Assembly (NCBI GenBank): GCA_018713205.1
Contig: DVFN01000015.1
Location: forward strand, 23,553-87,552
Length of the DNA: 64,000 bases
From: Candidatus Avoscillospira stercorigallinarum
GTDB taxonomy: Bacteria; Bacillota; Clostridia; Oscillospirales; Oscillospiraceae
Direction of reading: 5' to 3'
Under the pieces are notes generated by a model that was not told where the DNA came from, made no database searches, and was given only the letters and a program-made list of their open reading frames with translations. Positions within the stretch are counted from its first letter, which is position 1, and the number at the start of each line of letters is the position of its first letter. This document shows, one piece after another, positions 1 to 64,000 of this stretch. Both the position numbers and the translations under genes were made by a program.

Positions 1-132
1 CTGGCCGACGACCAGGGCGTGGAGCTGGTGCCCACCTTCCTGCTCTACCGGGGCGGCACCCTGCTGGATACCATGGTGGCCCCGGACTCCAAAGCCGCCA
101 TTGACGCGTTCCTCGCGCCCTATCTGACCTGA
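1..132 (+). CDS. thioredoxin, C-terminal fragment (5' end outside window)
   Basis: Frame 1 is open from base 1 to TGA 130-132: LADDQGVELVPTFLLYRGGTLLDTMVAPDSKAAIDAFLAPYLT. This is a thioredoxin-like VPTxxL(F/Y)xxG strand plus C-terminal helix. It lies directly upstream of trxB and is edge-truncated, so it is absent from the ORF track. Confidence 0.6.
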   Translation: MADDQGVELVPTFLLYRGGTLLDTMVAPDSKAAIDAFLAPYLT

Positions 133-145
133 GGAGGTTTCTTCC

Positions 146-1063
146 ATGGACAAGCTCTATGATGTATTGATTGTCGGCGGCGGCCCCGCCGGATACGCCG
201 CCGCCCTCTACTGCGCCCGGGCGGGTCTCTCCACCGTGGTGCTGGAGAAGCTCTCCGCCGGCGGCCAGATTGCGCTGACCGAGCAGGTGGACAACTACCC
301 CGGCTTCGACGAGGGCATCGACGGCTTCACCCTGGGCCAGAAGATGGAGGCCCAGGCCGAGCGCTTCGGCGCGGAGACCCAGCTCTGCGAGGTCCTGTCC
401 CTGGACCTGACCGGCAAGATTAAGGTAGCCCATACCACCGACGGCGACTTCCGGGGCCGGACGGTCCTCTTGGCCACCGGAGCCAACCCCCGCCCCCTGG
501 GCGTGGCGGACGAGGAGGCCTGGCTGGGCCGGGGCATCCACTACTGCGCGGCCTGTGACGGCATGTTCTACCGGGGCAAGACCGTGGCCGTGGTGGGCGG
601 CGGCAATACCGCTGCCGCCGACGCCCTGCTGCTGAGCCGCGTGGCCAAGGAGGTCCATCTGATCCACCGGCGGGACAGCCTTCGGGCGACGAAGGTCTAC
701 CACCAGCCCCTCCAGGAGGCCGAAAACGTGATCTTCCACTGGAACGCCACCGTGGCCGCCCTGAACCATGGCGAGACCTTCACCGGCCTGACCCTCCGGG
801 ACAAGAACACCGGGGCATTGACCGAGCTGCCCTGTGACGGCGTCTTCGTCAGCATCGGCCGTCAGCCCAATACGGAGCTGGTGGCGGGACAGGTGGCCCT
901 GGACCCGGCGGGGTACATTGCGGCCGACGAGACCACCCGGACCAATATCCCCGGCGTCTTCGCCGTGGGCGACGTCCGCACCAAGGAGCTGCGGCAGGTG
1001 GTCACCGCGGTGGCCGACGGCGCTGTGGCCTCCCACTACGCCGCCGAGTATCTGGCTGAGTGA
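146..1063 (+). CDS. trxB: thioredoxin-disulfide reductase
   Basis: 305 aa. FAD motif VLIVGGGPAGYAAA, redox-active CAACDG, NADPH motif VVGGGNTAAADA, C-terminal GVFAVGDV. AGGAGG-like RBS upstream. Confidence 0.95.
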   Translation: MDKLYDVLIVGGGPAGYAAALYCARAGLSTVVLEKLSAGGQIALTEQVDNYPGFDEGIDGFTLGQKMEAQAERFGAETQLCEVLSLDLTGKIKVAHTTDGDFRGRTVLLATGANPRPLGVADEEAWLGRGIHYCAACDGMFYRGKTVAVVGGGNTAAADALLLSRVAKEVHLIHRRDSLRATKVYHQPLQEAENVIFHWNATVAALNHGETFTGLTLRDKNTGALTELPCDGVFVSIGRQPNTELVAGQVALDPAGYIAADETTRTNIPGVFAVGDVRTKELRQVVTAVADGAVASHYAAEYLAE

Positions 1064-1101
1064 GCCGCCGCGGCGAATCAACACTCACGGAAAGGACTCC
1101 C

Positions 1102-1764
1102 ATGACCTATCTCATCTCCTTCCTGGAGGGGATCATCACCTTCCTCTCCCCGTGCCTGCTGCCGATGCTGCCCATTTACGTCTCTTATTTTGCCGGCGGC
1201 GGCGAACGGTCCACCCGCAAGACCCTGACCAACGCCCTGGGCTTTATCCTGGGCTTTACCGTGGTGTTTGTGGCCATGGGCGCGCTGGCCGGGACTCTGG
1301 GCAGCTTTTTGAAGTCCCACCAGACCGCCGTCAACATCGTCTCGGGCCTGCTGGTCATCTTCTTCGGCCTGAGCTTCCTGGGCGTGTTCCGCCTGTCCTT
1401 CTTAAAGGGCAGCCGCTTCCGGGTGGACGGCGAACATATGGGCTTTTTCTCCGCCCTGATCTTCGGCCTGATCTTCTCCCTGGGCTGGACCCCCTGTGTG
1501 GGTGCGTTTTTGGGCTCGGCGCTGGCGCTGGCCTCCCAGCAGGGCCATGTGGTCCAGGGCATGGGCATGCTGCTGGCCTATTCCCTGGGCCTGGGCGTGC
1601 CGTTCCTGCTCAGCGCCTTGCTGATCGACAAGCTCAAATCCACCTTTGACTGGGTGAAGCGCCACTACGCCGTCATCAACCGAATCAGCGGCGGCCTGCT
1701 TATCGCCATTGGCCTGCTGATGGCCACCGGAACCCTGGGCCGCCTGCTGGCCCTGCTGAGTTAG
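1102..1764 (+). CDS. ccdA: cytochrome c biogenesis / thiol-disulfide transporter CcdA (DsbD family)
   Basis: Start trimmed from track 1060 to ATG 1102 (MTYLISFLEG), preceded by GGAAAGGA. Polytopic hydrophobic protein with the FLSPCLLPMLP and WTPCVG cysteine motifs typical of CcdA/DsbD. Confidence 0.85.
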   Translation: MTYLISFLEGIITFLSPCLLPMLPIYVSYFAGGGERSTRKTLTNALGFILGFTVVFVAMGALAGTLGSFLKSHQTAVNIVSGLLVIFFGLSFLGVFRLSFLKGSRFRVDGEHMGFFSALIFGLIFSLGWTPCVGAFLGSALALASQQGHVVQGMGMLLAYSLGLGVPFLLSALLIDKLKSTFDWVKRHYAVINRISGGLLIAIGLLMATGTLGRLLALLS

Positions 1765-1772
1765 GAGGCCCT

Positions 1773-2411
1773 ATGAACCAGAAGAAAACGCTTTTGATTG
1801 TGGCCGTCGCCCTGGTTGTGTTGCTGGCCGGAGCCGGGGTCCTCTATCGAAGCCTCAGCGCCCAGGTGGAGGCCGACGTGCTGGTGTCCGAGCCCCAGGG
1901 GCCGGAGGAGGAACCGCCCGCGGCCGAGGAAGCCCCCGACGAGACGCCGGAGGAGGCGGAAGAGCCGGAGGAGACGGAAGAGCCGCAGCCCGTCCAAGCC
2001 CCGGACTTCACGGTGTTCGACGCCGAGGGCAACGCGGTCAGCCTCTCGGACTACTTCGGCAAGCCCATCGTCCTGAACTTCTGGGCCAGCTGGTGCGGCC
2101 CCTGCCAGAGCGAGATGCCCGACTTTGACGCCGCCTACCAGGCCCTGGGCGAGGACGTCCAGTTTCTGATGGTCAATATGACCGACGGCAGCCGGGAGAC
2201 CCTGGACGCGGCCCAGGCCTTTTTGGAGGAGGCGGGCTATACCTTCCCGGTGCTCTTCGATACCGAGAGCAATGCCGCCATCACCTACGGCGTCTACTCC
2301 CTGCCGACGACCTATTTCATTGACGCCGGCGGCCACGCCATCGCCTATGCCCGGAGCGCCATCGACGCCGAGACGCTCCAAAAGGGCATCGACATGATCT
2401 ATACACCGTAA
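1773..2411 (+). CDS. TlpA/ResA-family membrane-anchored thiol-disulfide oxidoreductase
   Basis: 212 aa. N-terminal TM anchor, acidic P/E-rich linker, thioredoxin fold with WASWCGPC active site and YSLPTTYFID cis-Pro region. Confidence 0.85.
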   Translation: MNQKKTLLIVAVALVVLLAGAGVLYRSLSAQVEADVLVSEPQGPEEEPPAAEEAPDETPEEAEEPEETEEPQPVQAPDFTVFDAEGNAVSLSDYFGKPIVLNFWASWCGPCQSEMPDFDAAYQALGEDVQFLMVNMTDGSRETLDAAQAFLEEAGYTFPVLFDTESNAAITYGVYSLPTTYFIDAGGHAIAYARSAIDAETLQKGIDMIYTP

Positions 2412-2416
2412 AATAA

Positions 2417-2441
2417 CCCCGCAGCCGTTTGGGCTGCGGGG
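2417..2441. terminator. bidirectional intrinsic terminator between convergent genes
   Basis: Perfect hairpin CCCCGCAGCC-gttt-GGGCTGCGGGG between the tlpA-like stop (2411) and the zinc-ribbon gene stop (2456). T-rich tracts follow on both strands. Confidence 0.6.
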
Positions 2442-2455
2442 CTTTGTGTGTACCC

Positions 2456-2650
2456 TCAGAATAAGATCCGGAGAATCACGGCGGCGGCGATCAGCAGCAG
2501 GGACAGGGCGGCCAGAAGCCGCATGGCCAGACGGCTGCGGCCGGTGGGTGCGGGGACCGGCGGCAGCTGGCGTTTGCCGCAGACGGGACAGGCTTCTGCC
2601 CCTTCTGGCAGCGATGCGCCGCAGTGGACGCAGAAGAACGTCTGCTTCAT
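2456..2650 (-). CDS. small zinc-ribbon membrane protein
   Basis: 64 aa. CxxC-x11-CxxC (CVHCGASLPEGAEACPVCG) followed by a C-terminal hydrophobic helix (LLAALSLLLIAAAVIL). Confidence 0.55.
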   Translation of the reverse strand: MKQTFFCVHCGASLPEGAEACPVCGKRQLPPVPAPTGRSRLAMRLLAALSLLLIAAAVILRILF

Positions 2651-2679
2651 TGGTTCGCTCCTTTCGGTAAGACAGGGCG

Positions 2680-3510
2680 TCAGCCCTCCATGGACGCGCT
2701 GTAGAGGGCGTTCTTGCTGAACCCGGTTTGGGCGGCGGCCTCCTTGGCGGCGTCCTTGCGGCTGCGCCCCTGTTCCATCAGGGCTGCCACCAGGGCTACG
2801 GCCTCCTCCAGGGTGGCCTGCTGGGCCGGGGGCGCTTCCGCGCCCTCCACCACCAGGACGAACTCGCCCCGGGGCGGCGTCTCCCGGTACAGGGCGATGG
2901 CCTCGCCCAGGGTGGTGCGGAGGATCTCCTCGTGGAGCTTGGTCAGCTCCCGGCAGAGGCTGATGCGCCGCGTTTCGCCGAAGACCGCGGCCATATCCTC
3001 CAGGGTGTGGAGGAGCTTGTGGGGGGCCTCATAGAAGACCATGGTCCGCTGTTCGGCCCGGAGGGAGTCCAGATGGTCGGTGCGGCTCTTGCGATTGGTG
3101 GAGAGAAAGCCCTCGAAGGTGAACCGGCCCGTGGGCAGGCCGGAGACGCTCAGGGCGGTAATCACGGCGCAGGGACCGGGAATGGCGCAGACCGGCACCC
3201 CGGCCTGGGCGCAGAGGGCCACCAGTCCCTCGCCGGGGTCGGAGATGGCGGGGGACCCGGCGTCGGAGACCAGCGCGCAGGTCTCCCCGGCCAGCAGCCG
3301 CTGGAGGATTTTCGGGCCGCTCTCGGCCTGATTGTGCTCGTAGTAGCTGACCAGGGGCTTTTTGAGCTCCAGATGGTTCAGCAGCTTGAGGCTCACGCGG
3401 GTGTCCTCGGCGGCGATAAAGTCCGCCTGGGCCAGCGTATCCCGGCAGCGCTGGGAGATGTCCCCCAGGTTGCCGATGGGGGTGGGGACCAGATAGAGCG
3501 TCCCGGCCAT
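2680..3510 (-). CDS. rsmI: 16S rRNA (cytidine1402-2'-O)-methyltransferase
   Basis: Start trimmed to ATG 3510 (MAGTLYLVPTPIGNLGDIS). Tetrapyrrole-methylase fold motifs (AEDTR, SDAGSPAISDPG). Adjacent to a yabB-like gene, as in the Bacillus yabB-yabC arrangement. Confidence 0.9.
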   Translation of the reverse strand: MAGTLYLVPTPIGNLGDISQRCRDTLAQADFIAAEDTRVSLKLLNHLELKKPLVSYYEHNQAESGPKILQRLLAGETCALVSDAGSPAISDPGEGLVALCAQAGVPVCAIPGPCAVITALSVSGLPTGRFTFEGFLSTNRKSRTDHLDSLRAEQRTMVFYEAPHKLLHTLEDMAAVFGETRRISLCRELTKLHEEILRTTLGEAIALYRETPPRGEFVLVVEGAEAPPAQQATLEEAVALVAALMEQGRSRKDAAKEAAAQTGFSKNALYSASMEG

Positions 3511-3511
3511 G

Positions 3512-4219
3512 TCAATCACATTCCTTTCCGTCGCGGTGGTAGAGGGCCCGGCAGGCGTCGGTCTCGCGGCCCTGCGCATCGTAGAGTATGCAGTCCGGCT
3601 CCCAGCGGAGGCCGGGCTTTGCGCCCTTTTTGGCCTCCAGCAGCAGGAGACTCACAGGTCCGCCGGATCGATGGCGGACCAGCTGGAGCCGTTTGGGCTC
3701 CAGCCGCTGGGCCTGGAGGCAGCAGATCAGCTCGGCCAGCCGCTCGGGCCGGTGGACCAGAGAGAAGGTCCCGCCCCAGCGCAGGAGCCATCCGGCGGCC
3801 CGGCAGAGCTCCGCCAGCGGCAGCCAGACTTCGCTCCGGGCCATGGACGCGCCGGGGCCGCTCCCGGCGGGGAAGTAGGGCGGGTTGGACACGGCGGCGT
3901 CCATCTGTCCGGCGGGCAGCAGCGTCTCGATCTGCCGCAGATCCCCCTCGACCACGGTGAAATTCACCCGGTTCTCCCGGGCGTTTTCCCGGGCGGCCTG
4001 GGCGGCCAGCGGGTCCAGCTCGATGCCCGTGACGGCGCAGCCGGGCTCCGAGGCCAGCAGCATCAGGGCCACGGCGCCGCTGCCGCAGCCCAGGTCTGCC
4101 ACGCGGCTCCCCCGGGCAATCCGGGCAAACCCCGCCAGCGCCACCGAATCCGTCCCCAGAGGGAAGCGCCCCGCCGGAGTCCGGAGCGTGACGCCGTTCC
4201 AGAGTGTTTCCAGGGCCAT
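3512..4219 (-). CDS. SAM-dependent N6-adenine methyltransferase, tRNA1(Val) m6A37 (YfiC/YabB-like) family
   Basis: 235 aa. SAM motif VADLGCGSGAV and catalytic NPPY(F) motif. Its stop lies 1 nt from the rsmI start (operon). Confidence 0.75.
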   Translation of the reverse strand: MALETLWNGVTLRTPAGRFPLGTDSVALAGFARIARGSRVADLGCGSGAVALMLLASEPGCAVTGIELDPLAAQAARENARENRVNFTVVEGDLRQIETLLPAGQMDAAVSNPPYFPAGSGPGASMARSEVWLPLAELCRAAGWLLRWGGTFSLVHRPERLAELICCLQAQRLEPKRLQLVRHRSGGPVSLLLLEAKKGAKPGLRWEPDCILYDAQGRETDACRALYHRDGKECD

Positions 4220-4239
4220 AGAGCGCCTCCTCTCTTATC

Positions 4240-4466
4240 GTAGGGGCCGATGCCCACATCGGCCCGCCAGCCCCGCGTGCAAGGAACCCCGCCGACCGCT
4301 GTGGCCTCGGGTGGTCCGTAGGGCGGCATGCCCACATGCCGCCAAAACCCGGTGCGTCGTGTTCCGGACCCCGGTGGTTCCGGGACCTGGGCACGGGAGG
4401 GCATAAAGCCCTCCCCTACAGACACACCTGCAAGGTTGTCGTAGGGGCGGGGTTCATCCCCGCCCG
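4240..4466. repeat. REP/BIME-like cluster A (4 GTAGGG-hairpin units)
   Basis: Units 4240-4266(+) GTAGGGGCCGATGcccaCATCGGCCCG, 4318-4343(+) GTAGGGCGGCATGcccaCATGCCGCC, 4393-4418(-), 4441-4466(+) GTAGGGGCGGGGttcatCCCCGCCCG. Confidence 0.9.
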
Positions 4467-4523
4467 GACCCCGGTGCGCTTTGTTCCGGGCTCCGGTGGG
4501 TCCGCTCGCCGCGGCAAGTAATC

Positions 4524-4553
4524 AAAAAGCCTGTGCATGGCGCACAGGCTTTT
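4524..4553 (-). terminator. intrinsic terminator downstream of ferredoxin gene
   Basis: AAAAGCCTGTGC-atggc-GCACAGGCTTTT, a 9-bp GC stem extended by A/T pairs, with a T-run on the minus strand 15 nt after the fdx stop. Confidence 0.7.
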
Positions 4554-4567
4554 GGCTGTGTACGAGA

Positions 4568-4738
4568 TTAGCCCTGGGAAATGGCGCTGTTGGGGCACTC
4601 GCCCTCACAGGTACCGCACTCAACGCAAGTGTCGGCGTCGATGACGTACTTGCCGTCGCCCTCGCTGATGGCGCCCACGGGGCAGGCCTCGGCGCAAGCA
4701 CCGCAGCTGACGCACTCGTCAGAGATGACATATGCCAT
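4568..4738 (-). CDS. 2x[4Fe-4S] ferredoxin (56 aa; below ORF-track size cutoff)
   Basis: Hand translation of the minus strand: MAYVISDECVSCGACAEACPVGAISEGDGKYVIDADTCVECGTCEGECPNSAISQG. Two CxxCxxCxxxCP cluster motifs. RBS GGAGGTG 7 nt upstream. Confidence 0.88.
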   Translation of the reverse strand: MAYVISDECVSCGACAEACPVGAISEGDGKYVIDADTCVECGTCEGECPNSAISQG

Positions 4739-4883
4739 GAAGTAACACCTCCAGAATAGATTGCGTCTTTATTCTATCATGTTTTCCCGAAAATGCAAAT
4801 GGAAATATGCGAGGAGGCCGGGGGGCTGGTATATTTTTCTCGGGCAGGGGAAGACTACCAGGAAGGGAGAGGACGGTGAAGTC

Positions 4884-7211
4884 ATGGATTTGAGCGCAGA
4901 GCTGACGAAGCTGCTGACGACGGCGCGTCGGGAGGCGGTGCTGCTGGGCCACAGCATGGTGGGCAGCGAGCATTTGCTGCTGGCGCTGATGCAGCGGCGG
5001 GGGACCGAGGCGGCCTGGGTGCTGGAGCAGAGCGGGTGGGACCCGGAGGCGCTGCGGCAAATTCTCCGGGCCCGGGGCCGGGGCACGCCGGGGCTGCCCA
5101 TGGTCCAGGGCTTTTCGGACCACGCCCTGGGCCTGCTGGCCGGGGCGGCGCTGGAGGCCCGGCGGCTGGCGGCGGCGGAGGTGTGCCCGGAGCACTTGCT
5201 GCTGGCCATCACGCGGCTGGAGGATTCCACGGCGGCCCAGCTGCTTTTGCGGCACGGCACCAGTCTGGACTGTGTGTTCACCGATCTCTATGAGGACCTC
5301 CAGGCCGGGGTACAGCACCGGCCCGAGGCGGAAAGGGGCGTCAATATGCGTCTGTTGGAACAATTCTGCGTGGATATGGTGGAGAAGGCGGCGGATGCCG
5401 ACCCGGTGGTGGGCCGGGACCGGGAGATTGACACGGTCATTGCCATTCTCTGCCGGAAGAATAAAAACAACCCGGCCCTGATCGGGGAGCCGGGGGTGGG
5501 GAAGACGGCCATCGCCGAGGGACTGGCCCAGCGGATGCTCCAGGGCCTGGTGCCGGAGCGGCTGAAGAACAAGCGGCTGTTTTCGCTGAACATGGCTTCC
5601 GTGCTGGCCGGGACCAAGTATCGCGGCGAGTTCGAGGAGCGGGTCCGGGATATCCTGTCGGAGATTCACCGCGCCGGCAATGTGATCTTGTTTGTGGACG
5701 AGATGCACACCCTGGTGGGCGCGGGCGCGGCCGAGGGAGCCATTGACGCGGCCAATCTGCTGAAGCCGGCCTTGGGCCGGGGCGAGGTGCAGATCCTCGG
5801 AGCCACGACCCTGGAGGAGTACCGCCAGCACATCGAAAAGGACGCGGCCCTGGAGCGGCGGTTCCGGCCGGTGAAGGTGGAGGAGCCGGACCGGGAGACG
5901 GCCCTCAGGATGCTGGAGGCCTTGCAGCCGGGGCTGGAGCGGCACCATCGCATCCGAATCAGCCGCGAGGCGTTGGAGGCGGCGGTGGATCTGAGCCGCC
6001 GGTATCTGCCGGCCCACTTTCTGCCGGACAAGGCCGTGGACGTGCTGGACGAGGCGGCGGCCCGGACCGGCGGCGAGCTCTTGGCGGATCGGACCGAGAC
6101 GGCCCGCCAGACCCTGAACCGGGAGCTGAGCCAAGCCGTGCGGGAGAACCGGTTCGAGCAGGCGGCGTCCATTCGCGATAAGCTCCAGCAGCTGCTGCGG
6201 CAGCAGCGGGGCATTCTGGCCCAGCGGGTGGTGGACCGGGAGGACGTGGCCAAGGCCGTCTCCCTGCGGACCGGCATACCGGTGGGAAAGGTGACCCAGT
6301 CGGACCGGGCGCGGCTCCTGGGACTCCGGGCGGCCCTTTCGGGGCAGGTCCTGGGGCAGGAGAAGGCCGTGGCGGCCGTGGCCGAGGCGGTATGCCGGGG
6401 CAGAATGGGGCTGGCCGACGAGAAGCGGCCCGTGGCGTCGCTGCTGTTTCTGGGCCCCACCGGCGTGGGCAAGACGGCCCTGTGCAAGGCCCTGGCCGAC
6501 TGCGTCTACGGCAGCCGGGACGCTCTGGTCCGGCTGGATATGTCGGAATATATGGAGCAGCACGCCGTATCCCGGCTGCTGGGCGCGCCGCCCGGCTACG
6601 TGGGCCACGGCGAGGGCGGTGAGCTCACCGAGCCGGTCCGGCGGCGGCCCTATGCGGTGGTGCTGCTGGACGAGCTGGAGAAGGCCCACCGGGATGTGAC
6701 CTCCATCCTCCTCCAGGTGCTGGAGGACGGCATTCTGACCGATTCCATGGGCCGACACGTGAACTTCCGCAATACCATTGTGGTCATGACCTCCAACCTG
6801 GGCAGCGGCCGGAACAATCTGGACCAGGTGGGCTTCCTGGGCGGAAAGCTGGGGGACCCGGCAGGGAAGGCCCTGCGGGAGTATTTCTCACCGGAGTTCT
6901 TGGGCCGTCTGGACGCGGTGGTGACCTTTTCCGCCCTGTCCCAGGAGACGCTGGCGCAGATTGCCGCCCTGGAGCTCCGGGAGACGGTACAGCGGGCGGC
7001 CCGGGCCGGGGCGGATCTCCAGCTGTCGCCGGAGACGGCGGCCTGCCTGGCGGCCCAGTGCGCCAAAGGCCCCGGCGGCGCCCGGGACATCCGCCGGGCC
7101 ATCCGCGCCGACATCGAGGCCCCCGTGGCCGACCGCCTGCTCCGGGCCGAGGAGCGGCTTTGTCTCCGCACCGCCGTAGAAGACGGCCGGGTGGTGGTAA
7201 AGGAAACGTGA
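4884..7211 (+). CDS. clpC: ATP-dependent Clp protease ATP-binding subunit ClpC-type (class I AAA+)
   Basis: Start trimmed to ATG 4884 ([11 protein letters not shown]) after the GGAAGGGAGAGGA RBS. Two Clp_N repeats, Walker A GEPGVGKT and GPTGVGKT, a UVR-like middle segment, and a ClpP-docking VGF loop. Confidence 0.9.
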
Positions 7212-7216
7212 AGGCA

Positions 7217-7522
7217 GCAGGGGCCGATGCCCACATCGGCCCGCCAGCCTCCGCGCGCAAGGCAGTCCGCCGGCCGCAGGGACCCCGTTTTTGCCGTAGG
7301 GCGGCATGCCCACATGCCGCCAGAACCGGGGAGGATGGGTTGCGGCCTGGGTGGCTGCTGCGGCTGGGCACGGGCGGGCATCAAGCCCGCCCCTACGGAC
7401 CCGCCTGGAAATCCGCCGTAGGGGCGGCCTGTATGGCCGCCCGAAACCAGGTACCGGTGTCCGAGGCAGTAGACCGCACCGACCACCGTCCCTGCCGTAG
7501 GGGCGGATTTTATATCCGCCCG
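7217..7522. repeat. REP/BIME-like cluster B (5 units)
   Basis: Units 7217-7243(+, head GCAGGGG), 7296-7321(+), 7371-7396(-), 7418-7443(+), 7497-7522(+) GTAGGGGCGGATtttatATCCGCCCG. Confidence 0.9.
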
Positions 7523-7538
7523 GAAGCAGGTGTGTCTT

Positions 7539-8954
7539 CTACGGCTGGTTCACCACGCCGACGAAGAGGGGCAGGCCCTGGGTGTCGGTCAGGGCGAAGA
7601 GGAAGGGGCGGTCCAGGGTGAAGTCGATCTCGTCCTCCGGCGGGGCTCCGGCTCCGGACATGGCCATTTCAGTATAGGCCGCGGCGGTGACGCCCTCTTC
7701 GTCGATGGCCACCCGGACGCCGTGCTTGGCCTCGGAGAGCCAGAGGTCCTCAGCACTGCCGGAGAGCATCGGAGAGAAGTCGGCCCGGTCGGGGTCAAAG
7801 ACGTCGGTGACGCCCAATGCCTGCAAGCCCTCGCCCAGGTCGATTTGGGACGAAATATCGAACTTCGGCAATGCCAGATTGACGATCAGATATTTCTCCT
7901 GGTCCCATCCCCCGCCGGAGAGCAGGAAGTCCATGGCCTCAGGATCGGCCAGCAGATCCTCGGGGCTGACGCCCTCGTCGGGCAGGAGGAACCACATGGT
8001 CCCGCCGCCGTTGGCGAGAGACAGACCGGCAACGCCGAACTGGTCACCCCAGTAGTAGTGGCCGTCGAAGCTCGTGTGCATAAAGTCCTTGGTCACGTCG
8101 CCAACCGGGCTGTGGAAGGTCTGGGGCGCGGTGTTTTCCTCGGAGAACCGGCTGCTCCACTTGGCCTGGTAGTAGACCGTGGTCACCAGGGCCAGAATGG
8201 CGTCGGGGGACAGCTTCAGGTTCTGGACCTGGTCGGCCAGCAAACCGCCGGTCTGATCGTTGATCCAGCTTTGCAGCGCCTCGGTCATGGCCGGGGAATC
8301 CAGATCTCCCCGGAAGCTGGAGGCGTAGTAGTTCTGCGCCAGGGTGTTCAGCGTATTCTGATTGAAAGGCACGCCGTCCTCCAGCCAGAGGGACCCGGCC
8401 AAAATGCTGTTGGTGGCGCCGTCGTTGGAGTAGTGGTCGTTCCAGAGATCATTGGCCTGGGCTCGCAGGGTCTCGATGGAGCCATGGCCCAGCAGGGTGA
8501 GAATCTGGTCCCGGCTCTCGCCGCCGGTGAGCTCGGCCAGCATGGCCAGAGCCATATAGACGTTCAGCGGCGAATAGGCCCGGTTTTCCGTACCGGCGCC
8601 GCGGAGAAAGGTGGGAATGCTGGCGCGGAAGTAGCCCTCCAGGCCGTCGGCATAGGCCGGGTCCCGGTCCTGGGCGCGCTTGTCCGTCCGCCAGGCGTCG
8701 TATTGGGCTTCAAAGTCGGCGTCCATTTCATTGGGATAGGGAGCCATTTCCGGGTAGCTGGCCTCGGCGACGGCGTAGGCGGTGGTGGAGGCCGGACCGC
8801 CGGGGAAGAAGGTGCCCACGGCAATGGCCGCGGCCAAGACCGCCGCGGCGGCAGCCGCCCACCAGGGCCGCGAGGACCGGCGCTTTTTGTCGCTGCGCAG
8901 CAGCACGTCGTCGTCCACCTGGCCGATACTTTCATAGAGATCCTGTTCATTCAT
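7539..8954 (-). CDS. membrane-anchored serpin (serine protease inhibitor family)
   Basis: 471 aa. Short N-terminal cytoplasmic segment plus TM (WWAAAAAAVLAAAIAVGTFF), then a serpin body. Hinge/RCL is EEGVTAAAYTEMAMSGAG (about 7638-7700) and the C-terminal signature is DRPFLFALTDTQGLPLFVGVVNQP. AAGGAGG RBS. The ATG overlaps the sigma gene stop. Confidence 0.85.
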   Translation of the reverse strand: MNEQDLYESIGQVDDDVLLRSDKKRRSSRPWWAAAAAAVLAAAIAVGTFFPGGPASTTAYAVAEASYPEMAPYPNEMDADFEAQYDAWRTDKRAQDRDPAYADGLEGYFRASIPTFLRGAGTENRAYSPLNVYMALAMLAELTGGESRDQILTLLGHGSIETLRAQANDLWNDHYSNDGATNSILAGSLWLEDGVPFNQNTLNTLAQNYYASSFRGDLDSPAMTEALQSWINDQTGGLLADQVQNLKLSPDAILALVTTVYYQAKWSSRFSEENTAPQTFHSPVGDVTKDFMHTSFDGHYYWGDQFGVAGLSLANGGGTMWFLLPDEGVSPEDLLADPEAMDFLLSGGGWDQEKYLIVNLALPKFDISSQIDLGEGLQALGVTDVFDPDRADFSPMLSGSAEDLWLSEAKHGVRVAIDEEGVTAAAYTEMAMSGAGAPPEDEIDFTLDRPFLFALTDTQGLPLFVGVVNQP

Positions 8955-9510
8955 GGAGAAATCCCTCCTTACATAAGTGTGCCCGGAGCCTCTGCCGGGT
9001 CCGGGACAGAATCACCCCGGCGTGATTTTCGGTGAGGCCGCAGTGCTTGGCCGCCGCGGCTACGGATTCGGTGTAGAAGTAGCGCCGGACGAAGAGGTCG
9101 CATTCCCGGGGCGGCAGCTGCCGGACAAATTGCCGGATGGTCTGCCCCAGCGCCGCGGCGATGGCCTCGCCCTCGGGGTCGCCGTCCCGGGCTACGCAGT
9201 CCTTGAGCTCGTCCAGTACCGCGTCGATTTCCCCGCCACCCCGCTTCTGGGCCGACTGACGCCGCCAGCGGTTGAAGGAGATCCGCCGGGTCAGCTTGGC
9301 CAGGAAGGGCTTGAGCACCACCGGTTTTTGGGGCGGGATGGCGTTCCAGGCCCCCAGCCATGTATCATTGACGCACTCCTCGGCGTCCTCGGGGCTGCCA
9401 AGGATGTTCCGGGCCACGGCGCGGCAGTAGGGCGCGTATTTTTCGTCGGTCCGGGCGATGGCGTCCGGATTGCGTGCCCAATAGAGAGCCACGATTTTCT
9501 CGTCTTCCAC
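8947..9510 (-). CDS. RNA polymerase sigma-70 family factor (group 4 / ECF-like)
   Basis: Start set at GTG 9510 (VEDEKIVALYWARN), 6 nt after a GAGAGGAGGA RBS. Region 2 (DAEECVNDTWLGAW) and region 4 HTH (ESVAAAAKHCGLTENHAGVILSRTRQRLR). 8-nt overlap with the serpin gene. Confidence 0.85.
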   Translation of the reverse strand: MEDEKIVALYWARNPDAIARTDEKYAPYCRAVARNILGSPEDAEECVNDTWLGAWNAIPPQKPVVLKPFLAKLTRRISFNRWRRQSAQKRGGGEIDAVLDELKDCVARDGDPEGEAIAAALGQTIRQFVRQLPPRECDLFVRRYFYTESVAAAAKHCGLTENHAGVILSRTRQRLRAHLCKEGFLHE

Positions 9511-9552
9511 GGTCCGTCCTCCTCTCTGAAAGGTCCTTTCACTTACTATATC

Positions 9553-9585
9553 AAAAAAACCCGGGGCTGTCTTACAGCCGCCGGG
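9553..9585 (-). terminator. intrinsic terminator-like hairpin upstream of sigma gene
   Basis: Minus strand reads CCCGGCGGCTGT-aag-ACAGCCCCGGG followed by TTTTTTT. It overlaps a possible AAGACA-17-TATAGT promoter (-10 at 9545-9550). Confidence 0.5.
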
Positions 9586-9630
9586 AAATTTTCTTGCAGA
9601 TATTTTCCACTGCTCGGTCGCATCAGGCCT

Positions 9631-9876
9631 CAGCGAGGGAAGTGAAAGTCTGGGGACGCGCCGTCTCATACGACGCGTCCCTGCAGACTGTCAAAAACCT
9701 CGCTGAAGATGCCTGTAACAGAGCAGCGGGGGAAGTGTGAAGGGGCCCAAGGGCCCCTTCGCGTTCAATCAACACGTATTTTCAAACTTTTTCAAAAGTT
9801 TGAAAATACGCACAGCGTGGCGAAAAGACTTTTTCGACACGCTGTGGAGACGCGCCGTATGATGTGGCGCGTCCCC
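9631..9876. repeat. palindrome-saturated intergenic element (5 consecutive hairpins, inverted 30-nt ends)
   Basis: Hairpins at 9631-9705 (nested CAGCGAGG/AGTCTG/GGGACGCG arms), 9739-9760, 9775-9810 (13-bp perfect stem), 9811-9846 and 9849-9873. 9652-9681 and the reverse complement of 9847-9876 match at 24/30 positions. Confidence 0.7.
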
Positions 9877-9893
9877 GTGCAAAAGAGAAAGTA

Positions 9894-12800
9894 TTATTCG
9901 GAAAGGGGAGAGCGGTAGAGGAAGGTGACGATTTCCGCTCGGGAGCAGGTCTTGTCAGGGCTGAAGGTGCTGCTGCCGGTGCCCTGGGTGACGTTCTCGG
10001 CCACGGCCCAGAGGACGGCGTCCTTGTAGTAGGCGTTGGCGGGGACATCGGTGAAGGGCACGGTCCCGGAGGAAGCCTTGCCGCTGGCGGCGCGGTAGAG
10101 GAAGGTCACGGCCTCAGCCCGGGAGCAGGTCTTGTCAGGGTTGAAGGTGGTGGCGCTGGTGCCCTGGGTGATCCCCGCTTCCACGGCCCAGAGCACGGCG
10201 TCATAGTAGTAGGCGCTGGAGCTCACGTCGGTGAAGGGGTTTGCCCTGGACTTGGCGGCGGGCTTTCCGGCAGCGCGCCAGAGGAAGGTGACGATCTCGG
10301 CACGGGTGCAGGCCTTGTCGGGGCTGAAGGTATTGCTGCCGGTGCCGTCGGTGACGCCGTTCTCCACGGCCCAGGTCACGGCGTCATAGTAGTAGCTGCG
10401 CTTGGAGACGTCGCGGAAAGTCTGGGTGGGTTGGCTGGGGGTGGTCGCGGACGTGCCGCCGGAGGGCTTGTGCGGCGTGTCGGGCTCGTCGGGATCAACG
10501 GTGGGGAGGTTCAGATTGAGTCCCACGCCCTCCTGGATGGGCAGCACATGGAGCCACTCGCTCTTGGCGGTGTAGGTTTTGCCGTCCTGCTCGTAGGTGG
10601 CCACGATTTGCCACCAGCCTTCCGGCACGTTCCAGGCGTAATTGCCCAGGGCGTCGGAAACCTGGGGGTTGACCTGGCCGTAGTTGGTCATATCAAAGAC
10701 ATAGGCGTTGGCCGCGTCAGCGGTCTCCCCGTTGCCGCCGTAGTACAGCGTGACGGTCGCGCCGGGAACGGGGTTATCCAGCGTGCCGGAGTAGACTGTG
10801 CCGGAGGGGTCCATGATGGGGAGGAAGGTCTGGACGCCGGTGTACTGCGTCTCGCCCGGGAATTCGCCTCCGACGGGGCCAGCTGCCCAGCCGATCCGGT
10901 AGCTCACCGGGGGATTGGAGGTATCACGGTCGGCGAGGTCCAGTTCGCCCTTCCACTGGTTGCGGTCGCCGGGGCCAGGCTCCTCCAGCGGCACTTCTTT
11001 TGTCGTGCCGTCCAGCAGGGTAACATAGATCGTGGCCCACCGAATTTCCCAGCCGTCGGGGACGTCAAATTCCACGGCGTATTCGAACAAGGGCTCGTCG
11101 GGCCAGTAGGTGTAGTAGCTCTGAAGGACCTTGTTGTTGACGTAGTCCACGTCGATGGTCACCGGCACTTTGATGCCGTGGCTGCTGTGGACGATGTTGG
11201 TGATGGAGAGAATAGTCACGCTGACGGAATCGGGATCATAGGTGACGGTCAGCGTCGCGGCGGGCTCGCTGCTGCGGCCCTTGGTGAAATACACCTTGAT
11301 GGTAAAGGTTTCTTTTTGCAGCAGGCTGGCGACCGGCAGGTTCACGGGGATCTTAAAGGTACCCTGAGAACTGACCACGCCCTCATAGATCTTGGAAATC
11401 GTGTTGGCGCTGCTGACATCCAGAGTGGTCTTGTCGCCGGGGGTGCCGTAGCCGCTGACATAGATCAGAGGCACTTTGGTGACGGAAGGCGCGGTGGCCT
11501 GGAAGCCGGAGGCGTTGACCGGCAGAGAGGTCTGATAGGTGCCGGTGCTGGAGGCAGCGGTGGCGGTAATGGTATAATCGCCTTCCTCCAGCGGCTTGAC
11601 GCTGAACCGAATCACCGCCGCGCCGCGCACAGGGATGTCATTCCGCTGAGAGACGCTCACGCCATTGACGGAGAGACTGCCCTCAATCAGCTCCAATCCA
11701 GCGGGAAGCTCGATGGATACGGTGCCGTCGATCACAACGGTATACTTGATGACCACCGGCGCGCCCACGGTCGCCTGGCCGCTGGTGATCTCCATGGCGC
11801 CGGTATAGCCGCTGGGCTCCTGCCCCTCCTCGGAGCTGATGGTGACATCGGTGCAGAGCTTGCCGTCCTCGGTGCTGTCCTCGGTATAGTAGTACCAGTG
11901 ATAGGTGTATTCTGTATCGTTGACAGTCTCCCGCTCTACGACATAAACAAATTGAAGCTCATTGCCAGTGACGTTCGACACGGCGTGGAGCCCTTCGGCA
12001 AGGGTCATCCGATTGACGCCGTCTGTCGTGTTAAAACCGTCCGTACCTTGCCACAATACGGCATTTTGGCCCGTGATATGGATGACGCCGCCCCTGAAGT
12101 CCACACTCGCACCGTCGGAGACGAGACCATAGGTGTTGAAATTCGAGGAACCCAGGAAACTGTGGGTACCGCCGGTAATGGTGAGAGAACCGGTCTCACC
12201 GTCATTGGACGCGGCTAATACTGCAACAGATGGATAGTCAGCACCGTCTCCATTGGTTGTGGCATTCAGGCTGCCGCCGCGGAGCACCGCGCTGCCGTCC
12301 ACGACCATCATGCCGCGAGCGTCGCCATAGGTGTTGATCGTTCCGTCCAGCATGGAAAAGCTGCCGCTGCAATACATACCGACATAATCGGAGGTGACAT
12401 CCAGCGTACCGCCGCTGACGGACATGGAACCCTGACTGCTTTCAAAGATGCCCATGGCCTCGATATAATTACCGGGTTCGAGGACCGAACCGCTGGCATC
12501 CAGCTTCACAGTGCCGCCGGTCTGGTTCATGGAGCCTTGATCCGCAATTTCCAGAGCAATGGCCTTGTGAGCTTCGACTGTCAGACTGCCGCCATAGATA
12601 TTCAGAACGCCGGAAATGGAGTTGAGGCTCCACCAATTGTACGGGGATGCAACATTTTTCACCTGTATTTTGGCGTTGTTACTGATCGTGGCTTCACTAT
12701 TCATATTGACGCTAAGACCCTTAACAGCTTGGAGCACGGTGGTGCCGCCGGTGAAGGTGGCAGTATTGGGCGTGTTGGAGGACATCGCGTCATTGACAGA

Positions 12801-14906
12801 GATTGCGTAGCTGTCAACAGAGTTGTCGTTGGCAGTAATCGTCAGCGTGCCGCCGGACTGAGTCAGGGCGGATGTGCCGAGCACGACGCCGGTTTCGTCC
12901 ATTTCGGTGGCAAGACCGATGCCGTTGCCGTTGGGGAAGTCGATGGTCACATTGCCGCCGGACATGGTCAGCGAACTGCCGCCGCAGATGATGCCGTCGG
13001 TCCAGGCATAGTCGCTGTAATAGGGATTCCCGTCGTCATCATAGCTTGTGCTGTAGTCCACAGGGGCGGTCACGTCAATTTCCAGATCGCCGCCGGAAAT
13101 GGCCATGCTGCTCTGATTCAGATTGATGCCCTGCCAGTAGCTTTCCAGGCTGACATCGGCTGTACCGGCGATCTCCAGGCGGCAGTCCTTTCGGACCGCC
13201 ATACCGGTCATGGCCTTCATCGTGGCGGAACCGCCGCGGAAGACGGCGGAGACAGCGGAGCCGTCTTCCGAATATGTCTCGAGGCCGACGTTTTCAATCT
13301 CGCCGGTGGTGGTGACGGTCAGCGTACCGCCGGACTGGGTGAAGGAGCAGGCACCGGAGGTATTGTCTGTCCAGTTGTTCATGCTGATGCCTGCGCCGTC
13401 TTCATAGTCCAGCGTGACCGTGCCGCCCTGGAGCGAGAACGTGCTTCGGTCCAGGGCAACGGTCCGGACCCGGGCGTAAGTATCCTCTGTCTCGCCGTTC
13501 TCGTCCCAGATCGGACTGCGGTCCGTGGTTTCGTCGGCGTCCATGTCAAGATCCAGCGTACCGCCGGTCATGGTCAGGCTGGAGTCGTTCAAATATACGG
13601 CATGATTATGGGCGGTGATATGGACATCGGCGTTGGAGGCAATGGACACCTGGGAGCCCTGATTGGCCAAGATGCCCGTCTGTCCGGTGAGGCGGGTGGT
13701 ACCGCCGCGGAAGGTCAAGGTGTTCTGGGCATTACGGCCATCTGTGATGATGGCGTTTGTAATTTTGGCGCCTTCGCGGGGCGTTACCTTGAGGCTGCCG
13801 CCGGATTGCGTAAAGGACGCAGTGACCGGCTCGTCGCTGTTGCCGAGCTCAATGCCGTTTCCGTTGCCATAGTGAATGTTAACATTGCCGTCTGTCAGGT
13901 TTACGACGCCGTCGTGGAGATAAATGCCATGGGTCCAGACATCGGCTTCGTCATACGAATTGCCTGCCTCGTCTACTTTCTCTGTGGTGGTAGTAGGCGC
14001 GGTCAAGTCAATATCCAGGCTGCCGCCGGAGATATTGAGTGTGGCGTCCATCAGGACAAGGCCCTCGGAATAGGCGGTGATGTTGACATCTGCGTTGTCT
14101 TGGATGGTCATGGAGTTGCGTGAAACGGATTCTTCGCTGTGCCAAAACTCAATGCTTCCATCGCCGGTAAAAGCAGCATCACCGGAAATGACAACAGTGC
14201 CGGAACAGATGCTCAGAGATTTTTCGCCAGCGGCAAATAATTGGGCGTTGCCGGTGACCGTGAGGCCCACACCGCTTCCGTCCGAGCCGATGGCGCTGGT
14301 CATAGTTTGAATGGGATTGCCGTTTTCATCCTCCCAGCCCATGTAGGTACCGTTGATTTGCGCCGTGACGACGGCCTGGTCCTGGATGGTCAGCGAACTG
14401 CCTTCGCACAGCAGGATGGCGTTGCCGTCGTTGGAGGCTTGGGTCGTAGCGGTCAGAGAACCGCTGCCGGTCATGGTGACGTTGACACCGCCGCCGAAGC
14501 TGATGCAGTGGTAGGTGCCGTTGGGATCAATTTCTGCATCTTGATATGCTGTAAAGATGTTTTGCCCCTCCAGTACGATCTTCAGATCCGAGGTGGGCAG
14601 CCAGTAGTCGTCAGGCCCCAACTGAAACAGTGTATGAAAGGTTTCCAAATTCGCGCCGTTGAAGGTCAGCGTATTGGAGTCCAAGTCATAGCTGACGCCG
14701 TCGGGAAGTGCAGTCTTTGATTCATCCTCACAGAAAATGACTTGCTCTCCCTGCTCGTTCAGTTCGACAGAGTACATCAAATCATCGAACAAAAAACTTG
14801 CTTGTTGCGGGGGCTGGACCTCGTCCGCAGTTCCCGCCGCCAGCGCCAGGGGCGCCAGAACCAGCAGCAGGACCAGGGTCAGGACCAGCAGAATGCTTCG
14901 TTTCAT
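9894..14906 (-). CDS. giant cell-surface protein with C-terminal triple SLH anchor
   Basis: Start trimmed to ATG 14906 (MKRSILLVLTLVLLLVLAPLALAAG signal peptide) after AGGAGG. About 156-aa tandem repeats (motif FTQSGG(S/T)L.VT) in about 12620-14510. Cna-B/carboxypeptidase-regulatory-like domain. Three SLH repeats at 9912-10418. Confidence 0.85.
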   Translation of the reverse strand: MKRSILLVLTLVLLLVLAPLALAAGTADEVQPPQQASFLFDDLMYSVELNEQGEQVIFCEDESKTALPDGVSYDLDSNTLTFNGANLETFHTLFQLGPDDYWLPTSDLKIVLEGQNIFTAYQDAEIDPNGTYHCISFGGGVNVTMTGSGSLTATTQASNDGNAILLCEGSSLTIQDQAVVTAQINGTYMGWEDENGNPIQTMTSAIGSDGSGVGLTVTGNAQLFAAGEKSLSICSGTVVISGDAAFTGDGSIEFWHSEESVSRNSMTIQDNADVNITAYSEGLVLMDATLNISGGSLDIDLTAPTTTTEKVDEAGNSYDEADVWTHGIYLHDGVVNLTDGNVNIHYGNGNGIELGNSDEPVTASFTQSGGSLKVTPREGAKITNAIITDGRNAQNTLTFRGGTTRLTGQTGILANQGSQVSIASNADVHITAHNHAVYLNDSSLTMTGGTLDLDMDADETTDRSPIWDENGETEDTYARVRTVALDRSTFSLQGGTVTLDYEDGAGISMNNWTDNTSGACSFTQSGGTLTVTTTGEIENVGLETYSEDGSAVSAVFRGGSATMKAMTGMAVRKDCRLEIAGTADVSLESYWQGINLNQSSMAISGGDLEIDVTAPVDYSTSYDDDGNPYYSDYAWTDGIICGGSSLTMSGGNVTIDFPNGNGIGLATEMDETGVVLGTSALTQSGGTLTITANDNSVDSYAISVNDAMSSNTPNTATFTGGTTVLQAVKGLSVNMNSEATISNNAKIQVKNVASPYNWWSLNSISGVLNIYGGSLTVEAHKAIALEIADQGSMNQTGGTVKLDASGSVLEPGNYIEAMGIFESSQGSMSVSGGTLDVTSDYVGMYCSGSFSMLDGTINTYGDARGMMVVDGSAVLRGGSLNATTNGDGADYPSVAVLAASNDGETGSLTITGGTHSFLGSSNFNTYGLVSDGASVDFRGGVIHITGQNAVLWQGTDGFNTTDGVNRMTLAEGLHAVSNVTGNELQFVYVVERETVNDTEYTYHWYYYTEDSTEDGKLCTDVTISSEEGQEPSGYTGAMEITSGQATVGAPVVIKYTVVIDGTVSIELPAGLELIEGSLSVNGVSVSQRNDIPVRGAAVIRFSVKPLEEGDYTITATAASSTGTYQTSLPVNASGFQATAPSVTKVPLIYVSGYGTPGDKTTLDVSSANTISKIYEGVVSSQGTFKIPVNLPVASLLQKETFTIKVYFTKGRSSEPAATLTVTYDPDSVSVTILSITNIVHSSHGIKVPVTIDVDYVNNKVLQSYYTYWPDEPLFEYAVEFDVPDGWEIRWATIYVTLLDGTTKEVPLEEPGPGDRNQWKGELDLADRDTSNPPVSYRIGWAAGPVGGEFPGETQYTGVQTFLPIMDPSGTVYSGTLDNPVPGATVTLYYGGNGETADAANAYVFDMTNYGQVNPQVSDALGNYAWNVPEGWWQIVATYEQDGKTYTAKSEWLHVLPIQEGVGLNLNLPTVDPDEPDTPHKPSGGTSATTPSQPTQTFRDVSKRSYYYDAVTWAVENGVTDGTGSNTFSPDKACTRAEIVTFLWRAAGKPAAKSRANPFTDVSSSAYYYDAVLWAVEAGITQGTSATTFNPDKTCSRAEAVTFLYRAASGKASSGTVPFTDVPANAYYKDAVLWAVAENVTQGTGSSTFSPDKTCSRAEIVTFLYRSPLSE

Positions 14907-15094
14907 ATGCTTCCTCCTCATTCGTATTGGAATGGGCGAAACCGTGCCGCCCAATTCCGCGCATAAAAATACCCTATGCACCATTATAGCGGCACAGAGG
15001 GTATAATTGGTATGCAGGCTGCATACTTTTGCAAAAAAACATATTTGTGCCAGCCCTACGGCCAATCGCGGACCGGCGCGACGTGGCCGGATGC

Positions 15095-15202
15095 CTGAGA
15101 GGGAAGGCTCCCCTTGAGGGGAGCTGTCAGCCGCAGGCTGACTGAGAGGTGTTGCCGCACCGAAAGTTTGCCGCAGGGCATCGGCGAGCGCAGAGGGCGC
15201 TC
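15095..15202. repeat. double-hairpin element flanked by CTGAGAGG direct repeats
   Basis: GCTCCCC-ttga-GGGGAGC (15107-15124) and GTCAGCC-gca-GGCTGAC (15126-15142), bracketed by CTGAGAGG at 15095-15102 and 15142-15149. A third hairpin GAGCGC-agagg-GCGCTC lies at 15186-15202. Confidence 0.6.
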
Positions 15203-15236
15203 CACGAGGCGACACACTGTTTTGCACACGGGATCT

Positions 15237-15566
15237 GGCGGACGCGCCATGCGCGCCCCTACGGCAGGAGGACCCAACGGGCCGTGGTGGGAACCGGCAC
15301 CCGGTTTCGGGCGGATATGCAATCCGCCCCTACGGCAAGATGGCTGACGCGGCGTAGGGGCGCATTGTATATGCGCCCTTGCCCAGCTGCCGGAACCAAT
15401 AGGGCTGCGACAACAGCGCACCAGGTTCCGACGGCATGTGGGCATGCCGCCCTACAAGATTCGACAAAGGCGCGGTGGGAATCGGGGGCCTGCACGGGCG
15501 GCCATAAAGGCCGCCCCTACAGGAAAACCGGAGGCATGGCGTAGGGGCGGATTATCTATCCGCCCG
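15237..15566. repeat. REP/BIME-like cluster C (6 units)
   Basis: Units 15237-15262(-), 15308-15333(-), 15354-15378(+), 15433-15455(-), 15495-15520(-), 15541-15566(+). Confidence 0.9.
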
Positions 15567-15598
15567 AGCCGCGGCCCCGGTTCACGGGAATGGAACTG

Positions 15599-17494
15599 CT
15601 ACACGACCAGCTGGAATGGGGGCTCGCCCAGAGCCTGTCGGATGGCGTCAGCCTGGTCGGCGGTGCACTGGACCTGGACCAGCTGGCCGCAGTCGTCCAG
15701 AGGCGTCCAGTCCGAGACGGTCAGACCGGCGGCCAGCAGAGTGGAGAGCTTCGGCATCTCAGTCAGGGGCGACAGATCCAAGGGTGGGGCGCACAGAATT
15801 TGCAGGGTCTGCACCTGGGCGAGATCGCCGGCCCCATCCAGAGATGCCAAGGTATCCTGGTGCAGGAAGAGGTACGTCAGGTGCGGCAGCTGCGCCAGAG
15901 GGGTCAGATCGGCCATGCCCCGGACGTGCCACAGGAAGAGCTCCCGGATTTCCGACAGGGACAGAATGGTCTCCAGCTGCGGGGCGGTCACAGGCCGCAG
16001 GAACAGCGTCCGCAGCTTGGGAAGCGCAGAGAGCGTAGAAATATCCTCCAGCTTCTCTATGTCGTGAAGCTGCAGCAGCGTCAGATTGTCCAGGCCGGAT
16101 AAGGACTGCAGATCGGTCAGGGCCGTGGCCCCGGCATTGAGACCGGAGAGCTTGGCGCACTGGGCCAGCGGGGAGAAATCGGAAACGGGGTTGCCGGACA
16201 CCGTCAGCTCCTGGAGTTCTCCGCAGGCGGCCAGAGGGGACAGGTCGGTGATGGCATTGTTGGCCAGGCACAGCTGCACCAGGCCGGTACACTGGGCCAG
16301 GGGCGTGAGATCCGATATGTTCTGAGAGGCCAGAGCCAGCACCCGCAGATTGGGCATCTGGGCCAGATCCTCCAGCGTGTCCACGGCGCCTGCTTCGATA
16401 ACCTGGACGCCGTCCAGCGCCACATAGGAGCCGGTGGCGGTGAGCCGCTCCCAGCGGTCGAAGGACTGACCGCCGCAGAGCAGCAGCGTTTCAACCTGCG
16501 CCAGGTCGCCCCGGGTCACCTGGTCGGGCTCCTGGCCCAGCTGCCGGCAGACCTCGGCCTCGATGGTGGAGGAGGCGAAGACATAGGGCTCGGCGTCGCG
16601 GATTGCGGCGGCAGCGGCTTCCTGCCGGACCTGATGCGCCGTCACGGCGTCGGCGATGACAGGCGGGAGGAAGATGGCGGCCAGTACCGCCGCCGTCAAT
16701 ACGGCGGTCAGAGGGCCGAAGCGATGGGCCCAGTAGGCCAGCGGCGCTTGCCGCAGCGCCAGCCCCACGGCGGCGGCGTCCGGATAGCGGTCCTCGGGCG
16801 CGAAGCGGGTGCAGCGCTGAATCACCGGCTGGAGCACCGGCGGCACCGTGCCCTGGTCCAGGAAGGGCGTCCCGGCGGCCAGCTCGTGGAGCAGCACGCC
16901 CAGGGCGTAGACGTCGGACCGGGCGTCGGTCTGCCGGAAGCCGAACTGCTCCGGCGGGGCCGAGGCCGGCGTCCCCAGCACCTGGGTATCCCGGCAGGCC
17001 CCGGCCTCAAACCGGCGGGAGATGCCGAAGTCGATCAGGTACAGCTGCCCCTCGGGGGTGCGGATGATGTTTTCCAGCTTGATGTCCCGGTGGATGACCG
17101 GCGGGTCCTGCCGGTGGAGCCGCCGGAGAATGGCGCAGATTTCCAGACCGATGTCCCGAACCTCGCGGGCCGGCAGCGGTCCGCGCTTCTGCGCATAGTC
17201 CAGCAGCGTCTCGCCGGGCACATAGACCCGCAGCAAATAGGTCCAGCCATTTTCCTGAAAGACCTGGAGGCTTTCGGGAATGCCGGGTCCGGCCAGCTGC
17301 CGGAGCAGCTGGTGCTCATCCTGCAGTTGACTTTGCTTGTCGGAAGCACGCTTGCAGATGATCTGAAGCCCCGTTCTCCGGTGACGCAGCAGCAGCGTCT
17401 GCCGCCAGCCCCTGTCCTGCAGCAGCGCCAGAGGCTGATATTCGTCGAGAAGCCGGGGCGGAAGATAGCTTGCCAGTTCCATGGCGCGCCTCAC
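15599..17494 (-). CDS. Ser/Thr protein kinase with extracellular leucine-rich-repeat domain
   Basis: Hanks kinase motifs (HRDIKLENII, DFGISR, GTPASAPPEQ), one TM (LTAVLTAAVLAAIFLPPVI), and internalin-like 22-aa LRRs (L..L..L.L..N.I.DLSPL). Start is either GTG 17494 (GTGA overlap with the upstream gene) or ATG 17482. Confidence 0.85.
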   Translation of the reverse strand: MRRAMELASYLPPRLLDEYQPLALLQDRGWRQTLLLRHRRTGLQIICKRASDKQSQLQDEHQLLRQLAGPGIPESLQVFQENGWTYLLRVYVPGETLLDYAQKRGPLPAREVRDIGLEICAILRRLHRQDPPVIHRDIKLENIIRTPEGQLYLIDFGISRRFEAGACRDTQVLGTPASAPPEQFGFRQTDARSDVYALGVLLHELAAGTPFLDQGTVPPVLQPVIQRCTRFAPEDRYPDAAAVGLALRQAPLAYWAHRFGPLTAVLTAAVLAAIFLPPVIADAVTAHQVRQEAAAAAIRDAEPYVFASSTIEAEVCRQLGQEPDQVTRGDLAQVETLLLCGGQSFDRWERLTATGSYVALDGVQVIEAGAVDTLEDLAQMPNLRVLALASQNISDLTPLAQCTGLVQLCLANNAITDLSPLAACGELQELTVSGNPVSDFSPLAQCAKLSGLNAGATALTDLQSLSGLDNLTLLQLHDIEKLEDISTLSALPKLRTLFLRPVTAPQLETILSLSEIRELFLWHVRGMADLTPLAQLPHLTYLFLHQDTLASLDGAGDLAQVQTLQILCAPPLDLSPLTEMPKLSTLLAAGLTVSDWTPLDDCGQLVQVQCTADQADAIRQALGEPPFQLVV

Positions 17495-17943
17495 AGCAGG
17501 GCCAGCTCGCCGCAGCTGGTCAGCAGTTCATCGGTATCGTAGAGGTGCAATCGGTGGCTGAGACAGTAAATCATCACGGCGTCCCGTCGGATTCGGGGAT
17601 AGAGCGCGCCCCGCTGCGCCGCACGCAGCAGCCGCTGCGTTTCCTCCAGCGTCAGCTCCAGCACCACGGACAGCCGCAGGATGATATCGCGGCTGGGGGC
17701 GCGGAGTCCGCTGCAAAGCTGGTAGGTAAAGGAACGGCTGAGCATGGCCAGCGAGCTGAGCTGATGGGGCGTCAGACCCCGCGCCTCCAGCATCTGAGCC
17801 AGCAGGTCGGAAAAGCCGGGGGCATTCAAATTATCCTGGATCATATTCAGCGTGGGCTGCAGTGTCTCGGCCTGCTGCAGAATGGTCTCCAGCTCTTGGG
17901 TCAGCAGTCGGGACGCCGGACCGCTTTGAACCGTTTCGTTCAC
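17491..17943 (-). CDS. XRE-like helix-turn-helix protein co-transcribed with kinase
   Basis: Start set at GTG 17943 after a GAGGAGG RBS. HTH segment GLTPHQLSSLAMLSRSFTYQLCSGLRAPSRDIILRLS. Its stop overlaps the kinase start. Confidence 0.6.
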   Translation of the reverse strand: MNETVQSGPASRLLTQELETILQQAETLQPTLNMIQDNLNAPGFSDLLAQMLEARGLTPHQLSSLAMLSRSFTYQLCSGLRAPSRDIILRLSVVLELTLEETQRLLRAAQRGALYPRIRRDAVMIYCLSHRLHLYDTDELLTSCGELALL

Positions 17944-18064
17944 AGGGATTACCTCCTCGGAGCGCCGCCTCCCTGGGGGAAGGCAAAACGAATTGGATTG
18001 CATTGGGAATAGTATAACAGCCGCGTTCAGGCATTGCAAGAAGGCGCGTATCATTCCGGCCATC

Positions 18065-18090
18065 AAAAAACCACCCCGAAGGGTGGTTTT
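18065..18090 (-). terminator. intrinsic terminator after ACT-domain gene
   Basis: AAAACCACCC-cgaa-GGGTGGTTTT. On the minus strand it is followed by TTTTTT, 12 nt after the stop at 18102. Confidence 0.75.
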
Positions 18091-18101
18091 AGGAGAGAGG
18101 C

Positions 18102-18536
18102 TCAGCCCTGAATGCCCAGGTCCTCGGTGCCGACGGGGTTGATGCCGTGGCTCTTGAGGGTTGCGGTGAAGCTCTCATCGTCGCTGACGCGGAAGACCAT
18201 GTAGGCCTGGCCGTCGGTGTGGGTGAAGAGGGAGTACATATACTCGATGTCGATGTTGGCCTCGGCCAGGAGCTGCAGCACCGGCGCCAACCCGCCGGGA
18301 TGATCCGGCACGGCCACCACGGTGACGGGCGTCATGGAGAGGATAAAGCCGTGCTCTAAGAGCAGGGTCGTGGCCTGCTGGGGCCGGTCCACGATCAGCC
18401 GCAGGACGCCGTAGTCGGCGGTCTCGGCGATGGAGATGGCCCGCATATCGATGCCGTTCTGGGCCAGCACCTGGGTGATTTCGGACAGCTGTCCGGCGCG
18501 GTTTTCCAGGAATACGGAGATCTGATGTACCGTCAT
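18102..18536 (-). CDS. ACT domain-containing protein (PaaK-associated)
   Basis: Start trimmed to ATG 18536 (MTVHQISVFLENRAGQLSEIT). Two ACT-like halves. The track ORF to 18920 is an out-of-context extension overlapping paaK. Confidence 0.85.
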   Translation of the reverse strand: MTVHQISVFLENRAGQLSEITQVLAQNGIDMRAISIAETADYGVLRLIVDRPQQATTLLLEHGFILSMTPVTVVAVPDHPGGLAPVLQLLAEANIDIEYMYSLFTHTDGQAYMVFRVSDDESFTATLKSHGINPVGTEDLGIQG

Positions 18537-18550
18537 GTTGTCGTCTCCTT

Positions 18551-19849
18551 TCAAATCTTGCGCTTGTCGATGACGCGGACGGCCTTGCCCTCGCTGCGGG
18601 CGATGGACTTGGGGGCCACCAGCTTGACCTTGGCGTAGATGCCCAGCATGGCCTTGAGGGCGGCCACCAGGCTCTTCTCCATCTCGGTGATCTTGCCCAG
18701 GTTGTCGGAGAAGTTCTCGGCGGTCATCTCGACCATGACCTCCAGCGTGTCGGAGTTGTTGACGCGGTCCACGATGATCTGATAGTTGGCGGGATAGCCC
18801 TGCTCCAGCAGCACGGTCTCGATCTGGGACGGGAAGACGTTGACGCCCTTGACGATCAGCATATCGTCGCTGCGGCCCATGGGCTTGCTCATCTTCACAT
18901 GGGTCCGGCCGCAGGAGCACTTCTCCCGGGTGAGAACACAGATGTCGCGGGTCCGATACCGGAGCAGCGGGAAGGCCTCCTTGGTGATGGAGGTGAACAC
19001 CAGCTCGCCCTTGGAGCCCTCGGGCAGCACCTCGCCGGTGTTGGGGTCGATGATCTCGGCGATAAAGTGGTCCTCATTGATATGCATACCGGTCTGCTCG
19101 CTGCACTCGAAGGCCACGCCGGGGCCGGAGGTCTCGGTGAGACCGTAGATGTCATAGGCCTTGATGCCCAGCTTGTTCTGGATGTCCTGGCGCATTTCCT
19201 CGCTCCAGGCCTCGGCGCCGAAGATGCCGGCCTTGAGCTTGATTTTGTCCCGCAGACCCCGCTCGTGGATGGACTCGGCCAGGTAGGCGGCGTAGGAGGG
19301 GGTGCAGCAGAGGATGGTGGACTCCAGATCGACCATGAACTGCAGCTGCCGGTCGGTGTTGCCGGAGGACATGGGCAGGGTCAGGCAGCCGACCTTGTGG
19401 CTGCCGCCGTTGAGGCCGGGGCCGCCGGTGAAGAGGCCGTAGCCATAGCAGACGTGGCAGACATCCTCATTGGTGCCGCCGGCGGCGACGATGGCCCGGG
19501 CGCAGCAGTCCTCCCAGAGGTCGATGTCGTGCTGGGTATAGAAGGCGACGACCCGGCGGCCGGTGGTGCCGGAGGTGGACTGGATGCGGACGCAGTCCTT
19601 CAGGGGCTTGCCCATCAGGCCGTAGGGGTAGGCTTCCCGCAGGTCGTCCTTGGTGAGGAAGGGCAGCTTGTGGAGGTCGGCGACGCTCTGGATGTCATCG
19701 GGGGTGACGCCCTTCTCCTCCATCTTCTTGCGGTAGTAGGGCACGGAGTCCCACACGTGGCGCACCTGCTTGACCAGGCGCTCGTTCTGCCAGGCCAGAA
19801 TCTGCTCCCGGCTGGCGCATTCGATCTCGGGTTGGTAGTAACGTTCCAT
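18551..19849 (-). CDS. paaK: phenylacetate--CoA ligase family protein
   Basis: 432 aa. N-terminus MERYYQPEIE...RLVKQVRHVWDSVPYYRKKM, AMP-binding core STSGTTGRRV, YGLTE, C-terminal KAVRVIDKR. Classic PaaK-family layout next to iorAB. Confidence 0.9.
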   Translation of the reverse strand: MERYYQPEIECASREQILAWQNERLVKQVRHVWDSVPYYRKKMEEKGVTPDDIQSVADLHKLPFLTKDDLREAYPYGLMGKPLKDCVRIQSTSGTTGRRVVAFYTQHDIDLWEDCCARAIVAAGGTNEDVCHVCYGYGLFTGGPGLNGGSHKVGCLTLPMSSGNTDRQLQFMVDLESTILCCTPSYAAYLAESIHERGLRDKIKLKAGIFGAEAWSEEMRQDIQNKLGIKAYDIYGLTETSGPGVAFECSEQTGMHINEDHFIAEIIDPNTGEVLPEGSKGELVFTSITKEAFPLLRYRTRDICVLTREKCSCGRTHVKMSKPMGRSDDMLIVKGVNVFPSQIETVLLEQGYPANYQIIVDRVNNSDTLEVMVEMTAENFSDNLGKITEMEKSLVAALKAMLGIYAKVKLVAPKSIARSEGKAVRVIDKRKI

Positions 19850-19935
19850 TCGCTTCTTGTTTTCCTTTCAAGCCCCAATCGGGCAGGTTGATACAGAAAG
19901 ATTGCTGGAGGCGGCGTGCTATTTTTGCACGCGCC

Positions 19936-19962
19936 GTAGGGGCCGATGCCTACATCGGCCCG
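19936..19962 (+). repeat. single REP-like unit (cluster D) between iorB and paaK
   Basis: GTAGGGGCCGATGcctaCATCGGCCCG, followed by a second hairpin ACCCGCC-ggag-GCGGGT (19964-19980) that abuts the iorB stop. Confidence 0.85.
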
Positions 19963-19979
19963 AACCCGCCGGAGGCGGG

Positions 19980-20552
19980 TCAGGCGTTGCGGCCCAGGGT
20001 GAAGGCCTTCTGGTTCAGCTCCAGGAATTTGGACGGGACGCTCTTCTCGATGGCGTCCATCCACTCCTGCTCGGTAAAATCGAAGTGGCGGGACAGGTGG
20101 CCCATCAGGACGATGTTGACGGCCTTGGAGGAACCGGCCTCCTCGGCCAGCTTCAATGCGTCGATGGCATCCACGCGGATGCCCGCGCCGGTCATGGCCT
20201 CCACCAGGTGCTCGGGGTATTCCGCCGCGCCGGTGATGACTGGCATGGGGTTGATCTGCTGGGTGTTGGTGACGATGACACCGTCGGGCTTCAGGTACTC
20301 GGTCCACCGGGCGGCCTCCAGCAGCTCGAAGGAGACGATGACGTCGGCCTCGCCCTTGTCGATGATGGGGGAGTAGACCTTGTCGCCGAAGCGGACGTAG
20401 GTCACGACGCTGCCGCCGCGCTGGCTCATGCCGTGGACCTCGGAGACCTTGGTGTCATAGCCCCGGGTCAGCAGCAGCCGTCCCAGGAGCTTGGAGGCCA
20501 GCAGGCTGCCCTGGCCGCCGACGCCGACGATCATAATATTCTTGGTTTCCAT
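19980..20552 (-). CDS. iorB: indolepyruvate:ferredoxin oxidoreductase subunit beta
   Basis: 190 aa. IVGVGGQGSLLAS motif of the 2-oxoacid:ferredoxin oxidoreductase gamma-type domain. Immediately downstream of iorA. Confidence 0.9.
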   Translation of the reverse strand: METKNIMIVGVGGQGSLLASKLLGRLLLTRGYDTKVSEVHGMSQRGGSVVTYVRFGDKVYSPIIDKGEADVIVSFELLEAARWTEYLKPDGVIVTNTQQINPMPVITGAAEYPEHLVEAMTGAGIRVDAIDALKLAEEAGSSKAVNIVLMGHLSRHFDFTEQEWMDAIEKSVPSKFLELNQKAFTLGRNA

Positions 20553-20555
20553 GGC

Positions 20556-22298
20556 TCAGACCTCCTTGGGGGCGCACAGCGCGTCGAATTTACACAGCTG
20601 CTCGCAGACGCCGCAGCCGGTGCAGAGGGTGGCGTCCACCTTGGCCACGCCGCCGGTGATGCTGATGGCGGGGCAGCCGATCTTCATGCACATCTTGCAG
20701 GACTTGCACTTCTCCGGGTCCACAGTCAGAGGCGCCTTGTGCTTGACGTATTTCAGCAGGGCGCAGGGACGGCGGGAGATGATGACGCTGGGCTCCTCGG
20801 CCTGGAGCTCCTCCTTGACGGCGGTCTCGCACTCGGCCAGGTTGTAGGGGTCCACCACCCGGACCCGGCGGATGCCCACGGCCCGGCAGAGGTTCTCCAG
20901 GTCGATCTTGGTGCAGGGATCGCCCTTGAGGTTGAAGCCGGTAGTGGGGTTCTGCTGGTGGCCGGTCATGCCGGTGATGGAGTTATCCAGGATAATCACC
21001 GTGGCGTTGGACTCGTTGTAGGCGATATTGATGAGGCCCGTGACGCCGGAGTGCATAAAGGTGGAGTCGCCGATGACGGCCACAGTCTTCTTGCTCTGGG
21101 CCGGGTCGCTGGCCTTGAGGAAGCCGTGGATGCCGGACACGGAAGCGCCCATGCAGATGGTGGTGTCGATGGCGGCCAGAGGCGGCACCGCGCCCAGGGT
21201 GTAGCAGCCGATGTCGCCCAGGACCGTGAGCTTCAGCTTGTTGAGGGTGTAGAAGAGGCCCCGGTGGGGACAGCCGGCGCACATGACCGGCGGCCGGGCG
21301 GGGATGTTGACGTCCAGCTTGGGGCCGGTGTGGACCGGGCAGCCCAGCTTGGCGGCCACGATGTTCTGGCTCAGCTCGTCGATGCAGGAGAAGGTGTCCT
21401 TGCCCACGGGGTTGAGGCCCAGGTTCCGGCAGTGGTCCTCGATAAAGCCGTCCAGCTCCTCGACCACCACCAGCTTGTCCACGCTGGCGGCGAAGTCGCG
21501 GATGGCCTGCTCCGGCATGGGCCAGGCCAGGCCCAGCTTGAACACCGGGTAGCGGTCGCCCACCACTTCCTTGACGTACTGGTAGCTGGTGGAGGCGGTG
21601 AGAATGCCGAGGCTGTGGTCGGAGCCGGGCTCCACGCGGTTGAAGGGCGCGGTCTCGGCGTATTCGGTCAGGGCCTTGGTGCGGTCTTCCACCACAGGAT
21701 GGCGGCGCTTGGCGTTGCCGGGCATCATGATGTACTTGGCGCCGTTCTTCTCATAGGGCTTGGCCGGAGCCTGAACGCGCTCACCGGGCTCCACCACGCT
21801 CTGGGAGTGGGAGACGCGGGTGCACATTTTCAGCAGCACCGGGGTATCGAACCGCTCGGAGAGTTCGTAGGCCATCTGCGCGAAGGCCAGACCCTCGGCG
21901 GAGTCGGCGGGCTCCACCATGGGGATCTTGGACGACTTGGCGTAGTGGCGGGAATCCTGCTCGTTCTGGGAGCTGTGCATGCCGGCGTCGTCGGCCACGC
22001 CGATAATCATGCCGGCGTTGACGCCGGTATAGCCGATGGTAAAGAGCGGGTCGGCGGCCACATTGAGGCCCACGTGCTTCATGCCGCAGAAGCTCCGGGT
22101 ACCGGCCAGAGCCGCGCCGAAGGCGGCCTCCATGGCAACCTTCTCATTGGGCGCCCACTCGGCATAAATCTCCGGGTATTTGGCGGCGGCCTCGGTGATC
22201 TCGGTGCTGGGGGTACCGGGGTAGCTGGAGACGAAGCCGCATCCGGCCTCGTAGAGGCCCCGGGCCACAGCTTCGTTGCCGAGCATCAGTTGTTTCAT
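20556..22298 (-). CDS. iorA: indolepyruvate:ferredoxin oxidoreductase subunit alpha
   Basis: 580 aa. Pyrimidine- and TPP-binding domains (GDSTFMHSG) and a C-terminal 2x[4Fe-4S] region (CKSCKMCMKIGCP ... CTGCGVCEQLC). Confidence 0.92.
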   Translation of the reverse strand: MKQLMLGNEAVARGLYEAGCGFVSSYPGTPSTEITEAAAKYPEIYAEWAPNEKVAMEAAFGAALAGTRSFCGMKHVGLNVAADPLFTIGYTGVNAGMIIGVADDAGMHSSQNEQDSRHYAKSSKIPMVEPADSAEGLAFAQMAYELSERFDTPVLLKMCTRVSHSQSVVEPGERVQAPAKPYEKNGAKYIMMPGNAKRRHPVVEDRTKALTEYAETAPFNRVEPGSDHSLGILTASTSYQYVKEVVGDRYPVFKLGLAWPMPEQAIRDFAASVDKLVVVEELDGFIEDHCRNLGLNPVGKDTFSCIDELSQNIVAAKLGCPVHTGPKLDVNIPARPPVMCAGCPHRGLFYTLNKLKLTVLGDIGCYTLGAVPPLAAIDTTICMGASVSGIHGFLKASDPAQSKKTVAVIGDSTFMHSGVTGLINIAYNESNATVIILDNSITGMTGHQQNPTTGFNLKGDPCTKIDLENLCRAVGIRRVRVVDPYNLAECETAVKEELQAEEPSVIISRRPCALLKYVKHKAPLTVDPEKCKSCKMCMKIGCPAISITGGVAKVDATLCTGCGVCEQLCKFDALCAPKEV

Positions 22299-23866
22299 GG
22301 CGTTTCCTCCTTTGTATTGTTCTGGTCGCCGATGGAGTCCTTCACCGAGACCAGAACCTTCCGGTCATAACAGGCGAAGACGCGGTCGATCTGCGCCTGG
22401 GGCAGGGCGGGGGTCAAGAGGCTGACCAGGGGGACGATGACGAGTCCGGCGAGCATGCAGAAAGCGCCGGCATTGATGGGAGACTGGAGCACCGCCGGGA
22501 AATATTTCCCGACGAAGATGTTGGCCAGCATGACCACCGTTGAGAACAGGAAGTTCACCCAGCAGGCGGCCTTGGTGGTGCGCTTCCAGTAGAGCCCGTA
22601 GAGGAACGGGGCCAGGAAAGCGCCGGCCAGCGCGCCCCAGGATACGCCCATCAGCTGGGCGATAAAGGTGACGTTGGAGCGATACTGAATGATGGCCAAT
22701 ACCACCGAGATGGCGATGAAAACCACAATCAGGAGGCGCATGGTGAGGATTTGCTGTTTCTCGTCCATATCCTTCTTTATTGTAGCTTTCAGGAAGTCCA
22801 ACGTCAAGGTGGAACTGGAGGCCAGGACCAGGGAGGACAGGGTGGACATGGAGGCCGAGAGGACCAGAATCACCACCACGGCGATGAGCACTGTGGATAA
22901 ACCCTCCAGCATGGTGGGGACGATGGCGTCATAGCCCTGGGCAGCCACGTCCACCTGATCGGAGAAGAGCCGGCCGAAGCCGCCGAGGAAGTAGCAGCCG
23001 CCGGCCACGATAAAGGCGAAGGCCGTGGAGATGATGGTGCCCTTGTCGATGGACTTCTCGCTGCGGATGGCGTAGAACTTCTGCACCATCTGGGGCAGAC
23101 CCCAGGTGCCGAGGGAGGTCAGCAGCACCACGCCCAGCAGGCCCAGGGGGTCGGGGCCGAAGAAGGAGGCGAAGACGCCGGGGGCGTCGGAGACCGTGGG
23201 GTCCGACACCTGGGCCAGACCGTCCAGCGCCGCCATAAAGCCGCCCTGATTTTTCAGCACCGCGCCGATGACGGCAATGATGCCGATAATCATGATAATA
23301 CCCTGGATAAAGTCGTTGATGGCCGTGGCCATATAGCCGCCGGCGATGACGTAGACGCCGGTGAGCACGGCCATGGCGATGACGCAGACGGCGTAATCGA
23401 TGTGGAAGGCCATGCCGAAGAGGCGGCTGAGACCGTTGTAGAGGGAGGCGGTGTAGGGGATCAGGAAGATAAAGATGATGGCCGAGGAGGCCAGCTTGAG
23501 GCTGCGGCTTCCGAACCGCCGCTCAAAGAACTGGGGCATGGTGGCGGCGTCCAGGTGCTGGGTCATAACCCGGGTCCGGCGGCCCAGCACGACCCAGGCC
23601 AGCAGCGAGCCCAGCAATGCGTTGCCGATGCCCGCCCAGGTGGCGGCGATGCCGTACTTCCAGCCGAACTGTCCGGCGTAGCCCACGAAGACCACGGCGG
23701 AGAAGTAGCTGGTGCCGTAGGCGAAGGCCGTCAGCCACGGCCCCACAGACCGCCCGCCCAGCACAAAGCCGTTGACGTCGGTGGTGTGCTTCCGGCAGTA
23801 GAGGCCGATAAAGACCATCACGCCGAAAAAGACGACCAAAAATGCCAGTTTGATAAACATGTCCAT
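22295..23866 (-). CDS. sodium:solute symporter (SSS) family transporter
   Basis: Start trimmed to ATG 23866 (MDMFIKLAFLVVFF). Polytopic, about 13 hydrophobic helices. 4-nt overlap with the iorA start. Confidence 0.8.
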   Translation of the reverse strand: MDMFIKLAFLVVFFGVMVFIGLYCRKHTTDVNGFVLGGRSVGPWLTAFAYGTSYFSAVVFVGYAGQFGWKYGIAATWAGIGNALLGSLLAWVVLGRRTRVMTQHLDAATMPQFFERRFGSRSLKLASSAIIFIFLIPYTASLYNGLSRLFGMAFHIDYAVCVIAMAVLTGVYVIAGGYMATAINDFIQGIIMIIGIIAVIGAVLKNQGGFMAALDGLAQVSDPTVSDAPGVFASFFGPDPLGLLGVVLLTSLGTWGLPQMVQKFYAIRSEKSIDKGTIISTAFAFIVAGGCYFLGGFGRLFSDQVDVAAQGYDAIVPTMLEGLSTVLIAVVVILVLSASMSTLSSLVLASSSTLTLDFLKATIKKDMDEKQQILTMRLLIVVFIAISVVLAIIQYRSNVTFIAQLMGVSWGALAGAFLAPFLYGLYWKRTTKAACWVNFLFSTVVMLANIFVGKYFPAVLQSPINAGAFCMLAGLVIVPLVSLLTPALPQAQIDRVFACYDRKVLVSVKDSIGDQNNTKEETP

Positions 23867-23907
23867 GGTTGAAGACTCCTGACTTGAGAATAATACGGAC
23901 CTGGTCA

Positions 23908-23979
23908 CGGGCGGGCATGAAGCCCGCCCCTACGGCCATGTCGAATGCGTGTCGTAGGGGCGGCCTTTATGGCCGCCCG
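23908..23979. repeat. REP/BIME-like cluster E (2 head-to-head units)
   Basis: Units 23908-23933(-) and 23954-23979(+) GTAGGGGCGGCCtttatGGCCGCCCG. The CCCTAC and GTAGGG heads are 20 nt apart. Confidence 0.9.
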
Positions 23980-24019
23980 TGCCGCGCCTGGCTGCGGCGC
24001 GGAGGTGATTGTATGGCGC

Positions 24020-25657
24020 TTACCGCGTTGTCTGCTCCTCGACCAATCTTCCGCCGCAGTATTTTTCGCGGAGGACGGGCTTTTCGATTTTGCCGGTGGG
24101 GTTCCGGGGGATCTGGTCGAAGATGACCTTCCGGGGCCGCTTGTACCGGGGCAGCTCCTTGCAGAACTCGTCCACCTCGGCCTCGGTGAGGGTCTGGCCC
24201 TCCTTGACCTCGATGATGGCCGCGGCGATCTCGCCCAGGCGCTCGTCGGGCATGCCGATGACGGCCACGTCCTTGATCTTGTCGCAGCGGCGGAGGAAGT
24301 CCTCGATCTGCACGGGGTAGAGGTTTTCACCGCCGGAGATGACCACGTCCTTTTTCCGGTCTACCAGATAGTAGAAGCCGTCCTCGTCCTGACGGGCCAT
24401 GTCGCCGGTGTAGAGCCAGCCGTCCTTGAGGACCTCGGCGGTGGCCTCGGGGTTCTTGTAGTAGCAGAGCATGACGCCCCGGCCCTTGACGATCAGCTCG
24501 CCCACCTCGCCCTGGGGCACGTCGCGGCCCTGCTCGTCCACGATCCGGGCCTCCCAGCGGTAGCCGGGCTTGCCGATGGCGCCGACCTTGGAGATGTTGT
24601 CCACGCCCAGATGGACGCAGCCGGGGCCGATGGATTCGGAGAGACCGTAGTTGGTGTCGTACTTGTGGTGGGGGAAGTGCTGCATCCAGCGGTCAATCAG
24701 GCTGGGCGGCACCGGCTGCGCGCCGATGTGCATCAGTCGCCACTGGTCCAGGTAGTAGTGGTTCAGGTCCACCCGGCCGGAGTCAATGGCGTCCAGCAGG
24801 TCCTGGCACCACGGCACCAGCAGCCAGACGATGGTGCATTTCTCCTCGGTGACCGCCCGGAGAATCCACTCGGGCTTGACGCCCCGGAGCAGCACCGCCT
24901 TGCTGGCGGAGTAGAGGCTGCCGAACCAGTGCATTTTCGCGCCGGTGTGGTAGAGGGGCGGGATGCAGAGGAACACGTCGTCCCGGGTCTGGCCGTGGTG
25001 GTTCTGCTCGGTCTCGCAGGCGCTGAGGAGCGCCCGGTGGTTGTGCAGAATGGCCTTGGGGAAGCCGGTGGTGCCGGAGGAGAAATAGATGGCCGCATAG
25101 TCGTCCTCAGTCAGGGCCACCGGCGGCGCGCTGGAGGAGCAGTAGGTCACCAGCTCGCAGCAGTCCTCGGCGTAGGCGGGGACGTTCCGGCCCACAAAGA
25201 AGAACATCTTGATAAAGGTGAGGTGCGGCACAATGGGCTCCATTCGGGAGATAAACTCCGGCCCGAAGACCAGGACCTCCACGTCGGCCAGGCCGAGGCA
25301 GTACTCGATCTCGTCGCTGGAGTAGCGGAAGTTCATCGGCACGGCGATGCAGCCGGCCTTGAGAATGCCGAAGTAGAGGGGCAGCCATTCCAGGCAGTTC
25401 ATCAGCAGAATGCCGACCTTGGTGCCCTTTTTGAGGCCCCGGCTCAGCAGCAGATTGGCGAAGCGGTTGGCCTTGCGGTCAAAGTCCCGCCAGGTCATCT
25501 CCCGCCGGTAGGGGGCGTCGGGCCGGGCGCTCTGAATCAGGCTGAAATCCCGCCAGGTGACGGCCTTGTCCCGTTCTTCCGAGGGGTTGATCTCCACCAG
25601 ACTTATCTCGGAGCCGTAAAGCCGTGCGTTTCGTTCCAGAAATTCCGTAATGACCAT
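24020..25657 (-). CDS. AMP-dependent acyl-CoA synthetase/ligase
   Basis: Start trimmed to ATG 25657 (MVITEFLERNARLYG). AMP-binding motifs YFSSGTTGFPKA, YGLSE, GWLYTGD and PRNPTGKI. Confidence 0.85.
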   Translation of the reverse strand: MVITEFLERNARLYGSEISLVEINPSEERDKAVTWRDFSLIQSARPDAPYRREMTWRDFDRKANRFANLLLSRGLKKGTKVGILLMNCLEWLPLYFGILKAGCIAVPMNFRYSSDEIEYCLGLADVEVLVFGPEFISRMEPIVPHLTFIKMFFFVGRNVPAYAEDCCELVTYCSSSAPPVALTEDDYAAIYFSSGTTGFPKAILHNHRALLSACETEQNHHGQTRDDVFLCIPPLYHTGAKMHWFGSLYSASKAVLLRGVKPEWILRAVTEEKCTIVWLLVPWCQDLLDAIDSGRVDLNHYYLDQWRLMHIGAQPVPPSLIDRWMQHFPHHKYDTNYGLSESIGPGCVHLGVDNISKVGAIGKPGYRWEARIVDEQGRDVPQGEVGELIVKGRGVMLCYYKNPEATAEVLKDGWLYTGDMARQDEDGFYYLVDRKKDVVISGGENLYPVQIEDFLRRCDKIKDVAVIGMPDERLGEIAAAIIEVKEGQTLTEAEVDEFCKELPRYKRPRKVIFDQIPRNPTGKIEKPVLREKYCGGRLVEEQTTR

Positions 25658-25715
25658 CGATAGATCCCCTTTTGTATGTAATATAATTTCCGTAACCGGA
25701 TATGCCATAAAAAAT

Positions 25716-25741
25716 GCCCACTGCCAAGGAAGGCAGTGGGC
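25716..25741 (-). terminator. intrinsic terminator after thioesterase gene
   Basis: GCCCACTGCC-aaggaa-GGCAGTGGGC. On the minus strand it is followed by ATTTTTTAT. Confidence 0.7.
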
Positions 25742-25806
25742 GCATAAAGCAACATCCGGCTGTGACAATTGGCGTGCTGTTACTTTATCACTTTTAACCA
25801 TTAAAG

Positions 25807-26238
25807 TCAAGAAGTTTTTTCATATTTTACCGGGTGACTGGTTACATAGCCGTTGACGGTCATAAAAGCCACTTGGGTTCCCAGATCATCGGTGATGTCC
25901 ACCTTGTAAAAGCAGGTGTTGTGGCCACATCGGATGCACTGGGACTCGGCGAAGAGGGTCCGGCCCCGGGCGGGGGAGAGGTAGGTGATGTCGTGCTGCA
26001 TGGAGACGCTGATCCGGTCGGAGTAGGCGTTGGCAGACACGGCGAAGGTGAAATCGGCCAGGGTGAAGATCGCCCCGCCCTGGGGGATACCGGCGGCGTT
26101 CATATGGTCGCCCCGGAGCTTGAGGCTGCAAAGGGCGTGGCCCGGCTGGGCGGAGACGATCTCCACGCCGACCACCTCCGTGGCAAAGCGGTCCTGGGAG
26201 AAGAGACCGCGAATTTCATCCATTGTAGGCAAAGTCAT
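25807..26238 (-). CDS. PaaI-family (hotdog-fold) thioesterase
   Basis: 143 aa. The N(A/P)xGxxQGGAIFTLADF motif and size are typical of PaaI/YdiI 4HBT-type thioesterases. Confidence 0.8.
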   Translation of the reverse strand: MTLPTMDEIRGLFSQDRFATEVVGVEIVSAQPGHALCSLKLRGDHMNAAGIPQGGAIFTLADFTFAVSANAYSDRISVSMQHDITYLSPARGRTLFAESQCIRCGHNTCFYKVDITDDLGTQVAFMTVNGYVTSHPVKYEKTS

Positions 26239-26324
26239 TCCTTCTTTCGGGGGAGTTTTCAGTAGTATACCCGATCACGGCCCATTTTGCAACCGGTTGG
26301 GGTGGCGGGATCTGGGCGGACGGA

Positions 26325-27071
26325 CTAGAGGCCGTACCGCCGGTAGCCTTCCATGGCCTCCAGCCGGACGGGCGGACGGCTGGTCCTTTCCTCTGCCCAG
26401 TCGCCCAGGCGGCGGAGGGCGGCGGCGAATGCCGGATCATCTGCGTCTGCAAAACAGAGGGTCTCGTGGGTGACGGTCTCCAGGAACAGGACCCCGTTGT
26501 CGAAGAAGCAGGGGTCCTCCATGTTGGCGTAGTAGTCTCGTTCGGAGAAGACCTGTTGGCGGAGCGTCTCGGCCTCCCGGTAGGCCTCCCGGAGAAAGGC
26601 GTTGAAGGCTGCGTCGGATAAATCGCGCGGCGCATGGTCGAGAAATTCGCCCACCCGTTCCGAAGCTGCCTCGGCGGCCTTGTCATAGGCGGCGTATTTC
26701 TCCCGCAGATAGGCGTCATGACCCGCGGGGGCGCGGCTTATCTCCCGGTCGAAGAGATGGGTCCAGTGCTGGAGAAAGATGGCCTTGGCCTTCCGGCTGG
26801 CGCGATAGACGTAGCATTTCTCCCGGAATTCTCCGTCATAGCGCTGAATCCGCGCATAGGACAGATATTCCCCCAGGCAGAAGGGCCGCAGAGCCTGTTC
26901 CAGCGCCCCGTCCCAGGCCTTTTCCCAGCCGCAGCGGTGGAGGGAAAAGCAGTCGGCCCGGTCAAAGCACAGGTCCATCAGCGCCTGAAAGGCTTCGCCC
27001 GCGATGGTCAGCTCCTGCTTGCGCCGTGTGGGATAGTAGGAGCTATTTTTGAAGGTCAACAGATTCCGCAT
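26325..27071 (-). CDS. hypothetical protein (no recognisable motif)
   Basis: 248 aa. GGGAGGG RBS 6 nt before ATG 27071, and codon usage like its neighbours. Lies 50 nt downstream of addA on the same strand. Confidence 0.6.
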   Translation of the reverse strand: MRNLLTFKNSSYYPTRRKQELTIAGEAFQALMDLCFDRADCFSLHRCGWEKAWDGALEQALRPFCLGEYLSYARIQRYDGEFREKCYVYRASRKAKAIFLQHWTHLFDREISRAPAGHDAYLREKYAAYDKAAEAASERVGEFLDHAPRDLSDAAFNAFLREAYREAETLRQQVFSERDYYANMEDPCFFDNGVLFLETVTHETLCFADADDPAFAAALRRLGDWAEERTSRPPVRLEAMEGYRRYGL

Positions 27072-27121
27072 GGGTATTCCCTCCCGAATGGTCTAAATTT
27101 CAAGGCGTTGATGGCGCGCCG

Positions 27122-30100
27122 TCACAATTCCACGGCCTGGCTGATAGCGAAGAAGTAGAGAATCTTTCGTTTTACCGGCAGCCGGTAGATTCGTCCCAGG
27201 GCCTCGGCGTAGGCGTTCAGCTGGGGGGCGTAATGGGCGGCGCGGGCGGCGACGGAAGCGGCGTCCACCCGGTCGGTTTTGAAGTCCAGAATGGTCAGGC
27301 CGTCGGGCTCCACGGCAAAGCAGTCCACCACGCCCTGGAGCATCACCTGTTCCCCGGGCACGTCCCAGCCCAGCCGGGCGGCGTCGGTGAGGAGGGAGAA
27401 CTTGAACTCCCGGCGGACCTCATTTTGCCCCAGCAGCCATTGGCCCAGGGCCGAGGTGAAGAAGGCCAGCACCTGGTCGGCGCGGACGGCGGCGGTCTGG
27501 CCGGCGGTGAGAAATTCCTCCCGCAGCAGCCGGTTCCGCTCCGCTTCGATTGCCTCGGCCGTGGTGCAGGCTTCGTACCGGGCGAACTGCATAAAGAGAT
27601 GGGTTGCCACGCCCCGCTCGGCGGCGGTCATGGCCCGGGGCAGAAAGCTGGGGCGGCGGAAGGCGCTGGGCGGCAGAGGCTGGACGGCCCCGGCGGCGGC
27701 CTCCTCGTCGGGAACCCGGCCCTTGAGCTGGGTGGCCGTGAGCTTGGCGGGGATGGCGGCGGCAGCCGCGTGGGGATAGACGTAGTCCAGCAGCGCCAGA
27801 GACGCCGGGTCCGGCTGGGGCGGCGTCAGGTCCCGGAGACTGCCCGTCCCGGTTGCTTCATCGGAATCGGCCAGATCCACGGCCTCGATGCGCCAGGTGT
27901 CCGGCCAGACCCGGGAGACGGGGCTGGGCCCCGACCGGGCGAAGAGGGCCCCGGCTTCAGTGCGAGTCAGGGCGGCCAGCAGAACCCAGTAGCCCGGGGA
28001 AGAGGCGGCGGCGCAGAGCTCGTCGGACAGGGGCAGCGTCAGCTGGGAGCAGAGGTTTTTCAGCTCCCGGTCCAGATAGCGGCTGTAATAGGTCATCACC
28101 AGCCGGTCCTGGGCCCGGGTCATGGCCACATAGAGGACCCGCAGCTCCTCGGAAACGGCCTCCTTGTTTTTCTTGCGGGCGATGGCGGTTTTCGCCAAGG
28201 TGGGGTAGCGGATCATGCGCTCGTTGTCCACCCGGTTGCAGCCCAGGGCCAAATCGCTGTCGGCCAGAATGGCCTCCCGCAGATCCTGGAGGTTGAACTT
28301 CCGCGAGAGGTCGCAGAGGAACACCACCGGGAACTCCAGCCCCTTGGAGGCGTGGACCGTCATAAGGGTGACGGCGTCACCGGCGGCGTCCTTGGGCCGG
28401 GGCAGCTGGCCGCCGCTGGCCTGGAGGTCCCGCAGATGCCACAGCAGCTGGGGCAGCGCCTTGGCGCCGGAGGTTTCAAAGGAGGCGGCGAAGCGGGCGA
28501 AGGCCCGGAGATTCCGGGTGCGGCTCAGACCGTCGGCCATGGCGGCGAAGACGTGGAGCATCCCGGTCCGGCGGAAGACGCTCTCCAGCAGCGCCCGGAG
28601 GTTCATCCACTTGGCGTCCTCCCGCAGGGCGGAGAGGGTTTCCAGGAAGGGGGCAAAGGCTTCGGGCTCCCGGCAGATGGCGTCGTAGAGGTCCGAGGTC
28701 CGGTCCCGGGTCCGGGGCTGGGCCAGCTGATCGGGGCTGACGCCGAAGAGGGGACTCAGGAGCACCGCGGCCAGAGGCACGTCCTGGTGGGGATCGTCCA
28801 GCACCTGGAGCAGCGATACCAGCAGCTGCACCTCCGGCGTGTCCAGCAGGCTGCCGCCCCGGTCACAGACCGCCGGGATGCCCTGGCGGCTCAGCTCCTC
28901 CAGATAGATCTGGGCCGTGCCCGAGAGGGACCGCATCAGAATGGCCGCGTCGCCGGGCTTCATGGGCCGGAGGCCGTCTCCGTCGGAAACGGGCTCGCCC
29001 TGGTCCAGCATCTCCCGCAGACGGCGGGCCGCGTAGCGGGCCTCGGCCCGGACCTTGTCGGGGGCCTCCTCGCCGGAGTCGGTCAGACAGTGGAGCTCCA
29101 CCGGCTGCTCCAGGGCGGGGAAGGACCGGCCGGGCCGCAGGGCCTCCCGGTCGGTGTAGTCCAGGTCGCCCACGGCCTTGCGCATGACCAGGGAGAAAAC
29201 CTGGTTGCAGGCGGCCAAAATCTCGGGCCGGGACCGGAAGTTCTCCGAGAGCAGAATCTTCCGGGGCTCGCCCCCTTCAGCCTGGGCTGCGTCGGGATAC
29301 GTTTCGTATTTCGCCAGAAACAGCGTCGGATCGGCCAGCCGGAAACGGTAGATGGACTGCTTCACGTCGCCCACCATAAAGCGGTTGCGGCCCGCCCGGG
29401 AGATGGCCTCGAAAATGGCCTCCTGGACGGCGTTGGAATCCTGGTACTCGTCCACCAGAATTTCGTCGAACCGGGCGCTGACCTCCCGGGCCACGGCGGT
29501 GGGCTGATGGGTATAGCGGTCGGTCAGCAGGCGGATGGCCTGGTGCTCCAGGTCGGAGAAGTCCAGCACCCGGCGGCGGCGCTTTTCGGCGGCGTAGGCC
29601 TGTTCCACCTGGACGGTGAAGGCCAGCAGGGTCTGGAGCGCCGGGGTTGTCTCGGTAAGGTCGGCCAGCATCTCCCGGGACGGGGCGAAGAACCGGTCCT
29701 GCCAGGCCTTCAGCTCCGACCAGGCCGTCGTGCGGACCTTGGCCAGCCGGTCCTTGACCGCCGGGTCCTCGGGCTGGCGGATGGTCCCGGCCCGGCCAAA
29801 GCTGGTGATTTTCTTCTCGATCAGCTGGTCCCAGGTCTCGAATGCAGCCAGCTTTGCCAGCTGCCGGAGATTTTCCTCAAAGACCGGCCCCAGACCCTTC
29901 CGGATCTTGGGATAGGCCTCCATCTCCCGGAGGGCGTCGGCCAGCTTCTCCTGCTGCCGCCGGAGAAAGGCCCGGAACTCGTCTAAGAGGTAGGCCCCCC
30001 AGGGCGTCTCGGCGGCGTCGGCATAGCGGGAGAGGTCCAGGATCTCCGCCATCTCCGCCTGCCAGGCCGCCGGGTCCGGACGGCAGCGCAGCTCGCCCAG

Positions 30101-30637
30101 GACCATGGTCACGGCCTCGGGCAGCCGCCGGTCGTCCCGGCCATAGCCGAAGACGTCGGCCATGGCGAGGAAGTCCGGATCGGCGGCGGTATAGGCATCC
30201 TCCAGCGCCTGGTCCAGTACCCGGGCGAGGATGGCCCGGCTTTCGGCCTCCTCGGCCACGCGGAAGTCGGCGGGCAGATCCAGCCGGTGGGCGTAGGTCC
30301 GCAGCAGATTGCCGCAGAAGGCGTGGACCGTGGAAATCTCCGCCAGATAGATCCGGTGGAGCTGCCGCTGCAGGTGGCGGTTCTCCGGCTCCAGGGCCAG
30401 CCGCTGGCTCAGCGCCTGGGCGATTTTCAGCCGCAGCTCGGCGGCGGCGGCCTTGGTGTAGGTGATGACCAGGAAGTCGTCGATGTTCCGGGGACGGACC
30501 GGGTCCAGGACCTTCCGCAGCAGCCGGTCCACCAGGACCTTGGTCTTGCCGGACCCCGCCGCCGCCGAGACCAGCAGCGCGCCGCCCTCGTTGTCCACCA
30601 CCGCCTGCTGGGCGGCGGTCAGTTTGATCTCAGCCAT
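27122..30637 (-). CDS. addA: ATP-dependent helicase/nuclease subunit A
   Basis: 1171 aa. UvrD-type motifs (AAAGSGKT, DEYQDSN, TVHASKGLEF) plus a C-terminal PD-(D/E)xK nuclease (GVVDCF ... ILDFKTD). Confidence 0.92.
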   Translation of the reverse strand: MAEIKLTAAQQAVVDNEGGALLVSAAAGSGKTKVLVDRLLRKVLDPVRPRNIDDFLVITYTKAAAAELRLKIAQALSQRLALEPENRHLQRQLHRIYLAEISTVHAFCGNLLRTYAHRLDLPADFRVAEEAESRAILARVLDQALEDAYTAADPDFLAMADVFGYGRDDRRLPEAVTMVLGELRCRPDPAAWQAEMAEILDLSRYADAAETPWGAYLLDEFRAFLRRQQEKLADALREMEAYPKIRKGLGPVFEENLRQLAKLAAFETWDQLIEKKITSFGRAGTIRQPEDPAVKDRLAKVRTTAWSELKAWQDRFFAPSREMLADLTETTPALQTLLAFTVQVEQAYAAEKRRRRVLDFSDLEHQAIRLLTDRYTHQPTAVAREVSARFDEILVDEYQDSNAVQEAIFEAISRAGRNRFMVGDVKQSIYRFRLADPTLFLAKYETYPDAAQAEGGEPRKILLSENFRSRPEILAACNQVFSLVMRKAVGDLDYTDREALRPGRSFPALEQPVELHCLTDSGEEAPDKVRAEARYAARRLREMLDQGEPVSDGDGLRPMKPGDAAILMRSLSGTAQIYLEELSRQGIPAVCDRGGSLLDTPEVQLLVSLLQVLDDPHQDVPLAAVLLSPLFGVSPDQLAQPRTRDRTSDLYDAICREPEAFAPFLETLSALREDAKWMNLRALLESVFRRTGMLHVFAAMADGLSRTRNLRAFARFAASFETSGAKALPQLLWHLRDLQASGGQLPRPKDAAGDAVTLMTVHASKGLEFPVVFLCDLSRKFNLQDLREAILADSDLALGCNRVDNERMIRYPTLAKTAIARKKNKEAVSEELRVLYVAMTRAQDRLVMTYYSRYLDRELKNLCSQLTLPLSDELCAAASSPGYWVLLAALTRTEAGALFARSGPSPVSRVWPDTWRIEAVDLADSDEATGTGSLRDLTPPQPDPASLALLDYVYPHAAAAAIPAKLTATQLKGRVPDEEAAAGAVQPLPPSAFRRPSFLPRAMTAAERGVATHLFMQFARYEACTTAEAIEAERNRLLREEFLTAGQTAAVRADQVLAFFTSALGQWLLGQNEVRREFKFSLLTDAARLGWDVPGEQVMLQGVVDCFAVEPDGLTILDFKTDRVDAASVAARAAHYAPQLNAYAEALGRIYRLPVKRKILYFFAISQAVEL

Positions 30638-33600
30638 GGCGGTCCTCCTCCTCTAAGATCTGCCAGAATGTGGCCGCGTCGGTGGCGGCGAAGTTTCGGG
30701 TCTCCCGGGGACAGAGGTCCCCGTGGCAGACGGTTTGATAGTCGCAGAATTTACAGGCCCCGTCGCTGCCCCGCTGGACCGGGTTGGGCCCCACGGCCCC
30801 GGCGGCAATCTGGTCGGCCATCTGGGCCAGGGTCCTGGTCACGTGGCGCTCCAGCAGGGCCAGCTGGTCGGCCGTGGCCAGATTGCCCACGGCCTCGCCC
30901 TTTTTTATCTGATAGGGCATAAACCGGGGATGGGCCGGGTCGGCCTCCATGGCTGCGAGAATCTGGTCCCAGCCCAGGATCAGACCCCGGCGGCGGCGTT
31001 CTTCCCGGTGGGCGTCCCGCACCTCCTCCTCCGAGGGCTGGGGCTGGGTCAGAGTGTAGGTCTGCCGGGCCGGCAGATAGAGCACCCCGGCGGGAATCAA
31101 GGCGTCCCGGCCGAAATAGGCCCCGCCCGCCGCCTGGAGGGCGAAGAGGTAGATGAGCATTTGGAGCCCCGCGCCGTAGAGAATATCGGTGTAGTCAAAG
31201 TCCTTCTGGCCGGTCTTGTAGTCCACCACCCGGACGTAGGTCTTGCCGTCCATCTCGCAGAGGTCCACCCGGTCCACAAAGCCGGAGACGCGGCAGACGG
31301 CGGTTTGCCCCGCGATTTCCACCGGCGGCAGCGCGCCCTGGGCCGAGAACTCCAGCTCGCAGCCGGCGGGCTGAAACCGGCTGTCGTGGAGCTCCTCGCC
31401 CAGATCCAGCACCACGTCCAGCACCTCCCGCCGGGCCCGGCGGAACAGGTGGGCCGCCCGCTGGGCCTGCTGGGGAAAGCGCTGGGCGGCGTAGCGGTCC
31501 ATCTCCTCCACGGCGATGGCGGTGAGCCGCTGGGCGGTGACGGCGGGGAAGCCGCCCTCGTCGTTGACCCGGCCCACCGTGGCCTCCAGCACGGCGTGGA
31601 CGAAGGTGCCGAAGGCCGAGGGGTCCATCTTGGCCTGCTTCCGGGGCTGGGCCTTGAGGCCGTAGGCCAGGAAATAGGAGAGACGGCATCCGGCGTATTT
31701 GTCGATTCGGGAGGCCGAGAGGTAGAGGGTCTTGCCGTAGAGCCCGGCCACAGTCTCGGGGGCGAGGGGCGTGAAGTCGTAGTCCCGCCGGGCTTTCAGC
31801 CGCGCCCGTACCTGGGAGAGGCCCGGCAGGTCGCGCCCGGAGCCGTGGCGCAGGTCGAAGGCCGCCAGCCCCTCCGGACTGAGAAAGACCTCGGCGGGTC
31901 CTTCGTGCACGGACGCCGGGAAGGCCCGGGCCGCCCGGCGGAAGAGCCACGCCGGCTGTTCCCCGGTATAGGACAGGGCGATGGTTTCCTCGGCGGCGGC
32001 GAGAGCCGCGGCGATGCGGCCCATCTCCTGATCCAGCTGGTCGGCCCGGCTGGGGGCCAGGGAGATGCCCTGGGCCAGCAGCCGCCGCCGTTCCTCCTCG
32101 GTCAGTAAGCCCTCGGCCCCGCGATAGGCCGGGAAGGCCCCGTCGGCGGTTCCCAGCACCAGCAGGTGCTTCGTCCGCCGCTGCCGCAGATCCGGCAGGG
32201 GACCGGCCAGAACCTGGTCCAGCCCGGCGGGGATGGTGCCGACGGCGTATTGACTCAGCAGCGTCCGCACCAGACGGACAAAGCCGTCGGGGGTCCGGGG
32301 CGTGGGCCCCAGGGCCAGCCACAGCTGCTCCAGGCAGTCCCGGAGGATGTCGTAGAGCTGCCGGAGCTCCTGGGCCATCTGATTTTCTCCGGCGGCCAGA
32401 CGGGCCTCGGCCTCCCGGGCCAGCCGCTCCCGGAGCTGCACGGCGTCGAGGAAGTCGGCCAGGGCCAGGGTCATCTCGCCGGTGGTACCGGCGGCGCGGA
32501 TGGCGCGGCGCAGAGTGAGGAGCTCCGCCAGGGCCGTTTGCCGGTGGGTGTTGAGGGCGGCCAAGGCGGCGCGGTCGCCGTCGGTCCAGTCCTCGCCGTA
32601 GCCCCGGGGATGGAAGGTCCAGTCCTGCTCCCAGAGACTGCCGTGGAGATTCCAGCGGAAGGCGTAGCCGTCCAGCCGGTCGCACCAGTCCCGGTCCTCC
32701 AGAGGCAGGCCCGATTTGAGATAGAGCGCCGCGTCCTCGTAGTCCAGAGGCCCGGCCGCCGCGGCCAGCGCCGAGAGTACCGCCCCGTAGACCGGCTTGC
32801 TCAGCAGATCCGTCTCCCCGGCCAGGTACAGAGGGAGCCCGGCCTCGGCAAAGGCGGCCCGGAGCGGGCCCTCGTAGAGCCCCGGGTCGCAGAGGCCCAG
32901 GGAGATATCCCGGCACCGGCTGCCCCGGGCCAGCAGCTCCTTGACCCGCAGGGCCGCGCCCCGGCATTCGTCCTCTACGGCCTCATAGGCGGTCAGGGCC
33001 ACGGAATCGGCCTGGAAGGGACCGGCGGCTCCGGCGAAGAGGCAGTCCAGCAGGGCCTGGACGCCGGGGTCCCGGGGCTGCCGGGCCGTCACCCGGTCCA
33101 CGGTCACCGGAATGCTCCACTGCGCCGCCAGCAGGCGCAGGCTCCGGGCGGTCTCCCGCACCGGACGGGTGATGGCCGTCTCGGCATCGCCGGTGGTCAG
33201 GGCCACGGTCAGGCCCCGGCTCCGGCGCAGCAGCGCCTCCAGCACCCGGAGCTCGGCCCCGGTGAAGTCGGAGAAGCCGTCCACCCAGATCCGGTGGGAG
33301 GCGGCCCAGTCCGTTTCCACCAGCCGGTCGGCCAGAACCGCCAGCTTTTCGGCCGGGTCCGCCGCCCCCTGGGCCGTCACCGCCAGATAGCCCTCGTACA
33401 GCAGGGCCAGCTCCGTCAGCTTCTGGGCAAACTGCCCCTCCGACCGGCCCGCCGCCTCCAGCAAAGCCGCGGGAGTCAGACAGTAGCTTTGAAATTCCTC
33501 GGTCATTTTCACCAGATCCGCGAGGAACTCCGGCCGCCGCAGCACCGACGCGTAGAGATGGATGTTGGAGGCCGTCTGCTCCGCGGCCAAAGCCATGGCC

Positions 33601-33869
33601 AGCAGCCGTCCGCCCTGGTCGAGATAGGCCCGAGCCGCGCCGCCGTAGGCGGCGGCCACCCGGTTCCACAGCCGCGAGAAGCTCAGCACCTCGGCATAGC
33701 GGCTGATGCCGTCGCCGCCCACCTGACAGAGGGTCCGCTCGGCCTCGTGGGAGAACTGCTCCGGCACCAGAAGGATCTGCCCCGGCTCCGCGGCCGCCTG
33801 CCGCACCAGCTTGTCCGCCAAATGCCGCGACAGCGCCGTCCGATCCGCGCCCGTACACAATGTCAGCAT
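30630..33869 (-). CDS. addB: ATP-dependent helicase/deoxyribonuclease subunit B
   Basis: 1079 aa, overlapping the addA start by 8 nt. C-terminal RecB-like nuclease (VVDYKTG) with Fe-S cysteines (C...CKFCDYQTVC). Confidence 0.9.
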   Translation of the reverse strand: MLTLCTGADRTALSRHLADKLVRQAAAEPGQILLVPEQFSHEAERTLCQVGGDGISRYAEVLSFSRLWNRVAAAYGGAARAYLDQGGRLLAMALAAEQTASNIHLYASVLRRPEFLADLVKMTEEFQSYCLTPAALLEAAGRSEGQFAQKLTELALLYEGYLAVTAQGAADPAEKLAVLADRLVETDWAASHRIWVDGFSDFTGAELRVLEALLRRSRGLTVALTTGDAETAITRPVRETARSLRLLAAQWSIPVTVDRVTARQPRDPGVQALLDCLFAGAAGPFQADSVALTAYEAVEDECRGAALRVKELLARGSRCRDISLGLCDPGLYEGPLRAAFAEAGLPLYLAGETDLLSKPVYGAVLSALAAAAGPLDYEDAALYLKSGLPLEDRDWCDRLDGYAFRWNLHGSLWEQDWTFHPRGYGEDWTDGDRAALAALNTHRQTALAELLTLRRAIRAAGTTGEMTLALADFLDAVQLRERLAREAEARLAAGENQMAQELRQLYDILRDCLEQLWLALGPTPRTPDGFVRLVRTLLSQYAVGTIPAGLDQVLAGPLPDLRQRRTKHLLVLGTADGAFPAYRGAEGLLTEEERRRLLAQGISLAPSRADQLDQEMGRIAAALAAAEETIALSYTGEQPAWLFRRAARAFPASVHEGPAEVFLSPEGLAAFDLRHGSGRDLPGLSQVRARLKARRDYDFTPLAPETVAGLYGKTLYLSASRIDKYAGCRLSYFLAYGLKAQPRKQAKMDPSAFGTFVHAVLEATVGRVNDEGGFPAVTAQRLTAIAVEEMDRYAAQRFPQQAQRAAHLFRRARREVLDVVLDLGEELHDSRFQPAGCELEFSAQGALPPVEIAGQTAVCRVSGFVDRVDLCEMDGKTYVRVVDYKTGQKDFDYTDILYGAGLQMLIYLFALQAAGGAYFGRDALIPAGVLYLPARQTYTLTQPQPSEEEVRDAHREERRRRGLILGWDQILAAMEADPAHPRFMPYQIKKGEAVGNLATADQLALLERHVTRTLAQMADQIAAGAVGPNPVQRGSDGACKFCDYQTVCHGDLCPRETRNFAATDAATFWQILEEEDRHG

Positions 33870-33901
33870 ATCCGTCCCCGCTTTCGTTGGTAGATGGCCC
33901 T

Positions 33902-33930
33902 ATTATACGGAGTTTTCCCCGATCGCGCAA
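33902..33930 (-). promoter_or_regulatory. candidate sigma-A promoter for addBA
   Basis: Minus strand TTGCGC-17 nt-TATAAT, with the -10 about 33 nt upstream of ATG 33869. Confidence 0.5.
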
Positions 33931-33955
33931 CCCCGGTGGTCCCAGCGGTGCGGTC

Positions 33956-34484
33956 CGGGCGGCCTGTATGGCCGCCCGAGCAGGCCCCCGATTCCCGCCG
34001 TACCCCCGCCGAATCTCGTAGGGCGGCATGCCCACATGCCGCCATGACCGGGTTTCGACGATTGCGAGCCAGGCGATTCCGGCAGCCTGGTTAGGCGGGG
34101 TGTGGGCACCCCGCCCTACGGACCAGGTCAATGGTACGTCGTAGGGGCGGCCTTTATGGCCGCCCGAGGAGACAGGCGATTTTTACCGCACTCCCGCCGA
34201 ATCTCGTAGGGCGGCATGCCCACATGCCGCCATGACCGGGTTTCGACGATTGCAAGCCTGGCAATTCCGGCAGCCTGGTTAGGCGGGGTGTGGGCACCCC
34301 GCCCTACGGACCAGGTCGAAAGCGCGGCGTAGGGGCGGCCTTTATGGCCGCCCGAGGAGACTGGCGATTTTTACCGCACTCCCGCCGAATCTCGTAGGGC
34401 GGCATGCCCACATGCCGCCATGACCGGGCTTCGACGACCGCAAGTCTGTCCGAAGGCGCCGTAGGGGCGGCTATCAGCCGCCCG
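33956..34484. repeat. REP/BIME-like cluster F (9 units; contains 188-bp tandem duplication)
   Basis: Units 33956-33978 (degenerate head), 34018-34043(+), 34094-34119(-), 34141-34166(+), 34206-34231(+), 34282-34307(-), 34329-34354(+), 34394-34419(+), 34461-34484(+). Confidence 0.92.
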
Positions 34485-34548
34485 AGCAGGCCCCCGATCC
34501 CCGCCGCACCCTCGCCAGACGCAATAGCCGCAGGCATGGGCGGAGGCG

Positions 34549-34576
34549 CAAAAAACGCCCCGCACAGGCGGGGCGC
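34549..34576 (-). terminator. intrinsic terminator after ftsZ
   Basis: CGCCCCGC-acag-GCGGGGCG. On the minus strand it is followed by TTTTTT, 14 nt after the ftsZ stop. Confidence 0.75.
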
Positions 34577-34589
34577 TGGAGATACGGAA

Positions 34590-35663
34590 TCAGTTCTTGT
34601 TGAAGATTTTGAAAATGGCGTCGATGTCGTTGTCGTCCTCCACGGGGGCGGCGGGACGGCTGCTGCCGCGCTCCATGCCGGAGGAGAAAGCGCCCAGACG
34701 GGTGGTGGGCTTCTTCTCGTCGAAGCCCGTGGCGATGACGGTGACGCGCATTTCGTCCTCCAGGGAGTCGTCGAAGGCCGAGCCGAAGATGATATTGGCC
34801 TCGGGATTGGCGGCCTCCTGGACGATGCTGGCAGCGGTCTCCACGTCGTCCAGACCCAGGTCGGAGGAGCCGGTGATGTTGATGAGCACGCCCATGGCGC
34901 CGTTGATCGAGGTCTCCAGCAGGGGGCTGGCCACGGCGGCCTGGGCGGCCTGCTCGGCCTTGTCGCGGCCGGTGGCGGAGCCGACGCCCATATGGGCCCG
35001 GCCGGCGTCCTTCATAATGGCGGACACGTCGGCGAAGTCCAGGTTGATATTGACGTGCTCCGAATAGCCCACCAGCTCGGAGATGGACTGGACGGCCTGC
35101 TTGAGCACGTCGTCGGCGATGCCGAAGGCGTTGGCAAAGGTGATCTTCTGATCGGTGACGTACTTGAGGCGGTCGTTGGGAATGATAATCAGGCTATCGA
35201 CCTTGTCGGACAGGTTGGCGATACCGGCCTCTGCCTGCTTCATACGGTTGGCGCCCTCGAACTTGAAGGGCTTGGTGACGACGCCCACGGTGAGGATACC
35301 GGACTCGTGGGCCAGATCCGCGATGATGGGGGCCGCGCCGGTGCCGGTACCGCCGCCCATACCGGCGGTGATAAAGACCATATCGGTGCCCTCGAGGACC
35401 TTGGAGATGGCGGCCTTGGATTCCTCCGCGGACTTCTGACCAATGTCGGGCTTGGAGCCAGCGCCCATGCCGCCGGTAAGCTTTTCGCCGATCTGGATCT
35501 TGTTGCGGCAGTTGGACTTGTTGAGGTCCTGCTTATCGGTGTTGACCACCACAAATTCCACGCCGCCCACACCGGCCGCGATCATTCGATTGACGACGTT
35601 GTTGCCGGCGCCGCCGACACCGATCACTTTTATGGAAACGACTTTTTCTTCAAAATCAGGCAT
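34590..35663 (-). CDS. ftsZ: cell division GTPase FtsZ
   Basis: 357 aa. Tubulin signature GGGTGTGAAP, IKVIGVGGAGNN, and a C-terminal DIDAIFKIF peptide. Confidence 0.97.
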   Translation of the reverse strand: MPDFEEKVVSIKVIGVGGAGNNVVNRMIAAGVGGVEFVVVNTDKQDLNKSNCRNKIQIGEKLTGGMGAGSKPDIGQKSAEESKAAISKVLEGTDMVFITAGMGGGTGTGAAPIIADLAHESGILTVGVVTKPFKFEGANRMKQAEAGIANLSDKVDSLIIIPNDRLKYVTDQKITFANAFGIADDVLKQAVQSISELVGYSEHVNINLDFADVSAIMKDAGRAHMGVGSATGRDKAEQAAQAAVASPLLETSINGAMGVLINITGSSDLGLDDVETAASIVQEAANPEANIIFGSAFDDSLEDEMRVTVIATGFDEKKPTTRLGAFSSGMERGSSRPAAPVEDDNDIDAIFKIFNKN

Positions 35664-35726
35664 GGGTTGTTCCTCCTATGTAGAAATGCTGCAAAGCGTT
35701 TTCAGTTCACATAATTATACTTCATT

Positions 35727-35755
35727 ATAATATCGCGTATCCCGCCTCAGGTCAA
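35727..35755 (-). promoter_or_regulatory. candidate sigma-A promoter for ftsZ
   Basis: Minus strand TTGACC (35750-35755) - 17 nt - TATTAT (35727-35732) in the AT-rich ftsQ-ftsZ spacer. Confidence 0.5.
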
Positions 35756-35783
35756 TAGACAATTCGAGAAATTATGGTAAAAA

Positions 35784-36584
35784 TCACTCGGTCTGCTCCC
35801 ACTCATGGAAGACGGCGACCCGTTTTTCGGCGAAGGTCAGGTCGATACTGCCCGACAGAGCCGGGTCCAGGCCCTCCAGCACCGCCTGGAGGTACTGGAT
35901 TTTATAGGAGAGCTCATCGGTACCGCCCAGGAGGATCTGGTACTGATCCGAGGCCAAGAGCTCGATGTCGTAGGTTTTCTCCACATTGATGGTGGTGATT
36001 TTCTCCATCAGGCCGGTACCCTCCATGGCGCTGACGATTTCCAGCGCCGCGGCCATGGCGTCCTCCTGACCCTCGGTAGCGCGGGCAGTCTCACCGGCCT
36101 GGGGGTTCACCAGCGTGAAGCCGGTCATTTCCACCACCTGGCCGGTGAAATTGTCCAGGGAGCTGCCGAGGATACGGCCCTCGGTGTTGATGTACCAGCT
36201 GCCGCCCACGTCGGCCTCGACGAGGCCCGCAATCTGGCTCTCCTCCACCTGAATCACCACGGTGTCGGGGAGAATGCGGCCCACGCTGACGCGCTGGACA
36301 TAGGGAAGCCGCGCTTGGATACTGCCGCCGACGGCTTCACGGTTGAGCATAAAGAGATTGTCGCCCGGGGAGATGCCCGAGGCGTTGGCCACCTGGTCCC
36401 AGGAGTAGATGCTGTTGCCCTGGACCTCGATGGTACGGACGCGGAAAAAGAGGGCGACACCCAGTACAATGGCCGCCACCACAGCCACCATAATCAGCAG
36501 CCGTCCGATGATGCCCGTATGAAGTTCCCGGCGGCGGCCGGACCGTTTGGCCCGACGGCGCGCCCGATTGCGCGAATTAGCCAT
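35784..36584 (-). CDS. ftsQ: cell division protein FtsQ/DivIB
   Basis: 266 aa. Basic N-terminus, single TM, POTRA-like segment (IRTIEVQGN...) and position between murA and ftsZ. Confidence 0.8.
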   Translation of the reverse strand: MANSRNRARRRAKRSGRRRELHTGIIGRLLIMVAVVAAIVLGVALFFRVRTIEVQGNSIYSWDQVANASGISPGDNLFMLNREAVGGSIQARLPYVQRVSVGRILPDTVVIQVEESQIAGLVEADVGGSWYINTEGRILGSSLDNFTGQVVEMTGFTLVNPQAGETARATEGQEDAMAAALEIVSAMEGTGLMEKITTINVEKTYDIELLASDQYQILLGGTDELSYKIQYLQAVLEGLDPALSGSIDLTFAEKRVAVFHEWEQTE

Positions 36585-36627
36585 GATGACCTCCCGAAAT
36601 CAGAGCTTCGCTCCGACTTAGAGAGTA

Positions 36628-37914
36628 TTATACACGATCGGAAGGAAAATTTCCAGTCGGATTCTTTCCTGTGCAGATAGAAGCGCCCAAAGCCCGGAGT
36701 TTTTCCTCCAGTTTATCATACCCCCGGCGCAGATGTTTTATCCCTGTGACGGCGCTTTCCCCGGGGGCCTGGAGGGCGGCCAGCACCAGGGACGCCGCGC
36801 CCCGGAGGTCGGTGCCCTCCACCAGGGCCGGACGCAGGGCCTCCACGCCCCGGACTGTGGCTCCTGCACCGACCACCTCGATTTCCGCGCCGAACTTCCG
36901 CAGCTGGGCCACATGGGCGAAGCGGCGCTCGAAGATGGTCTCGGCGAAGCGGCTCTCGCCCCGGGCGCGCAGAAGGGCCGCCATCATCGGCGCCTGGACG
37001 TCGGTGGGAAAGCCGGGGTAGGGGGCTGTGGCGATTTCGGAGACGGCCCGGAGCCGCCCCTCGGACCGGAGTGTTACCGTGTCCCGGCCCCTGCAAATTT
37101 CGCACCCGGCATCGGTCAGCGCGTCCAGCACCGGGCCTATGTACTTGCCGTCGGTGCCGGTCAGGGCCACGTCGCCGCCGCAGCCGGCACAGGCGCAGAG
37201 AAAGGTCGCCGTCTCGATCCGGTCAGCCATGACGGTATAGGACGCCCCGTGGAGGGGCGCGCCGCCGCGGATGGTGATGGTATCGGTGCCCAGGCCCGCG
37301 ATGTCGGCGCCCATGGCCTGGAGGAACCGGCCCAGATCCTCGATTTCCGGCTCCCGGGCGGCGTTCTGGAGGACCACGGTGCCGCCGCAGCCCACGGCGG
37401 TCAGAAGTACGTTTTCCGTCGCGCCGACGCTGGGAAACAGCAGCTCAATGGCTGCGCCATGGAGCGCCGGGGCCTCGCAGAGGATGGAACCCTCCCGGAG
37501 CACCACCGAGGTCCCCATCCGGGCCACGGCGTCCAGATGCAGGTCGATGGGCCGCCGTCCCAGCGGACAGCCGCCGGGCATGGTCAGGGCTGCCGCGCCG
37601 AAGCGGGTCAGCAGCGCCCCGAGAAACAGCACCGAGGCCCGCATCCGACCCATCAGGGAGCCGGGAATGGCGTGACGGCGGACGTTTCGAGTGTCCACCC
37701 GCAGCGTGTCGCCCCGGCGGCTCACGCTGCCGCCCAGGGCTTCGATGATCTCCCCGGCCAGGGCTACGTCGGTAATGGCCGGGCAGCGGCTGATGGTATA
37801 CTGCGCCCCGTGGGCCACGGTGGCTGCCAGAATAGGCAGCGCGGCATTCTTGGACCCGCTGATGGCAATGCAGCCCTTCAGGGGCCTTCCTCCGTCGATC
37901 AACAAAGCCTCCAT
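36628..37914 (-). CDS. murA: UDP-N-acetylglucosamine 1-carboxyvinyltransferase
   Basis: 428 aa. ISGSKNAALPILAA N-terminus, catalytic-Cys loop PGGCPLGRRPIDLH, and EPSP-synthase-type fold repeats. Confidence 0.92.
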   Translation of the reverse strand: MEALLIDGGRPLKGCIAISGSKNAALPILAATVAHGAQYTISRCPAITDVALAGEIIEALGGSVSRRGDTLRVDTRNVRRHAIPGSLMGRMRASVLFLGALLTRFGAAALTMPGGCPLGRRPIDLHLDAVARMGTSVVLREGSILCEAPALHGAAIELLFPSVGATENVLLTAVGCGGTVVLQNAAREPEIEDLGRFLQAMGADIAGLGTDTITIRGGAPLHGASYTVMADRIETATFLCACAGCGGDVALTGTDGKYIGPVLDALTDAGCEICRGRDTVTLRSEGRLRAVSEIATAPYPGFPTDVQAPMMAALLRARGESRFAETIFERRFAHVAQLRKFGAEIEVVGAGATVRGVEALRPALVEGTDLRGAASLVLAALQAPGESAVTGIKHLRRGYDKLEEKLRALGASICTGKNPTGNFPSDRV

Positions 37915-38005
37915 AGGCGCCTCCCCAAGGTTTTTGCCATCCTATGCGGGAGCCGGTCGAGACGTGCGGGAGGCAAAACGGGGGAAAGCGGCGTGAGAAA
38001 GGCCT

Positions 38006-39214
38006 CTAGGCTCTGCTCAGCTCTACAAAAAAGCGGTTGACGCCGTTTTCACTCTCGGCCCAGAGTCTGCCCCGGTGGGCGGTGACGATGGCCTGGGCGA
38101 TGGAGAGTCCCAAGCCGTAGCTGCCGTCGCGGCGGCGGGACGGGTCGCCCCGGTAGAAGCGCTTGAAGATTTCGGTCCGCTGGGCCTCAGTCAGGGGCTC
38201 ACCCCCGTTGGCCACGGTCAAGCGGCAGCGAGTCCGGCCGTAGGCCCGGAGCGTTACCGTCACCGTGCCGCCGGGGCGGCTGTATTTCCGGGCGTTGTCC
38301 AGGAATATGGACACCAGCTCCTGCAGCCGCGCCGGATCGCCCTGGACCGAGATGCCCGGTTCCACATCCAGCTCCAGCGTCAGCCCCGCTTCAAAGAGCA
38401 CCGCCTCCAGAGGCAAAGCCGCCTGGGTTACGGCGTTGCTCCAGTCTACCGGCGCCAGGGCCGACGGGTCCGGCGCCTGCTCTGCCCGGGCCAGGGATAA
38501 AAGCTGCTCCACCAGGGAGCGCATCTGCCGGGCCATGGTCAGAATATTGTCGGCGCTGCTCTGGCGGGCGTCGGGGGCAGTGGCGGGACTCTGGAGCAGC
38601 TCGGCGCTGGTGGTGATGACCGCCAGCGGCGTTTTCAGCTCATGGGAGGCGGCGGTCACAAAATCCCGCTGCTGCGCCATGGCGTTCTCCAGCGGCCGGA
38701 CCGCCCACTTGGAGAGCAGGACGCTGCCCCAGAGAAAGGCAAAAAAGCTGATTAGCCCGAGAATCACACAGGTTTGCGTCAGACTTCGGAGGGTGGACAG
38801 CTCGCTGGAGATATCTGCGAAGACCAGGCACTGGCGGTAGGGCGTCTCCACCCGGAGAAATCGAAGATGGTATGCTTCGATGACGCCCAGAGGACGGTCG
38901 CTCTCCTCCACGGCGTCCAGCAGGTCCCGCAGGAAGTCCTCGTCAGACAGATCATAATATCCGCCGCCTACGGCGACGATCACGCCGCCCGGAGCCACCT
39001 GGATGGTGAAGAAGGGCAGCCGTACGTCTTCGCCCGGCTCGTCGGGCAGCCCCACCTGGAAGGGGTGGGCGGCGATATTCTCCATCATGGCGATGCTCTT
39101 CTGCTCCAGGTCGGAGCGGGTAAAGTGAAACACCAGCCCGAAGATGACCGCCAGCAGCAGCGTAGCCACGGTCATATTGATGAGGATGAATTTCAGACGC
39201 AGCTTTCGGATCAT
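38006..39214 (-). CDS. sensor histidine kinase
   Basis: 402 aa. Two TM segments, H-box ASHELKTPLAVI, N/G boxes (FLDNARKY, GLGLSIAQAIV). Overlaps the response regulator stop by 4 nt. Confidence 0.88.
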   Translation of the reverse strand: MIRKLRLKFILINMTVATLLLAVIFGLVFHFTRSDLEQKSIAMMENIAAHPFQVGLPDEPGEDVRLPFFTIQVAPGGVIVAVGGGYYDLSDEDFLRDLLDAVEESDRPLGVIEAYHLRFLRVETPYRQCLVFADISSELSTLRSLTQTCVILGLISFFAFLWGSVLLSKWAVRPLENAMAQQRDFVTAASHELKTPLAVITTSAELLQSPATAPDARQSSADNILTMARQMRSLVEQLLSLARAEQAPDPSALAPVDWSNAVTQAALPLEAVLFEAGLTLELDVEPGISVQGDPARLQELVSIFLDNARKYSRPGGTVTVTLRAYGRTRCRLTVANGGEPLTEAQRTEIFKRFYRGDPSRRRDGSYGLGLSIAQAIVTAHRGRLWAESENGVNRFFVELSRA

Positions 39215-39882
39215 GGCGTGGCCTCCAGATGATAGCCCAGACGGCGGATGGACTCGATGCGGACATTGGAGCCGATGCTCAGGAGCTTTTTGCGGAGAAA
39301 GCCGATGTAGACCTCCACATGGTTTTCCACGGCCTCGGAGTCGAAGCCCCAGACGGCGGTGAGAATGGCCTCCTTGGAGAGATTTTTGGCGCCGGCTTTG
39401 AGCAGCAGCCGCATGACCTCGAACTCCTTGGCCGAGAGCCGTACGGACCTGTCGCCGCAGAGAAGCGTGGCGGACTGAAGGTCCAGCACCGTGTTGCCAA
39501 AGGTCAGTTCATCCACCTGCGCGCCCTGCCGCCGCAGAAGGGCGTTGATGCAGGCCAGCAGCTCCCGGGAATCGAAGGGCTTGGGCAGATAGTAGTCCGC
39601 CCCGGCGTTGAGCCCGGTAATCCGGTCCTCCAGCCCCGACCGGGCGGTCAGCATCAGAATGGGCGTCCCCAGATGCTGGGCCCGCAGCGACCGGGCCAGG
39701 GTAAAACCGTCGATTTTGGGCAGCATCACGTCCAGAATCAGAAGATCGTAGACGCCGGACAGCGCATAGTCCGCCCCAGCCTCGCCGTCGTATACCGCCT
39801 CGGCCTCGAACCCCTTCTGCCGGAGCAGCGCCGCCATGGAATCGGCCAGCCTCACCTCGTCCTCGATAATGAGAATTTTCAA
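39211..39882 (-). CDS. OmpR-family response regulator
   Basis: 223 aa with a TTG start. Receiver domain (ILIIEDE, LLILDVMLP, MLTAR) plus a winged-helix output domain (LSAKEFEVMRLL ... RRLGY). Confidence 0.9.
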   Translation of the reverse strand: MKILIIEDEVRLADSMAALLRQKGFEAEAVYDGEAGADYALSGVYDLLILDVMLPKIDGFTLARSLRAQHLGTPILMLTARSGLEDRITGLNAGADYYLPKPFDSRELLACINALLRRQGAQVDELTFGNTVLDLQSATLLCGDRSVRLSAKEFEVMRLLLKAGAKNLSKEAILTAVWGFDSEAVENHVEVYIGFLRKKLLSIGSNVRIESIRRLGYHLEATP

Positions 39883-39920
39883 GCTACCACCGCCTTGCGG
39901 AAAAATAGAGAATGGAAAAC

Positions 39921-40287
39921 AGGCGGCAAATCCGCCCCTACATGCACACGCTGGCGTTTCCCACTGTAGGGGCGCATTTTATATGCGCCCGGACCGCACC
40001 GCCGGAACCACCGGGCAAGCAGTCAACGCGGCCCTGACCGGGCGGCTGATAGCCGCCCCTACGGCGCATGTTCGACCTGGTCCGTAGGGCGGGGTGCCCA
40101 CACCCCGCCAAACCAGGCCGCCGGAACTACCAGGCTAGCGGTCAACGAGACCCGGTCGTGGCGGCATGTGGGCATGCCGCCCTACAGTGTTCGGCGGGAA
40201 TCAGGGGCGCATTCGGGCGGATATATAATCCGCCCCTACATGTGCCCGCTGCCGTTTCCCGTCGTAGGGGCGGCTATCAGCCGCCCG
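39921..40287. repeat. REP/BIME-like cluster G (7 units)
   Basis: Units 39921-39941(-), 39966-39991(+), 40039-40062(-), 40084-40109(+), 40160-40185(-), 40214-40239(-), 40264-40287(+). Confidence 0.9.
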
Positions 40288-40456
40288 CGAGGTCCGGCGG
40301 TCTGTTATTGTATTTATTTGTATTATATCAGATTTTCTTTTCCCCGGCAACCAACGTCCCGGGGCGGGGATCATCCGGAATGACCGCGGGTATCTGGAGC
40401 TGATGCCGGCGTATCGGTAAAATGGGCCGATTTATTCCAGAAAACGGGGGAAGCGA

Positions 40457-40485
40457 TTGACAACCTCTTCCGGCTGTGGTACGCT
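40457..40485 (+). promoter_or_regulatory. candidate sigma-A promoter of aminotransferase operon
   Basis: TTGACA (40457-40462) - 17 nt - TGgTACGCT (extended -10, 40480-40485), about 55 nt upstream of ATG 40539. Confidence 0.55.
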
Positions 40486-40497
40486 CTTTTTATACAA

Positions 40498-40515
40498 TGT
40501 GAACGAGCATTCACA
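40498..40515. promoter_or_regulatory. candidate TetR operator palindrome
   Basis: TGTGAA-cgagca-TTCACA inverted repeat between the promoter and the AGGAGG RBS (40525-40530). The operon encodes a TetR-family regulator. Confidence 0.5.
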
Positions 40516-40538
40516 CCAATTTCCAGGAGGTTAGAGCC

Positions 40539-42029
40539 ATGGCTTACAACGGATTTGCAATCGACGAATATCTGGACGCGGCGGCTGTGACGGCGCAGCT
40601 GGACGCGCTGATTCAAAAGCCGGTTTACTCCATCCGGCGGGACCGGCTCAAGGGGTATGTGGAGGACTATTTCGAGGCCAAATGCCCCCAGTCCAAGGCC
40701 ATGATTGCCCAGGCCAAGAGGGTCATTCCCGGCGGCGTGCAGCACAATCTGGCCTTCAACTATCCCTTCCCCATTGTCATCACCAAGGCCGAGGGGGCCA
40801 AGCTCTACGACCTGGACGGCAACTGGTACTATGACCTGCTCCAGGCCGGCGGGCCCACGATTCTGGGCAGCAATATGCCCGCCGTGCGGGAGCCGGTCAT
40901 CGAGCTGCTCAACACCTGCGGCCCCTCCACGGGCCTGTTCCACGAGTACGAGTACAAGCTGGCCAAGAAGATTTCCGAGCTGGTGCCCTCGGTGGAGATG
41001 TTCCGGATGCTGGGCTCCGGCACCGAGGCGTGTATGTGCGCCGTCCGCATTGCCCGGCTGAAGACCGGCCATAAGAACATTCTCAAGATGGGCGGCGCAT
41101 ACCACGGCTGGTCGGACCAGCTGGCCTACGGCATCCGGGTGCCGGGCACCAAGGGGCTTCTGTCCAAGGGCGTGCCGGGCTTCGTATTCAAGCACACCGA
41201 CGAGTTCTTCCCGGGGGACCTGGAGGATCTGGAGCGGAAGCTCAAGGCCAACCGCCTGACCGGCGGCACGGCGGCGGTGTTCCTGGAGCCTGTGGGCCCC
41301 GAGAGCGGCACCCGGCCCGTCAGCAAGGAATTCGTTCGCGGCGCGGCCAAGCTGGCCCGGGATTACGGCGCGCTGCTGATCTTTGACGAGGTGGTCACCG
41401 GCTTCCGCATCGGCCTCAGCGGCGCCCAGGGCTACTTCGGCGTGGACCCGGACCTGACCATCTTCGGCAAGATCATCGCCGGCGGCTACCCCGGCGCGGG
41501 CGGCATCGGCGGCCACGCCGACTGCATGGCCCACTTGGGGGCGGGCCTGGATTCCTCGGGCAAGAAGGTGGCCAAGGCCATGTGCGGCGGCACCATGGCG
41601 GCCACGCCCATCTCCTGCGTGGCGGGCTACCACGCCCTCTGCGAGATTGAGCGGACCAACGCCTGCGAGGCGGCGGGGCGCATGGGCGACCGGCTGACCA
41701 AGGGCCTCCAGGCGCTGATTGCCAAGTACAAGCTGCCCTTTGTGGCCTTCAACCAGGGCTCCATCTGCCATCTGGACAGCGTGGGCACCATGCACTTCGC
41801 CATCGACTGGAAGAAGCCCTGGACCATCCCCCAGATTCTCAAGGAGACCGGCATCCGTCAGAAGGAGATGGAGCACATGGGCGCGGCCTATATGGCCGAG
41901 GGCATCGTGACGCTGGCGGGGTCCCGGCTCTACACCAGCGCCGCCTATACCGAGGAGATGATCGACGACGTGCTGGCCCGGTTTGAGCGGGTCTTCTCCC
42001 ACTGCGGGCGGCTGGAGGTCCGGCGATGA
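40539..42029 (+). CDS. class-III PLP aminotransferase / glutamate-1-semialdehyde aminomutase-like protein
   Basis: 496 aa. HemL-like motifs (GSGTEA, LLIFDEVVTGFR, PLP-Lys in IFGKIIAGGYP) with an N-terminal extension of about 60 aa. Confidence 0.85.
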   Translation: MAYNGFAIDEYLDAAAVTAQLDALIQKPVYSIRRDRLKGYVEDYFEAKCPQSKAMIAQAKRVIPGGVQHNLAFNYPFPIVITKAEGAKLYDLDGNWYYDLLQAGGPTILGSNMPAVREPVIELLNTCGPSTGLFHEYEYKLAKKISELVPSVEMFRMLGSGTEACMCAVRIARLKTGHKNILKMGGAYHGWSDQLAYGIRVPGTKGLLSKGVPGFVFKHTDEFFPGDLEDLERKLKANRLTGGTAAVFLEPVGPESGTRPVSKEFVRGAAKLARDYGALLIFDEVVTGFRIGLSGAQGYFGVDPDLTIFGKIIAGGYPGAGGIGGHADCMAHLGAGLDSSGKKVAKAMCGGTMAATPISCVAGYHALCEIERTNACEAAGRMGDRLTKGLQALIAKYKLPFVAFNQGSICHLDSVGTMHFAIDWKKPWTIPQILKETGIRQKEMEHMGAAYMAEGIVTLAGSRLYTSAAYTEEMIDDVLARFERVFSHCGRLEVRR

Positions 42030-43141
42030 CCGCCGCCGAGGCCCAGGCCCGGGCGGCCGTGGTGGAGGCGGGAAAGCGCCTCCTCAGCCGGGGCCTGGTG
42101 GAGCGCACCTGGGGCAACGTCAGCGCCCGGGTGTCGGAGACGCACTTTGTCATCACCCCCAGCGGCATGGCCTATGAGACCCTCCGGCCCGAGGATCTGG
42201 TGCTGGTGGATCTGCGGGATCGGAGCTGGCAGGGCAGCCGCAAGCCCTCCAGTGAAACCGGCATCCATGCCGACGCCTACCGGCTCCGGCCGGAGGTGGG
42301 CTTCGTGATCCACACCCACCAGCCCCAGGCCAGCCTGTGCAGCACCGCCGGACGGGGCTTTTCTGTGGAGCATCCGAGCCTGGGCGGCTTTGTCCCCTGC
42401 ACAGCCTACGGTTTGCCCTCCACCCAGACTTTGCGCCGGGCTGTCAAGGCCCAGGTGCTGGCCCATCCCGACAGCCCGGGGTTCCTGCTGAAGAGCCACG
42501 GGGCCCTCTGTCTGGGACGGGATGCCGCCGAGGCCTTTGCCGTGTCCGAGGCCCTGGAGCAGGTCTGCGAGGCCCGGGTGTCCGCCGCCCTGCCGCCCCT
42601 GGCCACGCCGCCGCTGCCGGACCTGGGGATCAGCCGCCGGAGCGGCCGCATGTTCACCCTGACCCGCCATGGTCAGGACCGGATTTACCGCGTGAGCGAC
42701 CTGGGGCTCCGGGGCCCGGCGGCCATCCATGCCGCCATCTACCGCATGACCTCGGCCCAGGCCGTGTTTCACAGCGCCGCGCCGGAGACGGCGGCGGCCA
42801 GCTGGCGGCGTGGTCCGTTCCGGCCCATGCTGGACGATCTGGCCCAGATTGCCGGGGCGGAAATCGTCACAGCGGAGCCCAAGCCGACCCCCATCGCCTG
42901 CGGCCTGGTGGCCTGCGACGCGGTGATGGTCCGGGGCCTGGGAGCCCTGTGTACCGGCGCGACTCTGGAGGAGGCCCGGGTCGTGGCTTCGTTGTTGGAG
43001 AAGGGGGCCCGAGCCTGGCGCTACGGCACCGTGACGCCGGGCTGCGGCCCGCTGGACCGGCGGGACGCCTGGCTGATGCGGCTGATCTACGTCACGCAGT
43101 ACGCCAAGCGCCGGGGGAAGCCCGATGAAAAAGCTCACTGA
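42026..43141 (+). CDS. class II aldolase/adducin-family protein (tandem two-domain)
   Basis: 371 aa. The N-terminal half carries FucA/MtnB-type motifs (TWGNVSAR, ITPSG, SSETGIHA, VIHTHQP). The C-terminal half is a degenerate second copy. ATGA overlap with the upstream gene. Confidence 0.8.
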   Translation: MTAAEAQARAAVVEAGKRLLSRGLVERTWGNVSARVSETHFVITPSGMAYETLRPEDLVLVDLRDRSWQGSRKPSSETGIHADAYRLRPEVGFVIHTHQPQASLCSTAGRGFSVEHPSLGGFVPCTAYGLPSTQTLRRAVKAQVLAHPDSPGFLLKSHGALCLGRDAAEAFAVSEALEQVCEARVSAALPPLATPPLPDLGISRRSGRMFTLTRHGQDRIYRVSDLGLRGPAAIHAAIYRMTSAQAVFHSAAPETAAASWRRGPFRPMLDDLAQIAGAEIVTAEPKPTPIACGLVACDAVMVRGLGALCTGATLEEARVVASLLEKGARAWRYGTVTPGCGPLDRRDAWLMRLIYVTQYAKRRGKPDEKAH

Positions 43142-43778
43142 CGAAAAGCAGGCGGCGCTGCTGGAGGCGGGGATCGCGGCCTTTGCTCGGGCGGGCTTCC
43201 GCGGCGCGTCCATCGGGGCCATTGCCGGGGCGGCGGGAACCAGCGTCGGCGTTCTCTATAAATACTATGAGAACAAGGAGGCCTTCTTCGACGCCTGTCT
43301 GCGCCACAGTCTCCGGTCCCTGGAGGCGCTGCTGGACCAGGTGACGGCGGAGGAGGGAAAGCTCCTGGACAGCGCCCGGCAGCTGATCCGGGGCCTCCAG
43401 GCCTTTTCCCGGACCCATCCGGACCATGTCCGGCTCTACCACCGGATCACGGCCTCCCAGGGGGCGGCGGCGGTCCGGCTGGCCGGGGCCATCGAGTCCG
43501 TCACCGCCCGGCTCTACACCGATTGGATCGCCAGAGCCCAGGCCGAGGGCGCGGTCCGGAGCGACATGGACCCCCGGCTCTTCGCGCTGTTCTTTGACAA
43601 TCTGCTGATGATGACTCAGTTCACCGGCTGCTGCGACTACTACCGGGCGCGGCTGGCCTTTTACCGCGACCCGCCGCCGTCGGACGAGACGGTGGAGGAG
43701 GAGCTCTTAAAGTTTCTGGAATCGGCCTTTACCCTGGAGCAGGCGGCCATTTCCCACAGGGAAGAGGAGAGAAAATGA
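43125..43778 (+). CDS. TetR/AcrR-family transcriptional regulator
   Basis: 217 aa. N-terminal HTH (FARAGFRGASIGAIAGAAGTSVGVLYKYYENKEAFF). Overlaps the aldolase gene by 17 nt. Confidence 0.88.
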   Translation: MKKLTDEKQAALLEAGIAAFARAGFRGASIGAIAGAAGTSVGVLYKYYENKEAFFDACLRHSLRSLEALLDQVTAEEGKLLDSARQLIRGLQAFSRTHPDHVRLYHRITASQGAAAVRLAGAIESVTARLYTDWIARAQAEGAVRSDMDPRLFALFFDNLLMMTQFTGCCDYYRARLAFYRDPPPSDETVEEELLKFLESAFTLEQAAISHREEERK

Positions 43779-45379
43779 CCTACGTACTTGCCTACGATAT
43801 CGGCACCACCGGCGTAAAGACCTGCCTGTTTGCCCTGGGGCAGGCCGTGTCCCTGGTGGAGAGCGCCAGCCAGGGCTACGGCCTGACCATCCTGCCCGAC
43901 GGCGGGGCCGAGCAGGACCCGGAAGATTGGTGGAGCACCATGGCGGCCACGACCCGGGCCATCTTTGAGAAGACCGACGTGCCGCCGGCGCAGGTGGCGG
44001 GCCTCTCCTTTTGCAGCCAGATGCAGGGTCTGGTCCTGGTGGATCAGACCGGTGCGCCGGTGCGGCCCGCCATGAGCTATATGGACCAGCGGGCCAAGGC
44101 GGAGCTGAAGGCCGGGATTGCCCACGGCGTTCAGATCGCCGGGGCCAATGTGGGCAAGCTGCTGACCAGCCTCCGGCTGACCGGGGCCGTGTCCAGCAGC
44201 GTCAAGGACCCCCTTTGGAAGTACAAGTGGGTGGAGGCCCATGAACCCGAGGTATTCCGCCGGGTGTGGAAGTGGCTGGACGTGAAGGAGTATCTGATTC
44301 TCCGCTGCACGGGCAGAGCTGTGATGACGCCGGACAGCGCCTATGCGACCTTCCTCTACGACACCCGGAAGGGCCATGAGGGCTGGAGCCCCAAGCTCTG
44401 CCGGATGTTCGGCGTCAATCCGGCCCATCTGCCGGAGATCTGCCCGGCCACCGAGGCCGTGGGCGGGCTGACGGCGCAGGCGGCGGCGGACCTGGGGCTG
44501 GCGCCGGGCATCCCGGTTTTCGGCGGCGGCGGAGACGCCGCGCTGATCGGCGTGGGAGCCGGCGCCACCCGGGTGGGGGACACCCATATCTACTGCGGCA
44601 CCTCCGGCTGGGTCACCACGGTCACCGACCGGCAGATGGTGGACGTCACGGCCATGATCGCCGCCATTGTCGGCGCGCAGCCGGGCCGGTACAACTATTT
44701 TGCCGAGATGGAGACGGCGGGGAAATGCCTGGAGTGGGTCAAGGACCATCTGGCCCTGGACGAAATCGGCATCTATCTCCAGAAGCAAAATGTGGCCGAG
44801 AGCCAGGAGGCAATTTACACCAGCCTGTATGATTATCTCAGCGACGCCATTCGGGACGTGCCGCCCGGCTCCGGCGGCGTGATCTTCACGCCCTGGCTCC
44901 ACGGCAACCGCTGCCCCTTCGAGGACCCCCATGCCGCGGGCATGTTTTTCAACATCCGGCTGGAGACCGGCAAGACCGAGCTGATCCACGCGGTGATCGA
45001 GGGAACCTGCTATCACCTGCGGTGGATGCTGGAGTGTCAGGACCGGAAGCTCCATACCTCCGATCCCATTCGCTTTGTGGGCGGCGGGGCCTTGTCGCCG
45101 GTGACCTGCCAGCGGCTGGCCGATATCACGGGCCGGAAGATCGAGGTGGTGGCCCATCCCCAGAACGTGGGCGCGGTGGGCGCGGCGGCGGTCATCGCCG
45201 TGGGCCTGGGGCTGATCCCCAGCCTGGACACCGTGCGGGATTTTATCCCCGTGGCCGCGGCATATAAGCCGGACCCGGCCAAAACCAAGGCCTATGCGCC
45301 GTATTTTACCGTATTCAAGCGCCTGTACCGGGACAACCGGAAGAGCTTCCGGCTGCTGGGCGGCGCGGAGGAGAATTGA
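43775..45379 (+). CDS. FGGY-family carbohydrate kinase (xylulokinase-like)
   Basis: 534 aa. YVLAYDIGTTGVKT phosphate-1 motif, GGGDAA, and a GGGALS C-terminal motif. ATGA overlap upstream. Confidence 0.88.
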   Translation: MTYVLAYDIGTTGVKTCLFALGQAVSLVESASQGYGLTILPDGGAEQDPEDWWSTMAATTRAIFEKTDVPPAQVAGLSFCSQMQGLVLVDQTGAPVRPAMSYMDQRAKAELKAGIAHGVQIAGANVGKLLTSLRLTGAVSSSVKDPLWKYKWVEAHEPEVFRRVWKWLDVKEYLILRCTGRAVMTPDSAYATFLYDTRKGHEGWSPKLCRMFGVNPAHLPEICPATEAVGGLTAQAAADLGLAPGIPVFGGGGDAALIGVGAGATRVGDTHIYCGTSGWVTTVTDRQMVDVTAMIAAIVGAQPGRYNYFAEMETAGKCLEWVKDHLALDEIGIYLQKQNVAESQEAIYTSLYDYLSDAIRDVPPGSGGVIFTPWLHGNRCPFEDPHAAGMFFNIRLETGKTELIHAVIEGTCYHLRWMLECQDRKLHTSDPIRFVGGGALSPVTCQRLADITGRKIEVVAHPQNVGAVGAAAVIAVGLGLIPSLDTVRDFIPVAAAYKPDPAKTKAYAPYFTVFKRLYRDNRKSFRLLGGAEEN

Positions 45380-45798
45380 TGAGAAAGAAAGAACTGATCC
45401 GCTCGCTGAAATTTCTGTGCTTTTCCCTGTCGGCGGGGGTCATCCAGATTGTGACCTTCACCCTGCTCAATGAGCTGGTGCGGTGGCCCTACTGGCCCTG
45501 CTATCTGATTGCCCTGGTGCTGTCGGTGGTGTGGAACTTCACCCTGAACCGCCGCTATACCTTCCAGTCGGCCAATAACGTCCCCAAGGCCATGGCCCAG
45601 GTCTTCGGCTTCTACTGCGTCTTCACCCCGGCCTCCACGGTGCTGGGCAGCTATTTGGCCGACACCCTCCTGTGGAACGAGTACCTGGTGACCATCCTCA
45701 ATATGGTGTCCAATTTTGTCCTGGAGTACCTTTTCGACCGCCTGGTGGTCTTCCGCAAATCCATCGATACCAACGACCGGGCAGGGAAGCAGGTGTAA
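45376..45798 (+). CDS. GtrA-family membrane protein
   Basis: 140 aa. Four hydrophobic helices and the GtrA signature (F.LNRR(Y/F)TF). ATGA overlap with the kinase stop. Confidence 0.8.
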   Translation: MMRKKELIRSLKFLCFSLSAGVIQIVTFTLLNELVRWPYWPCYLIALVLSVVWNFTLNRRYTFQSANNVPKAMAQVFGFYCVFTPASTVLGSYLADTLLWNEYLVTILNMVSNFVLEYLFDRLVVFRKSIDTNDRAGKQV

Positions 45799-45833
45799 AG
45801 CCCGCGATTCCCGCCGCGCCCGCGCCGAACGCC

Positions 45834-46136
45834 GTAGGGCGGCATGCCCACATGCCGCCATGGCTGAGCTGCGATGATTGCAAGTCTGGTGGTCCCGTTG
45901 GCTCGGTTTGGCGGGGTGTGGGCACCCCGCCCTACGGACCAGGTTGATGGCACGCCGTAGGGGCGGCTATTAGCCGCCCGCCCAGGCCCGCGATTCCCGC
46001 TGCGCCCGCGCCGAACGCCGTAGGGCCCCGCAGACCGTAGGCCTGGTGATCCCGGTGGTGCGGCACGGGCGGCTGCTAGCCGCCCCTACGACGGAAACCG
46101 GCATACACCTGTAGGGGCGGATTGTATATCCGCCCG
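45834..46136. repeat. REP/BIME-like cluster H (5 clear + 2 degenerate units)
   Basis: Units 45834-45859(+), 45910-45935(-), 45957-45980(+), 46066-46089(-), 46111-46136(+). Degenerate heads occur near 46019 and 46165. The linker CCCGCGATTCCCGCC..CGCCGAACGCC is repeated at 45800 and 45987. Confidence 0.9.
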
Positions 46137-46266
46137 AAAACGCCCGCGATTCCCGCCAAACCCCGTAGGGCGGCGGGGTTCTGGAATCGGAGAAGCACAA
46201 ACAAGCCCCGAGGGAAAATTCCCCCGGGGTTTTGATACAAATTCGATACAGCCGAACCGTAGAATA

Positions 46267-47244
46267 TTATAAGCCAGTCATAGCGGCCAGGGCGTCGCAC
46301 TGCTCCTGGTTGAGGCCCTTCTTCATGGAGAGGCCCTCTTCGATGTCCACATCGACCATGGAGCCGTGATTGGAGCAGATGACCCGGTTGGTCCGGCCGG
46401 CCAGCAGGACCTCCACGGCGGCGTAGCCCATACGGGTGGCCATGACCCGGTCCCGGGCGGTGGGCGTGCCGCCGCGCTGGACGTGGCCCAGGATGGTCAC
46501 GCGGGGATCGAGGCCCAGCTCCTCATGGATGCGGTTGCTGATCTCCATGGCCTTGCCGGCGCCCTCGGCGACGACGATCATGTAGTGGGTCTTGCCGGAG
46601 AGGCGGGCCCGGCGGATCTTTTCCACCACGTCCCGGTCGAAGTCCATGGGCAGCTCGGGCATCAGCACGGCGGTCGCGCCCACGGCCAGGCCCACGTAGA
46701 GAGCCAGATGGCCGGCGTTGCGGCCCATGACCTCCACGACGGAGCAGCGCTCGTGGGACTGCATGGTGTCCCGCAGACGGTCGATGGCGTCCACGGCGGT
46801 ATTGGAGGCGGTGTCGAAGCCGATGGTGTAGTCGGTGCAGACGATGTCGTTGTCGATGGTGGCGGGGATGCCGACCACGGACACGCCGGTCTTGGCCAGC
46901 GCCTGTGCGCCCCGGAAGGTGCCGTCGCCGCCGATGGCCACAATACCGTCCAGACCCAGAAGCTTGCAGGTGGCGGCAGCCCGCTGCTGGCCGGACTCGG
47001 TGCGGAACTCATCGCTGCGGGCGGTGTAGAGGATGGTGCCGCCTCGATTGATGATATGGGTGACGGTGCCGGCGTCCATACGGACGATATCGCCGTTGAT
47101 AAGGCCGTTGTAGCCGCGGCGGATGCCGATGCACTCGATGCCGCGGTACAGGCAGTCGCGGACTACGGCGCGGATGGCGGCGTTCATACCCGGGGCGTCA
47201 CCGCCGCTGGTGAGGACGCCAATGCGTTTCACAGGATGGTTCAT
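46267..47244 (-). CDS. pfkA: ATP-dependent 6-phosphofructokinase
   Basis: Start trimmed to ATG 47244 (MNHPVKRIGVLTSGGDAPGMNAAIRAV). Motifs IGGDGT, PATIDND and LGHVQRGG. Confidence 0.93.
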   Translation of the reverse strand: MNHPVKRIGVLTSGGDAPGMNAAIRAVVRDCLYRGIECIGIRRGYNGLINGDIVRMDAGTVTHIINRGGTILYTARSDEFRTESGQQRAAATCKLLGLDGIVAIGGDGTFRGAQALAKTGVSVVGIPATIDNDIVCTDYTIGFDTASNTAVDAIDRLRDTMQSHERCSVVEVMGRNAGHLALYVGLAVGATAVLMPELPMDFDRDVVEKIRRARLSGKTHYMIVVAEGAGKAMEISNRIHEELGLDPRVTILGHVQRGGTPTARDRVMATRMGYAAVEVLLAGRTNRVICSNHGSMVDVDIEEGLSMKKGLNQEQCDALAAMTGL

Positions 47245-47302
47245 GGTCAAACACCTCGTTATCAATTGATATAGGCCGAACTCAGACGGCGCGTTTGATA
47301 GT

Positions 47303-47331
47303 ATTTTATACGATTTTCGGTTCATTGTAAA
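47303..47331 (-). promoter_or_regulatory. candidate sigma-A promoter for pfkA
   Basis: Minus strand TTTACA (47326-47331) - 17 nt - TAAAAT (47303-47308). Confidence 0.45.
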
Positions 47332-47433
47332 GGCATGGAGCCGGCGGCAGAAATATTTTTCCGTCAGTGGAAACCTAAACCGTCCATTCTTCGTCCAATG
47401 TATTAGGATTTCATAAATATCTGCGTTTTCTCA

Positions 47434-47461
47434 TTGACACAACTGTATGAGCAGCTATAAT
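47434..47461 (+). promoter_or_regulatory. near-consensus sigma-A promoter for ABC transporter operon
   Basis: TTGACA (47434-47439) - 16 nt - TATAAT (47456-47461). AGGAGG RBS at 47484-47489 and ATG at 47496. Confidence 0.65.
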
Positions 47462-47495
47462 ACACTTGTGAGTATAGTACATCAGGAGGTTCCTT

Positions 47496-49898
47496 ATGAA
47501 GTATCGAATTCTTGCCCTATTTTTGGCGTGCCTGACCATGGCCGGGCTTTTGGCCGGGTGCAGCAAACCGGCCGAGACGGACTCCGACAGCGAGACCGAG
47601 GGTCCGCAGTACGCCTATCAGACTACCTTCACGCCCCTGGATCTGACGGAGCAGAAGGTCCAGTACATCAACAGCATGTGCCTCAGCGGCGACGCCATGT
47701 ATCTGGCGGCCAACTGCGTTGTGGGCCAGGAGGAGTCCATCGACCCCGAGACCAATGAGCCCTATCTGGATGATAACCAGGAGCCTGTGATGTACGACGT
47801 CTATGAAACGCGGATTCTGGCCATGAATCTGGACACCCAGGAAGTCCGGCAGCTGGACGGCTACACGCCTTCGGAAATTCCGGAGGGTATGGAGGGCAGC
47901 GTCAATATCTCCGGCATCACCCCCGGCGCCGACGGCACCATCTGGATCTGCGAGGATATGTACACCTATTACTACGATCTGCCCGAGGACTACAACGAAG
48001 AGACCGACGACATGTGGAATTACTACGTCGAGGGCGGCAATTCCACCAAGTACATCCAGCTGGACGCCGAAGGCCAGGTGCTCCAGACCAAGCCCTTCCA
48101 GGTGGAAAACGTCAGCCTGTCCGGCATGGCCATCGACGGCGAGGGCAACTTCTACGGCTCCGACTGGCAGAACCTCTATCTCTTCAATGACGATGGCACC
48201 GTGGCCGCCACCATTCCGGTGGAGAACGGCATCAACAGCCTGATTCGTCTGGGCGACGGCAAGGTCTATGTCAATATGTATCTCCAGAAGGAAGAGGAGT
48301 ACTACAACGCGCTGGTGCCTGTGGATACGGCGGCCAAGGCCCTGGGCGAGGAGGAGATCCGTATCCCCAACAACGCCTACCAGGTCTACCCCGGCGACGA
48401 GAACTACTTCTTCTACTATAACTACAACGGTACCATCTACGGCTACAAGAAGGATGTGGAGAATGGCGAGCGGCTCTTTGCCTGGATCGACTGCGACCTC
48501 AATGAGAATGACATCCAGCAGTTCTCCATCCGCGCCGACGGCAGCGTCCTGGCCATGGAGGGCCGCTACAACGAGACTACCAGCGAGCAGGAATATAACC
48601 TGGTCACCATCCGGCAGGTGGACGCCTCCACCTTGCCCGAGCAGGTGGAGCTGACGCTGGCCTGCATGTATCTGGACTGGGATCTGCGCAATGAGATCGT
48701 GGAGTTCAACCGCCAGAAGAACGGCATCCGCGTCAACGTGGCGGACTATTCCCAGTATAACACCGAGGACGACTACACCGCCGGCATCCAGAAGCTCAAC
48801 ACCGAGATTCTCTCCGGCAAGGTGCCGGATATTCTGGTGACCGACAGCCTGCCCATCAAGCAGTTTACCGCCAAGGGCCTGCTGCTGGATCTCTATCCGC
48901 TGATCGACGCCGACGAGGAGCTCAGCCGCGAGGATCTGATGACCCACTTCTTTGACACCATTGCCGAGGACGGCAAGCTCTATCAGATCGTGGACACCTT
49001 TGCCATCGACTCCGTGGCCGGCCGGGCCAGCGTGGTGGGCGACCGCACCAGCTGGACTCTCCAGGATCTGATGGACGCCAAGGCCTCCATGGGCGACAAT
49101 GTCTCCATTTTCGGCGAGTACGATACCAAATCCGGCGTCCTCTACTCCTGCCTGAGCCACGCCATTGACAGCTTTATCGACTGGGAAGCCAGAACCTGCT
49201 CCTTCGACAGCCAGGAGTTTATCGATATGCTGAACTTTGCCAACCAGTTCCCCAAGGAGTTCAACTACGAGGACTACGACTGGGAGACCAGTGAGAGCGA
49301 GTTTGCGCGCATTCACAACGGCAAGCAGATGCTGACCCGCGCCTACATCTATTCTCTCAGCGACATCCAGTATCAGAGCCTCTACTTTGACGGCGACGTG
49401 GCCTTTGTAGGCTATCCCACCACCGGCAGCACCGGCAGCACCTTCACCTTCAGTACCGGTCTGGCTATTTCCGCCGCCTGCCAGCACCCCGACGAGGCGT
49501 GGAAGTTCGTCCGGACCTTCCTCACCGAGGACTACCAGACGAAGGAATATATGTACGAGCTGCCCACCAATAAGCACTCCTTCGACGCCTATGCCGAGCA
49601 GGCCATGAAGCAGGAATACTATACCGATCCCGAGAACGGCGAGGCGAAGCCCGTCTCCACCGGCGGCATCGGCTTCGGTGACGGCGAGATGATCGAGCTC
49701 TATGCCATCACCCAGGAGGAGCTGGACCTGTTTATGAAGCTCTATGAGAGCTGCGGCGGCGTTACATCTTACAACGAGAATATCAGCAACATCGTCAACG
49801 AGGAGACCGCCGCTTTCTTCGACGGCCAGAAGACCGCCGAGGAGACCGCCTCCCTGATCCAGAACCGCGTCTCCCTGTACATCCAGGAGCAGAAATAA
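47496..49898 (+). CDS. extracellular solute-binding lipoprotein (family-1 SBP) with ~360-aa N-terminal extra domain
   Basis: 800 aa. Lipobox LLAGC. Residues from about 384 to the end look like a sugar-type SBP (ILSGKVPDILVTDS...). Residues 22-383 form an extra Y/W/G/D-rich repeat domain. Confidence 0.8.
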   Translation: MKYRILALFLACLTMAGLLAGCSKPAETDSDSETEGPQYAYQTTFTPLDLTEQKVQYINSMCLSGDAMYLAANCVVGQEESIDPETNEPYLDDNQEPVMYDVYETRILAMNLDTQEVRQLDGYTPSEIPEGMEGSVNISGITPGADGTIWICEDMYTYYYDLPEDYNEETDDMWNYYVEGGNSTKYIQLDAEGQVLQTKPFQVENVSLSGMAIDGEGNFYGSDWQNLYLFNDDGTVAATIPVENGINSLIRLGDGKVYVNMYLQKEEEYYNALVPVDTAAKALGEEEIRIPNNAYQVYPGDENYFFYYNYNGTIYGYKKDVENGERLFAWIDCDLNENDIQQFSIRADGSVLAMEGRYNETTSEQEYNLVTIRQVDASTLPEQVELTLACMYLDWDLRNEIVEFNRQKNGIRVNVADYSQYNTEDDYTAGIQKLNTEILSGKVPDILVTDSLPIKQFTAKGLLLDLYPLIDADEELSREDLMTHFFDTIAEDGKLYQIVDTFAIDSVAGRASVVGDRTSWTLQDLMDAKASMGDNVSIFGEYDTKSGVLYSCLSHAIDSFIDWEARTCSFDSQEFIDMLNFANQFPKEFNYEDYDWETSESEFARIHNGKQMLTRAYIYSLSDIQYQSLYFDGDVAFVGYPTTGSTGSTFTFSTGLAISAACQHPDEAWKFVRTFLTEDYQTKEYMYELPTNKHSFDAYAEQAMKQEYYTDPENGEAKPVSTGGIGFGDGEMIELYAITQEELDLFMKLYESCGGVTSYNENISNIVNEETAAFFDGQKTAEETASLIQNRVSLYIQEQK

Positions 49899-49907
49899 TC
49901 GCGTGCC

Positions 49908-49936
49908 GCGGGGACGGCCATGGTGGCCGCCCCCGC
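49908..49936 (+). promoter_or_regulatory. intercistronic stem-loop between SBP and permease genes
   Basis: GCGGGGACGGCCA-tgg-TGGCCGCCCCCGC (13 bp, one mismatch), 10 nt after the SBP stop. Typical position for an mRNA-stabilising or attenuating hairpin in ABC operons. Confidence 0.5.
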
Positions 49937-50006
49937 CCGGCCGTGCCGCCCGACGGGCTGAACGTTTCTCTCCGCCGCCCACCCCGCATAGAATCGAGCT
50001 GAACCT

Positions 50007-50939
50007 ATGGAAAAAACCAAATCCAAACCTGCCCGCCGGATCCGGCCGCTGCGCCGGGCCTTTGACCGGAGCAACGATGCCATCCGCAATGTGATGCACG
50101 CCTCCTGCTTCCTGGGCCCCAGCTTTCTCGGCGTGCTGGTGTTCTTTATTGTGCCCTTCGGCGTGGTGGTGTACTATTCCTTTATCAAGGGCCCCATGGA
50201 CGCCAGCTTTGCCGGCCTCGCCAACTATGAAAGCGTCCTCACCAACGGCGCCTTTCACACTGCGGTGAAAAACACCCTGGTGTTCACCGGAATCGCGGTG
50301 CCCCTGGCCGTGGTGCTGTCTCTGGTGCTGGCGCTGATGCTGGAGTGCCGGATTCCGCTGAAATCCCAGTTCCGCACCTTCTTTTTGAGCCCCATGGTGG
50401 TGCCGATTGCCTCCATCATCCTGGTCTGGCAGGTGCTGTTCCACTCCAACGGCGTGGTCAATGAATTCCTCGCCAATTTCGGGGTGGAGAAGATCGACTG
50501 GCTCAAATCGGACTTCTGTAAGGTGGTCATCGTAGTCCTCTTCGAGTGGAAAAACCTGGGCTATTTTATGATCCTCTTTATGGCGGCCCTGAACAATATC
50601 CCCCGGACGCTCCTGGAGGTGGCCGACGTGGAGGGCGCTTCGGCGCTCCACAAGTTCTTCAAGATCAAGCTGCGGTACCTGTCGCCGACGGTGCTGTTTG
50701 TGACCATTCTGGCCATTATCAACTCCTTCAAGGTATTCCGGGAGATCTACCTGCTCACCGGCGATTACCCCTATACGGGGCTGTATATGATGCAGCATTT
50801 TATGAACAACATGTTCAATAAAAACCTGGATTACCAGCGGCTTTCCGCCGCGGCGGTGATTCTGGCCCTGGGCATGGTGGTGCTGATCGCCATTCTCTTC
50901 GCGGTGGAGAACTGGTTCGGAAAGGATGTGGAAGGATGA
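50007..50939 (+). CDS. carbohydrate ABC transporter permease (MalF/UgpA-like)
   Basis: 310 aa. Polytopic, with an EAA-type loop (EVADVEGASALHKFFKIKLRYL). Confidence 0.88.
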   Translation: MEKTKSKPARRIRPLRRAFDRSNDAIRNVMHASCFLGPSFLGVLVFFIVPFGVVVYYSFIKGPMDASFAGLANYESVLTNGAFHTAVKNTLVFTGIAVPLAVVLSLVLALMLECRIPLKSQFRTFFLSPMVVPIASIILVWQVLFHSNGVVNEFLANFGVEKIDWLKSDFCKVVIVVLFEWKNLGYFMILFMAALNNIPRTLLEVADVEGASALHKFFKIKLRYLSPTVLFVTILAIINSFKVFREIYLLTGDYPYTGLYMMQHFMNNMFNKNLDYQRLSAAAVILALGMVVLIAILFAVENWFGKDVEG

Positions 50940-51817
50940 AAAAGCCCCGGCTCTTTGGCCGCACGGCCCTGACCATCCTGGCGGCGGTGTTCGCCCTGCT
51001 GTTCCTGCTGCCCACGGTCCTGACCATTACCAACTCCTTTATGACCCAGAGCGAAATCACGGCCAACTACGGCCAGGTCTTCGCCACGGTCAAGCAGGGG
51101 ACCAGCTATATCGCCGATACCATCAACCTGAAATTTATCCCCGACAAGGTGAGCTTTTCCCAGTATATTACCGTCCTGTTCCGGAGCCCGGACTATCTCT
51201 TGAAGTTCTGGAATTCGGTGATCCTGGTGGTGCCCATCGTGATTTTGCAGCTGATTATTGCCTCGGTGGCGGCCTACGGCTTCACCCGCTGGCGCGGCAA
51301 GGTCAGCGACGTGATTTTCTTTTCCTACGTCATTCTGATGCTGATGCCCTACCAGGTGACCCTGGTGCCCAATTACCTGGTCAGCGATTGGCTGGGCATC
51401 CTCAATACCCGTTGGGCCATCATCCTGCCCGGCGCCTTTGCGCCCTTCTCGGTGTTTTTGCTCACCAAGTTTATGCGGCGCATCCCCAATTCCCTGATCG
51501 AGGCCGCTAAGCTGGACGGCTCCAGCGAGTTCCAGATTTTTAAGAATATCTGCCTGCCCCAGTGCCGCAGCGCCCTCTATTCCATCGCCATTCTGGTCTT
51601 CATCGACTACTGGAACATGGTCGAGCAGCCGCTGATCCTGCTGCCCGACGCCTCCCAGCAGCCCCTGTCGGTGTACCTGTCCACGATCAACTCCGGCGAG
51701 ATCGGCATTGCCTTTGCCATCGCCGTGATCTATATGATCCCCGGCCTGCTGCTGTTCCTCCACGGCGAGGAGTACCTGGTCGAGGGCATCGCCCACTCCG
51801 GCTCGGTCAAGGGATAA
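50936..51817 (+). CDS. carbohydrate ABC transporter permease (MalG/UgpE-like)
   Basis: 293 aa. EAA loop (IEAAKLDGSSEFQIFKNICLPQ). ATGA overlap with the upstream permease. Confidence 0.88.
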   Translation: MKKPRLFGRTALTILAAVFALLFLLPTVLTITNSFMTQSEITANYGQVFATVKQGTSYIADTINLKFIPDKVSFSQYITVLFRSPDYLLKFWNSVILVVPIVILQLIIASVAAYGFTRWRGKVSDVIFFSYVILMLMPYQVTLVPNYLVSDWLGILNTRWAIILPGAFAPFSVFLLTKFMRRIPNSLIEAAKLDGSSEFQIFKNICLPQCRSALYSIAILVFIDYWNMVEQPLILLPDASQQPLSVYLSTINSGEIGIAFAIAVIYMIPGLLLFLHGEEYLVEGIAHSGSVKG

Positions 51818-51835
51818 GCGCCCGCGCCCATGCGA

Positions 51836-51910
51836 GTGAAATCGCCGGTGGCGGTGAAATATGGCTGCGCCAAGTGAAATGTCCCTGCGGGACGTGAAAT
51901 GCCTCCGGCG
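51836..51910 (+). repeat. tandem GTGAAAT + mini-hairpin array (4 units, ~20-bp period)
   Basis: GTGAAAT at 51836, 51854, 51874 and 51894. The first three copies are each followed by a different 4-5 bp mini-palindrome (CGCC-ggt-GGCG, TGGC-tgc-GCCA, GTCCC-tgc-GGGAC). The fourth is followed only by a weak 3-bp one (GCC-tcc-GGC). Confidence 0.75.
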
Positions 51911-51963
51911 TGTTGCCCGGGACCCGGTCGCGATTCCCGCCAGGCCCCATTGGTTCCACCCTC

Positions 51964-52172
51964 GTAGGGGCGGCTATCAGCCGCCCGGACCGCGTTGCCG
52001 AAACCGCCAAGCCTGCGATTTGCGCACCACGGCAGCGGCGGCATGTGGGCATGCCGCCCTACGGTGTTCGGCGAACGTGCGGTGGAACTCACAGCCTTAC
52101 TCGGGCGGCTGCTAGCCGCCCCTACGACCAGCCGTTGATCCGTACCGTAGGGCGGGGTGCCCACACCCCGCC
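51964..52172. repeat. REP/BIME-like cluster I (4 units)
   Basis: Units 51964-51987(+), 52037-52062(-), 52102-52125(-), 52147-52172(+). Confidence 0.9.
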
Positions 52173-52284
52173 GGGGCAGCTTCCATTGCCCGGACAAACC
52201 ATTTACCCCGCGTCCCCCCGATGGGGCCGCACCAATCACCCTGCGCCCCAGGGCGCCAATCCACAGAGAGAGGTATGATACCCT

Positions 52285-54252
52285 ATGCAAAAGACAAAAC
52301 GGCGGGAATGGGTCAAGACCTTCGCCATTATCTTTCTGGTCATTCTGCTGATCCTGACCTTTTTCTCCCAGACGATTATGAACCGCTCTCTGCCGGAGGT
52401 GGCGGCCCAGTACGTGGAGTCCGGCACCATCAACGCCAAGATCCGCGGTAGCGGCGCGGTGTCCGCCGACGAGACCTATGACGTGACCATCAGCCAGACC
52501 CGGAAGATCCGCAGCGTCCTGGTGAAGGTGGGCGACACGGTCAACGCCGGCGACGTCCTCTTTATGCTGGAGCCCGCCGACAGCGAGGAGCTCAAGACGG
52601 CCCAGAAGACCCTCAGCGACCTGGAGCTGGCCTACCAGAAGAGCCTCATCGAGGCCGGCAACGCCAGCTCCACCGAAAACCGGGAGGTCCAAAAGCTCCG
52701 CGACGCCTATAACGAGGCGCTGGCAACTTTGCGGCTCTATAGCAGCGCTGACCCCAGCCAGATCACTGCCGCATTGGAACAGGCGAAGGTTGAATTGACT
52801 TCGTTGCAGCGCGCTTCGGCAGATGCTGAATCCGCATTGGCGGAGGTCAACACGGAACTGACGGAGGCACAGCAGGCGGCCACAGACGCAAGCTCTGCCG
52901 TGACAACGTTGCAGACGGAAATCAGCGCGCTGGATACGCAGCTGGAAACATTGATTGTTGCCAGTCGGGATAAAACACGTGCAATTGAAGATGCACAGAA
53001 GAAACTGAATGAAGCATATGAAACTAAAAATCGCGATTGGGCGATTCACCAGCTGCGATATGAGGAATTGCAGGGCTATGCCACGGAAAATGGAGTGGTG
53101 AATTATACGCTTATGGCCGCCTATGCAGCGGATACGTCTTTCCTGCAAAGATCGAAGCCCGATATTGAATTTACGGAAGATGATTTGAAAGCACTTGCAG
53201 ACGCCTACGATACCATTTCCAAGGACGACGCGACCATTGCCGAACTGGAAACGACTCTGCGTCAACTCCAGCAAGACGCCAATGACCCGGTCACTGGTGC
53301 GACAATGGCACAGCAAATTCAGGACCTGGAAAACGAAAAGACATCAAAAGAGAGAGAGCTGCGTACAAAACAGTATGAAGCCGATGCTGCCGCTGTTCAG
53401 GTCGAGCAGGTCAAGAGCCGTGTGGAGCGCTATCAGGAGGACGCTACCGCCGCAAAACGCACTGCCGAAGACAAGCAGGCCGAGGTCGATAAGCTGACCG
53501 CCGCCTCCACCGCCGCTGAAACCCTCAAAACGGCCCAGACGGCGCTGGAGGACAAGGTCTTCGAGACCAGCCTGGGGGACTCCGCCAGCCTGGATCTGCA
53601 GAACTCCAAGAAGGCCATTGAGGAGCAGCAGAAGGTGGTGGACGAGCTGATGGCCCAGGCCGACGGCCAGGAGGTCACGGCCAATGTCTCCGGCAAGGTC
53701 ACGGCCATCAACGTCACCGCGGGCAACTCCGCCGGAGCCGATACCGCGCTGGCCACGCTGACCGTGGTGGACCGGGGCTATACCGTCAAGATTGCCGTCA
53801 CCGCCGACCAGGCCAAGCAGGTCACCATCGGCGACACCGCCACCATCACCAACTATTATAACGGCGACATCACCGCCACCCTGGAGAACATCGCCAACGA
53901 TCCCCAGAACCCCGGCAAGGGCAAGCTGCTGGTGTTCCGCCTCTCCGGCGAGGGCGTGGAGGCCGGGTCCAATATCACCCTCTCCATCGGCCAGCGCAGC
54001 GCTACCTATGACACGCTGGTGCCCAACAGCGCCCTTCGCAATGACGCCAACGGCGACTTCGTCCTGGTGGTCACCGCCAAGAATACGCCTCTGGGCAACC
54101 GCTACACCGCCACCCGCGTCGGCGTGACGGTCCTGGCCAAGGACGACACCAAGAGCGCCGTCACCGGCCTGAGCAGCGGCGACTTTGTTATCACCACCTC
54201 CACCGCGCCCATTGAGGCCGGTACCCAGGTCAGGCTGGTGGACAACGGATGA
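52285..54252 (+). CDS. HlyD/membrane-fusion-family adaptor with unusually long coiled coil
   Basis: 655 aa. N-terminal TM, lipoyl-like half (VKVGDTVNAGDVLFMLEP), about 330 aa of heptad-rich A/E/Q/L sequence, the second lipoyl half (VTANVSGKVTAINV), and a beta-barrel C-terminus. Confidence 0.8.
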   Translation: MQKTKRREWVKTFAIIFLVILLILTFFSQTIMNRSLPEVAAQYVESGTINAKIRGSGAVSADETYDVTISQTRKIRSVLVKVGDTVNAGDVLFMLEPADSEELKTAQKTLSDLELAYQKSLIEAGNASSTENREVQKLRDAYNEALATLRLYSSADPSQITAALEQAKVELTSLQRASADAESALAEVNTELTEAQQAATDASSAVTTLQTEISALDTQLETLIVASRDKTRAIEDAQKKLNEAYETKNRDWAIHQLRYEELQGYATENGVVNYTLMAAYAADTSFLQRSKPDIEFTEDDLKALADAYDTISKDDATIAELETTLRQLQQDANDPVTGATMAQQIQDLENEKTSKERELRTKQYEADAAAVQVEQVKSRVERYQEDATAAKRTAEDKQAEVDKLTAASTAAETLKTAQTALEDKVFETSLGDSASLDLQNSKKAIEEQQKVVDELMAQADGQEVTANVSGKVTAINVTAGNSAGADTALATLTVVDRGYTVKIAVTADQAKQVTIGDTATITNYYNGDITATLENIANDPQNPGKGKLLVFRLSGEGVEAGSNITLSIGQRSATYDTLVPNSALRNDANGDFVLVVTAKNTPLGNRYTATRVGVTVLAKDDTKSAVTGLSSGDFVITTSTAPIEAGTQVRLVDNG

Positions 54253-55307
54253 AGATACACGTTGACCGCCGCCGCTGGAATCTGGCCATTGTCAACCTGG
54301 TACTGGTGATTCTGGTGCTGATCTGCCTGGGAATCTTTGCCGCCGTGGCCGGGACCCTGGACTCCATTCACGCGGCCGACCGGTTCCGGGGGGAGAGCGA
54401 TATGCGCTTTGCCCAAATTGCCTGCTTCCTGCCCGAGGACATCGGAAAGACCGAGTCGGATATCCAGATGTTCCGCGAAACGCTGTCGCAGAAATTCGTG
54501 GACGCCTCCATCGAAGCGCCCGAGGGCGGCAAGCTCTACATAGACGCCTACAGCGGCTCCGCCCGCTTCTCAGTCACCGGCGACCATGGCGCCGCCGAGG
54601 TCAAGGCCATCGGCGTAGGGGGGAACTTCTTCCACTTCCATCCCCTGCGCCTCCGGTCCGGCAGTTATATCGCCGAGGATGACTTCATGCTGGACCGGGT
54701 GGTCCTGGACGAGACCCTGGCCTGGCAGCTCTTCGGCGGCTTCGACGTGGCCGGGCTCACCATCCAGATCAACGGCCAGCCCTTCCAGGTGGCCGGCGTC
54801 GTCCGCCGGGAGAGCGACTTTGCCTCCAAAGAGGCGTATCTCGACGGCGCCAGCCTCTTCCTCTCCTACAGCGCCATGGCGGCGCTGGACGAGAACAGTA
54901 AAATCACCTGCTATGAAATTGTCCTGCCGGACCCCATCACCGGCTTCGGCCTGAGCACCGTCTCCGAGAACTTCGATACCAAGCTGGGCGACGTGGTGGA
55001 AAACAGCCGCCGCTATTCCCTGGAGAATCTGTTCAGCGTCATCGGCGACTTCGGCAAGCGCTCCATGCGCAACAACGGCGTGATATATCCCTATTGGGAG
55101 AATGCCGTCCGTCTCACCGAGGACTATCTGGCGCTGCTGCTGGTGCTGATGCTGCTCTTCGGCCTGTGCCCGGCGGTGACGCTGGCGGTGCTGGCCATCC
55201 GGGCCGTCATCAAGACCTGGCGGACGCTGAAAAAGCAGGTCCCGGCCCGGCTGGACCAGGCGCGGGAGCGCCACCGCGAAAAAATCTATCAGAAGGGCGG
55301 GAAATAG
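54249..55307 (+). CDS. MacB-periplasmic-core-domain (MacB_PCD) membrane protein lacking FtsX bundle
   Basis: 352 aa. N-terminal TM, a MacB_PCD-like ectodomain (GGNFFHFHPLRLRSGSYI...VVLDETLAWQLFG...ING.PF.VAGVV), and one C-terminal TM. ATGA overlap with the adaptor gene. Confidence 0.7.
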   Translation: MKIHVDRRRWNLAIVNLVLVILVLICLGIFAAVAGTLDSIHAADRFRGESDMRFAQIACFLPEDIGKTESDIQMFRETLSQKFVDASIEAPEGGKLYIDAYSGSARFSVTGDHGAAEVKAIGVGGNFFHFHPLRLRSGSYIAEDDFMLDRVVLDETLAWQLFGGFDVAGLTIQINGQPFQVAGVVRRESDFASKEAYLDGASLFLSYSAMAALDENSKITCYEIVLPDPITGFGLSTVSENFDTKLGDVVENSRRYSLENLFSVIGDFGKRSMRNNGVIYPYWENAVRLTEDYLALLLVLMLLFGLCPAVTLAVLAIRAVIKTWRTLKKQVPARLDQARERHREKIYQKGGK

Positions 55308-55310
55308 CCC

Positions 55311-56498
55311 GTGGCAGAGATCACGCTCACCCATGTGAAAAAAATATATGATAAATCCGTGGTGGCAGTCCAGGACTTCTGCATGGAGATTCAGGACAAG
55401 GAGTTCATCGTCCTGGTTGGCCCCTCGGGCTGCGGCAAGTCCACCACCCTGCGGATGATCGCCGGCCTGGAGGAAATCTCCGCCGGAGAAATCGCCATCG
55501 GCGGCAAGGTGGTCAACCGGGTTCCGCCAAAGGACCGGGATATCGCCATGGTCTTCCAGGACTACGCCCTCTATCCCCATATGACGGTTTACGACAATAT
55601 TGCCTATGGCCTGAAGCTGCGCAAATTCCCCCGGCGGGTCATCGACCAGAAGGTCCGCGAGGCCGCCGAGATTTTGGATATCACGGATCTTTTGAAGCGC
55701 AAGCCCAAGGCCCTCTCCGGCGGCCAGCGCCAGCGCGTCGCCATCGGCCGGGCCATTGTCCGCAGCCCCAAGGCGTTCCTGATGGACGAGCCCCTCTCCA
55801 ACCTGGACGCCAAGCTCCGCAACCAGATGCGGACGGAGATCATCAAGCTCCGCCAGCGGATTCAGACCACCTTTGTCTACGTGACCCACGACCAGACCGA
55901 GGCCATGACCCTGGGCGACCGCATTGTGATTATGAAGGAGGGCTATGTCCAGCAGATCGGCACGCCGCGGCAGGTCTTCCACGATCCCAATAATCTGTTT
56001 GTGGCGGGCTTTATCGGTACGCCGCAGATGAACTTCTTCCACGGGGAGCTCCACCGGGAGGGCGAGACGTACTTCCTGGAGCTGGGCGGCACGCGGCTGG
56101 AGATTGCCGAGGAGAAGCAGCAGCACCTGCGGCAGTACGATGTCCCGGCCCAGCCGGTGGTAGCGGGAATCCGCCCCGAGCATGTCCTCCTGACCGAGGG
56201 CGAGGGCTTTTCTGGTCAAGTGGACGTCATTGAGATGATGGGCTCCAATACCCATCTCCACGTCCGCTTCGGCGACGAGGAGTGCGTCATCGTGGTCCCC
56301 GACGGCGATGAGCCGGTCCGGGAATTCCAGCATGGCGAGACCGTCCAATTTATGTTCCACGCCGACCGAATCCACCTGTTCAGCCGCGAAACCGAGCAGA
56401 ACCTGGAGCACGCCCCGGCGGCCCCCGCCGCAGAGGAACCGGCCCCAGCTACAGAAGAACCGGCTCCGGCAGCCGCCGAAGCCCCCAGCGAACCCTGA
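55311..56498 (+). CDS. sugar-type ABC transporter ATP-binding protein (MalK/UgpC/MsmX-like)
   Basis: 395 aa with a GTG start. Walker A GPSGCGKST, signature LSGGQRQRVAIGRA, Walker B FLMDEPLS, a TOBE-like C-domain, and a P/A/E-rich 34-aa tail. Confidence 0.9.
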   Translation: MAEITLTHVKKIYDKSVVAVQDFCMEIQDKEFIVLVGPSGCGKSTTLRMIAGLEEISAGEIAIGGKVVNRVPPKDRDIAMVFQDYALYPHMTVYDNIAYGLKLRKFPRRVIDQKVREAAEILDITDLLKRKPKALSGGQRQRVAIGRAIVRSPKAFLMDEPLSNLDAKLRNQMRTEIIKLRQRIQTTFVYVTHDQTEAMTLGDRIVIMKEGYVQQIGTPRQVFHDPNNLFVAGFIGTPQMNFFHGELHREGETYFLELGGTRLEIAEEKQQHLRQYDVPAQPVVAGIRPEHVLLTEGEGFSGQVDVIEMMGSNTHLHVRFGDEECVIVVPDGDEPVREFQHGETVQFMFHADRIHLFSRETEQNLEHAPAAPAAEEPAPATEEPAPAAAEAPSEP

Positions 56499-56502
56499 GA
56501 CC

Positions 56503-56536
56503 CCGCCCCCGGCCCAGCCGCGGGGCGGATTTTCTA
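56503..56536 (+). terminator. possible terminator after ATPase gene
   Basis: CCGCCCC-12 nt-GGGGCGG followed by ATTTTCT. Overlaps a degenerate REP-like unit. Confidence 0.4.
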
Positions 56537-56692
56537 TGCCCACCAGCAAACCCGCCCCTACGCCGCGTTTTCGACCTGGCTCGTAGGGCGGGGTGCCCAC
56601 ACCCCGCCAAACCGCATCGCCGGGACCACCAGGCCCGCAATTCACGCACCCCGGCCATCAACCCCTTCGTAGGGGCGGCTATCAGCCGCCCG
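56519..56692. repeat. REP/BIME-like cluster J (2 clear units + 1 chimeric)
   Basis: Chimeric/degenerate unit 56519-56560(-), then 56583-56608(+) GTAGGGCGGGGTGcccaCACCCCGCC and 56669-56692(+) GTAGGGGCGGCTatcAGCCGCCCG. Confidence 0.85.
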
Positions 56693-56821
56693 AACCGCAC
56701 CGCCGGACCCACCGGGCCTGCGGGTGGTACGGCGGCTGATTTTGTGGTATCATAAAAAACAGCCGCTGACACAGAGAATCCACACGGCGGCGGTAGGATG
56801 GCGGGGAAGGGAGAGAAAACC

Positions 56822-57245
56822 ATGGACTGGAATATTCTGATCGTGGAGGACGAGGCCAAGCTCCGGGAGGTGCTGTGCGATTTCCTCCGCAGCAAGGGGG
56901 AAATTCCGGCGGAGGCCGCCGACGGAGTCCAGGCCCTGGGCCTGCTGGAAGAGCGCGACTTTGACGCGGTCCTGCTGGATATTATGATGCCCAATCTGGA
57001 CGGCCTGTCGGTGTGCCGGGCCGTGCGGAAGACCAACGACGTGCCGATTATTCTGCTCACCGCCCCTGTCCGACGAAGCGCTGGCCCACGTGTGGGACGC
57101 CTTCTACCGGGCCGACGAGGCCCGCAGCGGTCCCGGCACCGGCCTGGGTCTGGCCATCGCCCATCAAATCATCGCCCTCCACGGTGGCGCCTGCACCGCC
57201 CGCAACACCGCCACCGGCGTGGCCTTCGGATTTTCCCTGTCCTAG
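56822..57245 (+). pseudogene. deletion scar: response-regulator receiver N-terminus fused out of frame to histidine-kinase C-terminus
   Basis: ATG 56822 MDWNILIVEDE...LLDIMMPNLDG...PIILLTA is about 80 aa of a receiver domain. From about 57063 a different frame reads PLSDEALAHVWDAFYRADEARSGPGTGLGLAIAHQIIALHGGACTARNTATGVAFGFSLS* (HATPase_c G2 box to stop at 57243-57245). Confidence 0.8.
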
Positions 57246-57290
57246 GGACGGAAGCATGAGATGATAGAAAAATCCCGACCGCCCTGGAAT

Positions 57291-57471
57291 TCAGGGGTCT
57301 GGCCGGGATTTGGTTTCTGCATCATCCGGAATAAGCAGAGAGAACGGAAGCGGCTCGTTTGTCTCCGCCAAATACAGCTCTTCGCATTGCTGTTGGGCTG
57401 CGATCAACAGGGAAATGGCCTGCTCACAGGCGTGGAACATGGAAAAATACAGGGCTTGATAGTCTGGCATA
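57291..57471 (-). pseudogene. small helical-protein gene, apparently +1 frameshifted (intact frame gives only 49 aa, 57322-57471)
   Basis: AAGGAGG RBS 7 nt before ATG 57471. Frame A reads MPDYQALYFSMFHACEQ and then becomes non-protein-like. The adjacent frame reads AISLLIAAQQQCEELYLAETNEPLPFSLLIPDDAETKSRPDP* to 57291. The switch is at the CCC run 57419-57421. Confidence 0.4.
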
Positions 57472-57493
57472 TTGATCCCTCCTTAACTATAAT

Positions 57494-57508
57494 AGGACAA
57501 ATTGTCCT
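57494..57508. promoter_or_regulatory. candidate XRE operator in divergent promoter region
   Basis: Perfect palindrome AGGACAA-a-TTGTCCT in the 87-bp AT-rich spacer between the small ORF and the XRE gene. A TGcTATAGT extended -10 lies at 57535-57543. Confidence 0.5.
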
Positions 57509-57558
57509 AAATGTCAAGGTTAGTCCAGCGACTTTGCTATAGTTGATGCGGTGATGAT

Positions 57559-57762
57559 ATGAATCTTCGTATTCGGGACCTGCGGGAGGATGCCGACCTG
57601 ACCCAGAAGGACGTGGCGGACTACCTGCTCTGTGACCAGTCTCTCTATTCCAAATACGAACGCGGGGAACGCCCGCTGCCGCTGGAGCTGGCAGTCCGTC
57701 TGGCCGACTATTACCATGTCACGCTGGACTACCTGGTGGGCCGCTCCGCCTCCAAAATCTGA
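57559..57762 (+). CDS. XRE-family helix-turn-helix transcriptional regulator
   Basis: 67 aa: MNLRIRDLREDADLTQKDVADYLLCDQSLYSKYERGERPLPLELAVRLADYYHVTLDYLVG, a canonical Cro/C1-type HTH. Confidence 0.9.
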   Translation: MNLRIRDLREDADLTQKDVADYLLCDQSLYSKYERGERPLPLELAVRLADYYHVTLDYLVGRSASKI

Positions 57763-57790
57763 CACCCCCGGCAGGGGGTGTTTTGTTTTT
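57763..57790 (+). terminator. intrinsic terminator after XRE gene
   Basis: CACCCCC-ggca-GGGGGTG followed by TTTTGTTTTT, starting at the stop codon. Confidence 0.8.
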
Positions 57791-57839
57791 CGTACGCTAC
57801 ACCGTTCGGCGAAGGTGCGGTGGGGATTGCGGGCCTGCC

Positions 57840-57925
57840 CGGGCGGCCATAAAGGCCGCCCCTACGCCGTGCTTTCGACCTGGTCCGAAGGGCGGGGTGC
57901 CGGAACTGCCAGGCCCGCAATCCAC
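57840..57925. repeat. REP/BIME-like cluster K (1 intact + 1 internally deleted unit)
   Basis: Unit 57840-57865(-). At 57886 GAAGGGCGGGGTGC joins directly to linker sequence CGGAACTGCCAGGCCCGCAAT, a truncated version of the 40084-40135 arrangement. Confidence 0.8.
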
Positions 57926-57956
57926 GCACCCCAGCCATGGCGGCATTTGATGCAAC

Positions 57957-57998
57957 GGAAAACGCACACCCCAATCGCATGATGGGGTGTGCGTTTTG
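57957..57998 (-). terminator. bidirectional intrinsic terminator after ppk1
   Basis: ACGCACACCCCA-atcgcatga-TGGGGTGTGCGT (12-bp stem) with T-runs on both strands. It ends 2 nt before the ppk1 stop codon. Confidence 0.75.
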
Positions 57999-57999
57999 C

Positions 58000-60105
58000 T
58001 TATTTCTTCTTATGCAGGCTGTCCTTGACCTTTTCCCAGAGGGTGCGTTTGCGCTCCACGGGGACGCTGGCGCGGACGGCGTCGATCATTTGCTGCTTCT
58101 GGCAGTCGATGGCGGCGTTGCCGCCGGAGACGTGGCTGTAGGACCCGTCGGGCTGGAGGTCCCGGGCACGGACGTTGTCCTGGAGGCACAGCTCCAGAAT
58201 ATGGTGGATTCTGGCCTTGATCCGTTGATCGTAAATCGGACAGGCGACCTCCACCCGGCGCTCGGTATTCCGGGTCATAAAGTCCGCCGAGGCGATGTAC
58301 ATTTTCTGATTGGGGCCTTCGCCGAAGCAGTAGACCCGGGAGTGCTCCAGATACCGGCCGACAATGCTGCGGATGTGCAGGTTTTCGGTCTCGCCGGGGA
58401 TGTTGGGCAGAATGCAGCAGATGCCTCGGACGATCATGGTGATCTGCACCCCGGCTTGGGAGGCTTCGCGGAGCTTGGCCATCAGATCCATATCGGTGAC
58501 GGAGTTGAGCTTGAACAGCATCCGACCCTTGGGGCCCTTGGCGATTTCGCCGTCCATCAGCTGCAGCAGCGTGGATTTGAGGCCCACCGGGGCCACCAGC
58601 AGGTGCTGATATTCGCCCTGGAGGTTGCCGATCATCATGTTCTTAAAGAATTCGTTGGCATCCTCGCCGATGGACTGGTCGGCGGTCATCAGCGAGAGGT
58701 CCGTGTACATGGCGGCGGTCTTCTCGTTGTAGTTGCCGGTGCCGATCTGGGTGATATAGCGAATGGCGCCGTGCTCCCGCCGGGTGATGAGGCAGATCTT
58801 CGAGTGGACCTTATAGCCCTCGAAGCCGTAAATAATGGTACAGCCCGCCTCTTCCAGCCGCTCGGACCAGTCGATGTTGTTCTGCTCATCGAACCGGGCG
58901 CGGAGCTCGATGAGCACGGTGACGTCCTTGCCGTTTTCGGCGGCGGTACAGAGGTAGTCCACCAGCTTGGCCTTGCTGGCCAGCCGGTAGATGGTGATTT
59001 TGATGGCCACCACGGAAGGATCGTTGGCCGCCTCCTTGAGAAGCTGCAGGAAGGGGTTCATGGACTCATAGGGATAGGAGAGCAAAACGTCCTCCCGCTG
59101 GACCAGCCGGAGCATTTTCTCCTGCGCCGGAATAAAGCCGGGGGTCTGGGGCGTGAAGGCCGGATAGGAGAGGAGGCTCCGCCGGGCCTCGGGCAGCTTG
59201 CCGGGGATGTCATAGGCAAAGCTCAGCCGGAAGGGGGCCTTGGAAATATAGATCTGATGGTGCTCCAGGGACATCTTCGTCGAGAGATAGGCCTCCAGCT
59301 CGCCGGAGATGGTGCTGCTCAGCTCCAGCCGCACCGGGGCCAGACGGCGGCGCTTGCCCAGGACCTTCTGCATCTTCTCGCGGAAGTCGCCGAAGTAGTC
59401 TACGCTCTCCTCGTCGGTGGTGATATCGGCGTTGCGGGTCAGGCACAGCTGCACCCGCTCGACGCAGTTGTAGCCGGGGAACAGGTGCTCCAGATACTCC
59501 TGGACGATGTCGGCCACGGTAAGGAAGCGGATGGTGTTGCCGGGCAGGTAGAGCACGTCGGGCAGCACGGCCGGGATGGGCACGCAGCCGAAGGTCTCGT
59601 TGCCCTTATATTTGAGCCGGGCCACCACATGGGGGACTTTGTTCTGCAAATGGGGGAAGGGATGATGGGTGTCCACAATCTGAGGCGAGAGCACCGGCGC
59701 GATGGACTGCTTGAAGTACTGCTTGACGTACTTGGTCTCGTCGGGGGTCAGATCCTTGAACCGGAGATAGTGGATGCCGTGGACCTGGAGCTGGGAGGTG
59801 ATATCGAAGAAGCACCGCTCTCGCTTGGCGTAGAGGGGGCGGACGGCCCGGTAGATGGCGTCCAGCTGCTGCTGCGGTGTCATGGCAGACCGGCTGTCCA
59901 GGTTCTCGGGATTGACCAGGGACAGGTCGTAGAGACTGCCGACGCGGATCATAAAGAATTCATCGAGATTGCTGGTAAAGATGGCGACGAACTTCAGCCG
60001 CTCCAGCAGCGGCACGGTGGCGTCCATGGCCTCCTCCAGCACCCGGTCATTGAAGCGGAGCCAGCTGAGCTCCCGGTTTTGCAGATAGGGAAGTTTGTCT
60101 GACAT
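58000..60105 (-). CDS. ppk1: polyphosphate kinase 1
   Basis: Start trimmed to ATG 60105 (MSDKLPYLQNRELSWLRFNDRVLEEA). Two PLD-like HKD-type domains (YKVHSK; YLEHSRV) and a PPK1 middle domain. Confidence 0.93.
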   Translation of the reverse strand: MSDKLPYLQNRELSWLRFNDRVLEEAMDATVPLLERLKFVAIFTSNLDEFFMIRVGSLYDLSLVNPENLDSRSAMTPQQQLDAIYRAVRPLYAKRERCFFDITSQLQVHGIHYLRFKDLTPDETKYVKQYFKQSIAPVLSPQIVDTHHPFPHLQNKVPHVVARLKYKGNETFGCVPIPAVLPDVLYLPGNTIRFLTVADIVQEYLEHLFPGYNCVERVQLCLTRNADITTDEESVDYFGDFREKMQKVLGKRRRLAPVRLELSSTISGELEAYLSTKMSLEHHQIYISKAPFRLSFAYDIPGKLPEARRSLLSYPAFTPQTPGFIPAQEKMLRLVQREDVLLSYPYESMNPFLQLLKEAANDPSVVAIKITIYRLASKAKLVDYLCTAAENGKDVTVLIELRARFDEQNNIDWSERLEEAGCTIIYGFEGYKVHSKICLITRREHGAIRYITQIGTGNYNEKTAAMYTDLSLMTADQSIGEDANEFFKNMMIGNLQGEYQHLLVAPVGLKSTLLQLMDGEIAKGPKGRMLFKLNSVTDMDLMAKLREASQAGVQITMIVRGICCILPNIPGETENLHIRSIVGRYLEHSRVYCFGEGPNQKMYIASADFMTRNTERRVEVACPIYDQRIKARIHHILELCLQDNVRARDLQPDGSYSHVSGGNAAIDCQKQQMIDAVRASVPVERKRTLWEKVKDSLHKKK

Positions 60106-60217
60106 GGTGAACCCTCGTTTCAGCGCCCGCGGGCGCAATATAGTATTATCATACGGTGCATTCCGGGATTTTGCAAGTAAATTCTGCAAAGGCATGGATT
60201 CGGCCCCCTGATACGCC

Positions 60218-60397
60218 GTAGGGGCCGATGCCCACATCGGCCCGCTGGGTTCCGGGTCTGAGGCAGTACGCCGGCCGCACCGGCTATCAATCCAATTGTA
60301 GGGGCGGATTATATATCCGCCCGGACCCGGGTGCGTTCTGTTCCGGGCCCGGTGGTTGCGGTGGATGGGCAGGGCGCATATTACAATGCGCCCCTAC
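60218..60397. repeat. REP/BIME-like cluster L (3 units)
   Basis: Units 60218-60244(+), 60298-60323(+) GTAGGGGCGGATtatatATCCGCCCG, 60372-60397(-). Confidence 0.9.
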
Positions 60398-60453
60398 GGC
60401 GGGATTGGCGGTTGGTGCGGTCGGCGGTGGTGCATCCGACAGGGCGGGGGAGT

Positions 60454-60482
60454 GAATAGTGAAGAAGTAGTCCAGGCATACA
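60454..60482 (+). promoter_or_regulatory. weak candidate sigma-E-type promoter for spoIIIA operon
   Basis: GAATA..-N16-CATACAAC resembles the Bacillus sigma-E pattern (ATA-containing -35, CATACA-T -10), but the spacing and final base are off-consensus. Confidence 0.25.
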
Positions 60483-60513
60483 ACGCCCCGAGGTGGAATA
60501 GGATGTATGGGAA

Positions 60514-61386
60514 GTGAAAGCCATGAACGAACGAATGGAATGGGCGCAGCTGCTGCCGGACGGCTGCCGGGCGGCGGTGGTGGACGGGGCGGAAGAGATC
60601 CGTCTGGCGGTGGGGCAGCCGGTGACGGTCCGAGCGGCCGGGACCGAGCAGAGCTTCTGGCCTGCGCTGACCCAGCGGGATCTGGAGGACATGCTCCAGC
60701 GGGCCTGCCGTCACTCTGCCTATGCCTATACCGACACCCTGCGGCAGGGGTATGTGACCATCGCCGGGGGCCACCGCATCGGAGTCTGCGGCTTCGGCGT
60801 CGTCCGGGACGGAGCGGTTCAGACGCTGCGGCAGCCCACCTCCTTGGTGATCCGGATTGCGCGGGCCGTGCCGGGGTGCGCGGAGCCGCTGCTGCCGGAG
60901 CTGACCGATTCCACGCTGATTCTCGGCCCGCCCGGGGCGGGAAAGACCACGCTGCTGCGGGACGCCGTGCGGCTGCTCGCGGACCGGCGGCGCTGCCGGG
61001 TGGGACTGGCCGACGAGCGGGGTGAGCTGTCGGCGGCCACGGGGGAGGGGCCGGGACTGCCGGTGGGCAGCCGGACCGACGTGCTGGTAGCGGTTCCCAA
61101 GGCCGAGGCGGTGATGATGCTGCTCCGCACCATGGGCCCCCAGTGGATCGCATTGGACGAGATCACCGCCCCCGCCGACCTGGAGGCCCTGGAGCGGGCG
61201 GCCTACTGCGGCGTAAAGCTTCTGGCCACGGCCCACGGCGACGGCATCGCGGACCTGCACCGCCGCCCGCTTTACCGCCGCCTGCTGGACACCGGCGTGT
61301 TCACCCGGGCGGCGGTGCTGCGCCCGGACAAGACCTACGCCGTCCATCTGCTGGACGCGTCATACACCAAGGAGGGAACCCTATGA
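60514..61386 (+). CDS. spoIIIAA: stage III sporulation protein AA (AAA+ ATPase)
   Basis: 290 aa. Walker A GPPGAGKTTLLRD, Walker B IALDEI, first gene of the conserved spoIIIA order. Start uncertain (GTG 60514 or ATG 60523). Confidence 0.88.
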   Translation: MKAMNERMEWAQLLPDGCRAAVVDGAEEIRLAVGQPVTVRAAGTEQSFWPALTQRDLEDMLQRACRHSAYAYTDTLRQGYVTIAGGHRIGVCGFGVVRDGAVQTLRQPTSLVIRIARAVPGCAEPLLPELTDSTLILGPPGAGKTTLLRDAVRLLADRRRCRVGLADERGELSAATGEGPGLPVGSRTDVLVAVPKAEAVMMLLRTMGPQWIALDEITAPADLEALERAAYCGVKLLATAHGDGIADLHRRPLYRRLLDTGVFTRAAVLRPDKTYAVHLLDASYTKEGTL

Positions 61387-61895
61387 GATTTGCCGGAATC
61401 ATCCTGATCGTCGCCTCCGCCGGTACCGTGGGCTTTCGGTACGCCCGGGGGCTCCGTCGGCGGTGCCGCTTTTTAAGGCAGCTGATGGATGCGCTGCAGC
61501 TTTTGAAAAACGAAATCGCGGTCTGCGCCACGCCGCTGCCCCAGGCCTTCGCGCTGATGGCCGTGGCCGCGGACGGACCTCTGGAGCAGCTCTTTACCGC
61601 CGCGGCCCGGGCCATGGACCGGAGCCATTGGACCACGCCGCTGATGGCGGTCCGGGAGGCCTTGGCCCAGACGCCGGAGCTGTCGGAGTCCGACCCGGCA
61701 GCCCAGACCCTGGTGGATTTGGCGGCCCGGCTGGGACGGTACGACACCGACAGTCAGCTCCAGGGAATCGATATGGCTGTGCTGCGGCTCACGGAGCTGC
61801 TCCGTCAGGCCGAGATAGAGCGGAGCACCCGCAGCAAGACGTATCAGACGCTGGGCATCTGCGCGGGACTGGCTCTGGCCATTCTGCTGCTGTAG
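61383..61895 (+). CDS. spoIIIAB: stage III sporulation protein AB
   Basis: Start trimmed to ATG 61383 (MRFAGIILIVASAGTVGF), an ATGA overlap with spoIIIAA. N- and C-terminal TM helices flank a helical domain. Position in the operon supports the call. Confidence 0.8.
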   Translation: MRFAGIILIVASAGTVGFRYARGLRRRCRFLRQLMDALQLLKNEIAVCATPLPQAFALMAVAADGPLEQLFTAAARAMDRSHWTTPLMAVREALAQTPELSESDPAAQTLVDLAARLGRYDTDSQLQGIDMAVLRLTELLRQAEIERSTRSKTYQTLGICAGLALAILLL

Positions 61896-61903
61896 GTGGG
61901 CCT

Positions 61904-62098
61904 ATGGAAATCGATCTGATCTTTAAAATTGCGGCGGTGGGGATCATCGTCTCCATCCTCAACCAGGTGCTGGTCCGCTCCGGCCGGGAGGAGCAGGCCA
62001 CCATGACCACCTTGGCGGCCCTGGTGGTGGTGCTGATGATCGTAGTCCAGCGGATTGCCGAGCTCTTCACCCTGGTGGAGACGCTCTTTCAGTTCTGA
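61904..62098 (+). CDS. spoIIIAC: stage III sporulation protein AC
   Basis: 64 aa: MEIDLIFKIAAVGIIVSILNQVLVRSGREEQATMTTLAALVVVLMIVVQRIAELF. Two-TM protein of typical SpoIIIAC size and sequence. Confidence 0.85.
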   Translation: MEIDLIFKIAAVGIIVSILNQVLVRSGREEQATMTTLAALVVVLMIVVQRIAELFTLVETLFQF

Positions 62099-62490
62099 TG
62101 GAGACCATGGCGCGGGTGGCCGCCCTGGCGGCTCTGGCGGCCTTTCTCTGTGTTCTGCTCCGGGAGCGGGAGCGGACGCTGGCGCTGCTGCTGTCGGCGG
62201 CGGCCTGCGTCCTGGGCCTTTTCTTGACGGTGCGGATGGTGGAGCCCATTCTCTCCGTGGCCCGGGAGATCCAGGCGCTCTCGGGGCTGGGGACGGCGGT
62301 GACGGCGCCTCTGTTCAAGGTGACGGCCATCGGGATGCTCTGCCGGATTGCCGCCGGGGTCTGCGGCGATGCCGGGGAACAGGGACTCCAAAAGGCCGTG
62401 GAGCTCTCGGGCTCCATCCTGGCGCTGTATGCGGCGCTGCCCCTGGTGTCGGCGGTGCTGGCGCTGCTGGAGGACATGCTGGGAGGGTAA
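62098..62490 (+). CDS. spoIIIAD: stage III sporulation protein AD
   Basis: 130 aa. Four hydrophobic helices. The start overlaps the spoIIIAC stop. Conserved operon position. Confidence 0.8.
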   Translation: METMARVAALAALAAFLCVLLRERERTLALLLSAAACVLGLFLTVRMVEPILSVAREIQALSGLGTAVTAPLFKVTAIGMLCRIAAGVCGDAGEQGLQKAVELSGSILALYAALPLVSAVLALLEDMLGG

Positions 62491-62491
62491 G

Positions 62492-63583
62492 GTGCGACGG
62501 ATCATAGTATGTTTTCTGGTGGCCGTCCTGCTGGCCTTGCCGGCGGGGGCCCTGGACGTGGCCCAGGCCCAGGCCGACCAGTTCGGCCTGGACGGCCTGG
62601 AGGACGCCGTGCCCGAGGGGGCGCGGCAGTGGATGGACGAGCTGGACCCGGCGGTGCAGACGGACTTCGGCGCGGCGGTGGGCGAGATCTTCCAGGACGC
62701 CGTAGCCCAGAGCGGCCCCATCTGGCGTTCGGCCTTCGGGCTGATGCTGCGGGTGCTGCTGATTGTGGTGCTGTGCCAGATGGTGGAAGCCCTGGGCGAG
62801 GTCCAGGGGAGTCAGGCCGTGGCCCTGGCCGGAGCCCTGGCCGTTACGGCCTGCTGTGCCGCCGACGTCAGCGCCCTGGTGGGCCTGGGGCGGGAGACGC
62901 TGGAGGAAATCTCCTCCTTCTCCACGCTGCTGATGCCGGTGATGGCGGCAGCCGCCGCGGCCTCCGGCGGGACCGTCAGCGCCGGGGGCCTCTACGCCGT
63001 GACGGTGGTCTTTTCCAACCTGCTGATTCGCCTCTCCACAACGCTGTTTCTGCCGATGATCTACGCGGATCTGGCCTTGGCCATGGTGGACGCGGCCCTC
63101 CAGCAGGAGCGGCTGCAGGGACTGCGGCAGTGCCTGGCCTGGGTCATCCGCAACGGCCTCAAGGGCGTGATGTACGCCTACACCGGCTTTATGGCGGTGA
63201 CGGGGGTCCTCTCCGGCAGCGCCGACGCCGCGGCCCTGAAGGCGGCCCAGATGACCATTTCCACGGTGGTGCCGGTGGTGGGCGGCATTATTTCCAGCGC
63301 GGCGGAGACGGTGCTCTCCAGCGCGGGCCTGCTGCGCAGCGCCGCCGGGACCTTCGGCATGCTGGCGGTGCTGGGGGCCTTTGTGATGCCCTTTCTGCAA
63401 ATTGGCATCTCCTATCTGGCCTTCAAGGTGACGGCTGCCTTGAGCGCCGTGCTGGGCAGCGGCCAGGGGCGGCTGCTGGAGGCCCTGACCGGCGCGGCGG
63501 GCAATCTCTTGGCCATGGTAGGCAGCGCCACGGTGATGAGCCTGTTGGCCTGCTGCTGCTTTATGAAGGTGGTGACGCCGTGA
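62492..63583 (+). CDS. spoIIIAE: stage III sporulation protein AE
   Basis: Start set at GTG 62492 (VRRIIVCFLVAVLLALPAGA signal) after a GGGAGGG RBS. Polytopic, 363 aa. Conserved operon position. Confidence 0.82.
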   Translation: MRRIIVCFLVAVLLALPAGALDVAQAQADQFGLDGLEDAVPEGARQWMDELDPAVQTDFGAAVGEIFQDAVAQSGPIWRSAFGLMLRVLLIVVLCQMVEALGEVQGSQAVALAGALAVTACCAADVSALVGLGRETLEEISSFSTLLMPVMAAAAAASGGTVSAGGLYAVTVVFSNLLIRLSTTLFLPMIYADLALAMVDAALQQERLQGLRQCLAWVIRNGLKGVMYAYTGFMAVTGVLSGSADAAALKAAQMTISTVVPVVGGIISSAAETVLSSAGLLRSAAGTFGMLAVLGAFVMPFLQIGISYLAFKVTAALSAVLGSGQGRLLEALTGAAGNLLAMVGSATVMSLLACCCFMKVVTP

Positions 63584-64000
63584 CGGCGGCTGTGACGCGG
63601 TATCTCCTGGCGGTGGCGGCGGCGGGGATGCTGGTGAGCTTGATGCTGCCGCTGCTGCCCGAGGGCTCGCCCCGCCGGGTGGGGAACTTTGTGGGGAGCC
63701 TGCTGGTGATTCTGGCGGTGCTCTCGCCCTTGCGGTCCCTGGACCCGTCGGATATGGCGGAAGCCATCGCCCGAATCCGCACCGAGGGCCGGGAGGCCGT
63801 CACCGGCGTGGAGGTGGGCAGCCGGGAGCTCTTGGCGGCCATCATAAAGGAGGACTGCGAGGCATATATATGGGACAAAGCCCAGGAAATGGGCCTGGAG
63901 CTGGAGGTGGTGGTGACAGTAGACGAGGGCACGGGTTATCCCTATCCCACCGGCGCTGTCCTCACCGGCGCTGTGACGGCGGCCCAGCGGGAGATGCTGA
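63580..64000 (+). CDS. spoIIIAF: stage III sporulation protein AF (3' end outside window)
   Basis: GTG 63580 overlaps the spoIIIAE stop (GTGA). VTAAVTRYLLAVAAAGMLVSLML... then a soluble part ...LLAAIIKEDCEAYIWDKAQEMGLELEVVV. Open to the window edge. Confidence 0.7.
   Translation, partial: MTAAVTRYLLAVAAAGMLVSLMLPLLPEGSPRRVGNFVGSLLVILAVLSPLRSLDPSDMAEAIARIRTEGREAVTGVEVGSRELLAAIIKEDCEAYIWDKAQEMGLELEVVVTVDEGTGYPYPTGAVLTGAVTAAQREML

What the first reader, a model, noticed from the sequence alone, without database searches (positions are those of the whole stretch)
4240..60397. GTAG-headed palindromic (REP-like) repeat family with compensatory stem variation fills the intergenic DNA
About 50 copies of a 24-27 bp unit occur only between genes. 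They fall in 12 clusters: 4240-4466, 7217-7522, 15237-15566, 19936-19962, 23908-23979, 33956-34484, 39921-40287, 45834-46136, 51964-52172, 56519-56692, 57840-57925 and 60218-60397. Together they make up roughly 6% of the window. Each unit has an invariant head GTAGGG(G), a 7-9 bp GC-rich arm, a 4-6 nt loop and the complementary arm. At least eight stem versions exist, and in each both arms change together: CGGCATG/CATGCCG, CGGGGTG/CACCCCG, GCCGATG/CATCGGC, GCGGCC/GGCCGC, GCGGAT/ATCCGC, GCGCAT/ATGCGC, GCGGCT/AGCCGC, GCGGGC/GCCCGC. This covariation indicates selection on the hairpin (ssDNA or RNA) and on the GTAG head, not on the arm sequence. A conserved 5' GTAG followed by an imperfect palindrome is the defining signature of proteobacterial REP elements recognised by RAYT (TnpA-REP, IS200/IS605-type Y1) transposases. 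I am not aware of an equivalent, well-described family in Clostridia. No Y1 transposase gene is present in this window.
Basis: partly seen in the sequence, partly recalled or inferred. Interest (0 to 1): 0.8.

Follow-up and report, generated by a model that had tools for sequence, protein, structure and literature searches.

The report
REP hairpin repeats in gut Clostridia
The intergenic DNA of this gut Clostridia genome is packed with GTAG-headed REP hairpin repeats, the kind known from E. coli, and related genomes encode the matching REP-associated transposase with the same hairpins written in-frame inside its own gene.

Summary
The window has 50 GTAGGG heads in about 7.2 kb of non-coding DNA, against 13-14 in 56.8 kb of coding DNA. 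Forty-six are followed at once by a fully paired 8-9 bp GC-rich stem. There are 11 stem versions whose two arms always change together. None carries a T-tract.

The units form BIME/REPIN-like composites that recur between unrelated genes. The REP is 99% conserved there, while the spacers are 62-73% conserved.

The REP/RAYT reading is supported.
- The same 26-nt REP occurs in at least 59 species-level genomes, almost all Oscillospirales, with 34-68% GC.
- A large family of 160-180 aa HuH-Y1 proteins occurs in metagenomes and Clostridia MAGs. Its best sequence and fold match is E. coli TnpA-REP (4ER8).
- These genes carry GTAG hairpins in-frame at two sites, or flanking the gene. Three window variants are matched exactly.

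Strains of the window's own species differ mainly at these clusters; one spacer holds 1 to 11 REPs.

No RAYT gene was found in the 74 kb of this genome that I could read, so mobilisation by RAYT is inferred. I file this as a new member of a known kind (REP-RAYT), poorly described in Clostridia. Interest is moderate.

The parts
4240..4465 (.). REP cluster 1, 4 units, between the methyltransferase gene start (4219) and the end of the small ferredoxin gene (4568)
   Evidence: Units: 4240-4265 (+) GTAG.GGGCCGATG.CCCA; 4318-4343 (+) GGCGGCATG.CCCA; 4395-4419 (-) GGGAGGGC.TTTAT; 4441-4465 (+) GGGCGGGG.TTCAT. The pair 4318/4419 has its GTAG heads outward and spans 101 bp. The pair 4419/4441 has its heads inward with a 21-nt linker.
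7217..7521 (.). REP cluster 2, 5 units, between convergent clpC and serpin genes
   Evidence: Units: 7217-7242 (+) with GCAG head, GGGCCGATG.CCCA; 7296-7321 (+) GGCGGCATG.CCCA; 7372-7396 (-) GGGCGGGC.TTGAT; 7418-7442 (+) GGGCGGCC.TGTAT; 7497-7521 (+) GGGCGGAT.TTTAT. This spacer is 128, 328 or 550 bp in three strains.
15240..15565 (.). REP cluster 3, 6 units, between the SLH-protein gene start and the Ser/Thr kinase gene end
   Evidence: Units: 15240-15262 (-) GGGCGCGC.ATG with 1 mismatch; 15309-15333 (-) GGGCGGAT.TGCAT; 15354-15378 (+) GGGCGCAT.TGTAT; 15430-15455 (-) GGCGGCATG.CCCA with a basal mismatch; 15496-15520 (-) GGGCGGCC.TTTAT; 15541-15565 (+) GGGCGGAT.TATCT.
19936..19961 (+). Single REP between two minus-strand genes
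   Evidence: GTAG.GGGCCGATG.CCTA.CATCGGCCC.
23909..23978 (.). REP cluster 5, a heads-inward pair
   Evidence: Units: 23909-23933 (-) GGGCGGGC.TTCAT; 23954-23978 (+) GGGCGGCC.TTTAT. The linker between CTAC and GTAG is 20 nt.
33953..34483 (.). REP cluster 6, 8 intact units and 1 with a degenerate head, between the addB start and the ftsZ end. It holds a 188-bp three-REP unit repeated in tandem.
   Evidence: Units: 33953-33977 (+) with GTCC head, GGGCGGCC.TGTAT; 34018, 34206 and 34394 (+) GGCGGCATG.CCCA; 34119 and 34307 (-) GGCGGGGTG.CCCA; 34141 and 34329 (+) GGGCGGCC.TTTAT; 34461-34483 (+) GGGCGGCT.ATC. The period is 188 bp. The doublet 34014-34123 folds as one hairpin, dG -38.8 kcal/mol, z -5.9. 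The same spacer holds 1 to 11 REPs in other strains. Short-read contigs end here.
39915..40286 (.). REP cluster 7, 6 intact units and 1 truncated, in a divergent promoter region between the response-regulator and aminotransferase genes
   Evidence: Units: 39915-39941 (-) truncated; 39966-39990 (+) GGGCGCAT.TTTAT; 40040-40062 (-) GGGCGGCT.ATC; 40084-40109 (+) GGCGGGGTG.CCCA; 40160-40185 (-) GGCGGCATG.CCCA; 40215-40239 (-) GGGCGGAT.TATAT; 40264-40286 (+) GGGCGGCT.ATC.
45834..46191 (.). REP cluster 8, 5 intact units and 2 head-only remnants, between convergent genes
   Evidence: Units: 45834-45859 (+) GGCGGCATG.CCCA; 45910-45935 (-) GGCGGGGTG.CCCA; 45957-45979 (+) GGGCGGCT.ATT; 46067-46089 (-) GGGCGGCT.AGC; 46111-46135 (+) GGGCGGAT.TGTAT. 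Degenerate heads at 46020 and 46165.
51964..52172 (.). REP cluster 9, 4 units, downstream of an ABC permease gene and of a Gut-1 RNA
   Evidence: Units: 51964-51986 (+) GGGCGGCT.ATC; 52037-52062 (-) GGCGGCATG.CCCA; 52103-52125 (-) GGGCGGCT.AGC; 52147-52172 (+) GGCGGGGTG.CCCA.
56535..56691 (.). REP cluster 10, 2 intact units and 1 degenerate
   Evidence: Units: 56535-56561 (-) degenerate; 56583-56608 (+) GGCGGGGTG.CCCA; 56669-56691 (+) GGGCGGCT.ATC.
57841..57915 (.). REP cluster 11, 1 intact unit and 1 fragment
   Evidence: Units: 57841-57865 (-) GGGCGGCC.TTTAT; 57889-57915 is a GAAG-headed fragment of GGCGGGGTG. Separate genuine terminators (hairpin plus T-run) lie at 57762-57790 and 57968-57997.
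60218..60397 (.). REP cluster 12, 3 units, in a divergent region between ppk and spoIIIAA
   Evidence: Units: 60218-60243 (+) GGGCCGATG.CCCA; 60298-60322 (+) GGGCGGAT.TATAT; 60372-60397 (-) GGGCGCAT.TGTAAT.

Best explanation
The units are REP elements: GTAG-tagged repetitive extragenic palindromes, assembled into BIME/REPIN-like composites.

**Proposed mechanism.**
- As single-stranded DNA each unit folds into a GC-rich hairpin with an unpaired 5' GTAG.
- That is the substrate form recognised by REP-associated tyrosine transposases (RAYT / TnpA-REP, HuH-Y1 nucleases). The enzyme binds the hairpin, reads the GTAG, and nicks and rejoins single strands.
- A RAYT encoded elsewhere in this genome, probably several paralogues, one per REP type, is proposed to have copied REP doublets and composites into many intergenic sites.
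- Clusters then grow and shrink by tandem duplication and recombination, as with the 188-bp three-REP unit.
- Once resident, the hairpins may also affect transcripts or DNA topology, but that is secondary.

**Shown:** the repeat family, its hairpins and covariation; its restriction to non-coding DNA; its spread across Oscillospirales; the physical association of identical REPs with RAYT-like genes in related genomes; the RAYT-like fold and motifs; and strain-level polymorphism.

**Inferred:** that a RAYT exists in this genome, that it mobilises these units, and the single-strand mechanism.
For: 1. **Anatomy.** 46 hairpins follow an invariant GTAG. There are 11 stem variants with paired changes at 6 of 8 stem positions, and no T-tract.
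2. **Copying, not origin in place.** Composites of about 150-190 bp are homologous across unrelated intergenic regions. REP-A is 99% conserved and the spacers 62-73%. They occur in tandem, convergent and divergent intergenic regions alike.
3. **REPIN behaviour.** A heads-outward doublet folds into one long hairpin, z -5.9.
4. **Spread.** The exact pattern GTAGGGCGGNNTGCCCACANNCCGCC occurs in more than 101 stretches from at least 59 species-level genomes. Almost all are Oscillospirales, including Gemmiger formicilis ATCC 27749, with non-homologous flanks and 34-68% GC.
5. **RAYT link.**
   - L076 encodes a 165-aa HuH-Y1 protein with the REP in-frame twice, in inverted orientation.
   - Homologues number 1,445, 5,487 and 1,187 in three searches, and 1,743 clusters at 50% identity at E<=1e-30.
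   - Of 88 RAYT loci, 45 have both in-gene REPs, 15 have one, and 16 more have REPs within 350 bp.
   - There are 29 distinct stems. The two copies within a locus agree at 0.945, against 0.604 +/- 0.021 when partners are shuffled.
   - REP GC is 71% against 40% for the gene in low-GC genes.
   - All 107 VGRx..yPP peptides have x and y encodable by reverse-complementary codons.
6. **Exact matches to window variants.** GGGCCGATG.CCCA in L131, L196 and L197. GGGCGGCT.ATC in L178, L201-L210. GGCGG(G)NNTG.CCCW in L076, L106, L114 and L116.
7. **Enzyme identity.** The best PDB sequence hit is 4ER8 TnpA-REP, E 4e-9. The best fold hit is 4ER8, TM 0.57/0.62, rmsd 3.1 A, against 8-14 A for IS608 and ISDra2 TnpA. 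The only NCBIfam hit is REP_Tyr_transpos. The HuH motif, the equivalents of the catalytic Tyr115 and of Asn119, and the equivalents of the GTAG-contact residues W94, Q95 and R104 are invariant or nearly so (residue roles from PMC6006769).
8. **Ongoing dynamics.** In strains 97-97.5% identical, almost every internal indel of 15 bp or more lies in REP clusters or in a 165-bp TIR element (the gaps at L212 8785-8867 were not examined). The ftsZ-addB spacer holds 1 to 11 REPs.
Against: - No RAYT gene was found in the window or in the further 9.9 kb of the same genome that I could read. The rest of the genome could not be searched.
- The RAYT-like proteins score below the curated cut-offs: NCBIfam 50-69 bits against 80, Pfam Y1_Tnp 19-22 against 23.
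- Strain indels are not bounded at GTAG. One is bounded by a 5-6 bp direct repeat, CCGCA. The largest cluster grows by 188-bp tandem units. Both fit slippage or recombination as well as transposition.
- The window's 5-nt-loop variants (such as TTTAT) had no exact RAYT-associated counterpart in my sample.
- Some RAYT-bearing high-GC genomes show only the two in-gene copies and no intergenic REPs in 11-14 kb.
- The literature states that REP dissemination is still poorly understood (abstract of PMC8266576).
Confidence: 0.8

Rival explanations
1. The hairpins are host-selected RNA or DNA elements, such as mRNA 3'-end stabilisers, attenuators, or gyrase and nucleoid-protein sites. On this view their function, not a transposase, maintains and multiplies them.
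For: The REP sequence is conserved far more strongly than its neighbouring spacers. Stems change in a compensatory way, including at an orthologous site between strains. Many clusters lie downstream of genes. Such roles are documented for proteobacterial REPs (abstracts).
Against: - The units occur on both strands, alternating, so half would be transcribed as the complement.
- They lie in divergent promoter regions as well as at 3' ends (clusters 7 and 12).
- There is no T-tract, and true terminators sit beside them.
- Copy number at one site ranges from 1 to 11 among near-identical strains, which is hard to square with a tuned function.
- An invariant unpaired GTAG and identical hairpins inside RAYT genes are not explained by RNA function.
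- This reading does not exclude the main explanation.
Confidence: 0.1
2. The units are relics. This genome once had, or never had, a cognate RAYT. The present copies persist and vary only through recombination, slippage and gene conversion.
For: No RAYT was found in 74 kb of this genome. Cluster size changes by whole 188-bp units and by microhomology-bounded indels.
Against: REP-A is identical in 8 of 9 window copies, the ninth (15455) differing by one base, while the adjacent spacers have diverged to 62-73%. That implies continuing constraint or recent copying. Composites lie at a dozen unlinked sites. RAYTs carrying exactly these REP variants are common in relatives. Only about 2% of a typical genome was inspected.
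Confidence: 0.08
3. The units belong to another repeat class: a CRISPR-like array, MITEs of a DDE transposon, or intrinsic terminators.
For: The repeats are short, palindromic and regularly spaced in clusters.
Against: - Orientation alternates and variants are mixed.
- The spacers are homologous between clusters.
- The window has no cas genes, integrase or DDE transposase.
- No target-site duplication flanks the doublets.
- No T-runs.
- Rfam gives no match except an unrelated Gut-1 RNA.
Confidence: 0.02

Closest known systems
E. coli REP/BIME elements with TnpA-REP (RayT, PDB 4ER8)
   Same: A 5' GTAG followed by a GC-rich hairpin. Several co-resident stem types. Clusters with alternating orientation and fixed linker lengths (BIME-like). 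A small single-domain HuH-Y1 enzyme, which is the best sequence and fold match. The GTAG-contact and catalytic residues are conserved.
   Different: - The hosts are anaerobic spore-forming Clostridia (Oscillospirales).
- The hairpins are short and perfect (8-9 bp, loop 3-5 nt), not bulged.
- The REPs usually lie inside the RAYT reading frame and do not flank the gene.
- The same REP sequence is shared across families and across 34-68% GC, whereas proteobacterial REPs are said to be species-specific (PMC6006769).
- The proteins fall below NCBIfam's equivalog cut-off.
TnpA-REP subclass 2.4 of Quentin et al. 2018 (PMC6006769)
   Same: [quoted passage not shown] The hairpin foot has three G-C pairs after GT[AG]G. 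[quoted passage not shown]
   Different: Here there is a second conserved in-gene site upstream of HuH. The two copies are inverted and evolve in concert. That paper reports the subclass as abundant in Cyanobacteria and Bacteroidetes.
Pseudomonas REPIN-RAYT systems (Bertels and Rainey) and the GTAG families of Di Nocera et al. 2013
   Same: Inverted REP doublets that fold into one long hairpin. Several REP families per genome, each tied to its own RAYT. Sub-families defined by complementary stem changes. Dimers with GTAG heads outward or inward, spaced 20-100 bp apart.
   Different: Local density is higher: about 0.8 units per kb over 74 kb. This is a local figure, not a genome-wide one. The phylum differs. 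Three-REP composites are amplified in tandem. The REPs are embedded in the RAYT gene.
IS200/IS605 transposons (TnpA Y1: IS608, ISDra2)
   Same: The HuH-Y1 fold, and recognition of sub-terminal single-stranded DNA hairpins with a short guide sequence.
   Different: The transposase gene here is single and sits tightly between housekeeping genes. The hairpins are inverted and internal, not direct and terminal. There is no tnpB. The fold is closer to 4ER8 (rmsd 3.1 A) than to IS608 or ISDra2 (8-14 A).

Membership tests
REP (GTAG-tagged repetitive extragenic palindrome) | A GT[AG]G tetranucleotide 0-2 nt 5' of a hairpin with a fully paired basal stem of 7-20 bp and a loop of 2-5 nt (RNAMotif definition in PMC6006769) | tested here: met
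   46 of 50 intergenic GTAGGG sites have GTAG directly at the foot of an 8-9 bp stem with a loop of 3-5 nt.
REP (GTAG-tagged repetitive extragenic palindrome) | High copy number, confined to extragenic DNA | tested here: met
   About 6.8 heads per kb in non-coding DNA against 0.25 per kb in coding DNA. There are 46 intact units in the window and 13 more in the adjacent 9.9 kb of the same genome. The genome-wide count could not be tested.
REP (GTAG-tagged repetitive extragenic palindrome) | Sub-families with complementary (compensatory) stem changes | tested here: met
   11 stem versions. 6 of 8 stem positions show two or more Watson-Crick pair types. The shuffle control gives 5.76 pairs against 8 observed.
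BIME / REPIN organisation | REPs in alternating orientation at regular spacing, and inverted doublets able to form one long hairpin | tested here: met
   Heads-outward doublets span about 96-101 bp. Heads-inward pairs have linkers of about 20-24 nt. The doublet folds with dG -38.8 kcal/mol, z -5.9. Homologous composites recur at 9 sites.
REP-RAYT system (REPtron) | A cognate RAYT gene in the same genome, physically associated with the same REP type | not testable with these tools
   Only 74 kb of this genome was readable, and no RAYT lies in it. In related genomes and metagenomes the association is met: 76 of 88 RAYT loci have GTAG-REPs inside the gene or within 350 bp, including exact copies of three window variants.
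RAYT / TnpA-REP (for the related-genome proteins) | HuH motif and catalytic Tyr on the alpha-D helix, with the Asn119 equivalent | tested here: met
   Invariant H..H in IMPNHIH, and invariant Y and N in YIxxNP. In the profile alignment these align to H59/H61, Y115 and N119 of 4ER8.
RAYT / TnpA-REP (for the related-genome proteins) | Residues that contact the GTAG guide (W94, Q95, R104 of E. coli TnpA-REP, per PMC6006769) | tested here: met
   In the IWQ...IIRNE motif, Q is invariant and W and R are at least 90% conserved. These align to W94, Q95 and R104.
RAYT / TnpA-REP (for the related-genome proteins) | Closer to TnpA-REP than to IS200/IS605 TnpA in sequence and fold | tested here: met
   PDB profile search: 4ER8 at E 4e-9 against ISDra2 at 1e-3. 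Foldseek: 4ER8 ranks first with rmsd 3.1 A, against 8-14 A for the others.
RAYT / TnpA-REP (for the related-genome proteins) | Curated family score thresholds (NCBIfam NF047646 equivalog at 80 bits; Pfam PF01797 at 23 bits) | tested here: not met
   NF047646 gives 48-69 bits and is the only hit. PF01797 gives 18.9-21.7 bits for the proteins tabulated, and 44 of 53 members match at E<=0.01. The family is therefore a divergent relative, not an equivalog of the proteobacterial RAYT.
RAYT / TnpA-REP (for the related-genome proteins) | A single-copy gene in a housekeeping-like context, not a multi-copy IS | tested here: inconclusive
   The loci show one gene packed between conserved housekeeping genes, with the same context in many samples. 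Copy number per genome could not be counted.
Intrinsic terminator | A GC-rich hairpin followed by a T-tract | tested here: not met
   None of 46 units has TTTT within 12 nt. Real terminators lie nearby.
CRISPR array | Direct repeats in one orientation with unique spacers, plus cas genes | tested here: not met
   Orientation alternates, repeat variants are mixed and spacers are homologous between clusters. The Pfam gene map shows no cas genes.

The most novel reading that the evidence does not exclude
In Oscillospirales the RAYT reading frame itself carries the master pair of its own REP substrates: an inverted, REPIN-like pair that brackets the HuH catalytic segment. Enzyme and recognition hairpin would then be inherited and co-evolve as one unit.

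This would explain three things:
- why one REP sequence persists across families and across 34-68% GC;
- why the two in-gene copies evolve in concert;
- why genomes range from 'seed only' (two in-gene copies and no intergenic ones, as in L201 and L210) to heavily proliferated, as here at about 0.8 per kb.

The in-gene hairpins would be functional, as a source of new REPINs or as an autoregulatory site, and not merely tolerated insertions.
Probability: 0.3. Interest if true: 0.7.

Novelty: new member of a known kind. Interest (0 to 1): 0.55.

Why it matters
REP-RAYT systems have been studied almost only in Proteobacteria, and how REPs spread is still unresolved.

- **Reach.** The system is widespread and locally very dense in Oscillospirales, a dominant and mostly uncultured group of gut bacteria. 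One cultured carrier exists, Gemmiger formicilis ATCC 27749.
- **Practical cost.** The clusters break short-read assemblies: contigs end, or join wrongly, inside them. They are the main source of structural difference between strains.
- **A natural dataset.** Thousands of RAYT genes carry their own hairpins in-frame, and those hairpins co-vary lineage by lineage. This could be used to read the RAYT-REP recognition code and to choose enzyme-substrate pairs for biochemistry.

Tried and rejected
1. **RAYT in the window or in REP-bearing stretches.** I searched with phmmer (E. coli RayT), jackhmmer and a family HMM. Nothing was found in the window. Only 1 of 101 GTDB stretches, L076, has one.
2. 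**The RAYT of this very genome.** I used all three protein searches and 12 contig look-ups. I looked for the expected peptides (VGRHAHMPP, VGRGAHTPP, GGMWACRPT, GGVWAPRPT) and for matching samples and contig lengths. It was not found. I found RAYTs with identical REP variants, but from other samples.
3. **Do the doublet spacers derive from the interior of the RAYT gene?** I ran blastn-short of REP-masked window clusters against 88 RAYT genes. Only residual REPs matched, with no spacer homology.
4. **Rfam at gathering thresholds.** No family matches the REPs; the only hit is Gut-1.
5. **MAFFT alignment of all 50 units.** The result was gapless, so the three length classes were out of register. 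I therefore counted covariation in Python on the 8-bp core.
6. **Terminator, CRISPR and DDE-MITE readings.** Rejected on T-tracts, orientation, absence of cas and transposase genes, and absence of target duplications.
7. **Replication-strand bias.** The orientation split is 28 (+) to 18 (-). The GC-skew profile gave no clear replication direction, so I did not pursue this.
8. **Supplement of Quentin 2018 searched for Clostridia and Firmicutes taxa.** Nothing was held there.

Full report
**1. What is in the sequence.**

The window has 64% GC. It encodes ordinary housekeeping and sporulation genes of a spore-forming Firmicute, among them thioredoxin reductase, ClpC, a serpin, an SLH protein, AddAB, FtsZ/FtsQ, PFK, Ppk, ABC transporters and SpoIIIAA-AE. 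There is no transposase, integrase or cas gene.

GTAGGG occurs 63 times against 25.6 +/- 5.9 in shuffles. Selecting on the head alone, 50 sites lie in about 7.2 kb of non-coding DNA and 13-14 in 56.8 kb of coding DNA. Of the non-coding heads, 43-46 are followed at once by a fully paired 8-9 bp GC-rich stem with a loop of 3-5 nt. The genic ones are not. Conversely, 44 of 48 perfect 8-bp intergenic hairpins carry GTAG.

Six of eight stem positions show two or more Watson-Crick pair types. Shuffling the arms among variants gives 5.76 +/- 0.34 pairs against 8 observed.

Two architectures dominate:
- GTAG-GGCGGNNTG-CCCA-CANNCCGCC, with a GGGCCGATG relative;
- GTAG-GGGCGGNN-loop-NNCCGCCC, with loops such as ATC or TTTAT.

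They cover 4.4% of the window, not 6%.

**2. Higher-order structure.**

Units alternate in orientation at fixed distances. Heads-outward doublets span about 96-101 bp, and heads-inward pairs have linkers of about 20-24 nt.

Composites of about 150-190 bp (REP, 50-nt spacer, inverted REP, linker, REP) are homologous between nine unrelated intergenic regions. In them the first REP is 99% conserved, while spacers and flanks are 62-73% conserved.

One doublet folds as a single long hairpin, dG -38.8 kcal/mol, z -5.9.

At 34018-34483 a 188-bp three-REP unit is repeated in tandem.

No unit has a T-tract, and real terminators lie beside the clusters. Clusters occupy tandem, convergent and divergent intergenic regions. 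This is the anatomy of REPs, BIMEs and REPINs.

**3. Distribution.**

I scanned one genome per species with GTAGGGCGGNNTGCCCACANNCCGCC. By their labels nearly all are Oscillospirales: Oscillospiraceae, Acutalibacteraceae, Vescimonas, Oscillibacter, Gemmiger (including G. formicilis ATCC 27749) and 'Monoglobus'.

GC content of these stretches ranges from 34% to 68%. Flanks of identical copies are unrelated, and many copies are doublets of two different stem types.

**4. The transposase link.**

One of those stretches, L076, encodes a 165-aa protein with HuH and Tyr motifs. The REP lies inside this gene, in-frame, twice and inverted:
- GTAGGGCGGGATGCCCACATCCCGCC, read as VGRDAHIPP;
- its inverted partner, read as GGMRASRPT.

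Homologues are very numerous. Three searches gave 1,445, 5,487 and 1,187 hits. There are 1,743 clusters at 50% identity at E<=1e-30 and 18,530 at 1e-10.

Three subfamilies carry different in-frame hairpins:
- VGRDAHIPP / GGMRASRPT;
- VGADAHIGP / GPMWASAPT;
- VGAAISRP / GRLIAAPT.

These correspond to the window's GGCGGNNTG.CCCW, GGGCCGATG.CCCA and GGGCGGCT.ATC types. The last two are matched exactly, and the first at the architecture level (the loci found carry stems GAT or GGT). Some loci have the hairpins in-gene (L131, L196, L197, L201-L210) and others have them flanking (L178).

Across 88 RAYT loci:
- 45 have both in-gene REPs, about 196 bp apart and bracketing the HuH motif;
- 15 have one;
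- 16 more have REPs within 350 bp, the classical REPtron arrangement;
- there are 29 distinct stems;
- the two copies within a locus agree at 0.945, against 0.604 +/- 0.021 for shuffled partners;
- the hairpins stay at 71% GC in genes of 40% GC.

At the protein level, all 107 VGRx..yPP motifs have x and y encodable by reverse-complementary codons: D-I, G-T, A-S, L-K and V-N. So the DNA hairpin is under selection inside the gene.

Some genes hold tandem copies of the REP-coded peptide, 4 in P0042 and 9 in P0389.

**5. Is the protein a RAYT?**

- The best PDB sequence hit is E. coli TnpA-REP, 4ER8, at E 4e-9. IS200/IS605 transposases score about 1e-3.
- An AlphaFold model of P0437 (pLDDT 83) matches 4ER8 best, with TM 0.57/0.62 and rmsd 3.1 A. 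IS608 and ISDra2 TnpA give 8-14 A.
- The REP-coded peptides fall in low-confidence loops of the model.
- The HuH motif, the Tyr115 and Asn119 equivalents, and the W94, Q95 and R104 equivalents that contact GTAG in E. coli are conserved (residue roles from PMC6006769).
- The only NCBIfam hit is REP_Tyr_transpos, but at 48-69 bits, below the 80-bit equivalog cut-off. Pfam Y1_Tnp is also just below its threshold.
- The genes are single and wedged between housekeeping genes in a conserved context.

I conclude that this is a divergent RAYT family, not an equivalog of the proteobacterial one.

**6. Dynamics in the window's own species.**

The window is 100% identical to ENA ERZ27240132 contig k141_91164 over the parts I could compare. 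The 9.9 kb to its left holds 13 more REPs.

Two other strains are 97-97.5% identical. They differ by indels of 15 bp or more almost only in REP clusters and in a separate 165-bp TIR element (the small gaps at L212 8785-8867, next to the REP at 8790, were not examined).
- The clpC-serpin spacer is 128, 328 or 550 bp.
- The rplT-HAD REP cluster is replaced by unrelated DNA in one strain.
- In ten contigs with ftsZ at least 99% identical, the nine ftsZ-addB spacers range from 263 to 908 bp and hold 1, 2, 3 or 11 REPs; the window has 8. The tenth contig (L218) joins ftsZ and 5 REPs to yajC-tgt (see section 9).
- At that spacer the orthologous basal REP differs by a compensatory stem change.

Indel ends are not at GTAG. 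One is bounded by a CCGCA microhomology. So cluster growth looks like recombination or slippage.

**7. Interpretation.**

The best-supported reading is a REP/BIME/REPIN family cognate to RAYTs. It is dispersed by copying and then remodelled locally.

The anatomy, covariation, spread, RAYT association in relatives and polymorphism are shown. The presence of a RAYT in this genome, and mobilisation by it, are inferred. I could not search the rest of the genome.

Rivals are listed with their weights. RNA or DNA host function is compatible with the main reading but does not explain the GTAG head, the alternating strands, the copy-number variation from 1 to 11, or the in-gene copies. Relic status is disfavoured by the contrast between 99% and 62-73% conservation. 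The CRISPR, MITE and terminator readings fail direct tests.

**8. Comparison with the literature.**

- GTAG REPs and RAYTs are well known in Proteobacteria (papers listed).
- Di Nocera 2013 surveyed more than 80 species in 8 phyla. Its text does not mention Firmicutes.
- Bertels 2017 notes that Group 1 RAYTs are 'also found in the Clostridia', with only weak 16-mer association.
- Quentin 2018 describes in-frame REP insertions in subclass 2.4 tnpA-REP genes, mainly in Cyanobacteria and Bacteroidetes.
- I found no paper describing REP or REPIN populations in Clostridia.

This is therefore a new member of a known kind. It has three notable traits: a conserved inverted pair of REPs inside the RAYT frame, REP sequence conservation across families, and high local density.

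**9. Side observations.**

- A 165-bp TIR element flanked by duplicated hairpins. In one strain it sits beside a REP.
- A Gut-1 RNA.
- A probably chimeric contig joined at a REP cluster.
- RAYT genes whose internal REPs have been amplified.

Noticed in passing
window 9686-9846 (+); also L212 3938-4101 (same genome, 9.9 kb left of the window) and L211 about 17181-17343: A second, unrelated repeat of about 165 bp. It is AT-richer, has imperfect terminal inverted repeats (CAGACTGTCAAAAAC...GTTTTTCGACACGCTG) and internal palindromes. Each copy is flanked by a direct duplication of a whole hairpin of 22-35 bp. In strain L211 the duplicated hairpin is REP-A itself. The element is present or absent between strains. 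It looks like a MITE that targets palindromes with an unusually long target duplication.
   Followed up: partly
window 51834-51905 (+): A Gut-1 RNA (Rfam RF01706, 59.3 bits against a gathering score of 50). It lies just downstream of an ABC permease gene and about 60 nt upstream of REP cluster 9.
   Followed up: no
L218 (ENA ERZ27240132 k141_89639, same sample as the window), 3575-4040: This contig joins ftsZ plus five REPs to yajC-tgt. The window and nine other strains have addB there. It is either an assembly chimera made through the REP cluster or a real rearrangement at it. Contigs L001 and L002 end inside the same cluster.
   Followed up: partly
P0389, P0042, P0043, P0208, P0222, P0225 (RAYT homologues): Some RAYT genes carry 3-9 tandem in-frame copies of the REP-coded peptide. 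P0389 has 9 copies of GRQ(I/V)AAPT and P0042 has 4 copies of VGRGALTPP. So REPs multiply inside the transposase gene without breaking the reading frame.
   Followed up: partly
L201-L208 (GC 66.6%) and L210 (GC 66.2%): High-GC Oscillospiraceae contigs whose RAYT holds the two in-gene GGGCGGCT.ATC REPs but which show no intergenic REP in 11-14 kb of flanks. In some genomes, then, the RAYT and its in-gene pair exist without local proliferation.
   Followed up: partly
L034, L066 (labelled Bacteroidaceae), L030 (labelled Leptolinea), L079 (labelled Lachnospiraceae): A few REP-bearing stretches come from MAGs labelled outside Oscillospirales. Those from the 'Bacteroidaceae' MAG have 62-64% GC and the same REP types, which suggests mis-binned contigs and not a wider host range.
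   Followed up: no
window 2680-39882 against 40539-56498: Nearly all genes left of about 40 kb are on the minus strand and those to the right are on the plus strand. Yet plus-strand GC skew is positive across 4-32 kb, where genes are on the minus strand. No dnaA or origin features were seen. This is unexplained.
   Followed up: no
window 4568-4738 (-) and 2456-2650 (-): Two small genes that a length-filtered ORF map misses: a 56-aa ferredoxin with its own bidirectional terminator at 4520-4555, and a 64-aa Zn-ribbon protein. The ferredoxin changes the context of REP cluster 1 from 'divergent' to 'tandem'.
   Followed up: yes

What the first reader, a model, noticed from the sequence alone, without database searches (positions are those of the whole stretch)
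7539..9510. Sigma factor translationally coupled to a membrane-anchored serpin occupying the anti-sigma position
A group-4/ECF-like sigma-70 gene (8947-9510) overlaps by 8 nt the start of a 471-aa protein. An AAGGAGG RBS for that protein lies inside the sigma gene. The N-terminus of the protein (MNEQDLYESIGQVDDDVLLRSDKKRRSS + one TM) occupies the position and topology normally taken by a single-pass anti-sigma factor. Its entire extracytoplasmic part is a full-length serpin. The hinge EEGVTAAAYT has the small-residue P14-P9 pattern of inhibitory serpins. Counting from the hinge places P1 near Ala/Met in ...EMAMSGAG..., which suggests elastase-like targets. This P1 assignment is inference. Secreted bacterial serpins are known from gut Bifidobacterium and Clostridia. 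A serpin tethered to the membrane and genetically wired to a sigma factor suggests a protease-sensing switch. Covalent capture of, or RCL cleavage by, an external protease could release the sigma factor. The neighbouring giant SLH surface protein lies on the same strand immediately upstream.
Basis: partly seen in the sequence, partly recalled or inferred. Interest (0 to 1): 0.75.

Follow-up and report, generated by a model that had tools for sequence, protein, structure and literature searches.

The report
Serpin fused to an anti-sigma-like anchor
A gut Clostridia bacterium encodes a stress-type sigma factor translationally coupled to a membrane-anchored protease inhibitor (serpin) whose short cytoplasmic tail is the conserved partner module of that sigma family, so this is probably a circuit that links protease attack at the cell surface to gene expression, although that link is untested.

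Summary
An ECF-type sigma gene (8947-9510, minus strand) overlaps by 8 nt a 471-aa protein (7539-8954). That protein has a 23-aa acidic N-terminal peptide, a basic stretch, one Ala-rich TM helix and a full-length serpin with an inhibitory-type hinge. The arrangement is not a one-off. In 81 of 84 assessable sigma homolog loci, a gene overlapping the sigma stop encodes the same N-terminal peptide and TM module. Ectodomains differ: 19 of 84 are serpins and most others have no Pfam domain. The peptide co-varies with the sigma even when ectodomains are unrelated. A serpin homolog with a lipoprotein signal instead of the module has no sigma upstream. A conserved ECF-type promoter (TGTAAGA-N15/16-CGTC-like) precedes these operons. 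About 6,200 representative clusters carry the module. No held paper or curated model describes it. The serpin models as a native, stressed-state fold closest to tengpin, with an invariant hinge and a variable reactive loop. The best reading is a sigma/anti-sigma pair whose sensor ectodomain is an inhibitory serpin, probably a protease-responsive, self-replenishing shield. Sigma binding and protease triggering remain inferences. It is a new variant of a known kind.

The parts
9552..9596 (-). Intrinsic terminator hairpin with a U7 tract. It insulates the operon from the upstream SLH gene, and its loop and stem contain the -35 box.
   Evidence: minimum free energy -24.2 kcal/mol, z = -5.5, 0 of 200 shuffles as stable. 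One search lists a terminator-like site here. The same arrangement is seen in L007.
9532..9576 (-). ECF-type promoter of the operon: -35 TGTAAGA (9576-9570), a 16-nt spacer, a -10-like TGAT (9553-9550), and the conserved downstream element GTGAAAGGACC (9542-9532).
   Evidence: Searches show the family consensus TGTAAGA/TGTAACC/TGCAACC-N15-(C/T)GT(C/G)T-ATATAGGTGAAAGG. One search finds it in 39 of 72 unique upstream regions, against 1.5 in shuffles. The window's -10 element deviates and is shifted by 1 nt.
8947..9510 (-). ECF-type sigma-70 family sigma factor of 187 aa, with sigma2 and sigma4 domains only. Start codon GTG, RBS GGAGG at 9522-9518.
   Evidence: Sigma70_r2, r4_2; TIGR02937 at 65.6 bits against a 42.9 cutoff; the closest solved structure is B. 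subtilis SigW at 1.5e-10; annotated HIQ68907.1.
8947..8970 (-). Translational coupling junction: the serpin RBS AAGGAGG (8970-8964) lies inside the sigma gene, and the 8-nt overlap ATGAATGA spans 8954-8947.
   Evidence: sequence; overlaps of 4 or 8 nt in nearly all homologous loci.
8886..8954 (-). Residues 1-23: conserved acidic N-terminal peptide (MNEQDLYESIGQVDDDVLLRSDK), the candidate sigma-binding element.
   Evidence: positions 6, 7, 10, 13, 17 and 18 are hydrophobic in 82-100% of 76 partners, and position 11 is Gly in 80%; the peptide co-varies with the sigma; about 6,194 representative clusters carry the module.
8799..8885 (-). Residues 24-52: basic stretch (KRRSSRP), the near-invariant Trp32 (residue 31 is Trp or Arg), and an Ala-rich single TM helix (A37 and A38 near-invariant), ending in P-G-G-P.
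   Evidence: W32 in 118 of 121 homologs, A37 in 121 of 121. (A37 and A38 at 90% or more across diverse partners). (55 of 56 partners have AA at the start of the TM helix).
8715..8798 (-). Residues 53-80: a short stalk, then the conserved juxtamembrane extension (A59-Y-A-V-A-E-A-S-Y-P-E-M-A-P-Y-P) docked on the serpin body. It is analogous to the tengpin N-terminal clamp.
   Evidence: pLDDT about 89, beta-strand at 59-63. Y67, P68, M70, Y73 and P74 are invariant or near-invariant; the extension is also present in the lipoprotein-type homolog L003. PMC1905895 describes the tengpin clamp.
7542..8714 (-). Residues 81-471: serpin domain, modelled in the native (stressed) state.
   Evidence: PF00079, 3.3e-63. 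(pLDDT 88-97). (Foldseek top hit is native tengpin 2pee_A, TM 0.85). (tengpin 8.6e-36).
7638..7700 (-). Residues 419-439: hinge (P17 E419 to P8 T428, EEGVTAAAYT) and reactive centre loop (P7-P4', EMAMSG-A435(P1)-G436(P1')-APP).
   Evidence: the hinge is the most conserved 10-mer of the domain, and RCL variability is at the 93rd percentile; residues 425-435 have low pLDDT and are exposed; ungapped alignment to the tengpin RCL ...DITAAGIP.
7486..7506 (.). Hairpin between the convergent serpin and Clp-like genes, the probable end of the operon.
   Evidence: terminator-like site scored on the + strand. No further gene lies on the minus strand before the convergent ORF 4761-7211.

Best explanation
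This is a two-gene, autoregulated ECF-type sigma/anti-sigma operon in which the anti-sigma is a single-pass membrane protein whose ectodomain is an inhibitory-type serpin.

Shown:
- The sigma has only sigma2 and sigma4 domains.
- It is translationally coupled to the partner gene.
- The partner's roughly 23-aa acidic N-terminal peptide, basic stretch, Trp and Ala-rich TM helix form a module that accompanies this sigma family almost without exception, while the ectodomain is exchangeable.
- A conserved ECF-type promoter precedes these operons.
- The ectodomain is a complete serpin modelled in the native state, with an invariant inhibitory-type hinge and a variable reactive loop.

Inferred:
- At rest, the N-terminal peptide holds the sigma at the membrane.
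- An extracytoplasmic serine protease, probably elastase-like (P1 Ala, Ser or Gly, as in tengpin), attacks the reactive loop.
- The resulting stressed-to-relaxed transition, covalent complex, or degradation of the ectodomain exposes the juxtamembrane region to site-1 cleavage.
- A site-2 protease then cuts the Ala-rich TM helix and the sigma is released.
- The sigma re-transcribes its own operon, replacing the consumed suicide inhibitor and resetting the switch. The sensor is thus also the effector.
For: - Domain content and overlap.
- Adjacency: 5 of 6 genome loci have the sigma upstream. The one serpin homolog without a sigma has a lipoprotein signal in place of the module.
- Family-wide pattern: 81 of 84 sigma-homolog loci have a partner gene starting between -23 and +1 nt from the sigma stop, carrying the same N-terminal motif and a TM helix.
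- Ectodomains: 19 of 84 are serpins, and 36 of 52 non-redundant complete partners have no Pfam domain.
- Co-variation: peptide identity tracks sigma identity even among pairs with non-homologous ectodomains (rho 0.24; 0 of 2000 Mantel permutations reach it).
- Ectodomain exchange: the serpin trait is scattered on the sigma tree, with at least 9 changes over 56 tips.
- Promoter: an ECF-type promoter is present in 39 of 72 upstream regions, against 1.5 expected. Its geometry, TGTAAG/TGTAAC-N16-CGTC, resembles the B. subtilis sigmaX/M/W promoters (own knowledge).
- Insulation: a terminator separates the operon from the upstream gene.
- Serpin features: the hinge is the most conserved segment and the RCL is at the 93rd percentile of variability. 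The AF2 model is in the native state with an exposed RCL and an ordered juxtamembrane clamp. The best structural match is native tengpin, which inhibits leukocyte elastase and needs its N-terminal clamp to stay native (PMC1905895). The RCL aligns with tengpin's without gaps.
- Paralogs: L007 has one sigma followed by two module-serpins with different RCLs, and L015 adds an ordinary secreted serpin to the operon.
- Precedents: RsiV is an anti-sigma that directly binds a host enzyme and is then degraded by signal peptidase and RasP (PMC9044953). [quoted passage not shown]
Against: - There is no direct evidence that the peptide binds the sigma.
- The peptide is shorter than any described anti-sigma domain. 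It shows no similarity to class I, II or III domains, to Pfam, or to any PDB chain. AF2 models it with low confidence when alone.
- The window's own -10 element (TGAT) departs from the CGTC consensus, and the region can also be read as a sigma-A-like promoter.
- RCL cleavage removes only about 36 C-terminal residues. Coupling to intramembrane proteolysis therefore needs an extra, hypothetical step.
- The stalk is very short: the TM helix ends near residue 52 and the ordered domain begins at 59. The serpin therefore sits under the cell wall and S-layer, where access for host proteases is uncertain.
- Most partners in the family are not serpins, so the release signal could be generic rather than protease-specific.
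- The A-x-A motif after the TM helix is part of an alternating-Ala strand and may be purely structural.
Confidence: 0.58

Rival explanations
1. Pre-sequence (cargo) model. The TM helix plus A59-Y-A61 is a long signal peptide that signal peptidase cleaves constitutively, so the serpin is released as an ordinary secreted inhibitor. The N-terminal peptide binds the sigma only until export and cleavage. Sigma activity then reports secretion flux of its cargo, not external proteases.
For: - A-[YHF]-A follows a P-G-G-P helix breaker in about 118 of 121 close homologs.
- Some non-serpin partners have a textbook TAFA|V site at the end of the TM helix.
- S2P enzymes also clear remnant signal peptides (PMC9044953).
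Against: - The hydrophobic segment is about 20 residues long, and the n-region of about 31 residues is far longer than in Sec signal peptides.
- AF2 places residues 59-63 as a strand docked on the serpin body, which would mask the site.
- Only 19 of 54 non-serpin partners have [AV]xA nearby.
- The lipoprotein-type homolog L003 and the long-stalk forms (L015, L004, L005) indicate that surface tethering is the conserved state.
- The B. longum serpin is cell-retained through an N-terminal anchor (PMC8012564).
Confidence: 0.17
2. Simple co-expression. The sigma only drives transcription of an anchored serpin. The N-terminal peptide has another role, such as membrane targeting or topology, and the sigma is controlled by something else.
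For: - No known anti-sigma domain signature is present.
- The peptide is very short.
- AF2 gives it no confident structure.
Against: - The sigma and the module are linked almost universally, with 4- or 8-nt overlaps.
- The peptide co-varies with the sigma independently of the ectodomain.
- The serpin homolog that lacks the peptide also lacks the sigma.
- A plain signal anchor does not need six invariant hydrophobic positions and a conserved acidic pattern in its cytoplasmic tail.
Confidence: 0.12
3. Bait or non-inhibitory sensor. The serpin fold serves as a conformational sensor or protease bait without productive inhibition, or it binds a non-protease ligand as hormone-binding serpins do.
For: - P9 is Tyr or Phe and P13 is Thr, which differ from the canonical ExGTEAAAA hinge (PMC8233489).
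- Inhibition has not been tested.
Against: - P15 Gly, P14 Val or Cys, and P12-P10 Ala-Ala-Ala are near-invariant and uncharged.
- The RCL length up to P1' equals that of tengpin, a proven elastase inhibitor.
- The hinge is the most conserved part of the domain.
Confidence: 0.1

Closest known systems
SigmaV-RsiV of Bacillus subtilis, Clostridioides difficile and Enterococcus faecalis (PMC9044953)
   Same: An ECF sigma is co-transcribed with a single-pass anti-sigma in a Firmicute. The ectodomain directly engages a host hydrolytic enzyme (lysozyme). Release is by regulated proteolysis at the junction of the TM helix and the ectodomain (signal peptidase at A-x-A or V-x-A), followed by RasP. The regulon then confers resistance to the enzyme that was sensed.
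   Different: RsiV has a recognisable anti-sigma domain and a DUF4179-type ectodomain, and it binds lysozyme non-covalently. Here the cytoplasmic part is a peptide of about 23 aa with no known ASD signature. The ectodomain is a mechanism-based protease inhibitor, and no regulon beyond the operon itself was found in the window. None of the proteolytic steps has been shown here.
Tengpin (Thermoanaerobacter tengcongensis serpin; PDB 2pee, 2pef; PMC1905895)
   Same: It is the closest solved structure (phmmer 8.6e-36; Foldseek TM 0.85). It is a Clostridia serpin with an N-terminal extension that docks on the body and holds the native metastable state. Its reactive loop is similar (P1 Ala, P1' Gly by alignment), and it is a proven elastase inhibitor.
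   Different: Only about 24% identical. No link between tengpin and a sigma factor has been described. Its first 31 residues were removed for the structural study, and their role is unknown.
Bifidobacterium serpins: B. longum BL0108 and the B. breve serpin with its adjacent two-component system (PMC8012564)
   Same: These are gut-commensal serpins. The B. longum protein is retained on the cell by an N-terminal membrane anchor and inhibits elastases. Transcription of the B. breve gene is induced by proteases through an adjacent dedicated regulator.
   Different: Regulation there is by a separate histidine kinase and response regulator, or by carbohydrates. The serpin is not itself part of the signalling protein, and no sigma factor is involved.
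Class II anti-sigma domains (CnrY, NepR; PMC6101532)
   Same: They are a precedent for very small anti-sigma elements: a two-helix clamp of a few dozen residues in front of a TM helix (CnrY).
   Different: No sequence similarity was detected. The peptide here is shorter still and has a conserved Gly in its middle. Its structural class is unknown.

Membership tests
Serpin superfamily (PF00079), inhibitory type | Complete serpin fold | tested here: met
   Pfam E=3.3e-63 covering profile positions 19-370 of 370. AF2 pLDDT is 88-97 over residues 59-471. Foldseek TM is 0.85 to native tengpin.
Serpin superfamily (PF00079), inhibitory type | Hinge P17-P9 of the ExGTEAAAA type, with small uncharged residues at P14, P12 and P10 and no proline | tested here: met
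   The hinge reads E419-E-G-V-T-A-A-A-Y427. G421 is present in 121 of 121 homologs, and A424, A425 and A426 in at least 113 of 121. P14 is Val or Cys. P13 Thr and P9 Tyr or Phe deviate from the consensus quoted in PMC8233489.
Serpin superfamily (PF00079), inhibitory type | Exposed reactive loop of canonical length (P17 to P1 is 17 residues) | tested here: met
   The alignment to tengpin is ungapped from the hinge through P3'. Residues 425-435 have low pLDDT and are not inserted in the model.
Serpin superfamily (PF00079), inhibitory type | Formation of a covalent SDS-stable complex with a target protease | not testable with these tools
   This requires biochemistry.
ECF (group 4) sigma-70 factors | Only sigma2 and sigma4 domains, about 180-200 aa | tested here: met
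   187 aa. Sigma70_r2 and r4_2 hits. TIGR02937 scores 65.6 bits against a 42.9 cutoff. The nearest PDB sequence is SigW.
ECF (group 4) sigma-70 factors | Co-transcribed cognate regulator immediately downstream | tested here: met
   8-nt overlap in the window. 81 of 84 homologous loci have an overlapping or abutting partner gene.
ECF (group 4) sigma-70 factors | Autoregulatory promoter with an AAC-type -35 and a CGT-type -10 | tested here: inconclusive
   The feature is clear at family level (39 of 72 regions against 1.5 expected). The window has the -35 box TGTAAGA but a deviant -10 (TGAT), and it scores poorly in a fixed-register PWM. Use of the promoter by this sigma was not tested.
Anti-sigma factors with a known anti-sigma domain (class I zf-HC2/RsiW-like, class II CnrY/NepR, class III RsbN) | Sequence or profile similarity to a described ASD | tested here: not met
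   No Pfam hit in 52 partners or in isolated N-terminal segments at E up to 10. NCBIfam gives only sub-threshold hits. A profile search of PDB sequences found nothing relevant.
Anti-sigma factors with a known anti-sigma domain (class I zf-HC2/RsiW-like, class II CnrY/NepR, class III RsbN) | Physical binding to and inhibition of the cognate sigma | not testable with these tools
Only indirect support exists, from co-variation.
RIP-controlled anti-sigma factors (RsiV, RsiW, RseA type) | Single-pass N-in topology with an extracytoplasmic sensor domain | tested here: met
   A basic stretch precedes one hydrophobic helix at residues 32-52, with the serpin on the outside. The topology is predicted, not measured.
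RIP-controlled anti-sigma factors (RsiV, RsiW, RseA type) | Site-1 cleavage site at the junction of the TM helix and the ectodomain, and S2P-compatible TM features | tested here: inconclusive
   A59-x-A61 is near-invariant in close homologs, but it is part of an alternating-Ala strand and is absent from many non-serpin partners. AA at the start of the TM helix occurs in 55 of 56 partners, which is suggestive only. The presence of an S2P in the genome was not examined.

The most novel reading that the evidence does not exclude
The serpin's stressed-to-relaxed conformational change is itself the transmembrane signal. Mechanism-based capture of an attacking protease rearranges sheet A and displaces the tengpin-like juxtamembrane clamp (residues 59-80). 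This unmasks the segment next to the membrane for site-1 and site-2 proteolysis, which frees the sigma to resynthesise the consumed inhibitor. It would be the first serpin used as a signalling receptor in bacteria. It would also be the best-annotated member of a very large family (about 6,000 clusters or more) of undescribed sigma/anti-sigma cassettes in gut Clostridia, built on a minimal peptide anti-sigma element of about 23 aa that belongs to no known ASD class.
Probability: 0.3. Interest if true: 0.85.

Novelty: new variant of a known kind. Interest (0 to 1): 0.72.

Why it matters
ECF sigma/anti-sigma pairs are a major bacterial route for sensing the outside world, yet what their sensor domains recognise is unknown for most of them. 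Here the sensor domain has a well-understood biochemistry. A serpin reacts irreversibly with a protease and undergoes a large, well-described conformational change, so the input is directly testable with purified proteases and standard serpin mutants.

The system is common in gut Oscillospiraceae and their relatives from humans, poultry and ruminants. The balance between host and microbial proteases and their inhibitors in the gut is linked to inflammatory bowel disease, and bacterial serpins are being explored as therapeutics.

The work also uncovers a very large, unannotated family of sigma-linked membrane proteins that share a minimal N-terminal module. If that module binds sigma, it would define a new and very small class of anti-sigma element.

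Tried and rejected
The complex could not be modelled.
2. A second 'sigma-like' gene at 17491-18066 turned out to be an XRE-type HTH regulator next to a Ser/Thr kinase, unrelated to this system.
3. A functional link to the giant SLH protein was rejected. A strong terminator lies between the two, and no SLH, Clp or kinase homolog occurs in any related locus.
4. A PWM scan of the 64-kb window for further promoters of this type found no convincing site. The top hit (25831-25788, score 17.5) lies in an AT-rich stretch and is below the training range of 23-41. The window's own site scores low because of a 1-nt register shift.
5. The large word-indexed protein search with the N-terminal module profile returned only fragments of 105 aa or less, so it said nothing about ectodomains. 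Those fragments were then reused for the exhaustive representative search.
6. The idea that A59-x-A61 is a signal-peptidase site-1 was examined and downgraded. The motif is part of an AYAVAEA strand, is partly kept in the lipoprotein-type homolog, and is absent from most non-serpin partners.
7. A single amphipathic helix model for the peptide is not supported statistically: 21% of shuffles reach the observed hydrophobic moment. The conserved Gly11 suggests a kinked or two-segment element instead.
8. Rfam found nothing in 7300-10000.
9. Literature searches for serpin plus anti-sigma or sigma factor found no relevant paper. The ECF re-classification paper does not mention serpins in its main text, and its supplements are not held.
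Full report
**What is in the window.**
On the minus strand, a 187-aa ORF runs from GTG at 9510 (GGAGG 7 nt upstream) to TGA at 8949-8947. It overlaps by 8 nt (ATGAATGA) a 471-aa ORF at 8954-7539, whose AAGGAGG ribosome-binding site (8970-8964) lies inside the first gene. The first protein has Sigma70_r2 and r4_2 domains. It passes NCBI's curated cutoff for TIGR02937, the sigma70-ECF model, with 65.6 bits against 42.9. Its nearest solved relative is the B. subtilis ECF sigma SigW. The second protein is a full-length serpin over residues 121-471 (PF00079, E=3.3e-63, profile positions 19-370 of 370). It is preceded by MNEQDLYESIGQVDDDVLLRSDKKRRSSRPWW and one hydrophobic helix. The exact sequences are public: they come from the chicken-gut MAG Candidatus Avoscillospira stercorigallinarum (Oscillospiraceae). 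They are annotated only as 'serpin family protein' and 'sigma-70 family RNA polymerase sigma factor'.

**Is the adjacency conserved?**
The serpin has more than 3,000 database relatives. The best 120 clusters (54-96% identity) all cover the query fully at 468-518 aa, so they include the N-terminal extension. Six loci were found in GTDB species genomes. In five of them a sigma homolog (42-47% identity) ends exactly where the serpin gene starts. In the sixth (L003), the serpin homolog begins with a lipoprotein signal peptide (…LAAAGC) instead of the N-terminal module and has no sigma upstream. The presence of the module and the presence of the sigma therefore go together.

**The module is generic; the serpin is one of its ectodomains.**
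A scan of metagenome contigs with a sigma-family alignment returned 80 loci at 43-76% identity. Pooled with the genome loci, there are 84 assessable sigma genes, and 81 are followed by a gene starting between -23 and +1 nt from the sigma stop, usually with a 4-nt (ATGA) or 8-nt overlap. The remaining three look like frameshifted copies of the same partners. The partner proteins are 150-570 aa long and share an N-terminal pattern:
- M-x-x-[ED]-x-[LIF]-[FYL]-x-x-[ILV]-G-x-[IVL]-[DN]-[ED]-x-[YLI]-[IVL]-x-[ER]-[AS];
- then a basic cluster;
- then usually W-x-[KR]-W;
- then a TM helix that starts with a near-invariant Ala-Ala (55 of 56 non-redundant partners).

Only 19 of the 84 partners are serpins. 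Of 52 non-redundant complete partners, 15 are serpins, one has a Big_14 domain and 36 have no Pfam domain. An exhaustive profile search of 1.84 billion representative proteins found 6,194 clusters with this module at E ≤ 1e-3. In all but one of the 150 best hits the match is at the extreme N-terminus. Among 57 of the longer top hits, serpin was again the only recurrent annotated domain, in 3 proteins.

**Does the peptide belong with the sigma?**
Identity in the 26-residue N-terminal peptide correlates with sigma identity even among pairs whose ectodomains are not homologous (Spearman 0.24; 0 of 2000 Mantel permutations reach this value). Several sigmas that rank among the window sigma's nearest relatives have non-serpin partners (L008 at 60%, L010 at 58%). 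Those partners have peptides 42-50% identical to the window's peptide. On a neighbour-joining tree of 56 sigmas, the serpin trait needs at least 9 changes. The evolutionary unit is thus the sigma plus the peptide and TM helix, and ectodomains have been exchanged repeatedly. This is what one expects for a sigma and its cognate anti-sigma. It is not direct evidence of binding, and shared inheritance contributes to the correlation.

The peptide matches no described anti-sigma domain:
- There is no Pfam hit in any partner.
- NCBIfam gives only sub-threshold hits, to CU044_5270 in 7 of 52 partners and to a generic 'anti-sigma factor' model in 2 of 52.
- A profile search of PDB sequences found nothing relevant.

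It is shorter than the class II two-helix clamps CnrY and NepR, the smallest described class (PMC6101532).

**Promoter and operon limits.**
Upstream regions of these sigma genes share TGTAAGA/TGTAACC/TGCAACC-N15-(C/T)GT(C/G)T followed by ATATAGGTGAAAGG, starting mostly 52-82 nt before the start codon. A strict pattern matches 39 of 72 unique upstream regions, against 1.5 in shuffles and 1.2% of control windows. The geometry, an AAC/AAG-type -35 box, about 16 nt of spacer and a CGT-type -10 box, is that of classical Bacillus ECF promoters (own knowledge). This points to autoregulation.

The window has TGTAAGA (9576-9570), a 16-nt spacer, TGAT, and the conserved GTGAAAGGACC (9542-9532). Its -10 element deviates, and the region can also be read as a weak sigma-A-type promoter. 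The -35 box sits inside a strong terminator hairpin (-24.2 kcal/mol, z = -5.5, followed by U7). That terminator insulates the operon from the upstream SLH gene, and the same arrangement occurs in L007. Downstream, the serpin gene converges on a Clp-like gene.

Only the sigma and the serpin are conserved across serpin-type loci. The SLH, Clp and kinase genes are not. No other convincing promoter of this type lies in the 64 kb. The only detectable output of the sigma here is therefore its own operon.

**The serpin.**
Across 121 homologs, the hinge D418-E-E-G-[VC]-T-A-A-A-[YF]-T428 is the most conserved 10-mer of the whole domain. The reactive loop from P7 to P2' is at the 93rd percentile of variability. 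This combination is typical of inhibitory serpins with diversifying specificity. Canonical counting gives P1 = A435 (Ala in 57, Ser in 38 and Gly in 18 of 121) and P1' = G436.

The loop aligns without gaps to that of tengpin (…DITAAGIP…), the closest solved structure (8.6e-36). Tengpin inhibits human leukocyte elastase with a stoichiometry of inhibition of 2.1 (PMC1905895). An elastase-like target is therefore reasonable but not shown.

AlphaFold2 with 78 homologs gives a confident model: pLDDT is 88-97 from residue 59 onward, and the loop at 425-435 is flexible and not inserted. The best structural match is native tengpin, with a TM score of 0.85.

The conserved juxtamembrane segment 59-80 (AYAVAEASYPEMAPYP…) is ordered at pLDDT about 89, with a β-strand at 59-63. 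It is also present in the lipoprotein-type homolog L003, so it belongs to the serpin module. In tengpin, a comparable N-terminal extension covers a hydrophobic patch and holds the metastable native state. Without it the protein becomes latent.

**How it most likely works.**
These parts are shown:
- an ECF-type sigma;
- a translationally coupled single-pass partner with a family-specific cytoplasmic peptide;
- a conserved ECF-type promoter;
- an inhibitory-type serpin outside the membrane.

The rest is inferred:
- The peptide sequesters the sigma at the membrane.
- Protease attack on the reactive loop consumes or remodels the serpin.
- The ectodomain is then removed, and a site-2 protease cuts the Ala-rich TM helix.
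- The freed sigma transcribes the operon, which replaces the suicide inhibitor and restores repression.

The closest worked example is RsiV. It binds lysozyme directly, is then cut by signal peptidase at an A-x-A or V-x-A site at the junction of the TM helix and the ectodomain, and is finally cut by RasP (PMC9044953). The near-invariant A59-x-A61 after a P-G-G-P helix breaker, docked as a strand on the native serpin, would fit a masked site-1 of this kind. However, the motif is part of an alternating-Ala strand and is absent from most non-serpin partners, so I regard this step as speculative.

Two loci support a protease-defence output. In L007, one sigma is followed by two serpins with identical peptide and TM modules but different reactive loops. 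In L015, the operon adds an ordinary signal-peptide serpin.

**Weak points.**
- Sigma binding is unproven, and the peptide is unusually small.
- Loop cleavage alone does not shorten the ectodomain.
- The short stalk places the serpin beneath the wall and S-layer, so the relevant protease could be bacterial rather than host-derived.
- Because most partners are not serpins, the release signal could be general, for example ectodomain damage.

**Rival explanations.**
- The TM helix plus A-x-A may be a long signal peptide that is cleaved constitutively, making the serpin cargo and the sigma a reporter of export.
- The sigma and the serpin may simply be co-expressed without any binding.
- The serpin may be a non-inhibitory sensor or bait.

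The lipoprotein-type and long-stalk homologs, and the cell-retained B. longum serpin (PMC8012564), favour a tethered resting state over constitutive release.

**Comparison with what is known, and novelty.**
Membrane-anchored bacterial serpins are known. The B. longum serpin is cell-retained, and a 'membrane anchored' class is predicted in PMC8233489. Protease-inducible serpin transcription through an adjacent two-component system is known in B. breve. No held paper connects serpins with sigma or anti-sigma factors. The ECF re-classification paper does not mention serpins. No curated model recognises the N-terminal module.

I classify the finding as a new variant of a known kind. It is an ECF sigma/anti-sigma system with an unprecedented sensor domain and an undescribed minimal cytoplasmic element. 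It belongs to a very large, uncharacterised family in gut Clostridia.

Noticed in passing
L007:4057-6969: In the closest related locus (sigma 76% identical), one sigma is followed by two tandem serpin genes of 482 and 478 aa. Their N-terminal peptide and basic stretch are identical and their TM helices nearly so, but their reactive loops differ (…YTVMAADGSSAPP… and …YTLMSMAGAGEPP…).
   Followed up: partly
L015:890-3914: A module-bearing serpin of 572 aa, with a D/N/S-rich stalk of about 150 aa, is followed by an ordinary signal-peptide serpin of 417 aa with a tengpin-like loop. The operon thus contains a second, conventional serpin.
   Followed up: partly
L003:3806-5248: A 47%-identical serpin homolog in Candidatus Ventrimonas carries a lipoprotein signal (…LAAAGC) instead of the sigma-linked module and has no sigma upstream. 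It keeps the YPExxPYP juxtamembrane extension.
   Followed up: yes
L006:2069-4792 and L008:452-3895: Two sigma/module-partner cassettes lie within a few kb of each other in the same contig (in L006 one has a serpin and one does not). This suggests that the cassette is multiplied within genomes.
   Followed up: no
window 9552-9596: The terminator hairpin of the upstream transcription unit contains the -35 box (TGTAAGA) of the sigma operon promoter in its loop and stem. The same overlap is seen in L007.
   Followed up: partly
window 9894-15227: A giant ORF of 1777 aa (the first start codon in frame; the real start is probably internal) encodes a surface protein with three C-terminal SLH repeats (PF00395, 1.7e-37) and a long repetitive N-terminal region with no other Pfam domain. 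It is not conserved next to sigma-serpin pairs.
   Followed up: partly
window 15599-18066: An XRE-type HTH protein (17491-18066) overlaps by 4 nt a 631-aa Ser/Thr protein kinase with leucine-rich repeats (15599-17494). This is an unusual regulator-kinase pair.
   Followed up: no
L025, L033, L043, L027, L060: Several partner genes are truncated or frameshifted copies of intact partners seen in sister contigs (for example L025 against L030, and L027 against L022). They are either assembly errors or pseudogenes.
   Followed up: no
P0375: A 681-aa predicted protein consists of 11 tandem repeats of about 56 aa, each matching the N-terminal peptide motif (…HEALLQALGEVEPEEVDEA…). It may be a spurious ORF across a DNA tandem repeat, or a genuine repeat protein.
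   Followed up: no
L005:5123-6109: A DUF4349 membrane protein (1.2e-51) lies directly downstream of the sigma-serpin pair in one Oscillospiraceae locus. It was not seen in the other loci.
   Followed up: no
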